Source of the DNA: Armatimonadota bacterium
GTDB lineage: Bacteria; Armatimonadota; UBA5829
Assembly (NCBI GenBank): GCA_012522575.1
Contig: JAAYKE010000025.1
Span: 1 to 61,117, forward strand
Reading direction: 5' to 3'
Length of the DNA stretch: 61,117 nt
Below, piece by piece: positions 1 through 61,117 of this stretch. The notes beneath the pieces were generated by a model. The model saw nothing but the letters and a program-made list of their open reading frames with translations. It did no database searches and was not told the DNA's origin. Made by a program: the position numbers and the translations under genes. How positions within the stretch are numbered: the first letter of the stretch is position 1; every line of letters begins with the position of its first letter.

Positions 1-72
1 GGCAAAACCAACTGCCAGAAGAGCCGGCACAGGCCGTGCCATTAGCGCTACAAGGATAGCATAAACTAAAAT

Positions 73-126
73 AAAAAGGGACATTTTCCCTTTGCAAAAA
101 GGGGACATAGTCCCTCTGCTATAACA
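73..126. mobile_element. Probable terminal inverted repeat of an IS1202/ISNCY-like insertion sequence whose body lies left of the window
   Basis: The minus strand from 126 reads TGTTATAGCAGAGGGACTATGTCCCCTTTTTGCAAAGGGAAAATGTCCC: a terminal TGT plus two GCA-N-ATGTCCC subrepeats 24 bp apart, as in IS1202-type ends. No transposase is recognisable in the window. Confidence 0.55.
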
Positions 127-141
127 GGAGTTTGACGCAGG

Positions 142-273
142 GTAAATAGCTTACGAATGATGAGGTCTGGAGGTTAGAGGCTGGAAATGGGGTGGCAATA
201 CCTGCTCGAACTTTGGACATCTGACCTCGGACATCGAAAAAAGCAGACTTCTCACTGCGTTCGAAGTGACATA
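142..273 (+). repeat. Modular intergenic repeat element, copy 1 (terminus + heptamer arm A + heptamer block B + REP-like hairpin C)
   Basis: Shares AGCTTACGAATGATGAG, GAGGTTAGAGG, GCTCGAACTT(T/C)GGACATCTGACCTCGGACATCGAAAAAAGC and a variant of AGATTTCTCACTTCGTTCGAAATGACA with the copies at about 14.6, 23.0, 56.0 and 57.1 kb. Confidence 0.9.
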
Positions 274-310
274 TCGCCCGACAATGAGAATTGAGAGCCG
301 GATGAGGGCA

Positions 311-319
311 TGGTATAAT
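311..319 (+). promoter_or_regulatory. Extended -10 promoter element (TGGTATAAT)
   Basis: Perfect TGnTATAAT about 48 bp upstream of the SLT gene. The same motif precedes the rhomboid gene and ftsH. Confidence 0.6.
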
Positions 320-366
320 CCACATGCAGATCTTCGGCCCGAAATCGCCGATGGGGTTTTAGTCTA

Positions 367-1335
367 TTGAAATTTCGTTTGTATATTATACTAATTATAG
401 CTCTTATGTTAGTGCAGTTGCCGGGATATGCCGGGGAGCCTGTGAGCGCAAAGGAATATCTGGCGCTGCGCAAGTCGATGATGACTATGCTGCCCATGCA
501 GGAACTCAAGGCTAATCCGGCTTCCTATATCGGTAAGGTTTTTGAGCTGCGAGGCCAACTGATGGGTCATTGCGGAAATACGGTTATTTTGAGCAACGCC
601 GAAGGGGAATCGTATACGCTGACCGCGGATTCGCCGCCCTCTCAGATCGGAGCGCAGCTCGCGTGTCTGGTTAAAATCGGCGATAAATCCACCTGTTCAC
701 TGAGCGACCTTCAACTTGTGGCAAGCGCTTTTCTTATCGATGTGCAGCGTGCAGAACCCAAGCCCAAACCCGCAACCTCCCCTGCCAGCACCAAACCTGA
801 GCCGCAGAACGCTTCCGAGAACAAAACCACTACGCAAATCAACTCCACAGAACTCGTTCGAATATATACGAATGCCGTCAAGCGGTTCAATTCCAAACTG
901 AGCAGCGAGCAGGCCGACACGATAGCCAGAAGCATTTTAGGGTTCAGTTCTCACTATAAAGTAGATCCGAGGCTGGTGTGCGCGGTTATACTGGCGGAGT
1001 CCAATTTTCGAGTAAATGCAACTTCTCGCGCCGGAGCGCAGGGTTTGGGACAGCTTATGCCAAGCACTGCAGCAGGGCTTGGCGTCAACAACGCCTATGA
1101 TCCGGTGCAAAATATATACGGGTCGGTGAGATATGTCAGAAGTATGCTGGATCGAACCTCCGGCAACAAACACTTCAACGAACTCACCGGCAATGACCTT
1201 GCGCTGGCGCTGGCTGCATACAACGCGGGGCCGGGAGCCGTAAAAAAACACGGCGGGATTCCGCCTTACAAGGAGACGAGGAATTACGTGCAGCGGGTAA
1301 CGTCTATCTATAAACAGTTGTGCGGGGTAAAATAA
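367..1335 (+). CDS. Lytic transglycosylase (SLT domain) with signal peptide and N-terminal OB-like region
   Basis: Motifs AVILAESNF (catalytic Glu), GAQGLGQLMPSTA, ALAAYNAGPG and ETRNYV; Pro/Thr linker; hydrophobic N-terminus. Confidence 0.92.
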   Translation: MKFRLYIILIIALMLVQLPGYAGEPVSAKEYLALRKSMMTMLPMQELKANPASYIGKVFELRGQLMGHCGNTVILSNAEGESYTLTADSPPSQIGAQLACLVKIGDKSTCSLSDLQLVASAFLIDVQRAEPKPKPATSPASTKPEPQNASENKTTTQINSTELVRIYTNAVKRFNSKLSSEQADTIARSILGFSSHYKVDPRLVCAVILAESNFRVNATSRAGAQGLGQLMPSTAAGLGVNNAYDPVQNIYGSVRYVRSMLDRTSGNKHFNELTGNDLALALAAYNAGPGAVKKHGGIPPYKETRNYVQRVTSIYKQLCGVK

Positions 1336-1501
1336 GTAGTCCGTCGAAAAGAAATCTCGAAAAAGTATTATACTGACAGGTGACGTTTTCCGGCGTTGCC
1401 GTTTATAAAACGCAGGAGCCGATCTCCGTATTGGCATTTACAGCAAATATGCAGGAAATGCACGACGCGGAGTTCTAACGCTGCGCACAAGAGGGATAAC
1501 T

Positions 1502-2035
1502 ATGAGAACGTGTCTTTGTGCCATTGTATTTTTGATGATTATTTGCCCGGCGGCGATCGCTGCCGAAGAACCTGCTGCGGTTATTCCGCTCTATCCGGGC
1601 GGCGAATCTACCCTGGAGGTCAGCCTTGCCAATGAGGACCTGCTGCCGACGCTGAAGGCTGTTCTGCCAATGCTGAAAGGCGGGGGGATAGCGGACAAAC
1701 TGAACCCGGATGACCTCGAACCGATCCTTAGAAATGTCAGGCTGGTCGAGGTAACGCAGGTCGAGATCAAAAATAATGACACCGATTCGAAAATCGCCGA
1801 CTTCTACACCAAAAATGCGCCTGCAGGCGAATGGAGCCAGGTTTTTCGAAACACCACACAGAGCGGCGGCACTATAGGACTTTTTATCCAGAGTGGCGGA
1901 GAAAAGTTCTACGCATTCAGGATTCAGCCGACCAAGGACAACGGCAAAGCCATCCGCAAGGTGACGACCGTACGGCTTGAGGGAAAGATCGACTTTGCGA
2001 AGGCTCTGGCGACTGCGGCCAAGCTGATGCTCTGA
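1502..2035 (+). CDS. Exported hypothetical protein
   Basis: ATG with GAGGGA SD, signal peptide ending AIA-A, first gene of a tightly packed operon. Confidence 0.75.
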   Translation: MRTCLCAIVFLMIICPAAIAAEEPAAVIPLYPGGESTLEVSLANEDLLPTLKAVLPMLKGGGIADKLNPDDLEPILRNVRLVEVTQVEIKNNDTDSKIADFYTKNAPAGEWSQVFRNTTQSGGTIGLFIQSGGEKFYAFRIQPTKDNGKAIRKVTTVRLEGKIDFAKALATAAKLML

Positions 2036-2038
2036 TAA

Positions 2039-2440
2039 ATGAAAAAGGGCGTCTATCAACTCCTGATAAGACTCGATTCGGATACTACCATCCCCGTGGG
2101 AAAGCTCGGCGTTTTTGACTTTTCCCGGGGATATTATGTATATACGGGCAGCGCGATGGGTGGGTTGGAGGCTCGCATTGCCCGACACCTGTCCGCTGAG
2201 AAACGTTGCCACTGGCATATCGATTATCTACTTGAGCAAAGCGCGATTATACGATATGCTATAATGGAATGCCCGACTGGTGAATTGTGCACGGAATGTG
2301 CTGTAAACGCGGCGACGCTTGACATGGACGGCGCAGTGGAGCCGGTTAAAGGCTTTGGGTCCAGTGATTGCAAATGTCGCACTCATCTGGTTTATTTTGC
2401 AAGCGAGCCGGCATTGGCATTGGACGGTATCCCGCCGTAA
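2039..2440 (+). CDS. DUF123-family GIY-YIG (Uri) nuclease
   Basis: Motifs KGVYQLLI, GYYVYTGSA, RIARHL, HWHIDYLL and GFGSSDCKCRTHL. Confidence 0.88.
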   Translation: MKKGVYQLLIRLDSDTTIPVGKLGVFDFSRGYYVYTGSAMGGLEARIARHLSAEKRCHWHIDYLLEQSAIIRYAIMECPTGELCTECAVNAATLDMDGAVEPVKGFGSSDCKCRTHLVYFASEPALALDGIPP

Positions 2441-2478
2441 AGACCTTATGCCGGTATGACGTTCCGAGGAAGGCACGT

Positions 2479-3222
2479 ATGCAAGTCGAAGACAGCCCCT
2501 ATAAGGTCACCCTGGGAGTTTTCGAGGGTCCTCTCGATCTGCTTCTGCACCTCATCCGCTCCAACGAAATCGACATCTACGATATTCCGATAGCGGAGGT
2601 TACTGAGCAGTATTTGTCGTATTTATCTCTGATGGAGTCGCTCGACCTTGAGGTTGCCGGCGAGTGGCTGGTTATGGCGGCGACGCTGCTTGAGATTAAA
2701 AGCCGTATGCTGCTGCCGGATGACCCGAAGGAAGAACTCGAAGAAGAGGCTGTCGATCCGCGCGTGGAGCTTGTCGAGCGACTGATCGAATATGAGAAGT
2801 TCAAGGGCGCGGCGGAGGTCTTTCGGGAGCGGGAAGCCGAACAGGCGAAGGTGTTTGGCAGGGGTGCGGTCGAGTTGGATTATGACCTTCGACCGGAGTT
2901 CGATCTATCGAATATAACTGCGGTCGATCTGCTGGCCGCGCTTCAGCGCATATTGTCCGATATTGATGAGGAACCTGTCACCAGCATCCAGCGTCGCAAA
3001 GTCAGCGTTCGGATGCGGATGCGGGAGATTTATAAAAGAGCCATCGATGCGGCAGGGCAACTGCACTTCGTTGATTTGTTTGACGATGTGACGAGCCGGG
3101 TGGAGGTGGTCATTACCTTTCTCGCGTTGCTGGAACTGTTGAGGCAGAAAAAGTTGACTGTGAAGCAGGCAAAGGCGTTCGCGCCTATTGAAATTAAACT
3201 CGTGGAGCAGAATGGAAGCTAG
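2479..3222 (+). CDS. scpA: Segregation and condensation protein A
   Basis: Motifs FEGPLDLLLHLI, IDIYDIPI, LVMAATLLEIKSRMLLP and TFLALLEL. Start placed at ATG 2479 after a GAGGAAGG SD. Confidence 0.95.
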   Translation: MQVEDSPYKVTLGVFEGPLDLLLHLIRSNEIDIYDIPIAEVTEQYLSYLSLMESLDLEVAGEWLVMAATLLEIKSRMLLPDDPKEELEEEAVDPRVELVERLIEYEKFKGAAEVFREREAEQAKVFGRGAVELDYDLRPEFDLSNITAVDLLAALQRILSDIDEEPVTSIQRRKVSVRMRMREIYKRAIDAAGQLHFVDLFDDVTSRVEVVITFLALLELLRQKKLTVKQAKAFAPIEIKLVEQNGS

Positions 3223-3958
3223 AGATAACATATTGGAAGACGGATGCGAAATAGTCTCGGCACAGCCCGTCTCGGAAGCATCGGTGGAGGAGATCGCTGA
3301 GGCTGCCTGCGGGGTGGCGCTCGCAAGGGAATCTCTGCAAGAGGCCCCGGCGCATCGAAACGGCAAACTGAGGCACGTCGTGGAATGTATGCTGTTCGTT
3401 TCTGCCGAGCCTATGAGCGCGGATCAAATTGCCCAGACCCTCGAAGTCGAACCGGAACGTGTGGAAGACGCTCTGTCGGTCCTGGAAGAGGACCTCAACT
3501 GCGGTCATGGGCTGCAGTTGTTGAGAGTGGCCGGGGGATATCAGATTTGCACGAGGCCGGAGTTTGGGGAATACTGCGCCTTGATATTGCAGCCGGCGAA
3601 GAGAAAGCTCTCCAAAGCCGCGCTGGAAACCCTGGCTGTTGTGGCATATCGACAGCCCTGCACTATACCTGAGGTGGAAGCGGTGCGCGGAGTCGATGTT
3701 GGCGGGGTGATGAAAACGCTTATGGAACGCAGGCTGATTAACGAAGCCGGGCGCAAACAGGCTCCGGGAAGGCCGGTTCTGTATACTACCACGCAGGAGT
3801 TTTTAGAGTATTTCGGCCTGAATGATGTTTCCGAACTGCCGGATATCGATATGCTTGCGGTGGAGGCGGTGAAGGCCCTCGAGGCGCAAAAGGACTTGTT
3901 CAGCGAGGATGCTGCGCAGGACGACGAGACAGGCGTCGATGAGGAAGTCGGCAAATAA
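3212..3958 (+). CDS. scpB: Segregation and condensation protein B
   Basis: Motifs VECMLFVS, VAGGYQICT, LSKAALETLAVVAYRQP and GRPVLYTTTQEFLEYFGL; follows scpA. Confidence 0.95.
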   Translation: MEARDNILEDGCEIVSAQPVSEASVEEIAEAACGVALARESLQEAPAHRNGKLRHVVECMLFVSAEPMSADQIAQTLEVEPERVEDALSVLEEDLNCGHGLQLLRVAGGYQICTRPEFGEYCALILQPAKRKLSKAALETLAVVAYRQPCTIPEVEAVRGVDVGGVMKTLMERRLINEAGRKQAPGRPVLYTTTQEFLEYFGLNDVSELPDIDMLAVEAVKALEAQKDLFSEDAAQDDETGVDEEVGK

Positions 3959-4013
3959 TTCCGGGATGGATGCAGAATCCCGCGAATTTTGGTTATGCTT
4001 TAGTTGATATGCG

Positions 4014-5327
4014 TTGTTGCTCCTTCGGAATACCCTCAACAGACAACTTTGCGATTTGATGAAATTGGTTTTTATGAATATGTCGATTGCGCGAAGCCTG
4101 TGCCTGACAAACCGGGCCTTATTGATTATAGTATCGTTTTATGCGGTGATGATGATAACATCGGCGGCGGCTGCCAACGCCCCTGATATTGATGCGCTGG
4201 GCGCGGTGTTGATGGATTTGGACACGGGTCGGGCGCTGTATGAAAAGAACCCGCACCAGAGGCTGCCCAACGCCAGTACCACCAAAATTATGACCGCTAT
4301 TCTGCTTATCGAGCATTGCGAGATGACCGATTCCATCGAGGCAAGCCAACACGCCTGCGCAACGCCTTATACGTCACTTCACCTTATGCCCGGGGAGACT
4401 ATCAACGCGAAGGACTTGTTGACGGGCATGCTGGTGCGCTCAGCTAATGACGCATCGGTGGCGGCGGCAGAGCATATTGCGGGGTCTACGGAAAATTTTG
4501 CAAAGGCGATGAACGCCAAAGCGATTAGTCTCGGCTGCACGGATACGAATTTTGTTACGCCCAACGGGCTGCACGATCCCGATCATTATTCATCGGCTTA
4601 TGACCTGTGCCTGATAACCCGCTATGCGCTGCGCTATAAGGAGTTCAACGAGGCAGTTAACACGCGCAAGTATCTGCTAAACAGCCGGTCGATGAATAAA
4701 GAGGATTTGTGTGTGTTCGCTAATAGCAAGTTTTTGCGGAGTTATCCCGGCGCGGACGGGGTAAAATCGGGTTATACCAGGCAATCGCGCAAGTGTTATG
4801 TGGGAAGCGTGACTCGTGACGGATGGAGGCTGATTTCCGCGGTGCTGGGCAGTTCGAACGCGAATGTCGATACCGCAGCCCTTATGAATTATGGATTTGC
4901 AAACTTCGAACAGGTCAGGGTTGTAGGAAAAAATCAGAAGTGCGGGGATGCTGCGGTGACGGGGGGACGCCGTGCTACGGTTCCTGCGCTGGCGGTTAAA
5001 GAGTTGAGGGTTCCGGTGGCAAAAAATGGGAGCAAAGTGACTACTCGCCTGGAATTTGCGGATATTGAAGCTCCCATCGCCAGGGACGCGAATGTCGGCA
5101 GGATTGTGGCGATGGTGGATGGGCAGCAGGTTGCATTCGCCGAATTGAAGGCTGGCGAAGAGATGGGAATAAGTTTGTGGAGACGGGCGCGCACTTTGCT
5201 TAAAGGATGCGGCATGGTGGTGGCGCTTGTGATTGCAGGTAGATATGGAAGACAGATTGCAAAAAATTCTCGCCGCCGCAGGCGTCGGATCGCGTCGCCA
5301 CTGCGAAACTATAATCGCCGCCGGTAG
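4014..5327 (+). CDS. D-alanyl-D-alanine carboxypeptidase (peptidase S11, PBP5-like); exact start uncertain
   Basis: SxxK (ASTTKIMT), SxN (SAND), a KSG variant of KTG, TPNGL; C-terminal hydrophobic segment and Arg-rich tail. Confidence 0.92.
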   Translation: MLLLRNTLNRQLCDLMKLVFMNMSIARSLCLTNRALLIIVSFYAVMMITSAAAANAPDIDALGAVLMDLDTGRALYEKNPHQRLPNASTTKIMTAILLIEHCEMTDSIEASQHACATPYTSLHLMPGETINAKDLLTGMLVRSANDASVAAAEHIAGSTENFAKAMNAKAISLGCTDTNFVTPNGLHDPDHYSSAYDLCLITRYALRYKEFNEAVNTRKYLLNSRSMNKEDLCVFANSKFLRSYPGADGVKSGYTRQSRKCYVGSVTRDGWRLISAVLGSSNANVDTAALMNYGFANFEQVRVVGKNQKCGDAAVTGGRRATVPALAVKELRVPVAKNGSKVTTRLEFADIEAPIARDANVGRIVAMVDGQQVAFAELKAGEEMGISLWRRARTLLKGCGMVVALVIAGRYGRQIAKNSRRRRRRIASPLRNYNRRR

Positions 5328-6069
5328 AGTTGCAGTAAACGATGTGGTCGTCACTGAGCTTGGCACAAAAGCGGACCCGCAAAGAGATACGATCACTCTT
5401 GACGGCAAGCCTATAGGCTCGGCGGCTGAAAAAACGTATATTGTGCTTAATAAACCGCCCGGATATACGTCCACTCGATCTGATCCGCACGCGGAAAAGA
5501 CGGTGATGGAGCTTGTGAGCGGCATTGGCGGGTATCTGTATCCGGTAGGCCGCCTCGATGTCGACTCCGGCGGGCTTTTGATTATGACAAACGACGGGGA
5601 GTTCACAAAACTGGTGAGCCATCCTTCTCATGAGGTCGAAAAGACCTATGTTGCGGTGATCAAGGGCAGAATAAAGTCGGTGGATTTGGATGCGCTGGAA
5701 CAGGGGATAGAATTGGACGATGGGATGACTGCTCCGGCGCGCGTGAGGCTGATATCATCGTCGCCCAGAAATGGTACAAGCACGGTCGAGATGACGATAC
5801 ATGAAGGACGAAAGCGACAGGTGCGGCGGATGTTTGCGGCGGTCGGACATAAAGTCGAAAAACTGACGCGCACCAGGATCGGAAGGCTCGATCTGAAAGG
5901 TCTGCGTGAGGGGGAGTATCGCCGACTCACCAGACGTGAAATAGCTGAACTGCGCGAAAGCACGCGAAATAGAAAACGCGAAAGCTCGAAAAAGCAGATT
6001 TCTCGCTCTGCTCAAAGCGACGGGAACGTTAAAAGCCGTCGGTCGTCATCGCCCAAGTCGCAGCCCTGA
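5245..6069 (+). CDS. rluB: 23S rRNA pseudouridine synthase (RluB/RsuA family)
   Basis: S4 domain RLQKILAAAGVGSRR, NKPPG, catalytic GRLD, EGRKRQVRRM; conserved position after scpAB. Confidence 0.92.
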   Translation: MEDRLQKILAAAGVGSRRHCETIIAAGRVAVNDVVVTELGTKADPQRDTITLDGKPIGSAAEKTYIVLNKPPGYTSTRSDPHAEKTVMELVSGIGGYLYPVGRLDVDSGGLLIMTNDGEFTKLVSHPSHEVEKTYVAVIKGRIKSVDLDALEQGIELDDGMTAPARVRLISSSPRNGTSTVEMTIHEGRKRQVRRMFAAVGHKVEKLTRTRIGRLDLKGLREGEYRRLTRREIAELRESTRNRKRESSKKQISRSAQSDGNVKSRRSSSPKSQP

Positions 6070-6087
6070 ACGTTTGACCAATAGCAG

Positions 6088-6948
6088 ATGAAAAAACTTG
6101 TATGTCTGATAATTATAGCCCTTTGCCTGACGAGCGGAGCTTGTTTGGGCGATTATCCCGTGCGCGTTAAGGATGCGCGGGGAAAATCGGTGTTGATAAA
6201 AACCAAGCCGATGAGGATAGTATCGCTTGCGCCGGGCAATACGGAGATGCTCTACGCGATCGGGCTGACGAACCGAATCGTCGGGGTGACGCGCTATTGT
6301 GACTATCCTGCTGCGGCCAAGCAGAAGCCCAAGGTTGGGGATATGACGGTCGATATAGAAACGGTCGTCTCCCTCAAGCCTGACCTAGTTTTTGCGCACT
6401 CTGCTCTCAATTCGACTGCGATCCCGAAGCTGGAGAAACTCGGCCTGACCGTATTTGCCATCGATCCTAAAAGCCTCGCGCAGGTAGCCGACGATATTCG
6501 AACCCTTGGCAAAATTGCTGCTCGACCTAAAACAGCCGACCTTGCAGCGAGCAAAATGGAGTCCGCCATAAAAACCGTAAAAGCCGATTCCGCAAAAAAG
6601 CCCGCTCGTCGGGTGCTGGTCGTGGTGCAGTCCAGCCCGCTGTGGTCTGCAGGGCCGGGGACTTTTGTCGATGAGATGCTGAAGACCATCAGCGCGACCA
6701 ATGTGGCTTACGACGCCAAGCCGGGGTTCGTGCCATTTTCGAGGGAGTTGGCGATATCGCGGAACCCGGATGTGATAATCAGCGGCCATCAACCCGATAT
6801 CGCGTTTTTTAACAGAAGCCCTGAATGGAAAACTACCGGCGCAGTCAAAAACAAGCGCGTTTATGTCATCGACAGCGATATTATTATGCGCGCCGGCCCC
6901 AGGCTCGCGGATGGGCTGAAGGAAATGGCGCGCAAGGTTGACGGTTAA
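6088..6948 (+). CDS. Cobalamin/iron-chelate ABC transporter substrate-binding protein (BtuF-like)
   Basis: Motifs RIVSLAPGNTEMLYAIG, VGVTRYCDYP and AVKNKRVY..RAGPR; signal peptide. Confidence 0.88.
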   Translation: MKKLVCLIIIALCLTSGACLGDYPVRVKDARGKSVLIKTKPMRIVSLAPGNTEMLYAIGLTNRIVGVTRYCDYPAAAKQKPKVGDMTVDIETVVSLKPDLVFAHSALNSTAIPKLEKLGLTVFAIDPKSLAQVADDIRTLGKIAARPKTADLAASKMESAIKTVKADSAKKPARRVLVVVQSSPLWSAGPGTFVDEMLKTISATNVAYDAKPGFVPFSRELAISRNPDVIISGHQPDIAFFNRSPEWKTTGAVKNKRVYVIDSDIIMRAGPRLADGLKEMARKVDG

Positions 6949-6949
6949 A

Positions 6950-6973
6950 GGGAGCGATTCGCAGACCGCTCCC
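6950..6973. terminator. GC-rich hairpin between convergent genes (REP-like)
   Basis: GGGAGCG-N10-CGCTCCC immediately after the btuF-like stop; similar to the hairpin at 23143-23168. Confidence 0.5.
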
Positions 6974-7018
6974 GTCCTGATTCTATTCGCCGGTTAATGT
7001 TATCCCGCTGCAGGCAGC

Positions 7019-9229
7019 TCAGGCGATTGATTTGACCGCCTCGATGATATCCTCCACCGTCGGCACGCACGCGTCCTCCAGCGGCTCGCTCATCGGAATC
7101 GGACAGTCCTTTCCGCTGAGCATAACCGGCTGGGCGTCGAGGTAGTCGAATCCGGTTGCGCCATCCTCGAATTGATACTCCATCAACTGCCGCGTGATCT
7201 CCGCGCCGACTCCGCATCTCGGGTAGCCTTCGGATACCGTGACCAACCTGCCGGTCTTGCGAACCGATTTGGCTATTGTGCCGATATCGAGCGGATTGAG
7301 GGTCCTGGGGTCGATGACTTCGACGTGAATACCCTCTTTTGCAAGCTCATCAGCCGCGGCCATCGCGAAGTGCAGCATTCTGCAGTAGGCGACAATGGTC
7401 ACATCGGTGCCGGTTTTTTTAATATCTGCTACTCCGAGCGGGATGATGTAGTCATCGTCCGGAACCGGCCCTGTGACTCCGGAGTACAGCACCTTATGTT
7501 CAATGAACAAAACCGGGTTATCATCACGAATGGCCGCCTTCAAAAGGCCCTTCGCATCATAAGGAGTTGCGGGCATGACGATATATATCCCCGGAATATG
7601 CAGGAACATCGCCTCGAGGCTCTCTGAGTGGTGGGCGGCGATCGATCGCCCTACTCCGCCTTCGGTGCGCACAACTGCCGGGACCCTGGTCTTTCCGCCA
7701 AACATATATCGGTTGTAGCCGAGGTTGTGTATAAGCTGGTCTGATGAGATGGTGAGGAAGTCGATATACATAATCTCCGCAATCGGCCTGATTCCTCTCA
7801 TTGCGGCTCCGCCCGCGGCTCCAACTATGGCAGCTTCGCTGATGGCGGTGTCTATGACCCTTGCCGCCCCGAACTCGTCATAAAGGCCCCTTGTGGCGGC
7901 ATAAGCTCCTCCGTAAAGCCCGACGTCTTCGCCCATTATGATTACGCTTTCATCGCGCTTCATCTCCTCGCGCTGAGCGTCGACAATCGCCTGGCCGTAG
8001 GATTTGATCGGCACGCCGTGTTTCTCTTCGACTGCCTTGATCTCCGAAGCCTTGAGCTTGGGCAGCGGCCCTGAAGCGATTGCGCGAACCTCGGCCTCGA
8101 TCTGCTGGATTTTGGGCAGCACGACGGCCTCTGCCTTGATGTCCAATGCCAGTTTCACCTCATCGACGGGCACATAAACATCGTTGTAAAGCTCGCTTAC
8201 ATCCGGATATGGGCTGTCCATGCCGAATTTGGTGGCGTTTTCTATAGTTTTGGCCGCCTTTGCCTCTGCTTCATCAAGCTCCGCCTGAGTTGCGCCGAAA
8301 TCTTTGAGCAGCCTTTTGCCGAGCACGGTAATCGGGTCTCGCTCTTTCCATTCCGACTCCTCTTCGCGTGTGCGATAAACGCGCTGGTCACTTGAGGAGT
8401 GGCCATACCAGCGGTAGGTTTTGCACTCCACCAGGGTCGGCCCATCGCCACTCCTCGCCCTGTCGATCGCCTCGCGAACTGTTTTCTTGACCTCCACAAC
8501 ATCCATCCCGTCGCAAATCGCACCGGGAATGCCATAGCTGGAGGCGCGTTCGGCGATATCGGCGATTCTGGAGGCCTGTCCGGCGCAGAGGTTGGATCTC
8601 TCGTGGAAAGGAACGCTCATGCCATAGAGGTTGTTTTCGCATATATAGACAATGGGAAGCCCGCACAGCAGGGTAGCTCCCATATTCAGCGCCTCATGGA
8701 AGCTGCCGGTGTTTGTGGCTCCGTCGCCGAAGTAGCACAACACCACTGCGCCGGTTCCTTTGAGTTTTTCCGCGAGGGCTGCTCCTGTTCCGATGGGAAT
8801 ATTGCCGCCCACGATTCCGGTGGAGCCGAGGCTGCCTTTTTCGACATCTGCGATATGCATCGAGCCGCCGCGTCCCTTGCAATATCCGGTGGCCTTGCCC
8901 ATAAGCTCGGCCATCATTTTGTTCCAGTGATCCTGCCGGGCGGCTTCATCGGCGGCGTGCTTATTGCCCATAGCTCCGCAGTGACCGTGGCCCCGGTGGG
9001 TCGATGCGATAACGTCGCGGTCCTCGAGTTCTGAAACGGAGCCAACTGCTACGGCTTCCTGGCCTGCGTAGAGATGCGACGCGCCCTTGATTGTCCCGTC
9101 GCGCAGGAGTTTGTAGACAGTGTCCTCAAAAATACGAATCTCATGCATCTGGCGCAGATAGTCGAGCATCTCGGCTTTTGAAACTGACAGTTTATCAGGT
9201 GCAGATTTGGCAGCAGCTTTCTTCGGCAT
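7019..9229 (-). CDS. Fused 2-oxoacid/acetoin dehydrogenase E1 alpha+beta subunits (ThDP-dependent)
   Basis: Alpha half: HLYAGQEA, THRGHGH, GRGGSMH, GDGATN...ENN, TYRWYGHS. Beta half: GEDVGLYGG, DTAISEAAIVG, HHSES, EVIDPRTLNPLD. Confidence 0.93.
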   Translation of the reverse strand: MPKKAAAKSAPDKLSVSKAEMLDYLRQMHEIRIFEDTVYKLLRDGTIKGASHLYAGQEAVAVGSVSELEDRDVIASTHRGHGHCGAMGNKHAADEAARQDHWNKMMAELMGKATGYCKGRGGSMHIADVEKGSLGSTGIVGGNIPIGTGAALAEKLKGTGAVVLCYFGDGATNTGSFHEALNMGATLLCGLPIVYICENNLYGMSVPFHERSNLCAGQASRIADIAERASSYGIPGAICDGMDVVEVKKTVREAIDRARSGDGPTLVECKTYRWYGHSSSDQRVYRTREEESEWKERDPITVLGKRLLKDFGATQAELDEAEAKAAKTIENATKFGMDSPYPDVSELYNDVYVPVDEVKLALDIKAEAVVLPKIQQIEAEVRAIASGPLPKLKASEIKAVEEKHGVPIKSYGQAIVDAQREEMKRDESVIIMGEDVGLYGGAYAATRGLYDEFGAARVIDTAISEAAIVGAAGGAAMRGIRPIAEIMYIDFLTISSDQLIHNLGYNRYMFGGKTRVPAVVRTEGGVGRSIAAHHSESLEAMFLHIPGIYIVMPATPYDAKGLLKAAIRDDNPVLFIEHKVLYSGVTGPVPDDDYIIPLGVADIKKTGTDVTIVAYCRMLHFAMAAADELAKEGIHVEVIDPRTLNPLDIGTIAKSVRKTGRLVTVSEGYPRCGVGAEITRQLMEYQFEDGATGFDYLDAQPVMLSGKDCPIPMSEPLEDACVPTVEDIIEAVKSIA

Positions 9230-9412
9230 AATGATGGTTCCCCTAAAAATACGGCACGGCAGACAGCCGCGCAATGTGCTTTTTTTGATCGGCCGCTCAA
9301 CACTCGGCCCGTGCTTATTCTACCCCCGAATAACCCAGCTAGTCAAATCGTGGCCGGTTGCCGGGCAATATCCTGATTGACCGTCTATTATCTGAGGTGT
9401 ATTATTAGTCAA

Positions 9413-11335
9413 ATGCGCGCGTTGTCTTTCATTTTGATACTTTTGGCGTTTGCGGCCGGCTCTGAGCTGGCTGGCGCGCCTGCAAACTTCACTTTGTGGT
9501 TGAAGGCTCATCCGCAGGCTATTGTGGCCGACGGACGCAGCCAGACGACCATAACTGCCGAGGTGCGAGATACGCGCGGCAACGCCGTCCCTGAAGGCAC
9601 CATTGTTGAATTCACCACCAATTCCGGCACAATTGAGCGCAGCTCCCGCACCATTGGCGGCATAGCTCGCGTGCGACTGCAAAGCACGGTCACCGTCGGC
9701 ACGGCTATGGTCTCGGCAGTGGTGATAAATGGCAATGCCGTAGGACAGATTCGAGTTGATTTTCTTGCCCTGGGCACGGAGATGTTCGACGAGTCATTCA
9801 TAATTATATCCTCCAAAAGCCATCTGGGATGCGACACGGACAACCGCATAGTCGATGCAGCGGGCGGAGTTACAATAGTCCATCGAGGTTTGACCATCAA
9901 TGCCGAGGAAGCGCAGATAAACCTCCGAACCAATGTATTGAGGGCAAAAAGCAAGACGGGCGGCGATAATATCGTCATAATGCGGGGAGAACAGCGACTG
10001 CAGGCGAGCCGTCTGTATTATGATTTCACATCTATGCGAGGCGTCCTGCTGGAACCTGCCGAAGAAGGCGCCGGGCGTATGGCCTTCAGAGGACGTGACT
10101 TGTTCGTCGAACCTGCCGCGGAAGGTGAAGATCAGAAGTACAACATGGACTATAAGCCCGTCGATGAGGCATCCATGTTCATAAAAGCGCAGAGCATCTT
10201 TGTCCGTCCCAGCGAGGAAATCAAGTTCAAAAAAGCGACTTTCTATATGGACGGATCCAAGATTTTGAGCGTGCCGATGCATGTAGTCAATTTGCGATCC
10301 GGCAGCAATGCGTTCAACCAGGCGCTGACCTATGGCACGGACGGCCTGCGCGTGGATTTGCCTGTCTATTATTCGCTCACACCCGCCAGCACAGGTGCAT
10401 TGCGCATACGGCGAAGTGAGACCGGAAGCTGGGGATCATACGCGACCCAACCAGGCTGGCAACTTGATCTGGAACAGGAATACAATTCCGGCGGTTCGAC
10501 CGAGGGATCCGTTTTGCTCAGGAGAATCACCTCCGCCAAAGACTGGGGGGCCAGATGGACGCAGCGCAAAGAGTTTAATAACAACTCTCAAATATACACC
10601 TATGTGGACTTCCCTTCACACCGCAACCTGTTCAGCAGCCTGCACTACAGCCGTTCGCTGCCAAATTATTCCCTCTCGGTGAACGGTCGCGTCAGCAAAT
10701 ACAGCCAGGGAAGCTCAGTTGGGACGGATGCTTATATACAGACTCGCTCGAAACCAACCCTCGGCGGGGCATTCAACTACTCGTTTTCAACAAGGATAAG
10801 CGCGCAAAGGGGACAATCTGACAGCTTTGGCAGCGGCGTCGGCCTGCAGGTCTATGGCAAACCCCTCAAGCTGGGCGGGTTGGGAAACTTGAGCACATCG
10901 TTGATATCCGGCCACAATTGGGGCAACAACGGCGGCTCTTCTCTGGTGGCTGACGCCGGGATATACCGCTACTTCGGCCATTCGAATTCCGTGGGGCTGG
11001 ACTACACCTATTCGTGGGCTAATTCCTGCAGCGGATATAGCCAGCACCGGCTTGGCGCAAACCTGAACCTGTCAGGAGCCGGCAAATGGACGATGTATGC
11101 ATACGCGACCAAGGACCTCACCGAAGACAGCCTTAGCGCTTTCGGCTCCCTGCATTATGTCATAGCTCCGAGTTGGAGCTTCGGGGTGCTGGGGACATAT
11201 CAGAAGTTCTATGATTACAGCTACCCTGAGGCGGAGTTGGCTCTGACCAGGATGATCGGCAGGCAGGATGTGAGCTTGATCTGGTCGTCATCGCGCAAAC
11301 GCCTGCGACTCGAGTTCTCCGCATTCAGCTTTTAA
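9413..11335 (+). CDS. Outer-membrane protein: invasin-type Ig domain + LptD/OstA-like region + beta-barrel
   Basis: Signal peptide; IVADGRSQTTITAEVRDTRGNAVPEGTIVEFTT (Big_1-like); jellyroll-like segment; aromatic alternating C-terminal strands ending in Phe. Confidence 0.7.
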   Translation: MRALSFILILLAFAAGSELAGAPANFTLWLKAHPQAIVADGRSQTTITAEVRDTRGNAVPEGTIVEFTTNSGTIERSSRTIGGIARVRLQSTVTVGTAMVSAVVINGNAVGQIRVDFLALGTEMFDESFIIISSKSHLGCDTDNRIVDAAGGVTIVHRGLTINAEEAQINLRTNVLRAKSKTGGDNIVIMRGEQRLQASRLYYDFTSMRGVLLEPAEEGAGRMAFRGRDLFVEPAAEGEDQKYNMDYKPVDEASMFIKAQSIFVRPSEEIKFKKATFYMDGSKILSVPMHVVNLRSGSNAFNQALTYGTDGLRVDLPVYYSLTPASTGALRIRRSETGSWGSYATQPGWQLDLEQEYNSGGSTEGSVLLRRITSAKDWGARWTQRKEFNNNSQIYTYVDFPSHRNLFSSLHYSRSLPNYSLSVNGRVSKYSQGSSVGTDAYIQTRSKPTLGGAFNYSFSTRISAQRGQSDSFGSGVGLQVYGKPLKLGGLGNLSTSLISGHNWGNNGGSSLVADAGIYRYFGHSNSVGLDYTYSWANSCSGYSQHRLGANLNLSGAGKWTMYAYATKDLTEDSLSAFGSLHYVIAPSWSFGVLGTYQKFYDYSYPEAELALTRMIGRQDVSLIWSSSRKRLRLEFSAFSF

Positions 11336-11420
11336 ATGTCCATTTCACACGAGTTGATATCCCCACTTGCCTCTGCGCAGAATCCGGCGATGAAAACTAT
11401 TGCCAATGACCGTGTTCAGC

Positions 11421-11449
11421 TTGACCGGGAGTGATACTCGCTTTATCAT
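11421..11449 (+). promoter_or_regulatory. Sigma70-type promoter of uvrB, placed for a leaderless transcript
   Basis: TTGACC-N17-TATCAT, then 6 nt to the ATG; no SD. Confidence 0.6.
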
Positions 11450-11455
11450 GCAATT

Positions 11456-13456
11456 ATGCCGGAATTCAAGATCAAGGCCGATTTTCAACCCACAGGCGAC
11501 CAGCCGCGAGCAATCGAAGAGCTGGTTGATGGAGTTCGGACGGGGCACAAATTTCAGACGCTTTTGGGAGTGACCGGCTCCGGTAAGACCTTTACGATGG
11601 CCAACATCGTGCAGGCCATTCAGAGGCCGACCCTGGTGTTGGCGCACAACAAGACCCTGGCCGCCCAACTCTGCTCCGAGTTCCGCGAATTTTTCCCGGA
11701 TAACGCTGTTGAATACTTCGTCAGTTACTACGACTACTACCTGCCCGAAGCTTATGTGCCGCAGACCGACACCTACATAGAAAAGGATTCATCGGTAAAT
11801 GACGAGATCGACCGACTGCGCCACTCCGCCACGCAAGCGGTCATCGAACGCCGCGATGTGCTGGTGGTGGCCAGCGTGAGCTGCATATTCGGCATCGGGT
11901 CTAAGGAAAGCTACTCGGAGACTGTGCTGAATATGCGGGTCGGCGACACCTATGAGCGGCAGGACATCCTGCGCAGGCTCATAAACATGCAGTTCACCCG
12001 CAACGATATCGCCCTTGGGCGCGGCACGTTTCGAGTGCGCGGAGATGTGCTGGAAATTCAGCCGATAGATGAAGAGGTCATCACCAGAATTGGCTTTTTC
12101 GGCGATGAAGTAGAGAAGATAAGCGTGGTCGATCCCATTACCGGGGAAGCGCTTAGTTCACAGAAAAACCTGACCGTCTTCCCCGCCACACACTTCGTTT
12201 CATCGGTGGAAAATATCGAGCGCTCCCTTGTGGAGATCGAAGAGGAGCTTGAGGAGCGGGTCGCGTATTTCACCAAACACGGCCGGCTGTTGGAGGCGCA
12301 GCGCATCGAACAGCGGACACGATTTGACATGGAGATGCTCAGGGAGTTGGGCTATTGCAACGGGATCGAAAATTATTCGCGCATCATCGACGGGCGCGAG
12401 CCGGGCAGCACTCCGCACACTCTGGTTGAATAATTCCCGGAAGACTTCCTGTTGTTCATAGACGAAAGCCATCAGACCATCCCGCAATTGCACGGGATGC
12501 ACGCAGGGGATCGATCGCGCAAAGAGGTGCTGGTGGAATACGGTTTCAGGCTGCCATCCGCGTTGGACAATCGCCCGCGGCGATTTACGGAGTTTGAGAA
12601 ACTTATAAATCAGGCGGTATTCGTCTCCGCTACTCCGGGACCATACGAGGTCAAGCACAGCACTCGCGTCGCCGAGCAGTTGATCCGCCCTACCGGATTG
12701 CTCGACCCCGAAGTTGAAGTCAAGCCAACCGCAGGCCAGATCGACGACCTGATAGATGAGATCAAGAAGCGTGCCGAGCAAAACGAACGCATACTGGTGA
12801 CCACGCTGACCAAAAAAATGGCGGAGGACCTAAGCTCATATTTGCTCGATTTGGGGTTGAAGGTGCACTATCTGCATTCCGAAGTCAAGACCATCGAGCG
12901 CACCGAGATATTGCGTGACCTGCGCTTGGGGGTCTATGATGCCATTGTGGGGATAAACCTGCTGCGAGAGGGATTGGATCTGCCGGAAGTTTCGCTGGTG
13001 GCAGTGCTCGATGCCGATAAAGAGGGATTTTTGCGTGACGAAAGATCGCTGATTCAGACAATGGGCAGGGCTGCTCGAAACGTGTCCGGCAAGGTCATTA
13101 TGTATGCGGATAATATCACGGAGTCTATGCGCAGGGCCATCGAGGAAACCAACCGCCGCCGTGGCATTCAGATGAAATATAACGAGGCTCATGGAATTAC
13201 TCCGACGACTATCGCCAAGGCGATCCGCGACCTTATAGACACCGGATCTACCGGCGCGACAACCGACAAACCCGGTAAACTGGCAAGACCGGAGGCGCTG
13301 GCTCTCGATGAGCTGTTGTCGCATATAACCCAGATGGAGCGGGATATGAAAAAAGCCGCAAAAGGCCTGGACTTTGAACGCGCCGCTGAGTTGAGGGATG
13401 AGATGGCATCGCTGAAGAAGTTTCTGCCGGACGCGACTTGGAAATCAATGAGATAG
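11456..13456 (+). pseudogene. uvrB: Excinuclease ABC subunit B interrupted by one in-frame TAA at 12431-12433 (nonsense allele or sequence error)
   Basis: Walker [14 protein letters not shown] hairpin, then [17 protein letters not shown] in the same frame, [26 protein letters not shown] and a C-terminal UVR domain (FERAAELRD). Confidence 0.9.
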
Positions 13457-13538
13457 CGTCAGGCAGAGAAATCGCATTACGAATTTTTGGAAGGTGTATT
13501 ATATTTATTAAACTAACCTGCTATTACGGAGGTCTGAT

Positions 13539-14546
13539 ATGACCAGCAGAGAACGAGTGAAACGCTGCCTTGAGTTTGCCAACCCGGACCGATGTCCGAT
13601 GAGTTTTCCCGCGCCGTATCCTCACGATTTTTGCGGAGCTGGTATTTCCGCTGACCCTGAGTGGAAGCCCTGGCGGACGTGGGATCTGCCGGATGGCGTC
13701 AAACAGTGGGAAGATGAATGGCACAACGTCTGGAAGTGTCTGCCCAATACGACCCGCGGAGAAGTTATCGAGGGCGTGATCAAGGAATGGGACGAGGTCG
13801 CAGCTTATCAGATGCCTCGCATGGACCTGCCCTCCCGATATGAAAATGCGCGAAAAAAGTTTGCCGAGCATCCGGATTTGTATCATCTCGGCAGCCTGCC
13901 GGGGTTCCCGTTTGCCATTATGCGTTATATGCGCACCGTTGAAACGTTTCTGGCGGATGTTCTTTTGTATCCCGATGAGGTCAACGCGCTGCAGCGCAAG
14001 GTGGTCGATATGCTGAAAGGATGCCTTGACCAGTGGGCGACCGCGGATTGCGACGGAGTTATATGGGCCGAGGACTGGGGCACGCAGGAGCGGCTTTTAG
14101 TATCTCCAAAGCTATGGCATGAGATGTTCGAGTGGGGATTTTGCGAGATAGTCAGCCACGCACGCGAGCGCGGCATACAGACCTGGATGCACTCCTGCGG
14201 ATACATTAAAGATATCATCCCAAGCCTTGTCGATATGGGCGTTAATGTGCTGCAACTGGATCAGCCCACCCTTTCCGATCTGGATTTTCTGGCTAACACC
14301 TGCCACGGCAAAACCGCTATATGGTCCCCGGTGGATATTCAGCGCGACCTGCCGACCGGGGATGAAGAATATATTCGTGCGCGTGCGCGTGAGTTGATAG
14401 ATAAGCTCGGCTCGAATGGCGGCGGGTTTGTGTGCGGGTATTACAGTGACGTGAAATCGCTGGCCGTTGAGCCTGAATGGCAGATGTGGGCGGTGGATGA
14501 GTTCGCCAAATATGCAGTGCAAAAAGGATCGGCGCAGGGTTCATAG
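13539..14546 (+). CDS. Uroporphyrinogen decarboxylase-family (MtaA/CmuA-like) protein
   Basis: Motifs DEWHNVW, EDWGTQERLLVSP, MHSCG and DIQRDLPTG; GGAGG SD. Confidence 0.85.
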   Translation: MTSRERVKRCLEFANPDRCPMSFPAPYPHDFCGAGISADPEWKPWRTWDLPDGVKQWEDEWHNVWKCLPNTTRGEVIEGVIKEWDEVAAYQMPRMDLPSRYENARKKFAEHPDLYHLGSLPGFPFAIMRYMRTVETFLADVLLYPDEVNALQRKVVDMLKGCLDQWATADCDGVIWAEDWGTQERLLVSPKLWHEMFEWGFCEIVSHARERGIQTWMHSCGYIKDIIPSLVDMGVNVLQLDQPTLSDLDFLANTCHGKTAIWSPVDIQRDLPTGDEEYIRARARELIDKLGSNGGGFVCGYYSDVKSLAVEPEWQMWAVDEFAKYAVQKGSAQGS

Positions 14547-14560
14547 AAGCAACCATGCGC

Positions 14561-14845
14561 GTAACAGCACACAAATGATGAGATCTAGAGGTTGGAGGTT
14601 AGAAGTTAGAGGTTAGAAAAGCAGTACGATGGGAGGTGATCTCCGAATCGCCGTTTCCTTCTACATGGCACAACCCCTCGCGATGCCGGCTCGAACTTCG
14701 GACATCTGACCTCGGACATCGAAAAAAGCAGATTTCTCACTTCGTTCGAAATGACATGGGTTGACGTTCGAAATGACAAGAGTTGTGTGGCTGGGACAGA
14801 GAGGCCAGCCACTTCAACCACTCACGAAGAGTAAGCAATTCACAA
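14561..14845 (+). repeat. Modular intergenic repeat element, copy 2 (both termini present)
   Basis: GTAACAGCACACAAATGATGAG, AGAGGTT-type array, block B, hairpin C with a partial duplicate, and right end CTCACGAAGAGTAAGC shared with copy 5. Confidence 0.9.
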
Positions 14846-14869
14846 ATCGCCCTTGTTCGGCTCTGCGGA

Positions 14870-15823
14870 TTATAACGCCTTCTGGCGTCGGACTTCCTTT
14901 TCTACGGCTTTATGCGCGACGGCCTGCAGGTATTTGACATCCGCCGCGGACATGCCCTCCGGGACATACTTATTGCCCACAATGCTCTTTTTGAACATGC
15001 ATTCATACCACACACACCCTGCCAGATAACAACCCATGCCGCCCACATGGTGGCCGTCCATTTTCAACATCGGAGCGCCGTCTTCGTCTTTGCCCCAATA
15101 CCACCCGGCGTGCAATGAGTGTGTTTGATCGGGCAAGGTCGGCGGAGTCAGCTTCGACAGGTCGATTTTTGGGGATTTATATCCCCATTTCGGATCGGTA
15201 TCCGCGTCATACATCGCGTCGCCAACCGGCATAATTCTTATCCCAAGCTCCCTGGCAATGGCGCGATAGGCTTTTGTGAGATCAGCATACATTCTGGCGT
15301 GCGTGTTGCCGTCCTCTCCGCCAAATCCGGGATCATCGACTCGGTATGCCCACGTTTGATGCATTAAGACTTCGGCCTGAGGAGCATGCTTTTTGAAGTA
15401 ATTATACAGATTCCGAGCGTAGGGTCTGTAGGTTTTAATGTCCGGGCTTAGTATGCTCGCCTGCTGCATTGTCACATATTCCCATTTATCGTGGGTAAGG
15501 ACATCTTTGAGGCTATACATACCTGCGACGCCATCGATGTTCATCGAATATGCCCTGCCGGTCTCATCGATGGGGTCGGATTCGGTTTTTTTGACATTAT
15601 TCCAATGCCGCTCCATAGAGCATCCCGGCAGGTCGGCTCGCTGGAGAATCAGCGTATCCCCGGCAGCGGCGGCAATATCCTTGAGATATCGAATGGCATT
15701 GCCCGAAAAGCTGTTGCCGACAGTCAGCAGTTTTACGGTCTTTGCGCCATTATCCGCCATCAGAACGCTACTGCACATTGCAATCACCAAAATCATCAGC
15801 ACAATAATTCTTAAATAAAGCAC
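14870..15823 (-). CDS. DUF4886-family SGNH-like hydrolase, exported
   Basis: Motifs LLTVGNSFS, WEYVTMQQAS, HQTWAY and DGHH; GTG start with AAGGAGG SD. Confidence 0.85.
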   Translation of the reverse strand: MLYLRIIVLMILVIAMCSSVLMADNGAKTVKLLTVGNSFSGNAIRYLKDIAAAAGDTLILQRADLPGCSMERHWNNVKKTESDPIDETGRAYSMNIDGVAGMYSLKDVLTHDKWEYVTMQQASILSPDIKTYRPYARNLYNYFKKHAPQAEVLMHQTWAYRVDDPGFGGEDGNTHARMYADLTKAYRAIARELGIRIMPVGDAMYDADTDPKWGYKSPKIDLSKLTPPTLPDQTHSLHAGWYWGKDEDGAPMLKMDGHHVGGMGCYLAGCVWYECMFKKSIVGNKYVPEGMSAADVKYLQAVAHKAVEKEVRRQKAL

Positions 15824-15849
15824 TTGCAGCCTCCTTGGAGTTCACCATA

Positions 15850-17565
15850 CTACTGCTTTTTCCTGCCCATTGCTTTTTCTATTCTAGCCCACGTATCACG
15901 AAGAGTGACCGTGCGATTGAATATGAGTTTGTCCGCACTTGAATCTGAATCCACGCAGAAATAGCCCTGCCGTTCGAACTGGTATCTGGTTCCAGGTGCG
16001 GCTCCGCCCACCCCGGGTTCTATGCGGCAGTTGACAACCTGCAGCGAGTTCGGGTTCAAATTGTCGATAAAGCTCCCTCCCGGCTCCACATCATCCGGGT
16101 TCGGTTTCATGAATAGATGATCATACAACCGCGCCTGCGCTTCCACGGACTGCTCTGCCGCCACCCAATGCACCGTCGCCTTCACTTTTCGACCATCGGG
16201 AGCATCCCCTCCGCGGGTTTCAGGGTCATAGGTGCAGTGCAACTCGACCACTTCGCCGTTTGCATCCTTGATGACGTCCACGCACTTGATAAAATACGCA
16301 TAACGCAGGCGGATTTCACGACCGGGCGCGAGGCGGAAGTATTTCGGCGGCGGGTCCTCCCGGAAATCGTCTCGCTCGATGTAAATCTCTCTGCCAAATG
16401 GGACTTTTCTGGTTCCGGCGGTCGGGTCCTCCGGGTTGTTTATGGCATCGAACTCCTCGGATTCTCCCTCCGGGTAGTTGACCAGCACGACCTTTAGAGG
16501 ATTCATCACCGCCATAACTCGATGGGAGTTTCTATTGAGATCATCGCGCACGCAGTCTTGCAGCATCGCCACATCGACAACGCTGTCCACTTTTGCGACT
16601 CCTATGCGGGAGCAAAAGTCCTTTATCGCCTCCGGCGTATAGCCGCGTCTTCTCAGCCCTGCAAGCGTCGGCAGCCTCGGGTCATCGTAGCCGGAGACAT
16701 GTCCGCCATCGACCAGCTCAATAAACCGGCGTTTGCTCATCACGGTATATGTGAGATTGAGTCGCGCAAATTCGATCTGCCTTGGGTGGTATATGCCGAG
16801 TTGGTCGAGGAACCAGTCATAAAGCGGCCTGTGATTTTCGTATTCGAGGGAGCACAGGGAGTGGGTAATGCCCTCGATTGAGTCCTCCAGTCCATGCGCC
16901 CAGTCGTACATCGGATAGATGCACCATTTGTCGCCCTGCCTGTGATGATGTGCATGACGGATTCGATACATCACCGGGTCCCGCATGTGCAGGTTCGGCG
17001 CGGCCATATCGATCTTCGCGCGAAGGGTCCGCGCGCCATCCTCGAACTCTCCTGCGCGCATTCTTTGGAACAGGTCCAGGCTCTCTCGTGCACTGCGATT
17101 GCGATACGGGCTGTCTGTGCCGGGAGAAGTCGGAGCGCCGCGCATTTCGATTACCTGTTCCGGAGTCAGGTCGCAGACATACGCCCTGCCTTTTTTTATC
17201 AGGTCAACAGCCCATTCATACATCTGCTCGAAGTAGTCCGAGCCGAAGAACAGGCGATCCTCCCAGTCGGCTCCCACCCATCGCACATCCTCAATTATCG
17301 CATCGACAAACTCCTGTTCCTCGCGAGTGGGGTTTGTATCATCGAACCTCAAATTGAACTTTCCGCCGAACTCAAGCGCGATGCCGTAGTCGATCCAAAG
17401 AGCCTTGGCATGGCCAATGTGCAGATATGCGTTTGGCTCCGGCGGGAATCGCGTGTGGACCCTGTCGAATCTGCCCTCGGCGAGGTCCTGTTTTATGAAT
17501 TCTCGTATAAAGTCCGTCGGTTCGGGCCGAGGAGTATCTGTGGTAGTATCGGGTGTGTCGCTCAT
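15850..17565 (-). CDS. glnS: Glutaminyl-tRNA synthetase
   Basis: [17 protein letters not shown] (HIGH), [21 protein letters not shown] and YQFERQGYF. Confidence 0.97.
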
Positions 17566-17641
17566 AGCCTGCCTTTCTTATGACCAGTGGGCTAATTTTG
17601 CCATATCGCAAGAACAATTTCAAGCGGCAGCCCGTCAAATA

Positions 17642-18856
17642 TCAACCGGCAACCTTATTGTTTCTGCGCAACCTCAGCGTCATTGACAGCACAAGCCCGA
17701 CCCCTGCCAGCGCCGCAGAGAATATAAATCCGCTGGTGTAGCTATCGTTTACGGCCTTTAATTGCGCTCCTATCCACGGCCCAAGCAGACCTGCCACGCT
17801 GAAGGCGATAAATAATAAAGCGTAGTTGACCTCGATGTTGCGGGTCCCGAACCGGTCGGCGCAAAGGGATGGGAACGTGCCCAACACGCCTCCATAGCAC
17901 AGGCCGACCGCTAGATAACCAAGCCACAATCCCTGATTTGTCTGCGCGATTTGCGGCATAGTGACCATCGCAAGCCCGGTTATGATGAGAATTGCGGTAA
18001 GGGTATTCAGACGACCGATTTTATCCGACACAGTAGCCCAGCCCAGCCGCCCTGCCGCGCTTGCCACCCCGCCGAGCACTCCCACCATAGAAGCCGCCGC
18101 CACATCTCCAAGCCCTGTTATGTTTACGGCCACCTCCTTTGCCTCGCTTATGAGAAGCAGGCCGGGGGATGCTCCGCAGATATACAGAGCGAATAAAACC
18201 CAGAAAGCGGGCTGCCTCAGCATCTGCGTCCAATACACATCGCGCCCGTCCTTGCCGGAGTCGGCTGCTCCGTTGACGGCAGGCGCGGCATCGTTGGGCG
18301 GGTCTATTATGAACCGGGAGGCAGGGACTATTATGCACAAAAAGCAGATTCCCAACGCCTTCAAAGCGCCCTGGACTCCGATTTGAGTGACCAATAGCTG
18401 CCCGATGTTGGCAACGCCCAGGGTTCCGACGCCCAAAGCCGCTACAACAGCTCCGCTGGCGAACCCCTTGCGTTCGGGGAACCACCTGACCGCGACAGCT
18501 ATGCCCGTCGCATAAATGATCCCGTTTCCGAGCGAAACCATAAGGCCATAGGAAATATGCAGGCAATAACCGCTGTTGACGAACCCTGCCAGCAAAACGC
18601 CCAGGCCAAATATGGTACCTCCCATCGCCACTGCTATTCGCGGCCCGATTCGTCGGGAGATCAAGCCACCCACGATCATCCCTAAGGGCAAAAACGCGAA
18701 ACTGAGAGAATATGCCAGTGTGGCTTCCTGGGTTGTGCAGTGCAGCACTTCGATGAGGTCTTTTTTGAATACACTGAACGCATAACCCGCGCCCATACAA
18801 GTGTTTGCTAAGATGCCGGCCGTGAACACGAGCCAGCGTTTGCGACTAGTAGCCAA
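17642..18856 (-). CDS. MFS transporter, oxalate/formate antiporter (OFA) family
   Basis: About 12 hydrophobic segments; RWFPERKGFASG, GRLGWATVSDKIGR and ADRFGTRN...NY. Confidence 0.88.
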   Translation of the reverse strand: MATSRKRWLVFTAGILANTCMGAGYAFSVFKKDLIEVLHCTTQEATLAYSLSFAFLPLGMIVGGLISRRIGPRIAVAMGGTIFGLGVLLAGFVNSGYCLHISYGLMVSLGNGIIYATGIAVAVRWFPERKGFASGAVVAALGVGTLGVANIGQLLVTQIGVQGALKALGICFLCIIVPASRFIIDPPNDAAPAVNGAADSGKDGRDVYWTQMLRQPAFWVLFALYICGASPGLLLISEAKEVAVNITGLGDVAAASMVGVLGGVASAAGRLGWATVSDKIGRLNTLTAILIITGLAMVTMPQIAQTNQGLWLGYLAVGLCYGGVLGTFPSLCADRFGTRNIEVNYALLFIAFSVAGLLGPWIGAQLKAVNDSYTSGFIFSAALAGVGLVLSMTLRLRRNNKVAG

Positions 18857-19017
18857 TATTATCCCCTGTATCTTTACAACTGCTGTTTAGCTTACTCCTT
18901 AGAACTCACTATTGCAAGAGTATGGATGGCTCCGGCTGTTAAATCGGAATATTTTGAAGGTTACAACCGCATTGATTGCTAATATGAATTGTATGAACAG
19001 CGATGGAGGTGGCCAAC

Positions 19018-19491
19018 GTGCCTGATATGTTTGTTAAGCTGCTCGATATTCCCGATGACAGCGAGATAATAGCCAAACTGAAAGAGCAAGGGATCAACAT
19101 ACGCAGAATTCAGCCGTGGGAACGCTCGATTCTTCACAGATTCGTAACCCAAAACTTCAGCGAAGGATGGGGTGACGAGGTGATGGCTTCGTTTTCCCGC
19201 CACCCGGTGTCCTGTTTCGTAGCAACCCATGAGAAAAAGATAGTGGTGTTTGGATGCTACGAGACCACCTGCAAGAATTTCTTCGGGCCTACCGGCGTAT
19301 CAAAAGACTATCGCGGCAAAGATATAGGCAAGGTTCTGCTGATAGAATGCCTTAAGGCGCTGCGGGAGATGGGATATGCATATTGCATAATCGGCGGGGT
19401 TGGCCCGGCGGATTTCTATGCAAAATGCTGCGGCGCGACATTGATCCCCGACAGCGTGCCCGGCATCTATGGGGATGGCCTGGAGCGATAG
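19018..19491 (+). CDS. GNAT-family N-acetyltransferase
   Basis: FFGPTGVSKDYRGKDIGK acetyl-CoA motif, GYAYCIIGG, FYAK; GTG start after GGAGGT. Confidence 0.88.
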   Translation: MPDMFVKLLDIPDDSEIIAKLKEQGINIRRIQPWERSILHRFVTQNFSEGWGDEVMASFSRHPVSCFVATHEKKIVVFGCYETTCKNFFGPTGVSKDYRGKDIGKVLLIECLKALREMGYAYCIIGGVGPADFYAKCCGATLIPDSVPGIYGDGLER

Positions 19492-19596
19492 GTTATTGGC
19501 TGAATGAGAAGCTGCTTGTCTAAATTGACTTGGGCTATTACGTATTTGTGCCGGACGTGGCATAATATATAGGTAAATCGCGCGAGGTGTTTTGTG

Positions 19597-19971
19597 ATGT
19601 CATCAGAATCGACAGTGCAACAGTTGAGTGAACCTGACGGACGCTGGTGGGGTATGTTGTGCCACCTGACCGGCCTGGCCGGCCTCATCGGCATACCGTT
19701 CGGAAATATTATTATTCCGTGGATTTTGTGGCGCAAGAAGAGAAACGCCAGCGCGTTCGTCAACGAGCAAGGCAAATCCGCCCTCAACTTCCAGTTGAAC
19801 ACATTCGTCTACGTCGCTATCTGTGTCGTGCTGGTTAAGCTCAAGTTCAGCGCGTTTACTATGCTCGTGCTGCTGTTTTTATATATCCTGGTTTCCGTGG
19901 TCATCGCGTCGATTTTCGCCATTGAAGGCAAGTCGTATCGGTATCCGCTGACGATCAAATTCATCAGATAA
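19597..19971 (+). CDS. DUF4870 membrane protein
   Basis: Motifs WGMLCHL, FVNEQGKSALNFQ and GKSYRYPLTIKFI. Confidence 0.88.
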   Translation: MSSESTVQQLSEPDGRWWGMLCHLTGLAGLIGIPFGNIIIPWILWRKKRNASAFVNEQGKSALNFQLNTFVYVAICVVLVKLKFSAFTMLVLLFLYILVSVVIASIFAIEGKSYRYPLTIKFIR

Positions 19972-20001
19972 TATTGGGCATATAATTGGTGCGGAGGCAG
20001 C

Positions 20002-21933
20002 TTACCAGCCTCCGCCGCCACCCCCTCCTCCGCCGCCTCCTGAGGAACCTCCGCTGGAAGAATCGCTGTCGGAACTGCCACTGCTGGAGCCGGGAGGATT
20101 GCTCGCCGATGCAATAGCCCCGGAAAATGAGCTGCCCAGAGACGACGCGAGGCCGGCATACCCTGCCGCGGTAAAATCGTGACCGTCATACCACTCAGGC
20201 TGATAGCCATCCAACTGGGCTTTCTTCAGCACATCCGCAAACTTCTCCGACCAGCGCTGTTCGACTCCAAGGGCAATGGCATAGGGCAGCAGGCTCTCGT
20301 AGAGTTCGGGAGTCTCATTAGGGGGATTGAGCATATTGAGCCGGTCTTGCTCGGCGATGGTCATATATTGCTTCAGGCCAAGAATCCTATCCATCAGTTC
20401 CCGGCCTTTCGGGGTATATGATTTCAGCAGTTTGTAGAAAATCATGTTGGCAAAGATCAGAATAAAGATCGCCACAACCATTGTGATTAAGGGGAATGTG
20501 GGGGGCACCAGCTTCATTACCCCGATCAGCACGGCAAAGAAAATCAACGCGATCAGGGTCTTGACGAGAGCCGAGAACTTTCTTCTTATGCCCTGTGCAT
20601 CAGACCAGCCGCCGATGGCATTTATAATGGTGATCGATGTGATGACGGTCAGCGTCGTCATCAGAACGGGCACGTGCTCCTGGCCGACGATAGTCCATAC
20701 CCTTGGATCGATCATAAATGCGCCCACTAACACCAGTGCGGAAAGAAATGTGCCGAAACAGGCGTGACCGCCGTTAGTGGAAAAATACTCCTTGCCGAAC
20801 CGAGACTCCAGCGCCTTCTTCATTTTCGATATCCCGGCCTGGAGCCGCATATAGTTATTCTGATTAAGCTCAATTGAACTTCTGTTGCCGAGAATGGCGT
20901 TGATTGCGTCGGCCTCTTCAGTTGTCAAAGCGGACTGATCGTCGCCTTTGCGCACCAGGGAATATTTCCGTTTCTTTTTGACTATGCTTATATATCCCTT
21001 AACGGCGATATTTATGATGGCGGCTGTCAGCGTTTTGTTGTCGAATCCCATTCGGCTGACAAAGCGCACCTCGGCGGGGCTGAGCGCATCCGGCGGGTCC
21101 CACTGGGGCACGATTGCTTTTTGCTCAGGATCAACGCCCACCTTAACATAGGCGAATAAAAAATAAGCCAGCACAACCAGCGTGCCGGCGATAAGGAGCA
21201 GAACCGCTCGCATATCCCTGAAAAACCACCTTAACTTCGCCGCTTTGGTCGGCTCATCGACGAAGCCCTTCGGCCAGGTCACAGATATGGTCATACCTTC
21301 TTGGGCTTTCAGAGGCTTGGTTGTCTGAAAAACCACTTTTCTGGCGCCTTCTGCTCGATGGCTTATGTCGCGCGCCGTTGAACCCTGCGCACCTGTCCAG
21401 CCCTGCATTTTCACATCAGCGATAGGCGCGCCCGGAGGCAGAGTCACCTCTGCAACCGCTTTATCTATGGAAAAAATCCACCCTGTGCCGACGGCGTTCC
21501 AATATAATTCGTCGTATTCTTTGAAAAATCCCAGTTGCCTGCTGGTGGTGTAAGTGATGGCGTAGGTGTGCTCCCCTTCCGGCACAACGGTTTTTTTGTC
21601 GCCAATATATATCCGCACGCCATTACTCATAGGCTTGGTGTGATATGGCTCCGGGGAGCCGTCGCGGGTGATTTTCTTGATAATGAAATCAATGACGAAG
21701 TTGTTGCCGTTCTTGTCTTTATATTTGGTGGGAAAATCGCGATATATGCCGTGTTTGATCTGTTTGTTTTCAGCTATCACCTTGATTGTCTCGGTGACGT
21801 ACATCGAGGCATCTTTATTTATGATGATGTCGCTTTTATAAGATGTTATGTGCTCATCTGCGCACGCAGAATTGATAATGCAGGCCGAAACCAGCAGCCC
21901 GAGAGCAATAATGGCAACCAAGCGCATTTTCAT
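20002..21933 (-). CDS. DUF2207 membrane protein
   Basis: Motifs HGIYRDFP, DELYWNAVG and YESLLPYAIALGV; Gly/Ser-rich tail ending GGGGW; follows lemA. Confidence 0.92.
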   Translation of the reverse strand: MKMRLVAIIALGLLVSACIINSACADEHITSYKSDIIINKDASMYVTETIKVIAENKQIKHGIYRDFPTKYKDKNGNNFVIDFIIKKITRDGSPEPYHTKPMSNGVRIYIGDKKTVVPEGEHTYAITYTTSRQLGFFKEYDELYWNAVGTGWIFSIDKAVAEVTLPPGAPIADVKMQGWTGAQGSTARDISHRAEGARKVVFQTTKPLKAQEGMTISVTWPKGFVDEPTKAAKLRWFFRDMRAVLLLIAGTLVVLAYFLFAYVKVGVDPEQKAIVPQWDPPDALSPAEVRFVSRMGFDNKTLTAAIINIAVKGYISIVKKKRKYSLVRKGDDQSALTTEEADAINAILGNRSSIELNQNNYMRLQAGISKMKKALESRFGKEYFSTNGGHACFGTFLSALVLVGAFMIDPRVWTIVGQEHVPVLMTTLTVITSITIINAIGGWSDAQGIRRKFSALVKTLIALIFFAVLIGVMKLVPPTFPLITMVVAIFILIFANMIFYKLLKSYTPKGRELMDRILGLKQYMTIAEQDRLNMLNPPNETPELYESLLPYAIALGVEQRWSEKFADVLKKAQLDGYQPEWYDGHDFTAAGYAGLASSLGSSFSGAIASASNPPGSSSGSSDSDSSSGGSSGGGGGGGGGGGW

Positions 21934-21942
21934 TCCACACCT

Positions 21943-22497
21943 CTAGTCAAACTTTGTATTGACGACCTCGCGTTGGGTAGCAAACTCAATTTCGAAATAA
22001 TCGGCACGTTTGAAGCCGAACGCTCGCGCGTAGATCATGCTTGGGAAAGACTCCACCCTGATATTATAATCCCTAACCACGGCATTATAGTAACGCCTGG
22101 CGTATTGTATCTGATCCTCGATCTCCGACAGGCTCCTTTGCAACTCAAGAAAGCCACTCTGAGCCTTGAGGTCCGGGTAGGCTTCTGCAATCGCGATCAG
22201 CGACTTAATCTGCCCGGAGATCATGTTCTCATATTCTCCTTTGGCAGCTACGCCCTCGGTTTTAATGCTCTTTGCGCGATTTTGAGAAATTTCTGCAAAT
22301 AATTTTTGCTCATGAGAGCTGTATGCCTTGACCGATTCGACCAGATTCGGGATGAGATCGTGGCGGCGCTTGAGTTGCACATCTATGCCGCTCCACGATT
22401 CCCTGATGAGATTTCTGCCTCTCACAAGGGCATTGTATCCCACTGCCAGCCATATCCCCAACAGAAGCAGTATTGCCAAAACTATGATTATAACCAT
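21943..22497 (-). CDS. lemA: LemA family protein
   Basis: Motifs WSGIDVQLKRRHDLIPNLV, AEAYPDLKA and ARRYYNAVV. Confidence 0.95.
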   Translation of the reverse strand: MVIIIVLAILLLLGIWLAVGYNALVRGRNLIRESWSGIDVQLKRRHDLIPNLVESVKAYSSHEQKLFAEISQNRAKSIKTEGVAAKGEYENMISGQIKSLIAIAEAYPDLKAQSGFLELQRSLSEIEDQIQYARRYYNAVVRDYNIRVESFPSMIYARAFGFKRADYFEIEFATQREVVNTKFD

Positions 22498-22500
22498 TGT

Positions 22501-22908
22501 CTATCTCAATTCATTAAACCAGAGCTTGATTTCCGCAGCAGCGGCCTCAGGGCTGTCGGAGCCGTGGATCAGGTTTTCCCGCATGCTGATGGTGAGGTCC
22601 CCGCGAATGGAGCCGGGCGCGGCGTTGAGGGGATTTGTCGCGCCCATCATTGTTCTGACAAGAGCGACGGCATCGTATCCTTCCACAACCATAGCAATCA
22701 CATAGCCCGATGTCATAAACTCGACGGTAGGCTCAAAGAAATCCTTGTCCTTGTGCGCCGCGTAGTGCTGCTCCATCAACTCTCGCGAAGGTCTGAGCAT
22801 CTTCATCGCGCTGATAACAAAATTGCGCTTTTCGATGCGGCTGATGATCTCCCCTGCCAGCTTCCTGCGCACCGCATCGGGTTTTATTAAAACGAGCGTT
22901 CGTTGCAT
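22501..22908 (-). CDS. ndk: Nucleoside diphosphate kinase
   Basis: RTLVLIKPDAV, GATNP, PGSIRGD and NLIHGSDS (phospho-His). Confidence 0.97.
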   Translation of the reverse strand: MQRTLVLIKPDAVRRKLAGEIISRIEKRNFVISAMKMLRPSRELMEQHYAAHKDKDFFEPTVEFMTSGYVIAMVVEGYDAVALVRTMMGATNPLNAAPGSIRGDLTISMRENLIHGSDSPEAAAAEIKLWFNELR

Positions 22909-22990
22909 AGCGACTCCAGTTTATATATGTTTTGAAGAATATACCAGAGTAGCGCGTTTTTAAGCAAGTTTAAGGAGACTTTGTGACGTT

Positions 22991-23140
22991 GCGATACAAG
23001 CTCGAACTTCGGACATCTGACCTCGGACATCGAAAAAAGCAGATTTCTTCGTTCGAAATGACAAAAGCGGCGCAATCCCATTCCCAACCTCTAACCTCTA
23101 ACTTCTAACCTCCAGACCGACCTCGGACATCGAAAAAAGC
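22991..23140 (+). repeat. Modular intergenic repeat element, copy 3 (B + C + inverted arm A + partial B)
   Basis: GCTCGAACTTCGGACATCTGACCTCGGACATCGAAAAAAGCAGATTTC, then CCAACCTCTAACCTCTAACTTCTAACCTCCAGACC. Confidence 0.9.
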
Positions 23141-23142
23141 AA

Positions 23143-23168
23143 CAGGGGCGATTCGAAAACCGCCCCTG
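23143..23168 (-). terminator. Probable intrinsic terminator of the first GHL10 gene
   Basis: CAGGGGCG-N10-CGCCCCTG followed on the minus strand by TTGCTTTTTT. Confidence 0.65.
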
Positions 23169-23190
23169 CATTTAGAGTCTGATGTTTGTA

Positions 23191-26100
23191 TCAGAGCGGG
23201 ATAATGCCGGTCGAAAGAACCACCGGGTAAATGGAGCCTCCCACGCTTTCGGCGGAGATCACCCCGGTTACAATCACCGGCGTTCCAACTGTCGGCACAA
23301 CAGAGCTTCTCACTTTAATGCCGGCATTTCCGAGGCTGTCGGTGATGTTGCTGCCGTCGTTGAGCACAAATCCACCCGTTATCGCCTTGCTGACCTTGCC
23401 TGCCATTCTGACAAACAGGCCAATGTTGTGGACTCCTACGCCTCCTGTGACTCCCGGAGTAGCAGCGTTGAACGCAATGCCGCCGGCGTTACCCGTGGTC
23501 ATAAACAGAGGCTGAAGAGCCGCGCCGACGATCGGGCTGGTTACCATAGGACTCAGTATGACGCGCTCACAGCCGCCCACAATTCCAAGGATGCCCATCA
23601 CCGTCACTTTCTGGCCGACCTGGGCCGTTGTGGTTCCCTGAACGCGAATGCCGGCGATCCTGTTCGGCTCTGATACGTAGAACCGGTCGGAGAATATGGC
23701 GGTTATTATCTTATCGGTGACTGCCACCGCCTGACCGTTGGCGAAACTCCTGGCATGCTGGATATTGACAGTCGGTCGAGCGATTCTGATCGCCGCCGAA
23801 CTCATAGCAGCGGACGTCCTGCCCATTCCATCGGCGGCTCGAACGGTGATGTAATAGGTCCCGTTATATGCCAGCGACACGCCGGTGATGTTTGCGGACG
23901 TGGCAGACCCGGCGCTCGTCCAACCCTTCACATTGGTTCCGCCGGACGTTGTGCCGACGGCATATTCGTAGTTGACGATGCCCGTCCCGCCGTCTGTGCC
24001 GCTCCATGTCCCCTGCAGACTGGTAGTCGAGGTCGAATACGGATCAGCCGACACGCTGTTCATAACAGGTGCGGAGTTGTCGACTACTATTGCCGCGCTC
24101 GGCCCGGCCCCGGCAGCGAAATTGCCCGCGTTGTCCCTGGCGGTTCCGGCGGGGACCGATATGCTCAGAGTCCCATCCCCGGTAATACCGGAGACCGTCA
24201 CGGTGCGCATGGTAGATCCGGAGCCTGTGACTGCAACCGTGCCATTTGCCGTCCCGGTTTTATTGAGCGTTATGTCGGAACTTGTCAAAGTTACCGTGTT
24301 CGCTGAACCGTAGACTATTAGATAGGTGACCGGCCCGGCAGTAGTCGGCGTTGCGGATGGCGCGCCAATGACGACGACCGGAGGGGTATTGTCCACGCTA
24401 AATGTAGCGCTTGGCCCGCACGCAGGCGCGCTTCCTCCCCCTGTTCCGGTGGCGGTTCCTGCAGCTATCGATATGCCAAGGGTTCCGTCCCCTGTAATGT
24501 TATTTATCGTCACGGTGCGGGTGGTGTTGCCTGTCCCGCTGACGCTTATCGCGCCGTTCGCAGTGCCGGTTTTATTTAGAGTCACATTTGCGCTTGCAAG
24601 TGTTATCGAGCTTGCTCCGGAATATGTGACCGTGTAAGTGACCGGCCCTGTGTTAGTCAATGTCATGGATGGCGATCCAATGGAAACATCCAAAGGCGAA
24701 TTGTTGACAGATACCGTCGCGCTCGGCCCTGCAGCAGGAGCAGTGTTGCCGACGGCGTCAGCGGCAGTGCCCGCGGCTAATGAAATACTCAGGGTTCCAT
24801 CGCCGGTGATCGAGGAAATCGTAACGGTCCTCGTGGTTGTGCCGGAGCCGGACACGCTGACCGTGCCGTTTGCAGCGCCCGTCTTATTAAGCGTGACGTT
24901 AGCTGCGGAGAGGCTGACCGTGCTGGCCCCGCCGTAGGTTATTGTGTAGCTAACAGGCCCTGAAGCCGTCGAAGTCGGAGATGGGCTGCCTATTGTGACG
25001 GTCGGCGGAGTGTTATCGACAGTAAACGTCCCGCTCGGCCCTGCCGCTGCTGCGAAGTTTGCGGCGTTGTCGCTCGCAGTACCTGCGGCGATCGATATGC
25101 CAAGGGTTCCGTTACCCGTGATGTTGCTTATCGTAACGGTGCGGGTGATGTTGCCGGAACCCGATACGCTGACCGTGCCGTTGGCTGTGCCGGTTTTGTT
25201 GAGAGTGACATTGGCTGCGATCAGTGTTACGTTGTCGGCTCCGTCGTAGGTGACGGCGTAGGTCACCGGGCCGTTTCGTGTGATTGAAGCAGACGGCGCG
25301 CCGATCGATATTTCGGGAGGAGTCAGATCAAGCGGCCCTTTGTAGACCCATTTAGCCGCATCCGCACTGACAACCACGCCTGAGCCGGAGCCTAGCGTGG
25401 ACAGTTCCACATAGCCCGAAGTCCCCGCCTCAAATGGCAGGTTTGCCCCGAGCAGATAATATGCGCCGCCGGTGGATCCATTCTGATTTTGCGTAGAAGT
25501 CTGCTGCCCGCCGAAGTGTTTGACTATATAATTAGCGGTGCTGGTTCGGTTGGAGCCGGTCTGATAGTATGCATATACATCATAGTAGCCCGAAGCAGAA
25601 AGGTTCGGCGTCCAGCGGCATCTTCGCGTGGTCGATGTATCGGTCGTTGACGCCTCTCCTGATGCCCACAGGTAGTTACTGCCGACCATAGGAACTGACG
25701 AGCCGCCAACTGTCCATTGATTAGAGCCAGGCGAAATGTTCGTCCAGCCAGGGTCCGTGTTGTCAATCACGATTTCTGTGAGTGTCGGGGTTGTGCTGAA
25801 CGTGAAGTCCGCAGACGACGTGCTGCCATAAGCGTTAGATGAAGAACACTTGAAGTGATATTCCTTGTTGGCAGCAAGCCCGCTGAGTGCGACGCTGTGA
25901 CTCGTTACGTACGGCGTATTGGAAGCAACTCCGCCATACGCCGTTGTCAGCCCATAGTTCACAGCGCTGTTGGCGGCGGCATTGGTTGTCCAGGTTATAG
26001 TGGCCGTATTTGCGCCGATATTAGTAGCCTGAACATTGGATATGGTAGGCGGGCCGCTGGTGGTGAATGTATAATCACCGGAGGTTCTTGTGCCGTTGGA

Positions 26101-27840
26101 GTTGGTCGACTTGACTCGATAATGATACAGTGTCAACGGACTCAGCCCGGTAATCGTCTGTGAATGCGATGTGACCAGGCTGGAATTGAGCGGAGTCGAT
26201 GACCCGTAGCTCGTCGAAACGCCGTAGTCTATCTGCGTGGTCGAAGGCTGATCAGTGGTCCAGGTGATGGTAACGGAATTGTTGGTCGGCGTCGAAGCCT
26301 GCACGTTGCTGATAGTAGGCGGCGGTAGCGCTCCGGCGGCAAAATTGGTGACATACATATTGCCGGTGACGCTGCCGAGTTGCACATTCACTGACTTAAC
26401 CACGTCGGCGTATCCGGGTACGCTGGCCGTGACGGTATATGTGCCGGGAGTCAGGTTCATAAAAGCATAAAACCCAGTGCCGTCGCAGCGCATCGACTTG
26501 CTGGCAGGACCAGAGATCGACACCGTCGCGCCATAAGCTCCATCACACCAGGCTCCGGTGGCGCCGATCGTTACGCTGCCACTGATATGCCCCTTTGTGG
26601 GAGATGTTTTCCACGACATTGACGGAATATTGGCTGTCGTAGGCGTTACCTGAGAAACAAGACTCGAAGAGAAGTCAGCCCACGTTCCGCCCGCATAAGG
26701 TTCGTAGTAACAGTAACCACAGAAGCCCTGCATATAGTTGCCCGAAGCGGATGCCGTGCGTGAGGCCAGAAGCTGGCTTATGGCATTTGCTTTTGTATTA
26801 AGATAAATGCCAGGCCCGTTGATCATATGGCGACCGTGTTTGCGATCCTTTTGATAATTTAGCCAGTTGGCATAGTGGGTGGGGTAGGTGTTTTGATTGA
26901 AATAATTCATCGGGACGATCATGTCCACGATGCCCTCCTCGAGCCAGGAATCCCAGTCCGAATAATATGTGACATAAGGTGGCGTAGATTGGAATGCCGA
27001 TCTGGTTGACGAAGTTGGGGAAGGCACGCTGGTCATTACAGAAGCTGAGTGTTTGATGTCAGGTTTCACCGCCAGCATCTTGGCGTAGGTTTTTCTTACG
27101 ACAGAAGTAATTTGATCCCGACGCCATTGTTGGAAATTGGAGTTGTTATAGACAGGTTGCCCGGATGCGTTATAGCGAGCGTTGTAACGAGCGATACTCG
27201 TTGGGTTGTAGCCATCGTTGGCGTTGACAAATCGAATGTAGTCCCAATGAATCCCGTCGATGTCGAAATTGTTGACCAGATCCATTGCGACGTTGACTGT
27301 ATAATCCATCGCCTTCGGATGGCCCGGATCAAATGAATAATATTCGTTTTCGGCCCCGGAGTTGTTGCGTGTCGGCCAGTAGTTGTCCGGATTCGACGCA
27401 CTGCTGTGCGCTTCATAGACCTCATTGGCCCCGGTGTTGAATGCGACGATCCACGCATGGACCTCTATGCGTTTCTTGCCACCCGTAGTATCGTGCGCCG
27501 CGTTGATTACCGCCTGCAAAGCGTTGAAGTTTGACGGAGTGAGCGCCCATTTGAAGTAAGGCTCGCCAAGACCCGAAGGATAACAGACATCGGCATGCCT
27601 TCGCACCTCGATGAAAACTGCATTCAGGTTCGCGTTACGGATATCGCCCTTGCTGGACGCGTTTCCCACTACGCCAAGCAGTTGGTTGACCTCGGCCTGG
27701 TTCAAATAACCGGCATGCCACCCGTCAACCCACACACCACGAAGTTCGTCGGCAGAAATCGAGCCTGCGATCCCGCACAACAAAGCTGCAACCAATGATA
27801 CAAGGCTCAAAAAAGCCCACAGCCTGTTTCGCATAATCAA
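23191..27840 (-). CDS. Large secreted GHL10 (DUF187/YddW-DigH-like) glycoside hydrolase with FN3-like, golvesin-like and Ig-like repeats and a C-terminal module (paralogue A)
   Basis: Signal peptide; ELRGVWVD, IEVHAW, FDPGHP, DIDGIHWDYIRF; 2 FN3-like repeats; EIVIDNTD...ADAAKW; 4 repeats of about 100 aa; TTG start with GGAGG SD. Confidence 0.88.
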   Translation of the reverse strand: MIMRNRLWAFLSLVSLVAALLCGIAGSISADELRGVWVDGWHAGYLNQAEVNQLLGVVGNASSKGDIRNANLNAVFIEVRRHADVCYPSGLGEPYFKWALTPSNFNALQAVINAAHDTTGGKKRIEVHAWIVAFNTGANEVYEAHSSASNPDNYWPTRNNSGAENEYYSFDPGHPKAMDYTVNVAMDLVNNFDIDGIHWDYIRFVNANDGYNPTSIARYNARYNASGQPVYNNSNFQQWRRDQITSVVRKTYAKMLAVKPDIKHSASVMTSVPSPTSSTRSAFQSTPPYVTYYSDWDSWLEEGIVDMIVPMNYFNQNTYPTHYANWLNYQKDRKHGRHMINGPGIYLNTKANAISQLLASRTASASGNYMQGFCGYCYYEPYAGGTWADFSSSLVSQVTPTTANIPSMSWKTSPTKGHISGSVTIGATGAWCDGAYGATVSISGPASKSMRCDGTGFYAFMNLTPGTYTVTASVPGYADVVKSVNVQLGSVTGNMYVTNFAAGALPPPTISNVQASTPTNNSVTITWTTDQPSTTQIDYGVSTSYGSSTPLNSSLVTSHSQTITGLSPLTLYHYRVKSTNSNGTRTSGDYTFTTSGPPTISNVQATNIGANTATITWTTNAAANSAVNYGLTTAYGGVASNTPYVTSHSVALSGLAANKEYHFKCSSSNAYGSTSSADFTFSTTPTLTEIVIDNTDPGWTNISPGSNQWTVGGSSVPMVGSNYLWASGEASTTDTSTTRRCRWTPNLSASGYYDVYAYYQTGSNRTSTANYIVKHFGGQQTSTQNQNGSTGGAYYLLGANLPFEAGTSGYVELSTLGSGSGVVVSADAAKWVYKGPLDLTPPEISIGAPSASITRNGPVTYAVTYDGADNVTLIAANVTLNKTGTANGTVSVSGSGNITRTVTISNITGNGTLGISIAAGTASDNAANFAAAAGPSGTFTVDNTPPTVTIGSPSPTSTASGPVSYTITYGGASTVSLSAANVTLNKTGAANGTVSVSGSGTTTRTVTISSITGDGTLSISLAAGTAADAVGNTAPAAGPSATVSVNNSPLDVSIGSPSMTLTNTGPVTYTVTYSGASSITLASANVTLNKTGTANGAISVSGTGNTTRTVTINNITGDGTLGISIAAGTATGTGGGSAPACGPSATFSVDNTPPVVVIGAPSATPTTAGPVTYLIVYGSANTVTLTSSDITLNKTGTANGTVAVTGSGSTMRTVTVSGITGDGTLSISVPAGTARDNAGNFAAGAGPSAAIVVDNSAPVMNSVSADPYSTSTTSLQGTWSGTDGGTGIVNYEYAVGTTSGGTNVKGWTSAGSATSANITGVSLAYNGTYYITVRAADGMGRTSAAMSSAAIRIARPTVNIQHARSFANGQAVAVTDKIITAIFSDRFYVSEPNRIAGIRVQGTTTAQVGQKVTVMGILGIVGGCERVILSPMVTSPIVGAALQPLFMTTGNAGGIAFNAATPGVTGGVGVHNIGLFVRMAGKVSKAITGGFVLNDGSNITDSLGNAGIKVRSSVVPTVGTPVIVTGVISAESVGGSIYPVVLSTGIIPL

Positions 27841-27958
27841 CGGCGCATCCTCCTTGTTTCAGACAGATATTCGCTGCCTGATCACTCCTAAATACAGGGT
27901 TTCCATATATATCGAACATGCCTGCAAACATATTACATTTGCAGGCCGGTTGAGTTAC

Positions 27959-27992
27959 AAAAACGGGCAGCGTTTTCACACTGCCCGTTTTT
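27959..27992. terminator. Intrinsic terminator between the two GHL10 genes
   Basis: AAAAACGGGCAG-N10-CTGCCCGTTTTT, just downstream of the paralogue B stop. Confidence 0.85.
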
Positions 27993-28002
27993 TTGGAGTT
28001 TT

Positions 28003-31000
28003 CTACAAATCGATCACACTCGTAGAGAGAATGACCGGGTAGACCTTTCCGTCCACAGTCTCACAGGAGACTATGCCGGTTACAATCGCGTGCGTCGCGC
28101 CTCCCGAACTATAACCTGTCCAGACCTTGATGCCGGAGGCTCCGTTGCAATCGAAAAGCCCGCTTCCGTCATCGAGAGTAAGTCCGTCCGGGTTGATCGT
28201 GGTCACTTTGCCCGCGATTCGCACCAGCATACCGAGGTTGTTCAATCCAACGCCATCGGTGATGCCCGGAGTTAGAACGTTGAATGCCGATCCTCCGATC
28301 GACTTGCCGGTCATAAGCCACGGCGCAATCAGCGTACCCGGAGCGTTGTCTGCGACAATCGCATCGAGGATTGCACGCTCGCCCGTCTCTGCGATGCCCA
28401 CAATTCCGAGCACCCTGACGTTGCCGCCAACCTCAACTTCGTCCTCGGATTCTACTCGAATGCCGGAGGTGCGGTTCGGCTGGGCAATATAGAACATATC
28501 CGCGAATTTCGCGCTGACCGGCAGCATCGGCAGAGCTACCACGTCGCCGTCGGCCAGACCCTTTGCCTCTTGAATGCTGGCGACCTCTTTGGCGACTCGG
28601 ACACCCGCAGATGTCATCACATCGGAGATCAGCCCGACATTGTCAATCGCACGAGCGGAGATGAAGTATGTATCGGCAAGATTGAGATTCAGTCCGCCGA
28701 TTGTATCAGTCGTGGCCTCACCGGCGCTTGTCCAGTCTTTGACCTGGGTTCCGCCGGCAGTAGTGCCTATGGCATATTCGTAGCCCGCTATGCCGGAGCC
28801 GCTGTCAACAGCGTTCCACCAGCCCTTGAGGCTCGTAGTCGATGTGGTGTATTTCTCATCGGCTACGCTATCCATCTCCGGAACAGTGTTGTCCACCGTA
28901 AATGTAGCGGATGGCCCGGCAGCGGCGGCGCTGTTGTTGGCAACGTCAGTAGCAGTGCCCGCGGCGATCGATATGCCGAGGGTTCCGTCGCCGGTGATAT
29001 TGGACAGCGTCACCGTGCGGGTTGTCGTTCCTGATCCGGAAATCGCAACGTCCGCATCGACATTGCCGTCCTTATCCAGGCTGACGTTCCCGCTCGCAAG
29101 CGTGATGCTGCTTGCACCGTCATAAGTCAACGTGTAAGTGATCGGGCCAACGCTGGCAGCATCTGCCGACGGCGCGCTGATCAACACGGTCGGAGGGTTA
29201 TTATCGACGATGAACATCGCGCTCGGTCCCGCTGCCGGAGCAGGGTTGCCGGCTATGTCGGTCGCGGTTCCCGCAACTATTGAGATGCCGAGGGTTCCGC
29301 TGCCCTTGATGTCCGAGATAGTTACAGTTCGGCTGTCGTTGCCGGTTCCGGATACTGTTACAGTTCCTCTGGCAGTGCCGGTGTTGACCTTGATGACGTC
29401 ATCGTCGCTGAGAGTGATCCCGGATATGCCGTTGTTATCGAAGTAGTTAACCGTGAATGTGACCGGGCCGCTATTGGTCGCGCTCACCGACGGCTGACTG
29501 ATCGACACGGTCGGCGGTATCAAATCGAGCGGCGCTTTATAGACCCATCTCGCAGCATCTGCGCTGACGAAAGCGCTGTCGCTGGACTTGTTGGTAAGCT
29601 CCAGATAGCCGGTTGTACCCGCCACAAATGGCTTATTCTCAGCGATCAGGAACCAGTCGCCCTGGTTTGCTACAGCCGCTTTCTGATCCTGCGGGCTGTC
29701 GATTTGTCCGCCATGATAGTGCAGAGTATATGTGACGTCAGGGTTTCGGTTTGTTCCCTTCTGATAGAACGCATACACATCATACAGACCAGGATCAACA
29801 AGGTCCGGAGTCCATGTGCACTTGCGCGTTGCGGTTTCTTCGCCCTTATAGTAGAGGTAGTCTGTTCCGATCTTCGGAACTTCCGCCACACTGCCGACGT
29901 TCCAAGAGCCGCTTCCGGTGTTCGCCCATCCCGGATCGAGGTTGTCGATGACATACTCACTTACCGGCGACTTTGTGGCAAAGGTATAATCCACCGAGGT
30001 CGCAGTGCCGTATGCGTTTACGGAAATGCACTGATAGTGATATGTCGTGCTTGCCGTCAGTCCGGTCAGAGTAATGGTATGCTGTGTAACCTCCGTCTGG
30101 CTTACTCCCTGGCCGCCATACGCCGTGGTCAGACCATACTTGACTTTGCTGTCGGACGGATGGTTTGTTTTCCAGGTTACGGTAGCTGTAGTCGATGTCG
30201 TATCCGCCTGCACGTCGCTGATAGTCGGCTTATCAAGCGTGGTGAACGTGTAGTCCGCCGAAGTCGACATTCCATTGGCGTTGCCGGATTTGACCCTGTA
30301 GTGATACAGCGTGTTGGGAGTCAGGCCGCTCAACGATGCGGAGTGCGACTTAATATTGGCGGGATCGAGAGTGCTCGACGAACCATAGCTCGTCGTAGCG
30401 CCGTACTCGACCTGCGTAGATGCTTCCTGGTTTGTTATCCAGGTGATAGTCGCGGCAACATTGGTAAGATTCCCTGCAGTGACGTTTGATATCACCGGCA
30501 GGGTGTTTGTTGTAAACGTATAATCGTTTGAAATCGACAAGCCACCATCGTTTTCTGATTTCACCCGGAAGTGATACAGCGTGCCCGGGGAAAGACCGGT
30601 GATGTCGACTGAGTGAGACATAACCTTAGCTGTCTTCTTTGGAGTCGACGAACCATAGGCTGTGCTTGTGCCGTATTCGACCTGAGAAGTAGACGACTCA
30701 TTGGTCGTCCAGGTCACAGTAGCCGATGTCGCCAGTATGTTCGTCGTCTGGACGTTGCTGATTACCACCGAGCCGTTTGTCGCAAAGGTGAAATCTGCCG
30801 ATGTGGTCGAGCCGTTGGCATTGGCAGAAGTTACCTTGTAGTGATATGTCGTGCCAGACTGCAAACCGGTAAGGTTGATTGAGTGTGAATTGACCAAAGC
30901 CGAATTCTGCTGAGAGAGACCGTAGCTTGTGGTCTTACCATAATCAACTTTAGATGAAGCCGACTGGTTTGTGGTCCAGGTTATCGTAGCCGAGTCTGAA

Positions 31001-32826
31001 GTAATGTTCGTCGCGGTCACGTTTGTGATCGCAGGCGGTGCAAGTGTGGTAAAGGTGAAGTCCTGAGACGTTGAAGAACCGTTGTCATTGGACGAAAGCA
31101 CCCGGTAGTGATAGGTCACTCCCGGCGTAAGGCCGGTGATTGTCTGTGAGTGTGTCATGACCAGTGCGGTGCTGATGGAAGTCGATGAGCCATAACTTGC
31201 AGTCGGCCCATATTGCACCTGCGAGGTCGCCTCCTGACTTGTTGTCCAGTTGATAGTGGCTGAGGTTCCCGTTATGTTGCTGGCGCCAACCCCGGTTATG
31301 ACCGGAGGCACGACGCCGCCAAGCTGCAGATCGGTCACATACATATTTCCTGTGACTGCGCCGACGGCTACGTTCACGGTCTTGATGGCATCAGGATATC
31401 CCGCACGACTGGCGATCACAGTATAGTTGCCCGGCGACAGATCAATAAATGCGTAGAAGCCGGTTCCGTCGCAGATTTGAGTCCTGTTCGTTGGCCCTGT
31501 CAGCGTAATCGTCGCTCCGTCGGCCCATTTGCCGGTGTCATGGTAGGTGACCGTTCCGCTGATGTGACCCTTGGTGGGATTGGACTTCCAGGTCATCACC
31601 GGAATATCTTCCCAGGTCTGGTTGACTTCGTTTTTCAGCCGAGACCCAAACTGATTGGCCCAGGTGCCGCTGAGGTAGGGCACTCGGTAGGAGTAGCCGA
31701 CATAACCATTCACATAGTTGCCTGCTGGGGAGGCGTTGCGGGTCATTTTGAGTTCCAGAAGTGAATTGTCCAGGGAGTTGAGATAGATTCCCGGCCCGAC
31801 ATACATATGCCGGTTGAACTTGCGGTCCTTCTCGAAGTTCATCCACCTCACGTAGTCGTTAGGCAGAGAGGCATAATTATAATATGTCATAGGCATCGCG
31901 GCGTCCATGATGCCTTCTTCCTGCCATGCATCCCAGTCGCTGTATACATCATAATAAGGTCGAGTGGCCTGGAATGACGCACGGGTAGATGATGTCGGCG
32001 ACGGGTTCCAGGTTACAAATGCGCCGGTCTGCTTGACCCAGGGTTTGACGGATTGGATTTTTGCATATATTTTGCGAACAACTGCTGAAACCTGATCACG
32101 CCTCCACTGCTTCCACTGTTCGTTGGTGGATGCAGGCTGTCCGCTAAGGCCATATTGCGCGTTGTAGCGAGCGACGCTGGTCGGGTTGTAGCCCTGGTTG
32201 TTGGCTGTAAATCTGATATAGTCGTAGTGAATGCCGTCGATGTCGAAGTTGTTGACGATATCCATCGCAACGTCGACGGTGTATTGTGCGGCCAGAGGAT
32301 GGCCAGGGTCGAACGCCTTGTCTCCGACTTCACTTCCGTTGTTATCACGCGACGGCCAATAGTTATCGAGGTTTGTAAGGCTGCCTGTTGGCGTGCCTAC
32401 ATGCTTACCGTAGACCGTTCCGCCGCTGGTGCGAAATGCTACTATCCAGGCATGAACCTCAATACGCTTCTTGCCACCGGTGGTGTCGTGAGCGGCGTTA
32501 ATTACAGCTTGAAGAGCGTTGAATGTCGAAGGGGTTAAGCCTGACATATACGGCTCGCCCATAGAAGATGGATAGCAAGCGTCGCTATTGCGCCTCACCT
32601 GCACAACCACGGCATTACAGTTGGCATCGCGAATCTGCCCGCCCTGCGAAGTGCCTACAGCGCCAAGTAATGTGTTTACCTGTGACTGGTTCAGAATGCC
32701 TGTCCCCCAGGCATCAACCCAGAATGCACGGAACTCGGCTGCCATCACCGATGATCCGAACAACATGACGAGCAATACTGCCACCAGGCCGAGCAGCCCG
32801 CCATTTCTCCATCGTTTGTTAAACAT
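28003..32826 (-). CDS. Large secreted GHL10 glycoside hydrolase (paralogue B)
   Basis: EFRAFWVDAW, IEVHAW, DIDGIHYDYIRF; 5 FN3-like repeats, golvesin-like domain, 2 Ig-like repeats, same C-terminal module; ATG 32826 after GGGAGG SD. Confidence 0.88.
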   Translation of the reverse strand: MFNKRWRNGGLLGLVAVLLVMLFGSSVMAAEFRAFWVDAWGTGILNQSQVNTLLGAVGTSQGGQIRDANCNAVVVQVRRNSDACYPSSMGEPYMSGLTPSTFNALQAVINAAHDTTGGKKRIEVHAWIVAFRTSGGTVYGKHVGTPTGSLTNLDNYWPSRDNNGSEVGDKAFDPGHPLAAQYTVDVAMDIVNNFDIDGIHYDYIRFTANNQGYNPTSVARYNAQYGLSGQPASTNEQWKQWRRDQVSAVVRKIYAKIQSVKPWVKQTGAFVTWNPSPTSSTRASFQATRPYYDVYSDWDAWQEEGIMDAAMPMTYYNYASLPNDYVRWMNFEKDRKFNRHMYVGPGIYLNSLDNSLLELKMTRNASPAGNYVNGYVGYSYRVPYLSGTWANQFGSRLKNEVNQTWEDIPVMTWKSNPTKGHISGTVTYHDTGKWADGATITLTGPTNRTQICDGTGFYAFIDLSPGNYTVIASRAGYPDAIKTVNVAVGAVTGNMYVTDLQLGGVVPPVITGVGASNITGTSATINWTTSQEATSQVQYGPTASYGSSTSISTALVMTHSQTITGLTPGVTYHYRVLSSNDNGSSTSQDFTFTTLAPPAITNVTATNITSDSATITWTTNQSASSKVDYGKTTSYGLSQQNSALVNSHSINLTGLQSGTTYHYKVTSANANGSTTSADFTFATNGSVVISNVQTTNILATSATVTWTTNESSTSQVEYGTSTAYGSSTPKKTAKVMSHSVDITGLSPGTLYHFRVKSENDGGLSISNDYTFTTNTLPVISNVTAGNLTNVAATITWITNQEASTQVEYGATTSYGSSSTLDPANIKSHSASLSGLTPNTLYHYRVKSGNANGMSTSADYTFTTLDKPTISDVQADTTSTTATVTWKTNHPSDSKVKYGLTTAYGGQGVSQTEVTQHTITLTGLTASTTYHYQCISVNAYGTATSVDYTFATKSPVSEYVIDNLDPGWANTGSGSWNVGSVAEVPKIGTDYLYYKGEETATRKCTWTPDLVDPGLYDVYAFYQKGTNRNPDVTYTLHYHGGQIDSPQDQKAAVANQGDWFLIAENKPFVAGTTGYLELTNKSSDSAFVSADAARWVYKAPLDLIPPTVSISQPSVSATNSGPVTFTVNYFDNNGISGITLSDDDVIKVNTGTARGTVTVSGTGNDSRTVTISDIKGSGTLGISIVAGTATDIAGNPAPAAGPSAMFIVDNNPPTVLISAPSADAASVGPITYTLTYDGASSITLASGNVSLDKDGNVDADVAISGSGTTTRTVTLSNITGDGTLGISIAAGTATDVANNSAAAAGPSATFTVDNTVPEMDSVADEKYTTSTTSLKGWWNAVDSGSGIAGYEYAIGTTAGGTQVKDWTSAGEATTDTIGGLNLNLADTYFISARAIDNVGLISDVMTSAGVRVAKEVASIQEAKGLADGDVVALPMLPVSAKFADMFYIAQPNRTSGIRVESEDEVEVGGNVRVLGIVGIAETGERAILDAIVADNAPGTLIAPWLMTGKSIGGSAFNVLTPGITDGVGLNNLGMLVRIAGKVTTINPDGLTLDDGSGLFDCNGASGIKVWTGYSSGGATHAIVTGIVSCETVDGKVYPVILSTSVIDL

Positions 32827-33012
32827 CGTGCCTCCCTTATGCGCCCCATACGGGGCAAACATAAAAAATGTAGTTACATGCGACCTGCCCAGCTACATGC
32901 ATACATGTTCAGATTAACCCCAAACTATTCACATGTCAACTAGCATTTTTACCTGCATGCGGTTGAATGCTGTCCGTCGGAATTGATATACTTGATGAGA
33001 GGTCAGATTATA

Positions 33013-33642
33013 ATGAAACAAGCAGTGTCGTGGGATGGCCCCTGGCAAAAACGCACCAACCGAGGAACGCAGGAGTTTTATCGCATAATCGAGCTGGCAG
33101 AGGACTTCTCGATTCAGCAGACATACCTTGAACCGGGCGCTCTATCGGCGGGTTCCAAGGTGTTTTTGAACGGGACTCAGGCCGGGGAAGCGGAGGTCGG
33201 CAAGCTCGATCGATTCAGAGTGAGCGATTGCGTTCATCCGGGCAGAAATGAGCTTGTCATACAAACCGATTGCGAACCGCCCGCCGAGGGCAAGCTGATA
33301 TCCTACGATAAAGTCTCCATATCCGGCATAAGAATCGACCCGGAAGTGATTGACAACGTTGCCAATACGTGGATCGTAGTGGAGGTTGCAAACCATACCT
33401 GCGTTGAACAGCCTGTTATCGCCTCAATCGTGGTCTCTCAGCGGGAAGCGCGGGAAAAAGTCGAGATAGCGGATATAATATCGCCCTTCGGCGGGGAGAT
33501 AGAGGCCGTAATCCGCATCACGGATCAGTCTATGTGGGAGTTGGATGAATCCGGGGAGCCGCAGCTTTTTGACTGTCTGATCGGTTTGCAGTCGGCAGGA
33601 GAGATCATGGACGTCGCGGCTGTGCGCTTCGATGTTGGCTGA
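33013..33642 (+). CDS. Hypothetical protein resembling the non-catalytic N-terminal (sugar-binding/Ig) domains of GH2 enzymes
   Basis: KVFLNGTQAG...VSDCVHPGRNELVI and a beta-rich C-half; no TIM-barrel domain. Confidence 0.55.
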   Translation: MKQAVSWDGPWQKRTNRGTQEFYRIIELAEDFSIQQTYLEPGALSAGSKVFLNGTQAGEAEVGKLDRFRVSDCVHPGRNELVIQTDCEPPAEGKLISYDKVSISGIRIDPEVIDNVANTWIVVEVANHTCVEQPVIASIVVSQREAREKVEIADIISPFGGEIEAVIRITDQSMWELDESGEPQLFDCLIGLQSAGEIMDVAAVRFDVG

Positions 33643-33697
33643 TTTATCAGAGTTTTATGGCCGACGCAATGGCCGGCCATATATTTTGTCCCACTGG

Positions 33698-36313
33698 CTA
33701 TGGTATTGCCAGTTTTGTTTTCAGTTGACCATCTTGCTCTGAGAATATCGCAAAACGCGCGGTAGTTTTCCCCAGCTTCATATAGATCGGCTTCAAAGCG
33801 CTGATGATCGTGTCTTTTCGACCGGATTTGGTAGTTACAGTGATGATAACCCTGTCCCCATCATCTTGTCGCTCCACCCTGGCGACCCCTTTTTCCCCTA
33901 TGTACGGCTCAATCACGGTGGCGTAGGTCGCCTCTGATCCCTCGTTAGGCTCCAGCAGATACCACAAATTGTTTGGATTGCCGGGCTTGTTGCGAGGCGG
34001 CTGAGTTCGAGCGAGGATAATATCGGACGGAGGGTTGAGCATATCGAACCGCACCCTCAGATCAATCGGCTCTTTGTGTATTTTCCAGGTGTCTACTACA
34101 TTATATGTAATAGCGGTCTGGTCTGCGGGATTCTTATCCCGTCGGACATCATAGAAATACTGATACCCTGTCGCGTTGGCGTATCCATCCTGGGCATATC
34201 CCAGATCGGCGTATAGCTCCACATCCTCCCCTGCAAGGGTGCCCTTTTTCTGATCGACCAGGTTCAGGGATTCGGTCTCGATTTCGCCTTCCGGCCCATG
34301 CAGGCTGTATAGATGCTCCGAGCCGCCCTTAACGCGGAAGATATCTACCACATAAAACCCGTCGGAATCGTCGAGATCCACCATAGAGATCGTGCGCTGG
34401 TAGAGTGAGCATTGAGGATACGGCATTCCTGCGTAGACCTCCGCCGCCGATGCTCCATCCCCATCGGCCACGAAATTGGCTTTGCCTACCCGGTTTCTTT
34501 CCTGCCTTTTGCGGTCTACCACAACGGTATTATGGGTGATGGTATGATCAGTCGACTCGGAACGATGCGCCCAGTGCGTGGCAAATTCCGGATATCCGTG
34601 GTCCGGCAGCAGGGATAGTCCATACCCAAAGAGTTCGATGTTGAGGGTATCCCTGTGTCCGTGGCCGACATTGCGCCCGTAATACAGGGACAATGCGCGG
34701 GCGTTCTTGCCGCTGCCCTGTCGCAGAATCGCGCAGCCATAGCTTGGCATATCGTCCGTCCTGGGAACCCACGGCCCGTGCTTCTTTATTACTGCCTCGA
34801 TTTCCTTGGATAGTGCGTTCGGGTCTGATTCAAAGACGCCGCCGTGCATATCGGCCTTGTTTCCGTTAATCAGATAAGCCATCTGTGCGAAGAACGGGTC
34901 TTTGAACGTCTTGAACGCATACACCGTATCGGACAAGCTGACTCCGGACAGTCCCGGGGACCCGGTCGAACCTGTGTCGCCGATATCGGGCACGAATTTG
35001 TCGATGCATATCAGCCTGAGCGGAGCTTCGAACATCTTCTTGAATTTCGGGTAGCTTACGAACGAATTGCGCGTATACTTTCCGTAGATTTGCAGGGCTT
35101 CAGAGATGGTTCTGAACTTCACGCGCCAGATGGCATTATATCCCGGAGACGCCTCGTTGCCCATGCCGTCATCGTCTACGATCTCCGTGAACAGACGAGT
35201 CATATTGCCGCCCTCTATGCCGACCCCGCGAACTCCATCGGCAAACAGCCAGTCCAGCCACTGGTCAGTAAACCTGGGATCGTCCAATACAATAGCGGCA
35301 AGTGTCATGGAATACTGGTGCATTCCCTCGTTGCCGGATATGTTAGCTGAGATAATCTCGTCGTGAACCTCATGTAGAATGTTCTTTTCGCACAGCGCGC
35401 GCATATCCGCCGCCGTCACCTCTTTGCCGGCGAGCTTTGATACGTCGGCGAGCAACGTCGGATCATCCAGAGCAGGGTATATCGAATCATAGGCAAGGCA
35501 GAGCTTGTCCGCAACTCCCGTCTCCCATATACAGCCAAACACTTTCCCGCGTTTCGTGCCGCCGTCGCTGTTGTAAAAACCCTGTTCCGCCCAGATATTG
35601 AGGTCCATATCAGGATAGAAATCGGCGATCCGGTAGAGCATCACCGCAGCTTTGCGCGCGTATTTCAAGTCACCTGTATACAACCAGGCAGTATGCAGCA
35701 TCCCAAGCACGCTCAGCGACACTGTCCAACTCCCGTAGTGCCCATAGTAGCCGATCATTCGATAGACGTTGCCATCGGCGTCTTTCCAGCCAAATGTGTC
35801 ATCGACCGCGTAGGTATGCAGCGGGTCCGTCGGGTCGGGGTGATCTGCATTAAACAGCAGCGATTTGTCCGCTTTTTCGTAGCAAAATATCCCGTTTTCA
35901 TCCTTGCCGCTGTCGTAGAATTTCTTGAAGTCGTTTTTAGGAAATAGCTCTCCGCAGCTTGGGCACTCGATCTTCCAGGGCTTTGCAAGTAGGTCGATCT
36001 TCCACGGGTAGTTGCCGAACTTTTTGACATCGTTGCCGCAGTTAGGGCAGCCGTGGGTCAGGCTGACATCAATTCCGCGCGGAATCGACTGCGGCGTGAT
36101 CATATCCCACAAATAATCATCTGACAAATTTGCATATACATCGGCTTGTTCGACCAACTTCTTGCTGGCCGCGGCAGCCCAATCGTAACGCTGGATATTT
36201 CGTCGGGCGTTTGCCACCCGTTCGGACGTATAGTAAGTTGAGCATGTTTTTGCTGATGCCGAGGTGGCAATCAGAAGAGTGGCAAGGGAAGCGAAAATAA
36301 TCTGTGTTGTCAA
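33698..36313 (-). CDS. Heparinase II/III-family polysaccharide lyase-like protein, exported
   Basis: GNEGMHQ, EASPGYN, PDIGD, GHGHRDTLNIEL and THNTVVVD; N-terminal CPNC...CPSC; TTG start with GGAGG SD. Confidence 0.85.
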   Translation of the reverse strand: MTTQIIFASLATLLIATSASAKTCSTYYTSERVANARRNIQRYDWAAAASKKLVEQADVYANLSDDYLWDMITPQSIPRGIDVSLTHGCPNCGNDVKKFGNYPWKIDLLAKPWKIECPSCGELFPKNDFKKFYDSGKDENGIFCYEKADKSLLFNADHPDPTDPLHTYAVDDTFGWKDADGNVYRMIGYYGHYGSWTVSLSVLGMLHTAWLYTGDLKYARKAAVMLYRIADFYPDMDLNIWAEQGFYNSDGGTKRGKVFGCIWETGVADKLCLAYDSIYPALDDPTLLADVSKLAGKEVTAADMRALCEKNILHEVHDEIISANISGNEGMHQYSMTLAAIVLDDPRFTDQWLDWLFADGVRGVGIEGGNMTRLFTEIVDDDGMGNEASPGYNAIWRVKFRTISEALQIYGKYTRNSFVSYPKFKKMFEAPLRLICIDKFVPDIGDTGSTGSPGLSGVSLSDTVYAFKTFKDPFFAQMAYLINGNKADMHGGVFESDPNALSKEIEAVIKKHGPWVPRTDDMPSYGCAILRQGSGKNARALSLYYGRNVGHGHRDTLNIELFGYGLSLLPDHGYPEFATHWAHRSESTDHTITHNTVVVDRKRQERNRVGKANFVADGDGASAAEVYAGMPYPQCSLYQRTISMVDLDDSDGFYVVDIFRVKGGSEHLYSLHGPEGEIETESLNLVDQKKGTLAGEDVELYADLGYAQDGYANATGYQYFYDVRRDKNPADQTAITYNVVDTWKIHKEPIDLRVRFDMLNPPSDIILARTQPPRNKPGNPNNLWYLLEPNEGSEATYATVIEPYIGEKGVARVERQDDGDRVIITVTTKSGRKDTIISALKPIYMKLGKTTARFAIFSEQDGQLKTKLAIP

Positions 36314-36470
36314 AAAAGGACCTCCTTCGGAAACAGAAATCCGAATCGAGTATCGAAATTGCACCATCAAGAGCTTATTAGGCTAACCGGCAGCTTCATC
36401 CTCTAATATATTTGTAACAGTTATTATTACGCAAAGTGTGAGCAAATGGTCTCCGTGTCTGTGTCCGGCT

Positions 36471-36497
36471 GGTTTGAAATAGTATAATTTAGGGTAG
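36471..36497 (+). promoter_or_regulatory. SigB/SigF-like promoter upstream of bfr
   Basis: GGTTT-N16-GGGTAG; a TATAAT lies inside the spacer. Confidence 0.5.
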
Positions 36498-36572
36498 AGG
36501 CGATTGTCACTATTCCGGATGACTATATCTGGATGTGACCTATGCCGAATGCGATATTCTGGGAGGTTAGAG

Positions 36573-37040
36573 ATGAAGGGCAACGAAAAGATCATCGAGC
36601 AACTCAACAAACTGCTTGCAGAGGAATTGACGGCTATTAACCAGTATTTCGTTCATGCCGAGCTTTGCGAAGACTGGGGCTATGAGCCTCTGCACGAGGC
36701 AACCAAGAAGCGATCCATCTCTGAAATGAAACACGCGGAAACCCTTATCGAGAGAATTATCTTTCTCGAAGGCAAACCCATCGTCAGCAAGCTAAACGAA
36801 ATCCGCATCGGATCGGAAATACCTGAGATGTATCGTAACGATCTTGGGATGGAGTGCGGCGCGGTCAAAGACTACAACGAAGCGATAAAACTGGCCGCCG
36901 AGCTGGGAGACAATAACACCAAACGCATCCTGGAAGCTATTCTAAAAGACGAAGAAGAGCATATCGATGATCTGGAAGCCCAACTCGACCAGATAGAGCA
37001 GATGGGCATAGCAAACTACCTGGCTCATCAGATCAGGTAG
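36573..37040 (+). CDS. bfr: Bacterioferritin
   Basis: MKG start, ELTAINQYFVH, EMKHAE (haem Met), ERIIFLEGKP and DEEEHID. Confidence 0.96.
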   Translation: MKGNEKIIEQLNKLLAEELTAINQYFVHAELCEDWGYEPLHEATKKRSISEMKHAETLIERIIFLEGKPIVSKLNEIRIGSEIPEMYRNDLGMECGAVKDYNEAIKLAAELGDNNTKRILEAILKDEEEHIDDLEAQLDQIEQMGIANYLAHQIR

Positions 37041-37205
37041 CGGATTGGGTTAGCAACAGGCGACTTCGAACATAAGCGCAGTAGCCTACCTCTTTCTCGG
37101 ATTGCTCGGAAACAAGATGACATAGGAACGATGGCGGGGTGGCTCGGACATCACCCCGCCCGATCATCAATCCAAGCCTGCCGGGTAGCATTCGGCGCTG
37201 TTTGG

Positions 37206-38438
37206 CTAACGCACGCGTCTTAAGCTCCACTGCCAGACCCGCGACCACGCTGCCCTGTTGATCCGATCAATCTCCCGTTGATCTGTGATGGAATCCAGTT
37301 TATCCAACAACGCCTGTTTTTCTGCATTTGCAGCAGAAGGAATGTTTGCCAGTTGAACCTGTCTCCATCGAGAATAATAGACAGATTCCTGCTCACGGGA
37401 CAAATTATTGACTTCGCCGGCCAGTTTTTTCCACGGGCCGGGAGCATACGCCAGGTTGACCCCTGCGGCTAGTTCGTCCGCATCATACGTGCCTGCGTTG
37501 AAATCTCCCAATCTGCCGCCCGTGACGGTCAATTTCCACTTGCCTGCTGCAAGGCCGGTCACTTTGAATAAATAGTTGTTGATCTCATTGAATGCGGTAA
37601 AGTATTTTACTGCCGCTATCGCGCTGTCATCGAGATAGATCGGCAGGGCGGCGTCTTCGCGAGTGAAATATACCGAATCTACTCCGACCCGCAGCTTTGA
37701 GATGCGGCATCGCTGCGCGTTGACTTTGTTCGATTTTACATCAATCGTAAGCTGAGACGCCTGAGACTCGCAGCCAAGGGCCTTGATCAACCCATAGGCC
37801 ATCACCATGTGGCCATTTGGCTGCGGATGCACTCCATCGTTCATCATCACAAACTCCGAATCTGCGGTCTTCGCGGCGTCGAGTGTCCGCAGCATTGGAT
37901 CGTGGATGTTATAGCACGCTATGTTGCGCTGCTTTGCAAACTCACACAACTGAGCGGCGAACTTTCCGAGAGTGTCGTTGTAACCCTTCAACCTTGCCGC
38001 TTTGCTTTCATCTACGCAGCCGGCGGTGAGCAGCACTACTTTGATCCGCTTTTCCTGCAGCGTATCGACAAGTTCGGTGATCGCGTTAATATAACGGTCG
38101 TATATTTTCTGGTCGTATGCTGTGACCCCTGCATCGTTCATTCCGTAGCAGATGCTGACCAGATTCGGTTTGAGGTCGAGGACATCGCGCTGCAGTCGTC
38201 TATTGCCGCCAACTGCGGTATCGCTAACCCATCCCGCGTTGCGAAAGACTATCTTTACGCCCGGATTGCGGAGCGCGAAATAGTTCATAACATATCTTGT
38301 GTAGACTCTCTGCTCGGTGATGCTGTCACCAAAAAACACCATCGTATCCCCGGATTTGAGCAGGCAATCCGCATTCGCTCCCAGGCTGACCGCAAGCAAG
38401 GCGGATACAGCAGCGATTTTCGCAAACCAGTTTAACAT
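37206..38438 (-). CDS. SGNH/GDSL hydrolase, exported
   Basis: SGNH blocks FFGDSIT, NAGW, YGMND and DGVHP. Confidence 0.9.
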   Translation of the reverse strand: MLNWFAKIAAVSALLAVSLGANADCLLKSGDTMVFFGDSITEQRVYTRYVMNYFALRNPGVKIVFRNAGWVSDTAVGGNRRLQRDVLDLKPNLVSICYGMNDAGVTAYDQKIYDRYINAITELVDTLQEKRIKVVLLTAGCVDESKAARLKGYNDTLGKFAAQLCEFAKQRNIACYNIHDPMLRTLDAAKTADSEFVMMNDGVHPQPNGHMVMAYGLIKALGCESQASQLTIDVKSNKVNAQRCRISKLRVGVDSVYFTREDAALPIYLDDSAIAAVKYFTAFNEINNYLFKVTGLAAGKWKLTVTGGRLGDFNAGTYDADELAAGVNLAYAPGPWKKLAGEVNNLSREQESVYYSRWRQVQLANIPSAANAEKQALLDKLDSITDQREIDRINRAAWSRVWQWSLRRVR

Positions 38439-38675
38439 TATCTTCCTCCCGACAAATATACCCGCAAGCGCGCATATTCAGATGTGCTACCGTTAGCAAT
38501 AAGCTCGATCGCATCTGGCCGACTCATCGATATAGAGCCTTGATCTATACAACTTTCAACCAATAATTCTCCCCTGAGGCCGGGCATCCCTTTGTCTTTG
38601 TGCAAATGGGAGATAATGGCCGAATGCGTGAGCGGAAATTTGCATCGTGAGGCGTGCTTGAAATCGCCTTTTTGC

Positions 38676-38705
38676 TTGACAATAAACGCGGCTGCGTGGT
38701 AGATT
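38676..38705 (+). promoter_or_regulatory. Sigma70 promoter of tRNA-Gln
   Basis: TTGACA-N18-TAGATT with an extended TG, 12 nt upstream of the tRNA. Confidence 0.7.
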
Positions 38706-38717
38706 TATTTCATACGC

Positions 38718-38793
38718 TGCCGACTAGCTCAACTGGCAGAGCGTCTGACTCTGGATCAGAAGGTTCTAGGTTCAAGCCCTAGGTCGGCAGCCA
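38718..38793 (+). tRNA. tRNA-Gln (anticodon CTG)
   Basis: Acceptor stem TGCCGAC/GTCGGCA, G73, encoded CCA; D arm GCTC/GAGC; anticodon arm TCTGA-CTCTGGA-TCAGA; T arm CTAGG-TTCAAGC-CCTAG. Confidence 0.97.
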
Positions 38794-39003
38794 AATGTTA
38801 TCCTCCAATGTTTGACATCCATCCCGCCTACGAGTTTGCGCATACCGCATGCGGTGTATTGGGTAGAAAGCCGCTCAGCATTTTGATATAATCACCACAT
38901 CGGCAGGTGGGCAAGCAAGTGCTGGGCTTTATTGCGCTCTAAGCCCGCCAGATTCCAGCCTGAAATCAAATGATTGGCAAAATAGCCAGAGAGGGGTATC
39001 GCC

Positions 39004-39933
39004 ATGTCAAAACTGACTTTTTTGCAGCTTGCTCAGAAAGTCCTCGCAGAAGAGAATCGGGCGATGTCGCCGCAAGATATATGGGATACAGCGGTGATGA
39101 AAGGTTACGATAAACTACTTGGGTCTCAAGGCAAGACACCCTGGAACTCTCTCGGAGCGAGGCTCTACGTGGATGTTCGAGATAACCCAGACAGTGCATT
39201 TGCCGTTACGAACTCGAGGCCGAAAAGCTTTTATTTGAAAGATGCAGGCATAGATAATACTATTACTACTATACCTGTTACGGTGTCACACTCAAAGCCG
39301 AGTTACTTAGAAAAGGATTTGCACCCGTTCCTGGTCTACTACGGGCACAACTACCTGAAGGCTCACATTAAAACCATTGCTGCCCAGCGCTCAGAAAAGA
39401 AGGAGTTCGGAGAGTGGGTTCACCCTGACGCAGTGGGGTGTTATTTCTCATTTCAAGATTGGGCAGATGAAGTTGTGGAAGTAAGCTCGGTTTTCGGGCA
39501 CTCCTCTATACGAATTTTTTCATTTGAACTTAAGCGCGACCTCAATTTCTCAAACCTCAGAGAAGCTTTTTTTCAAGCAGTGTCGAATTCATCCTGGGCC
39601 AATGAAGGTTATCTGGTTGCAGCAAATATAGATAGAAATGATGATTTTCGGGCCGAACTCAAGCGACTGTCAGCAGCGTTTGGCATAGGAGTCATTGATC
39701 TGGACATCGCAGACCCCGATGCCACAGAGATTATTCTGCCGGCCCTGTCTAAAGACTATTTGGATTGGGTGACTGTGAATAAGCTGACCATGAACCCCGA
39801 TTTTCGAGAGTTCCTGAGAAGAGTCAAAAACGATATCTCTACTCGTGAGTTACGCAAAGAAGGCTACGACGAGGTAAAGAGTCGGGATGATTTGCTGATG
39901 GCTTACGAAAAGCTGGTATCAATACCTAAGTAG
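39004..39933 (+). CDS. HARE-HTH + PD-(D/E)xK nuclease-like protein (HrgA/COG2958-like)
   Basis: N-terminal TFLQLAQKVL...GKTPWNSLGARLY; C-terminal EKDLHP, WVHPDAVG, FSFELK and FFQAVSNSSWANEGYLV. Confidence 0.82.
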   Translation: MSKLTFLQLAQKVLAEENRAMSPQDIWDTAVMKGYDKLLGSQGKTPWNSLGARLYVDVRDNPDSAFAVTNSRPKSFYLKDAGIDNTITTIPVTVSHSKPSYLEKDLHPFLVYYGHNYLKAHIKTIAAQRSEKKEFGEWVHPDAVGCYFSFQDWADEVVEVSSVFGHSSIRIFSFELKRDLNFSNLREAFFQAVSNSSWANEGYLVAANIDRNDDFRAELKRLSAAFGIGVIDLDIADPDATEIILPALSKDYLDWVTVNKLTMNPDFREFLRRVKNDISTRELRKEGYDEVKSRDDLLMAYEKLVSIPK

Positions 39934-40005
39934 AATGGCAAACAAAGTCGACTATGATAGTCGCAGCTCTTAGTTTTTGAGTGAGGGCGCGTATTGCTAC
40001 GCACT

Positions 40006-40587
40006 TCACTTATTTTCATAGTAAATTCTCGGCGTGTCGGTGGCGTAGGGGTTTCTCCAGCTTTGCGAACTATATTTGCTGCCATAATCGCTGTATGGGT
40101 TCATCAGGTTGTTGCCATGCTTGCTGCCGTACAGACCATAAGGGTTTGATATGCTCTCCGGGTCATATTTGTTAGTCGATAGCTTTCCCAGATACGTGCC
40201 GTCTGCAGCGTAGATTTTCGGGGTATCAAAGGCATATCCATTTGTGGCAGAAGTAGCGCTATACCTGTTGCCAAATGCGCTGTATGGGTTGGTCACAGTA
40301 TTTCCGTAGCGGCTTCCGTATTGGCCATACTTATTGGATATGCTGTCCGGGTCGTATTTGTTTTCGGACAATCTGCCAAGGTAGACATAATCGTTTGCAC
40401 GAACAGGCGAGCGATTTGAGCCTGTAGAGCATCCAATAAACGTTGAGGAAGTCCAGGAACTCGCACGGTAATCGACAGGTTTGGAGATATTGCTGGTTGA
40501 TGAATTAGTCTGCGCCAGACATATAGAAGCGCAAAGAAGAGCCGATATTACAAACGTAGTCACTACTGCAACTCGATACCGTGCCAT
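40006..40587 (-). CDS. Exported Tyr/Asn/Ser-rich protein with two tandem repeats of about 62 aa
   Basis: Signal peptide; two copies of YLG(R/K)LSxNKYDP(D/E)SISNxYGxYGS...NPYS...YAxDTP(K/R)IY; AAGGAG SD. Confidence 0.78.
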   Translation of the reverse strand: MARYRVAVVTTFVISALLCASICLAQTNSSTSNISKPVDYRASSWTSSTFIGCSTGSNRSPVRANDYVYLGRLSENKYDPDSISNKYGQYGSRYGNTVTNPYSAFGNRYSATSATNGYAFDTPKIYAADGTYLGKLSTNKYDPESISNPYGLYGSKHGNNLMNPYSDYGSKYSSQSWRNPYATDTPRIYYENK

Positions 40588-40758
40588 GATTTCTCTCCTT
40601 TCAACTAATGCGGCGTCTACGCATAACAAGTTGCTCGGCAAATATGACAATCTATTTGGAGTATACCCACCCATTGTAATCCAGTCAACATATCAACCGC
40701 GCCGTGCCGATAACTGGTTTTGGTGGGTCTTTGTTTCGCTTTGATATTCAAGTAGAGC

Positions 40759-41280
40759 CTATTGCCGCCAGTCTTGTATCAGCCTTGCCCAATCGCTGCG
40801 CCGGGTGCGTAGCTTTTTCTGAATCTCTTCCAGGGCACTGGCTGCGTCCTGCCTGTTGATGATTTCTTGGTCTACGAGTTCGATTAGAATATGATGTGTG
40901 TCCAGAACTTCTACACCTTGCTCGCAAGCGGTTCGGCGCAAGGCGGCATCCCTTGTCACTAGGGGGATTTTATTGTCTCTTGCATACACAAGGCAGGAAA
41001 GATCCGGCACGGAGGGCCCAATATAGCACTGTGCCAAGCCAGCTATATCTTCTACTTGAGCGGGGGTGAGCGCAACTACTTCAAGGCCCATTTGCTTGAG
41101 CAATGGCAAGTTCGACGTTTTCAGTTCTCTTTCTATAAAGTCGGTCACGACCCAGCGATATTTAAGACGGAATATCAGGCCAAGAATTTGAGCGGCCTCG
41201 AAATCGAAGATGAAAACGGAGTCCAACACGATTTCGTTCAGCGCGTCATTTCCTATGAGCCCATCCTTGCGCTCCACCAA
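40759..41280 (-). CDS. PIN-domain protein (putative RNase toxin)
   Basis: Acidic PIN pattern: VLDSVFIFD, FIERE, SVPDLSCL and LVTRDAALR. Confidence 0.8.
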   Translation of the reverse strand: MVERKDGLIGNDALNEIVLDSVFIFDFEAAQILGLIFRLKYRWVVTDFIERELKTSNLPLLKQMGLEVVALTPAQVEDIAGLAQCYIGPSVPDLSCLVYARDNKIPLVTRDAALRRTACEQGVEVLDTHHILIELVDQEIINRQDAASALEEIQKKLRTRRSDWARLIQDWRQ

Positions 41281-41314
41281 TATTGCGTCCCCTCACACTC
41301 ACTATTAAGCTATA

Positions 41315-42388
41315 CTACTCGGCGACATCAACCTGGTCATCGTCCAATCCATCCAGCAGTTTACGATGCAGTTCTGAGATGGACACGCCTAGCAACTCGG
41401 CTGCGCGAGACTCTGATATTCTGCCATCCGTGTAAGCTCTCGCGACAAGCCGCCTATGTCGTGAAGTACACTCAAGCGGATAAGGGTCCCCGATTTCCTG
41501 CTTAGCCATGCCGCTTGCGTTTAACGACTTACATATGTTGCTAAATGCATTTTCGCTTAGTATTTTAAGGTCTTTAGCTCTGTAAAACCAGGCTTGAACA
41601 CTCAACCCGTATTTGCGTTTAAGCTCGCACAGTTCCATCGTGGTTATTCGAGCGCGATTCTCTCCAAGCTCAGATATTGCTCTGTTGGCAGGCACCAGAA
41701 ACGCACCCGCAAATCGATGGGCAGCTTTCTCCTGCTCCTTTTGCGGCCAGTCGACAGGGAAGTGCAAGACCAGATGCGCCAGTTCGTGCGCGAGGTCAAA
41801 TCTAAAGCGGTCGCCAGGCCGATCGCCATTGACGATAACTACCGGTATTTCCGCATCAGGGTATGTGCATCCATCAAAATTGCTGTAGCCATGCACGCAA
41901 ACAACCAGAATCCCCTTGTCCTCCAACAACTCCACCAAGTTCTCGATTGGGTAATCGGCCAGTTCCCAATGCTTTCTCAATTCCTCCGCACGGTTTTCAG
42001 CGTCAGATATATCGTTAATTGGTTTGACAACGGAATCAGGCAACTCAAGCGGCTTGTGCGCTTCGAGCGAAAAAATAGCTTCAGCCTCCAAATGTCGCTC
42101 GACTTGAAGAGACACATAACTTTGCAGCGCTCGCTTTTCTGTCTTTTTCATCGTTGAGCGCTTTCGATATGCGGGTTCTCCCAACTTGACGCTGATTCGC
42201 TGAAACAAAGCGCTGACTGAAGTATCCAAGGCGTCAGCAAGCGCGATCAACACCGATGAGCCTGGCATGTCCTTGTCGGTCTCATAGTTCGAAATCGCCT
42301 GTGCGGTAACACAGCCCATCTTCTCGGCTAGCGCACGAAGCGATAATCCTCTGGCCATCCTAATTTGCCTAATTCGTCCTCCCAGCAT
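41315..42388 (-). CDS. XRE-family HTH fused to ImmA/IrrE metallopeptidase
   Basis: N-terminal HTH (RIRQIRMARGLSLRALAE..AISNYE) and RFDLAHELAH (HExxH) ...EKAAHRFAGAFLVP. Confidence 0.92.
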   Translation of the reverse strand: MLGGRIRQIRMARGLSLRALAEKMGCVTAQAISNYETDKDMPGSSVLIALADALDTSVSALFQRISVKLGEPAYRKRSTMKKTEKRALQSYVSLQVERHLEAEAIFSLEAHKPLELPDSVVKPINDISDAENRAEELRKHWELADYPIENLVELLEDKGILVVCVHGYSNFDGCTYPDAEIPVVIVNGDRPGDRFRFDLAHELAHLVLHFPVDWPQKEQEKAAHRFAGAFLVPANRAISELGENRARITTMELCELKRKYGLSVQAWFYRAKDLKILSENAFSNICKSLNASGMAKQEIGDPYPLECTSRHRRLVARAYTDGRISESRAAELLGVSISELHRKLLDGLDDDQVDVAE

Positions 42389-42399
42389 ATCACTCCCTC

Positions 42400-42440
42400 C
42401 ACTTTACAAATATATCATGAATATCGGGGATTGTAAAGTG
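42400..42440 (-). promoter_or_regulatory. Promoter of the XRE-ImmA/PIN operon bracketed by a perfect 10-bp inverted repeat (putative operator)
   Basis: CACTTTACAA-N21-TTGTAAAGTG; minus strand TTTACA-N17-TATATT with an extended TG. Confidence 0.7.
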
Positions 42441-42640
42441 TTTCTACACAAGATTTTGCCGTTAAATGCTGGTGGTTTTAGGATCGGTTATATGCCAAAC
42501 CATCCCGTAAAATCAGATTCCCGCGGTCTTATTTGCTTGACGTGATTAAATGCGAGTGGTAGGCTCATTAGGGTATGTTATAAAATGGCATAAGGGCGCG
42601 GTGTTTTTGCTGGGTTCGGAGTCATTGAAAGGGGATAAAT

Positions 42641-44464
42641 ATGAAAGAAGCCTTGTTTGCGCTGATTGCTGTCACGCTTATGGCTGCCACCAGCGCCAAA
42701 GCAACGGAGGAGTTCTTTATCAATCATTGGTGCGGCCCGACAGAGCTTAAAAATGAAAGTTTTGCCGAGGTCGCCGAAGCTAATTTTACTGTCAGTATGA
42801 TCGGCTTGGGCAGCGCTGAAAAAAACCTGAAAGCCCTGGATTTGTGCGCCGCAAACGGCATCAAAGCGATGATTTGCGATCCGCGCACCGGCCCTGGCCC
42901 CACCAGAGATACTCCCACCGAGAGCCTCGACGCGGCGATCGAGGACTACGCCAAGCATCCGGCGCTGTGGGGTTACCATACATTAGATGAGCCGCACTCC
43001 AGAATGTTCACTCGCCTCGGAGGAGTAAATCAGTATCTTCTGGAAAAAGACCCTGCTCACACCCCGTTGGGAAACTTGTTTCCGAGTTACGCCAACTCAA
43101 AAACCCTGGGCAATAGCACCTACGAACAGCACGTTGACGAATATTGCAAGGTGGTCAAGCCGAAAATGCTCAGCTACGACCACTATGCACTTATGGCCGA
43201 CGGAAGCATAAGGGGAGATTATTTCACGAACCTTGATATAGTGCGACGCCAGTCAATCAAGCACAAAATACCGTTTGTATATACGCTGCTATCCGTGCCG
43301 CACGGGCCGTATAAAGATATAAATGAGGCGGATTTGCGCTGGCAGGTGTTTACTGCGCTGGCCTATGGCGCACGCGGACTGACCTATTTCACCTACAACA
43401 CTCCGACAGCGGAATATGGAGACGCGATAATCGGCGCCGATGGCAAGCGCACGGCCAAATATGAGATTACCAAAAAGGTAAATGGAGAGATCAAAAAGCT
43501 CGGACCGACCCTGCTGAAGCTCAATACGAAGGCGGTGTATCATACGGGAACCCTGCCTGCTACCTGCAAGCCGCTGCCCAAAGACGGGCTGATAAAGAGC
43601 GCGCAGGGCGGGGAGTTTGTCATTGGACAGTTTACCTCTGATGACGGGTTCAGATATGCGATCATAGTCAACCGCAGCCTGACAAAACACGCTAAGGCCG
43701 CAATCGCGTTCTCGCAGCAGGTTGACCTCAGGGAAGTCAGCCCGGCCAACGGCAGAGAAAAAGCGATTATGGTCAACAACATCGGAGGGGACTGGGTCTG
43801 GACTACCAGCTTTGGCCCCGGTGACGGCAAGCTCGTCAGAATTGACACCGTGAATAATATGCCGGTGAAAAGTTGGGAGGATAAGATTGTTTTCCGTCCC
43901 AGGATTATGCTCAACCCGTCCAATCAGTTCGCCAACCAGATTTTTGACGAGAACAAAAAAGAGCTTTACAACGAAGGCATGAACATGTATTTGATCGCAG
44001 AGAAGGTGCAGAAAATTCTGCAGGCGGATGGGCGATTGGATGCCTTTATGAGCCGCAACACACAAGCTCAGCGCACTACCCTTCGAGAGGAAACCAATCT
44101 CACACGATCGCTTGGCTGCGATATTCTTTATGCTTTCCACTCCGATGCCACCGGAACAAGCGCGCCGGGCGGAGGTTCGTGGACGTTCTATCACGGCGAG
44201 GACGGCAAGCGGCTGGCTAATCTTGTCCAGGATGCGCTGGCTGCGTCTATAAGGACGTTCTATCCGGAACTGAAAAACATGGGCACGCGCACGCACTGGT
44301 ATCGACTCTGGGTTCTGCATGAGGGCGGATGCCAGGGTGCGCTGACAGAATATCTGTTCCATACGAATCCCAAGGAGCGCGAGCTCCTCAAGAACCCTGA
44401 GTCTCAGGATATAATGGCCGAGGCGGTGGCAGGAGCTATCCTGAAGTACTTCTTTGACGAATGA
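42641..44464 (+). CDS. Exported TIM-barrel glycoside hydrolase-like domain fused to an Amidase_3-like domain
   Basis: HPALWGYHTLDEP, LSYDHY, LRWQVFTALAYGARGLTYF; C-terminal NPSNQ, YNEG, AFHSDA and TEYLFHTN. Confidence 0.78.
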   Translation: MKEALFALIAVTLMAATSAKATEEFFINHWCGPTELKNESFAEVAEANFTVSMIGLGSAEKNLKALDLCAANGIKAMICDPRTGPGPTRDTPTESLDAAIEDYAKHPALWGYHTLDEPHSRMFTRLGGVNQYLLEKDPAHTPLGNLFPSYANSKTLGNSTYEQHVDEYCKVVKPKMLSYDHYALMADGSIRGDYFTNLDIVRRQSIKHKIPFVYTLLSVPHGPYKDINEADLRWQVFTALAYGARGLTYFTYNTPTAEYGDAIIGADGKRTAKYEITKKVNGEIKKLGPTLLKLNTKAVYHTGTLPATCKPLPKDGLIKSAQGGEFVIGQFTSDDGFRYAIIVNRSLTKHAKAAIAFSQQVDLREVSPANGREKAIMVNNIGGDWVWTTSFGPGDGKLVRIDTVNNMPVKSWEDKIVFRPRIMLNPSNQFANQIFDENKKELYNEGMNMYLIAEKVQKILQADGRLDAFMSRNTQAQRTTLREETNLTRSLGCDILYAFHSDATGTSAPGGGSWTFYHGEDGKRLANLVQDALAASIRTFYPELKNMGTRTHWYRLWVLHEGGCQGALTEYLFHTNPKERELLKNPESQDIMAEAVAGAILKYFFDE

Positions 44465-44513
44465 CAATTAGGGCGCGTTGGGATGTGTGCTCGATTGTCA
44501 TGGAGGATGGTAG

Positions 44514-46085
44514 ATGAGAGCGCTGGTCATTGCAATTATTGTTTTGACTGCGGCAGCGGTCGGGGCATCTGCGGCTGATTTATCTGACGCCGCAGGCGTG
44601 GTGCGATTGTTCGGGGATACGTCGAGTTGGACAAGCTCGTGTTTTGTGGTCGGCGATGGAAGTTGGGTGATCACAACGAGTGACTCCATCAGTGAGGTGA
44701 TCGGCCCGGAGACCATTCAAACCATTCGCTACCCGCTGTTCATCAGCGCGTTCACAGGCCGTGCCTATGAATGCGAGCTTAAAGCCATCAACAAGGAGCT
44801 TAACGTCGCGATTTTGAAGCTGCCGGTGACCGGTCTGCCGGCAGCTCCGCTTGCCAAAGGTACCGATTTTTCTAAAGCCGTATCCGGCACACTGGGACAA
44901 CTCTCCAGCGGTGAGGTTGTCGGCGGGCCGTGGGCGACCAAAATATTCGGGATCACACTGGATAAATCTCGCAAGCAGCCTAAGCTCGGCATCGAACAGT
45001 GGAGCGCGAAAAAGGCGTTCGTTACGGAGATTGGCAGATACAAATGGTTGTTTGTCAACGGCGTCAGCCCTGCTCTTCCCGTGCCCAACGGCTCTATGGT
45101 TGCCTACAACGACATAGTTGCGGGGATGTATATCAGCAAGCTGGTGGTCACCGGGGGCAGCGAGGATATTATCTATGGTCGATGCGCGATGGCTCCGGAG
45201 ATCGCGAGGTATTGCGGTGATTCGGGAATAGACTCGTCCACTCTTTATGAACCTCCCAAACCGACCGCAGCAAAGTTCGCCCAGGCCGGCGACGCTTTCC
45301 AGCTTCAGGCTCAAATTTATACCGCTATAGGAGCGCAAAGACCCGCCCTGGCGTTAAATGCCGCGACTGCCTTAGTAGCACTCCTGCCGAAGGACGCAAA
45401 GGCGCAGATAAGCCTTGCAGTGGCACAGTTGGGCGCGGATAAAGCTGAGGAAGCGTTAAAGACGTTTGATAAGGCGCGTGAACTGGACCCTGATTTGCCC
45501 AATCTGCGCTGTAATCGAGCACAGGCTCTGGCGGCATTGAAGAAAACCGAAGAGGCCGAAAAGGAACTGCTGGAGGCTGAAAAAGGATCCCCGCAAGACC
45601 CGAGACCTGTAGTTGCGCTTGCCAGTTTCTATCTTGGGGATGAAAAAACGCTGGATAAAGCTCTTAGTTACGCAAAAAAAGCTACTATTCTGACCCCGAA
45701 CAGCGCGGCGGCTGAGCTTTTGATCGGCAAAGTGGAGAAGAGTCGGAAGAATTATGCCGCCTCCATCAAGGCCATTGGGGAAGCTGTAAAGATGGCTCCG
45801 GAGTGGGGAGAGGCGTGGTATGCCCTTGGAGCCACCTACGAAGAAGCCGGCGACAAGGCAAATGCAGAGAAAGCATACCGCAAGCTGGCGGAAAAACAGC
45901 CCAAGAACCCTGATCCGCTGATTACGCTGGCCTCGTTTTTGATTGATATCGAAAAAAAGACCGAAGCCGCCGAAGTTCTCACCAAAATCCGCGCACTCAA
46001 CCCGCCTAAAGAAGTCCTCGAAGCCGTGCAAAAGCTGCAGGATAAGATCGACGGCAAAGCCGAAGAAGAGCAGGATTCCAAATAA
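44514..46085 (+). CDS. Exported trypsin-like (degenerate) domain + TPR repeats
   Basis: SSCFVVGDGSWVITT and NVAILKL resemble trypsin_2 motifs; C-half has tandem TPR helices. Confidence 0.75.
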   Translation: MRALVIAIIVLTAAAVGASAADLSDAAGVVRLFGDTSSWTSSCFVVGDGSWVITTSDSISEVIGPETIQTIRYPLFISAFTGRAYECELKAINKELNVAILKLPVTGLPAAPLAKGTDFSKAVSGTLGQLSSGEVVGGPWATKIFGITLDKSRKQPKLGIEQWSAKKAFVTEIGRYKWLFVNGVSPALPVPNGSMVAYNDIVAGMYISKLVVTGGSEDIIYGRCAMAPEIARYCGDSGIDSSTLYEPPKPTAAKFAQAGDAFQLQAQIYTAIGAQRPALALNAATALVALLPKDAKAQISLAVAQLGADKAEEALKTFDKARELDPDLPNLRCNRAQALAALKKTEEAEKELLEAEKGSPQDPRPVVALASFYLGDEKTLDKALSYAKKATILTPNSAAAELLIGKVEKSRKNYAASIKAIGEAVKMAPEWGEAWYALGATYEEAGDKANAEKAYRKLAEKQPKNPDPLITLASFLIDIEKKTEAAEVLTKIRALNPPKEVLEAVQKLQDKIDGKAEEEQDSK

Positions 46086-46174
46086 ATATCCCGCGCTTTA
46101 TGCGAATCGATTCAGATATTATCTCTCAAAAAGGGACATAATCGCTCTGCATATACATTACGCATCGGCGCGTC

Positions 46175-46251
46175 TTGACCTTTCCTTTTGTGTCATCTAA
46201 ACTAAGTTGAAGCATGCCTGGCTGGTTTGCGCATAGTATGGCGTTGGGTAA
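46175..46251 (+). promoter_or_regulatory. Tandem sigma70 and SigB/SigF-like promoters of the ATP-grasp/aminomutase operon
   Basis: TTGACC-N17-TAAACT (46175-46203) and GGTTT-N17-GGGTAA (46224-46251). Confidence 0.55.
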
Positions 46252-46278
46252 ATACACGGCAGAGCTTATTGAACAGGA

Positions 46279-47697
46279 ATGAATGTGGCACAAGGCGGGT
46301 TAGATAATACTGTCGGTGGCGCGGCTGATATTGTGTTTGGCCGGATCGAATCGGCGGGGCTTTGGAACATACCCGGCGAGCAGGCAGGTCAGCGTCAGCG
46401 ACCGCACCTGATATCGACGGAACCTTTTCCCCTGTCATCTTCGCAACTGGATCAACTGCAACGCCTCGGCGATGCGCTGCTGGGCTTTTATTCTGCCGTA
46501 AATGATTTATACATTCGAGGCGGAATCGACTGGTTCAACGAATATCTCAACATCGGCAAGGGCGAAGAACTGATCAGACACGCGCTGATGAAAAACCAAA
46601 GGCGCGCACTGCCGGGGATCATACGCCCTGATGTGTTGATTACAGACGAGGGATTCCGTATAACCGAGCTTGACAGCGTCCCCGGAGGGTTCGGCCATCT
46701 CGATTGCCTTTCTGCGGCCTATTCGGAGGGCGGATTTGATGTTATCGGGGGCGGCAGAGGGATTCGAGACGGATTTGTAGGCTTGATACGAGACATTTCG
46801 TCGGATTCTAACCCGGTGGTGGCGATTGTCGTATCGGATGAATCGAAGGATTATATGCATGAGATGACCTATCTTGCGGGCGAACTGCGCGATATCGGGT
46901 TGCGGGCATTTGCGGTCAAGCCGGCGGAGATAGCATTCACCGAGCAGGGACTCTATATCGAAACTCCGGATGGCAGGCTAAAAATTGATGTCGCATACCG
47001 ATTCTTCGAACTCTTTGATCTGCTCAACATCCCGAAAGCCGAATTGATTTCGTATGCCGCCCGCAAGCGACTCGTGACCGTGACTCCGCCCTACAAGCCG
47101 TTTTTAGAGGAAAAGATGCTGCTGGCGTTGTTCAGGCATCCGGCCCTGGAGCAGCATTGGCGAAAGGCCCTTGGCGAGCGCTATGATCTGCTCGATGAGA
47201 CCCTGACGAATACTTATATTATGGATAATCGCCCTGTGCCTCCAAGTGCGCAGATATGCGGGTTTCGATGGAGAAATGAACCGATTCGCGACTGGAAAGC
47301 TATTAAAGATGGCAGCCAGAAGCAGCGGCGGCTGGTGATCAAACCCAGCGGCTTTTCTCCTATGGCCTGGGGAAGCAGGGGTGTTAAAATAGGACATGAT
47401 ATGTCCGGGGAGAATTGGGCGCAAGCGGTCGATGAGGCGCTCGAAAGTTTTGATTTTTCTCCCTGGGTGCTGCAATATTATCGTGATACGTCTATTATCG
47501 GGGTAAAGTATTGTAATAAACCTGGCGGAGAGGTTTTAGAAATGCGGGCTAGAGTGCGGCTGTGCCCATATTATTTCGTCGCTGATGGCCGGGCAAATCT
47601 CGGCGGAGTACTGGCCACAGCCTGCCCGCAGGATAAAAAACTGATCCACGGCATGGCAGACGCGGTTCTGGCTCCGTGCCGACTAGAGGAGGATTGA
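46279..47697 (+). CDS. Circularly permuted ATP-grasp (glutathionylspermidine synthetase-like) amide ligase; start may be GTG 46285
   Basis: IRPD..TDEGFRITELDSVPGG (R-x-D...E-x-D/N metal motif), VAYRFFE, EEKMLLA, VIKPSG..WGSRGV, WVLQ and RVRLCPY. Confidence 0.75.
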   Translation: MNVAQGGLDNTVGGAADIVFGRIESAGLWNIPGEQAGQRQRPHLISTEPFPLSSSQLDQLQRLGDALLGFYSAVNDLYIRGGIDWFNEYLNIGKGEELIRHALMKNQRRALPGIIRPDVLITDEGFRITELDSVPGGFGHLDCLSAAYSEGGFDVIGGGRGIRDGFVGLIRDISSDSNPVVAIVVSDESKDYMHEMTYLAGELRDIGLRAFAVKPAEIAFTEQGLYIETPDGRLKIDVAYRFFELFDLLNIPKAELISYAARKRLVTVTPPYKPFLEEKMLLALFRHPALEQHWRKALGERYDLLDETLTNTYIMDNRPVPPSAQICGFRWRNEPIRDWKAIKDGSQKQRRLVIKPSGFSPMAWGSRGVKIGHDMSGENWAQAVDEALESFDFSPWVLQYYRDTSIIGVKYCNKPGGEVLEMRARVRLCPYYFVADGRANLGGVLATACPQDKKLIHGMADAVLAPCRLEED

Positions 47698-47732
47698 ACC
47701 GCTGCAGGGCCGGCAGAGGTTCAGTTATTATT

Positions 47733-48659
47733 ATGCAACAAAAGACATCCGAACATATAGAAAGCCTGATGGTCTGCGAAAAAGCGATACGGAGGCAGTT
47801 TGAGATCAGCAACAAGGAGTTCGCTGAGGGTTCGCAGGGGGACTTCGACCCGCTACTCGAAGAACAGCACGAAGTGGTTCCGGGGATGATCAATAAATAT
47901 GGCAACAGGGCGCTGTGCCTGTTGACCGCTGAGTGCGCGTCATATTGCCGTTTCTGCACGAGGCGCAGGCTGGTTTCGGATATCGAACGCGGACGGATGG
48001 ACAGCGACGATGTCGATGTCTGGGTTCAATATCTTCGCGATCACCCGGAAATAAGGGAAGTTATTTTCTCCGGAGGGGACCCGTTCGTGGCCGGAGATGA
48101 GCTTTTTGAGTATGCCCTGACCGAAGTATCCGCTCTAAGTTCGGTGAAGGTGATTCGCATAGGAACGCGCGCCCCTGTCGCCGACCCGGTGCTTATCAAT
48201 GACCGCAAGCTGGAGGCGATCAGCCAGGTAAGCCAGCCGGTCTATATCGGCATTCATTTTGAACACCCCTCGGAGATCACTCGACCCACAAAACGAGCGG
48301 TCAAGAGGCTGATCGGCGCAGGAGCTATTTTATTCTCGCAGACGGTCTTTCTTAAAGACGTCAACGATAACTTCCATACGCTGCGCGATCTGTTCAACGG
48401 ACTGGTGGAAATCGGAGTGCGGCCATATTATATATACCGCTGCGACCCTATTCCGGGAGCGACGCATTTCAGGGTAGAACTGGAAAAGGAACGCCGAATA
48501 ATGACGCAGTTGAGGCGCAATCTGTCCGGCCTTGCCTGCCCGACTTATGTCATCGATGTGCCCAACGGCAGCGGCAAAATCCCTGTCCCGCTGGAGTTCT
48601 GGGATACGGATACCTCGTCTTACACTGATTTTGAAGGCCAGAAACACGAAACTCAGTAG
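47733..48659 (+). CDS. KamA-family radical SAM/PLP aminomutase, probably lysine 2,3-aminomutase
   Basis: CASYCRFCTRRR, SGGDP, IRIGTR, HFEHPSEI, QTVFLKDVND, PYYIYRCD and PTYVIDVPNGSGKIP (PLP Lys). Confidence 0.92.
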   Translation: MQQKTSEHIESLMVCEKAIRRQFEISNKEFAEGSQGDFDPLLEEQHEVVPGMINKYGNRALCLLTAECASYCRFCTRRRLVSDIERGRMDSDDVDVWVQYLRDHPEIREVIFSGGDPFVAGDELFEYALTEVSALSSVKVIRIGTRAPVADPVLINDRKLEAISQVSQPVYIGIHFEHPSEITRPTKRAVKRLIGAGAILFSQTVFLKDVNDNFHTLRDLFNGLVEIGVRPYYIYRCDPIPGATHFRVELEKERRIMTQLRRNLSGLACPTYVIDVPNGSGKIPVPLEFWDTDTSSYTDFEGQKHETQ

Positions 48660-48683
48660 GCAATAATCGTCGAAGGAGACAAT

Positions 48684-48920
48684 ATGCTCAAATTATACCA
48701 AACGGAATGGTGTCCATTCTGCGCCAGGGTCAGATCGAAAATGACCGAGCTGTGCATAACATATATCAATGCCAATGTTCCTCGCTCAAAATCGGATCGC
48801 ACTGAACTGCTGGAGGTCTCCGGCCAAACAGGGGTCCCGACGCTGGTTACCGAGGACGGCAGGATAATCGCCGATGACGACGATGCGATCATAGCGTATC
48901 TTGAACAGAACTTCGCCTAA
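48684..48920 (+). CDS. Glutaredoxin-like protein
   Basis: WCPFC active site and SGQTGVPTLV cis-Pro motif; AAGGAG SD. Confidence 0.9.
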   Translation: MLKLYQTEWCPFCARVRSKMTELCITYINANVPRSKSDRTELLEVSGQTGVPTLVTEDGRIIADDDDAIIAYLEQNFA

Positions 48921-49459
48921 TCCGCGTCATTAGCCTCGGCAACTGTCGCGGGATATGATATTCGACCGTTTTGGGCTACTGCGAAAGACGTCATCTTGTG
49001 TGGCTGGGACTTGTGTTTGTCAAAGATCTCGATGACATCAAACCCGCGCGTCATAAGCACATCGGCTATCAGCGATCTATGACACCGCCAGGGCAGCAAT
49101 TCTGCGCACATTATCGCTGTGCGCCTGCCGGCAGCTAACTCGGCCAGCCTGTTTAGCGCGTTCTGAAAGCCATCGGTCTGCATATAGTCGGCAAATCCAC
49201 GGAAGCTGTCGTTGTGCCATGCGGAGTTCGGGGAATCCTTGAGTGGCTTGCGCAGCCCGCCGAGGTCTTTTTCGTGAATATATTCGATTCCGACCTCCGA
49301 CAGGTTGATCTCAAGCTCCTGACGATTGAACTGCGGATTTTTGCGGGAACGCGGCACGGTGCGAACATCCGCCACCGTTTCGATGTCGTAGCTCTTCAGC
49401 GTCTCGACCAACTCTTCAAGACTCCTCGTGGAGTGCCCCATCGTCCAGATTCTTCTCAT
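48917..49459 (-). CDS. DUF488 family protein
   Basis: Motifs TMGHSTRS, DVRTVPRSR, LGGLR, FADYM and MCAE..WRCHRSLIAD. Confidence 0.92.
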   Translation of the reverse strand: MRRIWTMGHSTRSLEELVETLKSYDIETVADVRTVPRSRKNPQFNRQELEINLSEVGIEYIHEKDLGGLRKPLKDSPNSAWHNDSFRGFADYMQTDGFQNALNRLAELAAGRRTAIMCAELLPWRCHRSLIADVLMTRGFDVIEIFDKHKSQPHKMTSFAVAQNGRISYPATVAEANDAD

Positions 49460-49585
49460 AGCCCTCTGCCCTTTGATTTTATATTATAATACCCGCCATT
49501 TGCCCGCACTAAGATCAATTACATGAGGATATGCCGGCGCCGATGGGTTATACATATCTGAGAGTTGAAATCCAGGAGGCGGATG

Positions 49586-50350
49586 ATGGCAAAAACGCAA
49601 CTGGCCGCGCAAATGTATACGGTGCGCGACTTCACAAAGACACCGAAGGACCTTGCTGAGACGCTAAAAAAGGTCAAAAAGATCGGCTATGACGCCGTGC
49701 AGATGTCCGGCGCGTGTGCGATGGAGTATTCGGAACTGAAAAAACTGCTCGACGATGCAGGGCTGATCTGCTGCGCCACGCATATACCTTATGAACAGAT
49801 GCGCGATAATCCCACGCAGGTAATACAGGATCATTACGCCATTGAATGCAAATATCCGGCCATCGGCGGCCTGCCCGGCAACTATCGCAACGCGGACGGC
49901 TATGGTAAATTTGCAAAAGAGGCTACGCAGGTCGGCAAAAAACTGGCCGCAGGCGGGCTGTATTTCGGCTATCACAACCATAGTTTTGAACTGGAAAAAT
50001 TCCACGGACGCACCGGGTTGGCCACGATCTATGAGGATAGCGATCCCAAATATGTCAAAGCGGAGATCGATACCTATTGGATTCAACACGGCGGCGGGGA
50101 TGCGGCGGAGTGGATCGACAGGCTGAAGGGCAGGATTCCGCTGGTTCACCTGAAGGATATGACCGTCCGCGATGGCAAGATAATTATGGCCGAGGTGGGC
50201 GAAGGCAATATGAACTGGAAGTCTATTCTGGCAGCGTGCAAACGCGCCGGGGTGGAATGGTATATCGTCGAACAGGATACATGTGAACGAGACCCGTTCG
50301 AGAGCCTTGCGATCTCGCTGAGGAACCTTCACGCTATGGGAATCAAATAG
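49586..50350 (+). CDS. Sugar phosphate isomerase/epimerase (xylose isomerase-like TIM barrel)
   Basis: Motifs QMYTVRD, YHNHSFE, EIDTYW, VHLKD and YIVEQD. Confidence 0.92.
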   Translation: MAKTQLAAQMYTVRDFTKTPKDLAETLKKVKKIGYDAVQMSGACAMEYSELKKLLDDAGLICCATHIPYEQMRDNPTQVIQDHYAIECKYPAIGGLPGNYRNADGYGKFAKEATQVGKKLAAGGLYFGYHNHSFELEKFHGRTGLATIYEDSDPKYVKAEIDTYWIQHGGGDAAEWIDRLKGRIPLVHLKDMTVRDGKIIMAEVGEGNMNWKSILAACKRAGVEWYIVEQDTCERDPFESLAISLRNLHAMGIK

Positions 50351-50429
50351 ACGTTGGCTCTTTTGCCGAAGGTATTTGTCCTTTTTTGCTAAAGTATAGA
50401 ATTAGATCAGACAATCAAGGAGAGGCACA

Positions 50430-51752
50430 ATGCCCAAGAAAATTACTTTTCTGGGAGCCGGCAGTTTCGGCTTCACAAGAGGACTTGTAAGAGATATATT
50501 GACATTTCCCGCTCTGGCAGACGCTGAACTGGTGTTGATGGATATCGATGAGGAGCGACTCGACTTCATCAAGACCGCAGTCGACAAGATCGTTGCGGCG
50601 GGCAACTATCCTGCTAAAGTCACCGCCACCACCAACCGTCAGGAGGCCCTTGAAGGCGCGGACGGCGTCGTGATTACGATATTGCAGGGCGGCCCGGAGG
50701 TGTTCAGGACCGATATCGAAATCCCCATGAAATACGGCGTGGATACGAACGTCGGCGATACCCGCTCGGTATCCGGGTTCTTTCGCGCATGTCGCACAAT
50801 CCCTGTAATGCTGGAGTTCGCCGCCGACATCGAACGGCTCTGTCCTCACGCGATAGTGCTCAACTATACAAACCCGATGGCGATGCTGTGCCGAGCGATG
50901 CTGGGCTATGCCGATATCCAGGTATCGGGTCTGTGCCACAGCGTTCAGGGCACGGCGAATATGCTTGCCAGTTGGATCGGCGCATCGATGGATGATATCA
51001 CTTATATGTGCGCTGGCATCAATCACCAGGCGTGGTATCTCGACTTCAAGTGGAAGGGCAAGGACGCCTATCCGCAGATCAGGGAAGCCATCACCACCAG
51101 AGAGGATATATATAAACACGAACTGGTTAGAAACGAGATGTATCTGCATCTCAACTACTACGTCACCGAATCCAGCGGACACAACTCCGAATACGTCGCG
51201 TGGTTCCGCAAGAGGCCGGAGCTTATCGAGAAGTATTGCACTCATGGCACCGGATGGAACCCTGGGGCTTATGCCTATATTCTCAACGAATATCTGGCAG
51301 TGGCGGCGACCTGGAGACAAAATATCAAGGCGGAACTGGAAAAACCGGTCAACCTCAACCGAGGCCATGAATATGCGGCCAGCATATTCAACGCGACGAT
51401 CGGCGACGGGGCGTTGTATGAGTTCAACGGCAATGTGCGCAACTTCGGCCTCATTGACAACCTGCCGGAGGGCTGCTGCGTTGAAGTGCCGGTTATGGCG
51501 TCCAAACGCGGCCTGAATCCGATGCACGTCGGCCCGCTGCCTCCGCAGCTTGCTCTGCTCAACAATATCAGCGCTCGATGCGAGGAGATGGTCGTTGATG
51601 CGTGTCTGACCGGGGATAAGGACCTCGTATATCAGGCGTGCTACTTCGATCCGCTTACTTCGGCTGTTTTGAGCCTGGGCGAAATCAAATCGATGGTCGA
51701 TGAGATGTTCGAGGCAAACCGCGACTGGCTGCCTCAGTTCAACTCAAAATAA
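50430..51752 (+). CDS. melA: NAD-dependent alpha-galactosidase, GH4
   Basis: [37 protein letters not shown] and [11 protein letters not shown]. Confidence 0.92.
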
Positions 51753-51764
51753 ATTCTGCATACT

Positions 51765-51795
51765 GCTGCGGCGGGGATCGAAGAACCGCCGCAGC
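51765..51795 (+). terminator. Stem-loop after melA
   Basis: GCTGCGGCGG-N11-CCGCCGCAGC with a weak U-tract. Confidence 0.55.
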
Positions 51796-51840
51796 GGATT
51801 ATTATCCCGTTGCAAACCAATAATGAAAGGCCACTAAAAA

Positions 51841-53067
51841 ATGACCAGGGCGGTAGTATGCGCGATTCTCATTTTATGTTTGGGGGTGACCTGCATGGCG
51901 GGCGAAGTCTCGATTCGTATGATTGGCGGACAGGCCGATAACGCCGCAATCGAAATTCACGGAGTCGGAGCCGGCGATTTCGATGCTAAATTGTGGCGCG
52001 CAGGCACTCTTAATATAGTCCCGGACTCCAGATTGCCGCTGATTGCGCCTCGGCTGGGCGGGATTCAACGAAACATTTATGCGCCTGCAATTGTCGATCT
52101 CGGCGACAGTTGGCGGGTGTTTTTTGGCGGATGGGATGGCGTAGACAACGGCAAGGATCGCATCTACTCCCTTACAACCGGTAATTTTCTGGATTTTGAA
52201 AATCGACAGACGGTCATTGAGCACGGAGTCTTTGTTCATGTGTGCAATGTAAGCGCGCTGCGGCTGCCGGATAAGTCCTTTAAGCTGATGTGCACTGCAT
52301 ATCCCGACCCCGATGGCCTGAACAAGCCGGTGACATTCACCAGCCCCGATGGCAATATCTGGAACGGAACCCGCGCTCCCTATGAGCCAAAGTTTTCCGA
52401 TATTATCAAGATAGACGGCTATGATAAGTTCGCCACGGCGGATATTAACGGCATGAACGTCATCCTCTACGAGGACGGCGTCTACAGGCTGTATTTTAAT
52501 AATTTCAAGGACTTCGGCAAGGTTTTCAGGGCCACTTCGACCGATGGCAAGACATTTAAGTATGATAATGTCGCGGTGGAATTCTCTGCGTGCGTTATCG
52601 ATGTCAAAAAGTTCGGAACAGCGGCAGATCCGATCTATTTGATGGGGTTGCACATGAATAGGGACACGCTATGGTATAGCCTTTCCGCCGATGGTCTGAA
52701 GTTTGATGCGCCGAAGGAACTAGTCAAAAACCTTGGCGATGCGGACCGCTATATCGTCGCCATTGGCTGGGTTGTGCGGGATAACAGGCTGCTGGGGTTC
52801 CTGTATGGAGCCAGCGACACGGGACATTTGAACCGCAACCGCATTTTCGGCAGGTGGCTGCAAAAGAAAGTAGTCTTTGTCGCCTCGGATGGCTCTCGAT
52901 TTGAGCCTGCCGCCGCGCTTGGCCCGGATCGCCAGATTATAAACATACCCGGCGACAAAGAACTTGACGGAACCTTTGAGATATTCGCCGAAGATGGCGT
53001 CACTTTGCTGGGCAGGATAGCCGGAAAAGCCACTCCGACTGCGGTTTATGTGGTCGAGGAAAAATAG
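51841..53067 (+). CDS. Exported beta-propeller glycoside hydrolase-like protein
   Basis: Signal peptide, NIYAPAIV, repeated Asp-box-like SxDG segments. Confidence 0.65.
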   Translation: MTRAVVCAILILCLGVTCMAGEVSIRMIGGQADNAAIEIHGVGAGDFDAKLWRAGTLNIVPDSRLPLIAPRLGGIQRNIYAPAIVDLGDSWRVFFGGWDGVDNGKDRIYSLTTGNFLDFENRQTVIEHGVFVHVCNVSALRLPDKSFKLMCTAYPDPDGLNKPVTFTSPDGNIWNGTRAPYEPKFSDIIKIDGYDKFATADINGMNVILYEDGVYRLYFNNFKDFGKVFRATSTDGKTFKYDNVAVEFSACVIDVKKFGTAADPIYLMGLHMNRDTLWYSLSADGLKFDAPKELVKNLGDADRYIVAIGWVVRDNRLLGFLYGASDTGHLNRNRIFGRWLQKKVVFVASDGSRFEPAAALGPDRQIINIPGDKELDGTFEIFAEDGVTLLGRIAGKATPTAVYVVEEK

Positions 53068-53068
53068 A

Positions 53069-54571
53069 TCAACCTTGAGCCTGGAACATAACGCCCGGGT
53101 TCAGCAGCCCGTTTGGATCGAACAGCTTCTTTAGGGCGCGCATTTGAGCGATTGTCCCGTTGCCGTACATCATCTCAAGGAACGGGACTTTCAGTCTGCC
53201 GATGCCGTGCTCTGCTGAAACCGACCCGCCCATCTTCACGACCTTGTCCGCCCAGCCAAGATAGAGTTCCCTGCCTATGGAATACTGATCCATATCGTGG
53301 GGCAGTATATTGACGTGGACGTGGTTGTTGCCGATATGGCCGAATATGACGGACTCCAGCCCGCGCTCACTCAGTCCCGCGTTATACATTGCAAGCGCGT
53401 CTGCAAGGCAGTCGTCCGGCACGGACATATCCGTTCCCAGCTTGGTCAGCTCCGGAACATCTCGCTTGCGCTCCCCTATGAGAAGATTGACGGCCTCCGG
53501 GGTAGCGTGACGAAATGCCTTTATCGGCTCAAGTTCCCTGTCGGTAGTCGCAAACCAGGTATCCTCATCGCTGCCGCCAAGTTCCATGACCGTTTCGATC
53601 AACTCCATCGCCGCTTCCTCTATCGCATCGGCATCCGGTGCATGGAATTCGACATATATGGCGGTGTGATATTGATCTTTCAGAGCGGGAATGGCCTCAA
53701 ATGCAGGGTTTGTCGCTTTGGCGTTTCGCAGTAGATCCAACGCATCGTGATTGAAAAATTCTATGGCGACCAGCGCTGCTTCCGATTCGGCAAACATCGA
53801 TCGCGCCGCATTTACAAGCTCGATTGCCGCCTGCTCGCTTGGCAGAAAGATTGTAAGGCCGTTGATAGCCGCTGGCCGCGGAGTCAAGCGCAGCCCTGTT
53901 TCGGTGATGATTCCGAGGGTTCCTTCGGAGCCGATCAGCAGGTCGATTAGATCCATATCGTCCGCCGCATAATAACCCGCAGCGGATTTGACATCAGGCA
54001 TTGTATAGTCGGGCAGTTGGCCGGAAATAGTTCTGCCGGATTCGGTGGTGAGGGAAAATGACCGTCCCTTGGAAAAGTTCTCCGCCCGTTTTATGCTGAT
54101 TACATCGCCATCGGATAAAACCATCCGCAGGCTCTGCACCCAACTGCGCATCGCGCCATAATAAAAAGACATGGCTCCCGATGCATTGCAAGCGGCCATG
54201 CCGCCGATAGATGCGGAGGTTTCTGTGGGATCGGGGCCGAAAAACAGTCCGACAGGCTCGATAATATCCCTCAGATCGCACAGCAGCGCGCCCGGCTGCA
54301 CAACGACGCCATCTGCAGTCGGCTCGCCTATGGCGTTCATCGACCTGAGATTTATTATTAAACCGCCTTCGGGGACGGCTCCGGCGACGATGCCCGTGCG
54401 CGCGCCCTGAGTAATCAGCTTGAGGCCGCGCTCATTGGCGTAGCGTACGGCTTCGATAACCTCGGCCTCGGTGGTCGGAAAGGTGATTGCATCCGCCGTG
54501 CCTGTGCGCTTGGACTCATCGCTGAGAAACTCTTGGAAGTCGGTGTTGAATGGACTGATTTGAACTGTCAT
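53069..54571 (-). CDS. FAD-linked oxidase (GlcD/D-lactate dehydrogenase family)
   Basis: QGARTGIVAGAVP, PDPTETSASIGG, GSEGTLGII, FGHIGNNHVH, SAEHGIG and DPNGLLNPG. Confidence 0.92.
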   Translation of the reverse strand: MTVQISPFNTDFQEFLSDESKRTGTADAITFPTTEAEVIEAVRYANERGLKLITQGARTGIVAGAVPEGGLIINLRSMNAIGEPTADGVVVQPGALLCDLRDIIEPVGLFFGPDPTETSASIGGMAACNASGAMSFYYGAMRSWVQSLRMVLSDGDVISIKRAENFSKGRSFSLTTESGRTISGQLPDYTMPDVKSAAGYYAADDMDLIDLLIGSEGTLGIITETGLRLTPRPAAINGLTIFLPSEQAAIELVNAARSMFAESEAALVAIEFFNHDALDLLRNAKATNPAFEAIPALKDQYHTAIYVEFHAPDADAIEEAAMELIETVMELGGSDEDTWFATTDRELEPIKAFRHATPEAVNLLIGERKRDVPELTKLGTDMSVPDDCLADALAMYNAGLSERGLESVIFGHIGNNHVHVNILPHDMDQYSIGRELYLGWADKVVKMGGSVSAEHGIGRLKVPFLEMMYGNGTIAQMRALKKLFDPNGLLNPGVMFQAQG

Positions 54572-54729
54572 AGTGATAGAACACTTCCGCATACTTTTCT
54601 CCTTTTCCTTCATAGAAGCGATACATGCGGCGCGGCAGCTTTTATGAACTTTAAGAATATGCTCACGCGGCAATGGAGGCCGCGATTCCACATGGTATAA
54701 TCTATCATCGAAGGCTCTGGGCGAAATCT

Positions 54730-55929
54730 ATGTCCGAAACAAAACAAACGACACTTGCAACGAATATGGCAAACTGGCCGCTGCTGACCCTTGGCATCAT
54801 CGGCCTAAACGTGCTCGTCTACCTGTCTATCTTTCGCGAGTCTACTCCGGGCTATCCGGACATCAACCCAACTCGGCTGTATGGACTCGTCCCCGCGCAT
54901 CTGAAGGTCGGCAAGATGCTGACCTCAAACTTTGTGCACGCCAGCGCCGGCCATCTGTTGGTGAATATGACTATGCTCTATATTTTCGGTCGCAATGTGG
55001 AGCGGTCGATGGGCAAACTGGAATATGGGTTGATATATATCGGTGCGTGCTTCGCCTCGTCAATAATGCATGCGGCGATGGTTTTGGCGGCGTTTCCGGT
55101 GTATTACAGCGAGCAGCCTGTGATTGGAGCATCGGGGGCGGTGGCAGGCGTGGTGGCGATTTATGCGGTGCGCTATCATCGCAAAGTGTTCGATATTTTC
55201 GGGCTGTATATCCCCGCCCTGTGGGTCATTGCCGCCTGGCTCATCATGCAACTCGCGTTTGCCATAGTGGGACTTTACAAGGACAGCTTTTGGGGGATGG
55301 GACTTAAACAGGTCAGTTACTGGAGCCATCTGGGAGGATTTAGCTTTGGGCTGCTTGTTGCGCTGGCCGGAAATATGGCCTTGCACGGCGAACGGGAGCA
55401 TCTGATCGACGAGGCCCGTCGGCTGTATGACAACGGCAGCATCCTTGAAGCGACTCAGCGATATGAGGCCCTTATAAAATGCGATCCGGATAACGCCTTT
55501 GCGCACGCCGAGTTGGGCCGGTTTTGGGCTATATTGGAGGAAGAGGAGCAGTCGCTGCCATATTATCACAGGGCGATCGAATGGTATCTGTCGCAGGGTC
55601 GGGAGGCGGAAGCGCTGGCCTGCGCGGATGAGATGAAACGATTCTGGCCCAAAGCCGCTATATCAGCTTCCACCCGCTTCAGGTTTGCCTCGTATCTCGA
55701 AGAATCCGGCCACACTCAAAAGGCAATTCGCGCACTGCGCAGGTTGGCAGAGGATGTGCCTGACAGCGTGGAGGCAGAGATGGCCCTGCTCAAAATAGGC
55801 CAACTCCTGCTCAGTTTCGAGCGCGACCCGTCTGCCGCCATCTCAACAATAGAGGGCTTTCTTACGCGCTATCCCGACAGCGAATGGAAACAGTTTGCTG
55901 AAGAGGTTATAAGAAAAGCGCAAGCTTAA
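54730..55929 (+). CDS. Rhomboid intramembrane serine protease with C-terminal TPR domain
   Basis: FVHAS..HL..N, GASG (Ser), YWSHLGG (His); TPR helices; TGGTATAAT at 54693-54701. Confidence 0.9.
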   Translation: MSETKQTTLATNMANWPLLTLGIIGLNVLVYLSIFRESTPGYPDINPTRLYGLVPAHLKVGKMLTSNFVHASAGHLLVNMTMLYIFGRNVERSMGKLEYGLIYIGACFASSIMHAAMVLAAFPVYYSEQPVIGASGAVAGVVAIYAVRYHRKVFDIFGLYIPALWVIAAWLIMQLAFAIVGLYKDSFWGMGLKQVSYWSHLGGFSFGLLVALAGNMALHGEREHLIDEARRLYDNGSILEATQRYEALIKCDPDNAFAHAELGRFWAILEEEEQSLPYYHRAIEWYLSQGREAEALACADEMKRFWPKAAISASTRFRFASYLEESGHTQKAIRALRRLAEDVPDSVEAEMALLKIGQLLLSFERDPSAAISTIEGFLTRYPDSEWKQFAEEVIRKAQA

Positions 55930-55937
55930 CGAGGCTC

Positions 55938-56089
55938 GGAAATGGGAAGGGAAAAGCAGATTCCTCGGCATTCGCCTCGGAATGACGAAAATTGGAGGCT
56001 ACGCATAACCCTCTCAATAACTCTTCTAACCTCTAACTTCCAACTTCTAACCTCTAGACCTCTAGACCTAATCATTCGTGAGCTGTCAC
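55938..56089 (+). repeat. Modular intergenic repeat element, copy 4 (variant hairpin C + inverted arm A + inverted terminus)
   Basis: GAAAAGCAGATTCCTCGGCATTCGCCTCGGAATGAC ... CTTCTAACCTCTAACTTCCAACTTCTAACCTCTAGACC...ATCATTCGTGAGCTGTCAC. Confidence 0.88.
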
Positions 56090-56114
56090 GATTTTCGGCT
56101 TACCATTTATCTCC

Positions 56115-57035
56115 TTATGGTTTTTCGGGACCCTCGACGCCAAGGTTCTTTCGGAAGAAGTCCAGCACCATCTGCTTGATCTGTTTGTAGGTCGGATCAC
56201 TGACAGGGTAATTAATGAAGCCGTGACCGGCGTTTTTGACTTTTACAAAAGTTACATCAACGCCGACTCTTTTGAGCGCATTGTAGAACACTTCGCTTTG
56301 ATACATTGGCACGAGCGTGTCATTGTCGCCCTGAAAAATGAGCGTGGGAGGATCGTCCTTGGAGACGAACTCCACCGGGCTTGCCATCCTTGCCAGCCCG
56401 CGCTTTTGCTGATATGTCCCTCCCAGCAGCGCGGTAACCATATCAATGACCTCCGGCATAGTGTATTGCTTCATCGCCGTCTCGGAGAAGTCTGTTGGGC
56501 CGAACATATCGCAAACTGCCTGCACTCGGCTGGAATATTCCAGATTGCCTGAGTCTCCTTCCAGCAGGCTTATATCCGCGGTCGTCCCAAGCAAGGCGAC
56601 CAGGTGGCCTCCTGCCGACCCGCCCCATACGCCGATGCGGTCCGGGTCGATGCCGTATTTAGCGGCGTTGGCGCGCAGAAATCTAATGGCGGCTTTGCAG
56701 TCCTGTATTTGAGCAGGATATGGAGCTTCCTGACTGAGTCGATATGTGATGCTGCCGGTCACAAAGCCCTGTCCGTTGAGGCCATATTCCTCGGTGAGGT
56801 CGGCGTTGTGGTCGCCCATGCACCATCCCCCGCCGTGAACGTGGATGATAGCAGGAAACCTCTTTTGCGGTGCGCCGGGAGGGAGTGTGAGGTTCATAAG
56901 CAGCTTGCGCTGTCCTATCCGGGCGAACTCGATATCTTTTATCACAGTGGATTTTTCGGCCTGTGCCAGCGATGCCATCGAAGTCAATAAAACAAGCACA
57001 ATTGCGACAATCCAGATCACTGTAACCCTCTCCAT
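56115..57035 (-). CDS. Exported alpha/beta hydrolase (esterase, HSL-like)
   Basis: HGGGW, GGSAGG nucleophile elbow, GDND, AGHGF. Confidence 0.92.
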   Translation of the reverse strand: MERVTVIWIVAIVLVLLTSMASLAQAEKSTVIKDIEFARIGQRKLLMNLTLPPGAPQKRFPAIIHVHGGGWCMGDHNADLTEEYGLNGQGFVTGSITYRLSQEAPYPAQIQDCKAAIRFLRANAAKYGIDPDRIGVWGGSAGGHLVALLGTTADISLLEGDSGNLEYSSRVQAVCDMFGPTDFSETAMKQYTMPEVIDMVTALLGGTYQQKRGLARMASPVEFVSKDDPPTLIFQGDNDTLVPMYQSEVFYNALKRVGVDVTFVKVKNAGHGFINYPVSDPTYKQIKQMVLDFFRKNLGVEGPEKP

Positions 57036-57068
57036 AATCCCTCCGGAAGATTATTTACCGCCAGAAAT

Positions 57069-57388
57069 TTAACAGCTTACGAATGATGAGCACACCTGCC
57101 CGCAGTGTCCGATCTCCGTCTCGGACAAGGCCGGGACAGAGGCCATTTAGAGGTTAGAGGTTAGAGGTTAGAGGTTAGAAGTTGGAGATTGGAAATGGGG
57201 TGGCCATACCGGCTCGAACTTCGAACATCTGACCTCGAACTTCGGACATCGGACATCTGACCTCGAACATCGGACATCTGACCTCGAACTTCGGACATCG
57301 AAAAAAGCAAATTTCTCACCTCGTTCGAATGACATAGTTTGTGTGGCTCAGCCACTACAATCACTCACGAAGAGTGAGTTGTCACGAA
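57069..57388 (+). repeat. Modular intergenic repeat element, copy 5 (longest; expanded heptamer arrays, both termini)
   Basis: AACAGCTTACGAATGATGAG; (TTAGAGG)x4 at 57147-57174; 12 CKRACHT heptamers at 57215-57298; hairpin C; right end CTCACGAAGAGTGAGTTGTCAC. Confidence 0.92.
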
Positions 57389-57405
57389 CGCAGGCCAAAG
57401 CCAAC

Positions 57406-59352
57406 CTATGCCATCCCCGGTTCGAGACGCGGATTGGTCTTGCCTTTTGCATCGGCGGATTCGTCCGTTTGCGAAACCGCCTCAGTTTCGGCTGGCAGCG
57501 CATCCTCGGTCGAACCCTCGGCGGCTTGCTGTGTAATCGAGTTGAGCGTTGCGCCTTCCATAAGCGCCTCGAACTCCTCACGCTCCAGAGTTTCTTTTTC
57601 CAGCAGCACCTTGACGATGACGTCCATCTTCTCGCGGTTCTCGCTGAGAATTGACTTCGCGCGTTCGTATGCCTGCTCCATCGTCAGCCGAATCTCCTTG
57701 TCAATGGCCATCGCCATTTCTTCGGAGTAGTTGCGGTCCTCCATCATATCCCTGCCGAGGAACGGGTTCGCGTGGCGTTTGCCTACCGTCAGCGGCCCAA
57801 TCTGGTCGCTCATGCCATACTCACAGACCATAGCACGCACGATTTCCGTTGCACGCTCGAGGTCGTTTGAAGCTCCCGTGCTGATCTCTCCAAAGACCAT
57901 CTCCTCGGCTACTCTGCCGCCGAGCAAGCCCGCGATCTTATCCAGCAGCTCATTTTTCGTAGTCAGATATTTGTCCACCGTGGGCAGTTGCATCGTATAA
58001 CCCAACGCCATCCCGCGCGGAAGAATCGATACTTTATGAACCGGGTCGTCGTTTGGCAGCAGCTCCGCCACTATCGCATGGCCGACCTCATGGTAGGCGA
58101 CCATTTCCTTTTCTTTCTCGCTTATCAGCCGACTCTTGCGCTCCGGGCCGGCTATGACACGGTCGATGGAGTGCTCGAAATCCGCCATGAATATCTTAGT
58201 CTTATCCCAACGCGCCGCAAGCAGAGCGGCTTCGTTTATAAGGTTTGCCAGATCTGCGCCGGAAAACCCCGGAGTGCGACGCGCCAGACTCTCGACATTG
58301 ACATCATCGGCAAGCGGCTTGCCTCGCAGGTGGACATTCAGTATCGCCTCTCTGCCGTGCGCATCCGGGTTATCCACCACCACCCTGCGGTCGAATCGCC
58401 CAGGACGCAGCAGCGCCGGGTCCAATACATCCGGCCTGTTGGTGGCTGCGATGAGGATCACACCTGAATTGGGATCGAAGCCGTCCATCTCGACGAGTAG
58501 CTGGTTTAGCGTCTGCTCCCTCTCGTCGTGTCCGCCACCAAGTCCCGCGCCTCTCTGCCGACCGACGGCGTCTATCTCGTCAATAAAAATCAACGAAGGC
58601 CGATTGGCCTTGGCGGTTTCAAACAGGTCTCTTACTCTCGATGCGCCGACGCCGACGAACATCTCCACAAAATCCGACCCGCTGATGTGGAAGAACGGAA
58701 CTCCCGCCTCCCCTGCGATTGCTCTTGCAAGCAGGGTTTTGCCGGATCCCGGAGGTCCCAACAACAACACGCCTTTGGGTATTTTCGCGCCAAGAGCGAC
58801 GAATTTCTTCGCGTTCTTCAGGAATTCAACTACCTCCTGAAGCTCCTGCTTGGCCTCATCAACTCCGGCTACGTCGTCGAACGTAACTTTGGGCACATTT
58901 TCGTTGAGCCGCTTGGCTCTGCTGCGCCCGAAGCTCATCGCCTGATTGTTGCCTGCCTGCGCCTGACGCATAAACAGCATCCACAACAGCACAATAAAGC
59001 CCAGCGGAAGCAGGGATATCAATGTCGCGACCACCGGGTTGGAAAAAATCGACTTGTCGAACTTATAACTCACATTGTTGGCGTCGAGCTTTTTGAGGAA
59101 TTCGCCGCGGTCGCCCTGTGGCGGCGTGACCGTCTTGTATTGCACGCCTTTTTTATCCTCAAAAGTGAACTCATCGCCGAGAATCTCTCCGCGCACGACT
59201 TCGCCATTGGTGATCATTTTCTGCGCCTTGGAGATGTCAATAGTCGTAGGGCTTTTGCCCATCATGCCAAAAGGCCCGTTTCCCTTAGTGAGAAACAACA
59301 CCACCAAGACTACTAGAGCTACGCCAAATACGCTTCTGAAATAACGACTCAA
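57406..59352 (-). CDS. ftsH: ATP-dependent zinc metalloprotease FtsH
   Basis: Two TM segments, [41 protein letters not shown]; TGGTATAAT upstream (59391-59399, minus strand). Confidence 0.98.
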
Positions 59353-59928
59353 GACAAATCCTCCGACCGCATCACGGCCGTATTTGTTATATTATACCAC
59401 GAGCAGCCACGCCACGGAAGCAGCCAGGCGGCCCTCAGTCTCACAGCGTGAATGCGGCTGCATTATATTATGCCCTTTTGTAGAGTATAGTCCCCAATGA
59501 CTATCTACGCAAAATACACTAAAAAAGTTCTCCTGTGACGGTCGCCGGCCAAGCCGCACGCTCCGGCATTCGTCATTTGATCTGTGATGATTAGTTTGCG
59601 GAAAGCCTGGGTATTAAGTCGACAGAGAAATATATATTTAATAATCAAAAGCCGGAGAGAGCTTACACATATTCTGGCTATTTTGAGATAATGCTGAAGA
59701 TTATGGGACAACGGCTCAGGTTGATATATGCCAGCCTAACAGCGCAAGCGATCTGTAAATACCTCTTTACAGAAAATATAAATAATCTGCGCTCACCTTG
59801 CAGAAGTTTTTGCCTCAAGCCCGCAGATTGCAACGTGCAATCTCGCCACTTTCCAACACCAGCGCCCACAAACATATCAGAGCAATACAACCGTTTGAGC
59901 CACTACAATTGGGAAGGAATCGAAGCAG

Positions 59929-60738
59929 TTGGAAATACAACGATTGGCAGGAACCGTTGCTTCGCCACCTGATGTGGGTGATGATGAGGCGGGTTCATAT
60001 ATTTTGATCGTAACGGTCGATGAAGATGAAATCGGCAGCAATTCTGATGCAGGTTTTCTGCAATCGGTGCAATCGCTGACCGAGCAACACCCTCAGGAGA
60101 TTGTTTTGGATTTAAGCAAAGTAAACTCAATAGACAGCGGCGGACTAAAAACGTTATCGGCGTGCGCCAGGTTGTGCAGTGCTGCCGGAACCAGGCTTCT
60201 GATGGACAAGGCCTCGAAGTGTGTGATGAGAGTGGTTGAATTGAGCGGGCTTGGTCAGTTGTTCGGGCTTGCCGAGGCTCAATCCGCTCAAGTCGTCAGA
60301 AAACGCTACATTGCTCCACACAACCCGGCATGGAAGATCAGTGAGCGGATAGCCTTTACTTCGGCGGCGGTGGTGTCGGAGTTGCGCAATAGGATTATGG
60401 ATGCCGCCGAAGAAGCGGGCGCGACCGGAGAGAAGCTGTGCGATATCAAGATCGCCGTCGGGGAGGCGCTGGCAAACGCCTACCGTCACGGGTCGCCAAT
60501 GGGAGAATCCAACAATATACTGGTAAAATGCCTGGCTTGCTCTCAAGCGTTTGTCGTGGAGATCGAGGACGAGGGCAATGCCTTCGACCCGGATGCGACA
60601 CCGGAACCAAATCCTAATGACCTGCGTGACCACGGAATGGGCATCTATCTGATGCGGCAGGCGATGGATATTGTGGAGTATTCTTTTCACCACCCGGGCA
60701 ATCGCGTTCGGATGGTGAAATGGCTCCAGGATGTCTGA
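59929..60738 (+). CDS. STAS anti-anti-sigma domain fused to an RsbW-like anti-sigma kinase domain
   Basis: LDLSKVNSIDSGGL (phosphorylatable Ser); AVGEALANAYRHG (N box), IEDEG, HGMGIYLM. Confidence 0.88.
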   Translation: MEIQRLAGTVASPPDVGDDEAGSYILIVTVDEDEIGSNSDAGFLQSVQSLTEQHPQEIVLDLSKVNSIDSGGLKTLSACARLCSAAGTRLLMDKASKCVMRVVELSGLGQLFGLAEAQSAQVVRKRYIAPHNPAWKISERIAFTSAAVVSELRNRIMDAAEEAGATGEKLCDIKIAVGEALANAYRHGSPMGESNNILVKCLACSQAFVVEIEDEGNAFDPDATPEPNPNDLRDHGMGIYLMRQAMDIVEYSFHHPGNRVRMVKWLQDV

Positions 60739-60744
60739 GCGCCG

Positions 60745-61117
60745 TCAATGATCCGGGTTGCCGTCGTCGATTCCGGCGTTGATATCCGCCGGCAGGTATG
60801 AATACAACTCCGCGTTCTTTATGTAGAATTTGATCTTCTTATCCTTATCGATCAACTGCCGGGCAAACGCCTCCGTTTTCCATTTGAGGGTGGCGCGAAC
60901 GGAATCTCCCGTAAACGCTACGCAATCCGATCTTGTAAAACCGGGGATTGGGTTGTTGTTGCGGTCGACAATCTCGGCTGCGACGTATCCCCACTGGCGG
61001 CATCTGGCATTGATAGTAACCTGAGGCGTATTGAAAACCTCCCTGCGACTGATCAGCCAGCCCTCTTTTGGCCCGGCACACATAGAGCAAAACCCATCCA
61101 TGCGCAGGGTTGCAAGA
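60745..61117 (-). CDS. C-terminal part of a glycoside hydrolase-like protein (runs off the window)
   Basis: Open frame from the window edge: LATLRMDGFCS...PIPGFTRSDC...GDSV...AELYSY. Confidence 0.65.
   Translation of the reverse strand, partial: LATLRMDGFCSMCAGPKEGWLISRREVFNTPQVTINARCRQWGYVAAEIVDRNNNPIPGFTRSDCVAFTGDSVRATLKWKTEAFARQLIDKDKKIKFYIKNAELYSYLPADINAGIDDGNPDH

Follow-up and report, generated by a model that had tools for sequence, protein, structure and literature searches.

The repeat that occurs five times in the window (the whole stretch of 61,117 nucleotides analysed here, from an Armatimonadota bacterium) is composed of two layers. The first is a gene-less MITE of ~275–316 bp with 12-bp terminal inverted repeats and 8-bp target-site duplications. 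The second is its cargo of heptamer arrays and REP-like hairpins, the latter bearing GTAG or TGTC tags and forming head-to-head pairs nested one inside the other. Within this two-layer model, the MITE is very probably a deletion derivative or an end-capture product of a single-ORF IS66-family IS similar to the ISBst12 group. The MITE family is new, though ordinary in kind, and the spread of hairpin and heptamer modules lacking its ends lies outside what the MITE model explains.

Ends, target duplications and module maps

The five copies reported in the earlier note are present with the parts named there (Table 1), far beyond chance expectation: with ≤2 mismatches allowed, the L terminus has 82 matches in the genome versus 0 for a reversed-pattern control. 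The terminus and right end, previously seen to match partly in reverse complement, correspond to the terminal inverted repeats at either end of a transposon, GTAACAGCTCAC and GTAACAACTCAC, which match at 11 of 12 bases and have a further ..TGAG in common. End-to-end alignment of 35 L..R copies gave sharp borders, and perfect 8-bp duplications were found at 19 of these 35 in a first pass. Genome-wide, there are 68 complete end pairs (108–529 bp, median ~287 bp) and 91 solo ends. The search for target duplications, proposed earlier as a check, revealed a perfect 8-bp duplication in 33 of the 68 complete copies, compared with 0.7% in a shuffled-flank control, and a 7/8 match in 13 more; the flanks of the other 22 match at ≤6 of 8 positions. 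The size of the MITE by itself rules out an encoded transposase. It is predicted to fold into a nested hairpin (z = -5.16) whose stability none of 200 shuffles reached. Furthermore, 59 of the 68 complete copies are intergenic and none lies inside a crude gene call, such calls covering 88.8% of the genome.

Within the window, copies 2 and 5 are two-ended, copies 1 and 4 are one-ended and copy 3 is a cluster without ends. Copy 1 is devoid of the H hairpin and the R terminus, the unique segment of copy 2 contains a GGTGATCTCCGAATCGCC hairpin, copy 3 is followed by a terminator-like GC hairpin, copy 4 is truncated right after the stop codon of the upstream gene, and the period-7 arrays of copy 5 were detected by TRF. 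A target duplication is not visible at any of the five copies, the flanks of copy 5 matching at 2 of 8 positions. Arm A had been described as right-sided and inverted in copies 3 and 4, which is correct for copy 3 but not for copy 4, where the whole element is on the other strand. The inverted-A junction of copy 3 was found again at C30:14068-14170; thus, this arrangement is a unit that the genome contains more than once, not a rearrangement peculiar to copy 3.

Table 1. Positions of the five window copies, their modules and ends
Feature	Position	Strand	Description
Copy 1	142-273	+	One-ended MITE fragment, order L-A-S-B-C
Copy 1 modules	L 148-164, A 165-186, S 182-202, B 204-240, C 249-273	+	Module map
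Copy 2	14561-14845	+	Two-ended decayed MITE, L-A-(unique segment)-B-C-C'-H, then decayed R
Copy 2 modules, left	L 14561-14582 (2 mismatches), A 14584-14618, B 14688-14725	+	Module map
Copy 2 modules, right	C 14731-14757 and partial second C 14765-14778, H 14786-14820, R matched 14821-14832	+	
Copy 3	22991-23140	.	End-less cluster, B-C-inverted A-B end
Copy 3 modules	B 23000-23036, C 23047-23063, inverted A 23084-23117, B end 23119-23136		Module map
Copy 4	55937-56089	-	Left half of subfamily-2-type MITE: L-A-X hairpin-TGTC hairpin F-start of G
Copy 4 modules	G 55937-55954, F 55954-55986, X 55990-56021, A 56022-56067, L 56071-56086		All reversed
Copy 4 L end	56068-56089		2 mismatches
Copy 5	57069-57388	+	Complete MITE: L-GTAG hairpin D-A array-S-expanded B array-C-partial H-R
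Copy 5 modules, left	L 57070-57090, D 57095-57131, A 57147-57186, S 57187-57210	+	Module map
Copy 5 modules, right	B 57211-57304, C 57311-57341, R 57364-57382	+	Module map
Copy 5 left terminal inverted repeat	57069-57090	+	TTAACAGCTTAC..., 2 mismatches to family consensus
Copy 5 right terminal inverted repeat	57364-57388	-	Minus-strand reading begins GTGACAACTCAC

Three fixed subfamilies of 10–25 members each account for 46 of the 68 complete copies. The 22 atypical ones keep the L-to-R module order and differ by tandemly duplicated or lost units, e.g. [D-H] or [A-B-C-H], and the arrays comprise 2–8 units in A and 2–14 units in B. The expression ‘shufflable modules’ was therefore an overstatement: unit numbers do vary and copy 3 has an inverted A, whereas the order of modules, also said to differ, is kept in complete copies. 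Judging from the module maps, the mosaic look may have arisen from the coexistence of the three fixed subfamilies, slippage within the arrays of heptamers, repeated modules giving rise to tandem duplications or deletions between them, and truncation and recombination with end-less clusters. It is extremely improbable that the module variation was produced by misassembly in a fragmented metagenome bin. The assembly, consisting of 189 contigs, is indeed broken at the repeats, with 70 of the 378 contig ends located within 150 bp of a repeat locus, but the subfamilies have unique flanks and matching duplications, and these modules are also seen in assemblies made independently, among them the one-contig genome G003.

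Short MITEs bounded by these ends were also found in related genomes, flanked by perfect 8-bp duplications in G026 (162 bp), G008 (172 bp) and G042 (155 bp); another, of 203 bp in G005, has a duplication matching at 7 of 8 positions. In the congeners G003, G005 and G006, the flanks of the C112 copy are conserved but the copy itself is missing, the exact empty-site sequence being hidden by diverged spacers. In G006, gap sizes fit absence at the C24 site, the site of copy 3 is empty and that of copy 4 is a 100-bp gap. Copies 4 and 5 did not provide a simple comparison of filled and empty sites, as both sites contain additional small genes in G003 and G005.

Relation of the ends to IS66-family elements

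The matching ends and the footprint suggest that the mover of the end-bounded copies is an IS66-type enzyme. Among 20 fetched IS66-DDE (PF03050) loci of relatives, seven are single-ORF IS66-family ISs with MITE-type ends, GTAA[C/G]AG[C/T]TCAC....TGAGTA, spaced 1.38–1.50 kb apart, and six of the seven are surrounded by perfect 8-bp duplications. Their ORFs encode 442–459 aa (one 285 aa), and the two that were scanned matched NF033517 ‘IS66 family transposase’ with 244 and 258 bits (cut-off 180) and PF03050 with 134 and 143 bits. The same end motif is found in 61 of 80 metagenome loci of this transposase; perfect 8-bp duplications are present in 7 of the 53 with usable flanks, many contigs barely exceeding the length of the IS. 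The mobiliser, which the earlier note took to be an unknown enzyme, can accordingly be narrowed down to a candidate family, the inverted repeats and 8-bp duplication of the MITE matching those of the relatives’ single-ORF elements. Neither the relatives nor the metagenome loci yielded an IS with ends identical to those of the MITE. The best agreed at 19–21 of 25 bases: one end of the L022 IS shares 21 of 25 bases with the L end of the MITE, and the metagenome loci come no closer than 19–20 of 25.

Ends common to MITE and IS are found in relatives only, not with an autonomous IS of the same genome. Profile searches and tblastn (best E = 0.001) found no IS66-family transposase in the source assembly, and its lone PF03050 match (19.7 bits) was rejected as ribosomal protein L20. 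Such a transposase is also absent from G003 and G005, which carry a few MITE copies. Matches to the 12-base ends outside MITEs (25 ‘other’) were rejected as pointing to an autonomous partner, the exact 12-mer at C23:10884 having no adjoining transposase. Because the assembly contains no IS66-family transposase gene, the MITE copies may now be orphaned or may be served by an IS that did not assemble. In the mechanism that we propose, a trans-acting DDE transposase would bind ~10 conserved subterminal bases in addition to the 12-bp terminal inverted repeats, and insertion would duplicate 8 bp of target.

Movement by a different DDE family making 8–9-bp duplications (IS256, ISL3, IS1595 or IS6 type) is very unlikely. 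An 8-bp target duplication is not unique to IS66, and the IS66-type ORFs themselves give weak, sub-threshold matches to Mutator/IS256 models. However, the end sequence, and not just the duplication length, matches the exact borders of IS66-family elements in relatives and metagenomes, and the MITE ends match ISDge4 too (PMC12898284). In the passages of the respective papers, IS66 ends begin with GTAAGCG and are accompanied by 8-bp repeats (PMC11946415), and ISDge4 of Deinococcus geothermalis, a member of the ISBst12 group, has a single ORF of 449 aa, ends GTGACTACTCAGCA / GTAACTGCTCAGCA and an 8-bp repeat (PMC12898284). The MITE resembles this group in its ends, which start with GTAAC.GCTCA, and in its 8-bp target duplication (PMC12898284), as do the relatives’ autonomous elements in their size (~1.4–1.5 kb) and one DDE_Tnp_IS66 ORF of 442–459 aa; the ISBst12 group was assigned on the basis of the single-ORF layout together with the end motif. 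By contrast, the MITE is gene-less, ~290 bp long and unrelated to the IS in its interior, and resides in an assembly without a transposase of the family.

In being short, non-coding and end-bounded, the element is similar to the bacterial MITEs Correia/NEMIS, RUP, ERIC, Nezha and MITEPsy1 as presented in two papers, with which it further shares target duplication, numerous intergenic copies, strong folding and ends in common with full-size ISs (PMC3733652, PMC3189936). It differs from them in its cargo, the nested REP-type hairpin pairs and heptamer microsatellites also living outside the element. Our literature search turned up no MITE assigned to IS66/ISBst12.

Hairpin and heptamer cargo

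The GTAG-tagged pair D and H, arranged head-to-head, surrounds the TGTC-tagged head-to-head pair F and C, and the heptamer arrays A, B and G adjoin the hairpins. The short tagged palindromes expected of REPs, often in inverted pairs, are thus present. Consistent with the earlier note, the hairpins are REP-like with a YGTC tag and a BIME-like mosaic exists. Covariance models of Rfam, which had been suggested for comparison, recovered only tRNAs and one sub-threshold plastid motif over a tRNA, and no family matches the element. As characterized in the relevant passages of Di Nocera et al. 2013 (PMC3733652), the CGTC-tagged REP super-family has a CGTC/TGTC tag, an 8–9-bp stem starting with A-T, a 4–5-nt loop and a CCA-like tail. 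Hairpin F has a 4-nt loop and a 10-position stem with 2 mismatches, hairpin C has a 3-nt loop, and the tail is CTG. The units resemble the GTAG-/CGTC-tagged REPs and BIME-like clusters described there in the unpaired GTAG/TGTC tag, the A-T stem base, the 4-nt loop of F, the head-to-head dimers with a conserved 20–100-bp spacer and the clusters with tandem reiteration, but differ in the two internal stem mismatches, the CTG instead of CCA tail and the 3-nt loop of C (PMC3733652). They also differ in that many units lie inside a DDE-type MITE with heptamer arrays alongside, and no RAYT was found.

The same modules are abundant outside the MITE, and in the two-layer model they are older than the MITE and independent of it. 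In the source genome, no terminus lies within 400 bp of 42 of the 114 matches to A, 19 of the 67 to B and 43 of the 189 to C. The 33-mer of hairpin C (≤3 mismatches) is present in 151 copies in G003 and in 153 in G005, and is absent from G001, G002 and G006; overall, each of three sister species has ~150–190 copies of the hairpin and heptamer modules and three congeners have none. The intergenic DNA of two sister species is filled with modules and MITE ends are nearly absent there (one L and one R in G003, two L and three R in G005).

Could the whole family then be a REP/BIME- or REPIN-type system, whose tagged palindromes are dispersed either through recombination or by a RAYT/Y1 transposase, with the termini counting as one module among others? 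The GTAG tags of D/H and the TGTC tags, head-to-head arrangement, conserved spacer and A-T stem start of F/C are tagged-REP features (PMC3733652), end-less clusters and tandem arrays exist, and sister species have ~150 copies of hairpin C with termini almost absent. Nevertheless, this is an improbable explanation. RAYT (PF01797) gave 0 matches in the source genome, G001, G003, G005 and G006, the control being positive in 6 of 14 known genomes. Moreover, 68 copies are bounded by inverted repeats, 46 of them with target duplications matching at 7–8 of 8 positions, and the same ends bound autonomous IS66-family elements. REP/RAYT systems are not known to leave target duplications, and because of these duplications a REP/RAYT account of the end-bounded copies is already refuted.

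The earlier note had listed RAYT, GxxExxY and four-helix-bundle genes as candidate mobilisers near the copies. GxxExxY (PF13366), like RAYT, was not found in the source genome, and the single four-helix-bundle gene is present but with a different heptamer. The elements would, under a further alternative, be gene-less shells of heptamer-armed cassettes of PF05635 (the four-helix-bundle ‘23S rRNA intervening-sequence protein’), spread by this protein or a partner. Similarity to such cassettes lies in the period-7 arrays, direct or inverted, that accompany small hairpins: inverted heptamers of the GGTTGTC type frame the single PF05635 gene of the genome, inverted arrays also frame many such genes in relatives, where period-7 arrays were detected on both sides of the gene in 13 of 29 fetched loci, the AGTTAGG/AAGTTAG arms of L051 in G026 resemble arm A, and AACCGTC-type arrays adjoin hairpin C in G003. 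Yet the arm sequences differ, A- or B-type arrays do not frame any PF05635 gene in the source genome, and among five relatives’ loci examined for A arrays as gene arms, the three in which the pattern detected an A array have it alone between ordinary genes. Given also that the cassette model predicts neither GTAAC... inverted repeats nor 8-bp duplications, we judge it very improbable.

With respect to the modules that lack MITE ends, we tentatively entertain, as a possibility somewhat less likely than its converse, that they constitute a separate RAYT-free repeat system, spreading or persisting by an undescribed mechanism, of which a nested set was captured by the IS66-type MITE.

Distribution and biological meaning

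Using the five window copies as blastn queries, we obtained ~240 merged loci, and with the addition of subfamily consensus queries 243 (52.9 kb, 1.73% of the 3.06-Mb genome). This corresponds to one locus per 12.6 kb, in agreement with the density of ~1 per 12 kb deduced from the window. The proposed lineage-specific, non-autonomous nature of the element is likewise corroborated: the 82 L ends of the source genome compare with 0–5 in each of the other 35 genomes of the order, supporting expansion of an abundant, non-autonomous family in the source lineage. The MITE family has probably gone through a burst in the source species, where complete copies number at least 68 and solo ends 91. The repeats also lie where synteny between sister species is broken, and thus probably shape genome rearrangement in the group.

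Collectively, a likely enzyme family can be named for a repeat that makes up 1.7% of the genome in an uncultured digester lineage of Armatimonadota. The element is a clean case of a MITE carrying REP-type hairpin dimers, and it bears on how tagged REPs travel without RAYT. If the modules do form a separate system captured by the MITE, TGTC/GTAG-tagged REPs would have gained a dispersal route by a DDE transposase, which would be one answer to the published puzzle of CGTC-type REPs without a dedicated transposase.

Abundance of the family and its copies in the window

The repeat family has two layers, namely, a gene-less element of ~275–316 bp with 12-bp terminal inverted repeats and an 8-bp target duplication (hereafter MITE), and a cargo of hairpins and heptamers that is found also without these ends. 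On inspection of the sequence, the five repeat stretches are present and read as the earlier note had described them. With these copies as blastn queries against the genome (3,062,105 bases in 189 contigs, 52.7% G+C; the window is contig C162), 1775 matches merged into ~240 loci, most commonly 270–300 bp long. Adding subfamily consensus queries gave 243 loci covering 52,922 bp, or 1.73% of the genome. The resulting one locus per 12.6 kb agrees with the density of about one per 12 kb estimated earlier from the window. A repeat locus lies within 150 bp of 70 out of 378 contig ends. The repeat, which had previously been left without a family name, matches no Rfam family: tRNAs were the sole finds in a search that covered the window at the gathering threshold and four element-bearing loci at E up to 1.

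Coordinates of the repeat copies and of other features (G000, this genome; G003 and G005, sister species; C and L numbers, contigs and fetched loci)
Feature	Location	Remarks
Copy 1	window 142-273	one-ended fragment
Copy 2	window 14561-14845	right end decayed
Copy 3	window 22991-23140	without ends
Copy 4	window 55937-56089	one-ended fragment
Copy 5	window 57069-57388	complete; only 2 of 8 flanking bases agree
Site of copy 5	window 57036-57405	in G003 and G005 (L068, L069): minus-strand ~500-bp small gene and terminator hairpin
24-bp unit, present twice in tandem	window 73-119	directly upstream of copy 1; consensus AAAAAGGGACATAGTCCCTCTGCA; each unit contains a small GGGAC..GTCCC palindrome
tRNA gene	window 38718-38790	window's only Rfam match at gathering threshold
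PF05635 (23S rRNA intervening-sequence protein) gene	G000 C82:1-360 and C42:1-200 (L010, L011)	split over overlapping contig ends
Two genes that flank copy 3 in G000	G003 C1:1002547-1002733 and 733565-733654	270 kb apart in G003
Three tRNA genes	L076:354-646 (G000 C112)	directly left of a MITE with perfect duplication; stretch 88–92% identical in congeners vs 68–74% for flanking genes
Tandem array of ~100-bp units	L093 (G003:C1:1411511 onward)	L terminus, then at least 4 units, each hairpin D (GTAG) and hairpin H

All five window copies lie between crude gene calls. The site of copy 4 has an extra 768-bp stretch in both sister species, and that of copy 3 measures 90 bp in the congener G006 vs 258 bp here. 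Each of the two genes that flank copy 3 here and are separated in G003 has a hairpin C within about 60–160 bp. Judged from these two coordinates, rather than from an alignment, the split flank with a hairpin C at each gene suggests that copy 3 is an old cluster with a rearrangement through it, and hence a possible breakpoint.

Ends and interior of the MITE

In a first module scan, 35 copies with both termini aligned end to end, with sharp borders and unrelated flanks. The left end (L) starts with GTAACAGCTCAC and the right end (R), read inward, with GTAACAACTCAC. A wider scan, which allowed up to 5 substitutions in each 22-base end, yielded 109 L ends and 118 R ends. Among them are 68 complete L..R pairs, which span 108–529 bp with a median of about 287 bp; another 91 ends are solo, 41 of them placed such that the element would extend past the contig end. 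The flanking 8 bases are identical in 33 of the 68 pairs and differ at a single position in 13 more, against 0.7% perfect 8-bp matches when left flanks were paired with shuffled right flanks. A duplication of 7 or 9 bp fits a few copies instead of 8. Such sharp ends and 8-bp duplications are characteristic of DDE transposases that insert by cut- or copy-and-paste. Most complete copies (59/68) are intergenic; nine extend more than 30 bp into a crude ORF call, and no copy is contained in one. Crude gene calls cover 88.8% of the genome.

Consensus sequences define three subfamilies (25, 11 and 10 members), which have in common L, the right two-thirds (F-G-C-H-R, where F, C and H are hairpins and G is a spacer) and the order of parts. 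Differences are confined to the left third, which reads D-E, A-X or D-A-X (D, hairpin; A, heptamer array; E and X, segments of this third). Hairpins D and H are built alike, their GTAG tag being unpaired and their loops of 8 nt similar, and they face each other, as do the TGTC-tagged hairpins F and C across the conserved ~60-bp spacer G. Thus, the MITE is a nested palindrome, with the ends outside, the GTAG pair within and the TGTC pair innermost. Folded as single-stranded DNA, a subfamily-1 copy reaches -52 kcal/mol, compared with a mean of -33.1 (sd 3.7) for shuffles (z = -5.16), and none of 200 shuffles folds as stably. The hairpins share tags and head-to-head dimers with tagged REPs as published (PMC3733652), but depart from them in having mismatches within the stem, a tail of CTG and, in C, a loop of 3 nt.

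The modules had earlier been regarded as shufflable. In 22 atypical complete copies, including window copy 5, units are repeated or missing, e.g. L-[D-H]-[D-H]-R or L-D-H-[A-B-C-H]-[A-B-C-H]-R; the L-to-R order, however, is constant in all 22. The heptamer arrays comprise 2–8 units in A (mode 4) and 2–14 in B, and reversed-genome controls gave 2-unit chance matches only.

Candidate mobilisers and the IS66 family

Several mobilisers proposed in the earlier note could be set aside. Neither a RAYT/Y1 (PF01797) nor a GxxExxY (PF13366) gene was found in this genome, and its only four-helix-bundle (PF05635) gene is framed by inverted GGTTGTC/AACCGTC heptamer arrays, which are neither A nor B. In relatives, PF05635 genes are multi-copy, with up to 14 matches in the congener G004, and our own detector picked up inverted period-7 arrays flanking the gene on either side at 13 out of 29 loci (L039-L067). 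The heptamers involved are of many kinds, and one is close to arm A. A role of A arrays as gene arms in relatives was considered and rejected: three out of five examined loci matched the pattern, with the array alone between ordinary genes.

A different candidate is suggested by the ends. Matches to PF03050 occur in 18 out of 41 genomes (40 relatives and this genome, itself with none at that threshold), and seven out of 20 fetched loci carry an end pair GTAA[C/G]AG[C/T]TCAC, followed ~6 bases on by TGAGTA, at a spacing of 1,383–1,500 bp. Six of these seven are surrounded by perfect 8-bp duplications. One end at L022 (genome G014) reads GTAACAGCTCACTTTCGATGAGTAC and agrees with the MITE L end at all but 4 of the 25 bases compared, and one end at L025 has TCTTCGTGAGT in common with the R end. 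The ORFs of the relatives' IS encode 442–459 aa (one, 285 aa); two that were scanned score 134 and 143 bits with PF03050 and 244 and 258 bits with NF033517 'IS66 family transposase' (cut-off 180), zf-IS66 being sub-threshold. When an alignment of five such proteins was used to query metagenomes, 61 of the 80 loci returned had an end pair of the form seen in the relatives' IS, 1.3–1.7 kb apart. No IS with ends identical to those of the MITE was found, the best matching at 21/25 bases in relatives and 19–20/25 in metagenomes. The 8-bp duplication is perfect at only 7 out of 53 metagenome loci with usable flanks, which may reflect the fact that most of the loci are contigs little longer than the IS. 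In G004 (listed at 5.6 Mb, 60% complete), an IS66-type element of 1.48 kb is present in five identical copies, with perfect 8-bp duplications at both copies fetched (L016, L030).

Published records agree with this evidence from relatives in both ends and 8-bp repeat: ISDge4, of the ISBst12 group of the IS66 family, has a single 449-aa ORF, an 8-bp direct repeat and the ends GTGACTACTCAGCA / GTAACTGCTCAGCA (PMC12898284), and IS66 itself has ends beginning GTAAGCG and makes 8-bp repeats (PMC11946415). On the matching ends, duplications and ORF scores in relatives, and this literature, we file the element as an IS66-family-derived MITE. Based on these sequence comparisons, we infer that it derives from a single-ORF IS66-family IS and is presumably moved by one, whose enzyme would act on these ends. 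No IS66-type transposase was found in this genome by PF03050 profile search or tblastn, in which the best match of two relatives' transposases was only E = 0.001; a single PF03050 match (19.7 bits) proved to be ribosomal protein L20. In the limited literature covered, searches turned up neither an IS66/ISBst12-assigned MITE nor any account of Armatimonadetes MITEs.

Modules without ends and history of the MITE

The hairpin and heptamer modules are independent of the MITE. Of those present here, 42 of 114 A, 19 of 67 B and 43 of 189 C modules lie more than 400 bp from any terminus and away from contig edges. G003 and G005 contain 151 and 153 matches, respectively, to the 33-base motif of hairpin C (up to 3 mismatches), against just 1 and 2 L ends, 1 and 3 R ends and no PF03050 or PF01797 match; the motif is absent (0 occurrences) from the congeners G001, G002 and G006. 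At 20 sampled G003 loci, hairpin C comes after B-type or AACCGTC-type heptamers, and in many cases its right half is then repeated in tandem or further heptamers follow; there are also tandem arrays whose period is close to 150 bp. Two G003 hairpin C loci that were tested have orthologous sites in G005, one differing as one vs two tandem units, and look like inheritance plus slippage. At L093, amplification has turned a MITE interior into a minisatellite, and at L091 and L098 (genome G009) a TGTC hairpin and ~115-bp tandem repeats of unrelated sequence come after L-type termini.

Two insertion sites could be compared with congeners. At the C112 site, which has a perfect duplication, the element is absent between conserved flanks in three congeners, whose spacers are too diverged for the single target copy to be read; at the C24 site, the gap in G006 is 92 bp vs 93 expected, a size that fits absence of the element. 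When one genome from each of 185,579 species was scanned for the exact pattern, a scan that may leave out this genome's own records, only two other records matched, one of them Armatimonadetes bacterium UBA5829. With up to 2 mismatches, the L end occurs 82 times in this genome and 0–5 times in each of the order's other 35 genomes, being present in seven of them (reversed-pattern control, 0 everywhere). In relatives, the element takes the form of a short MITE bounded by these ends. The duplication is perfect for the copies in G026 (162 bp, the interior being a pair of opposed TGTC hairpins), G008 (172 bp) and G042 (155 bp), and for the G005 copy (203 bp) it matches at 7 of 8. So the MITE vehicle is old within the order, with a burst in this species. 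Judging by the identities within the three main subfamilies (mean pairwise ~89%, maximum 96.6–97.5%), this burst is not very recent.
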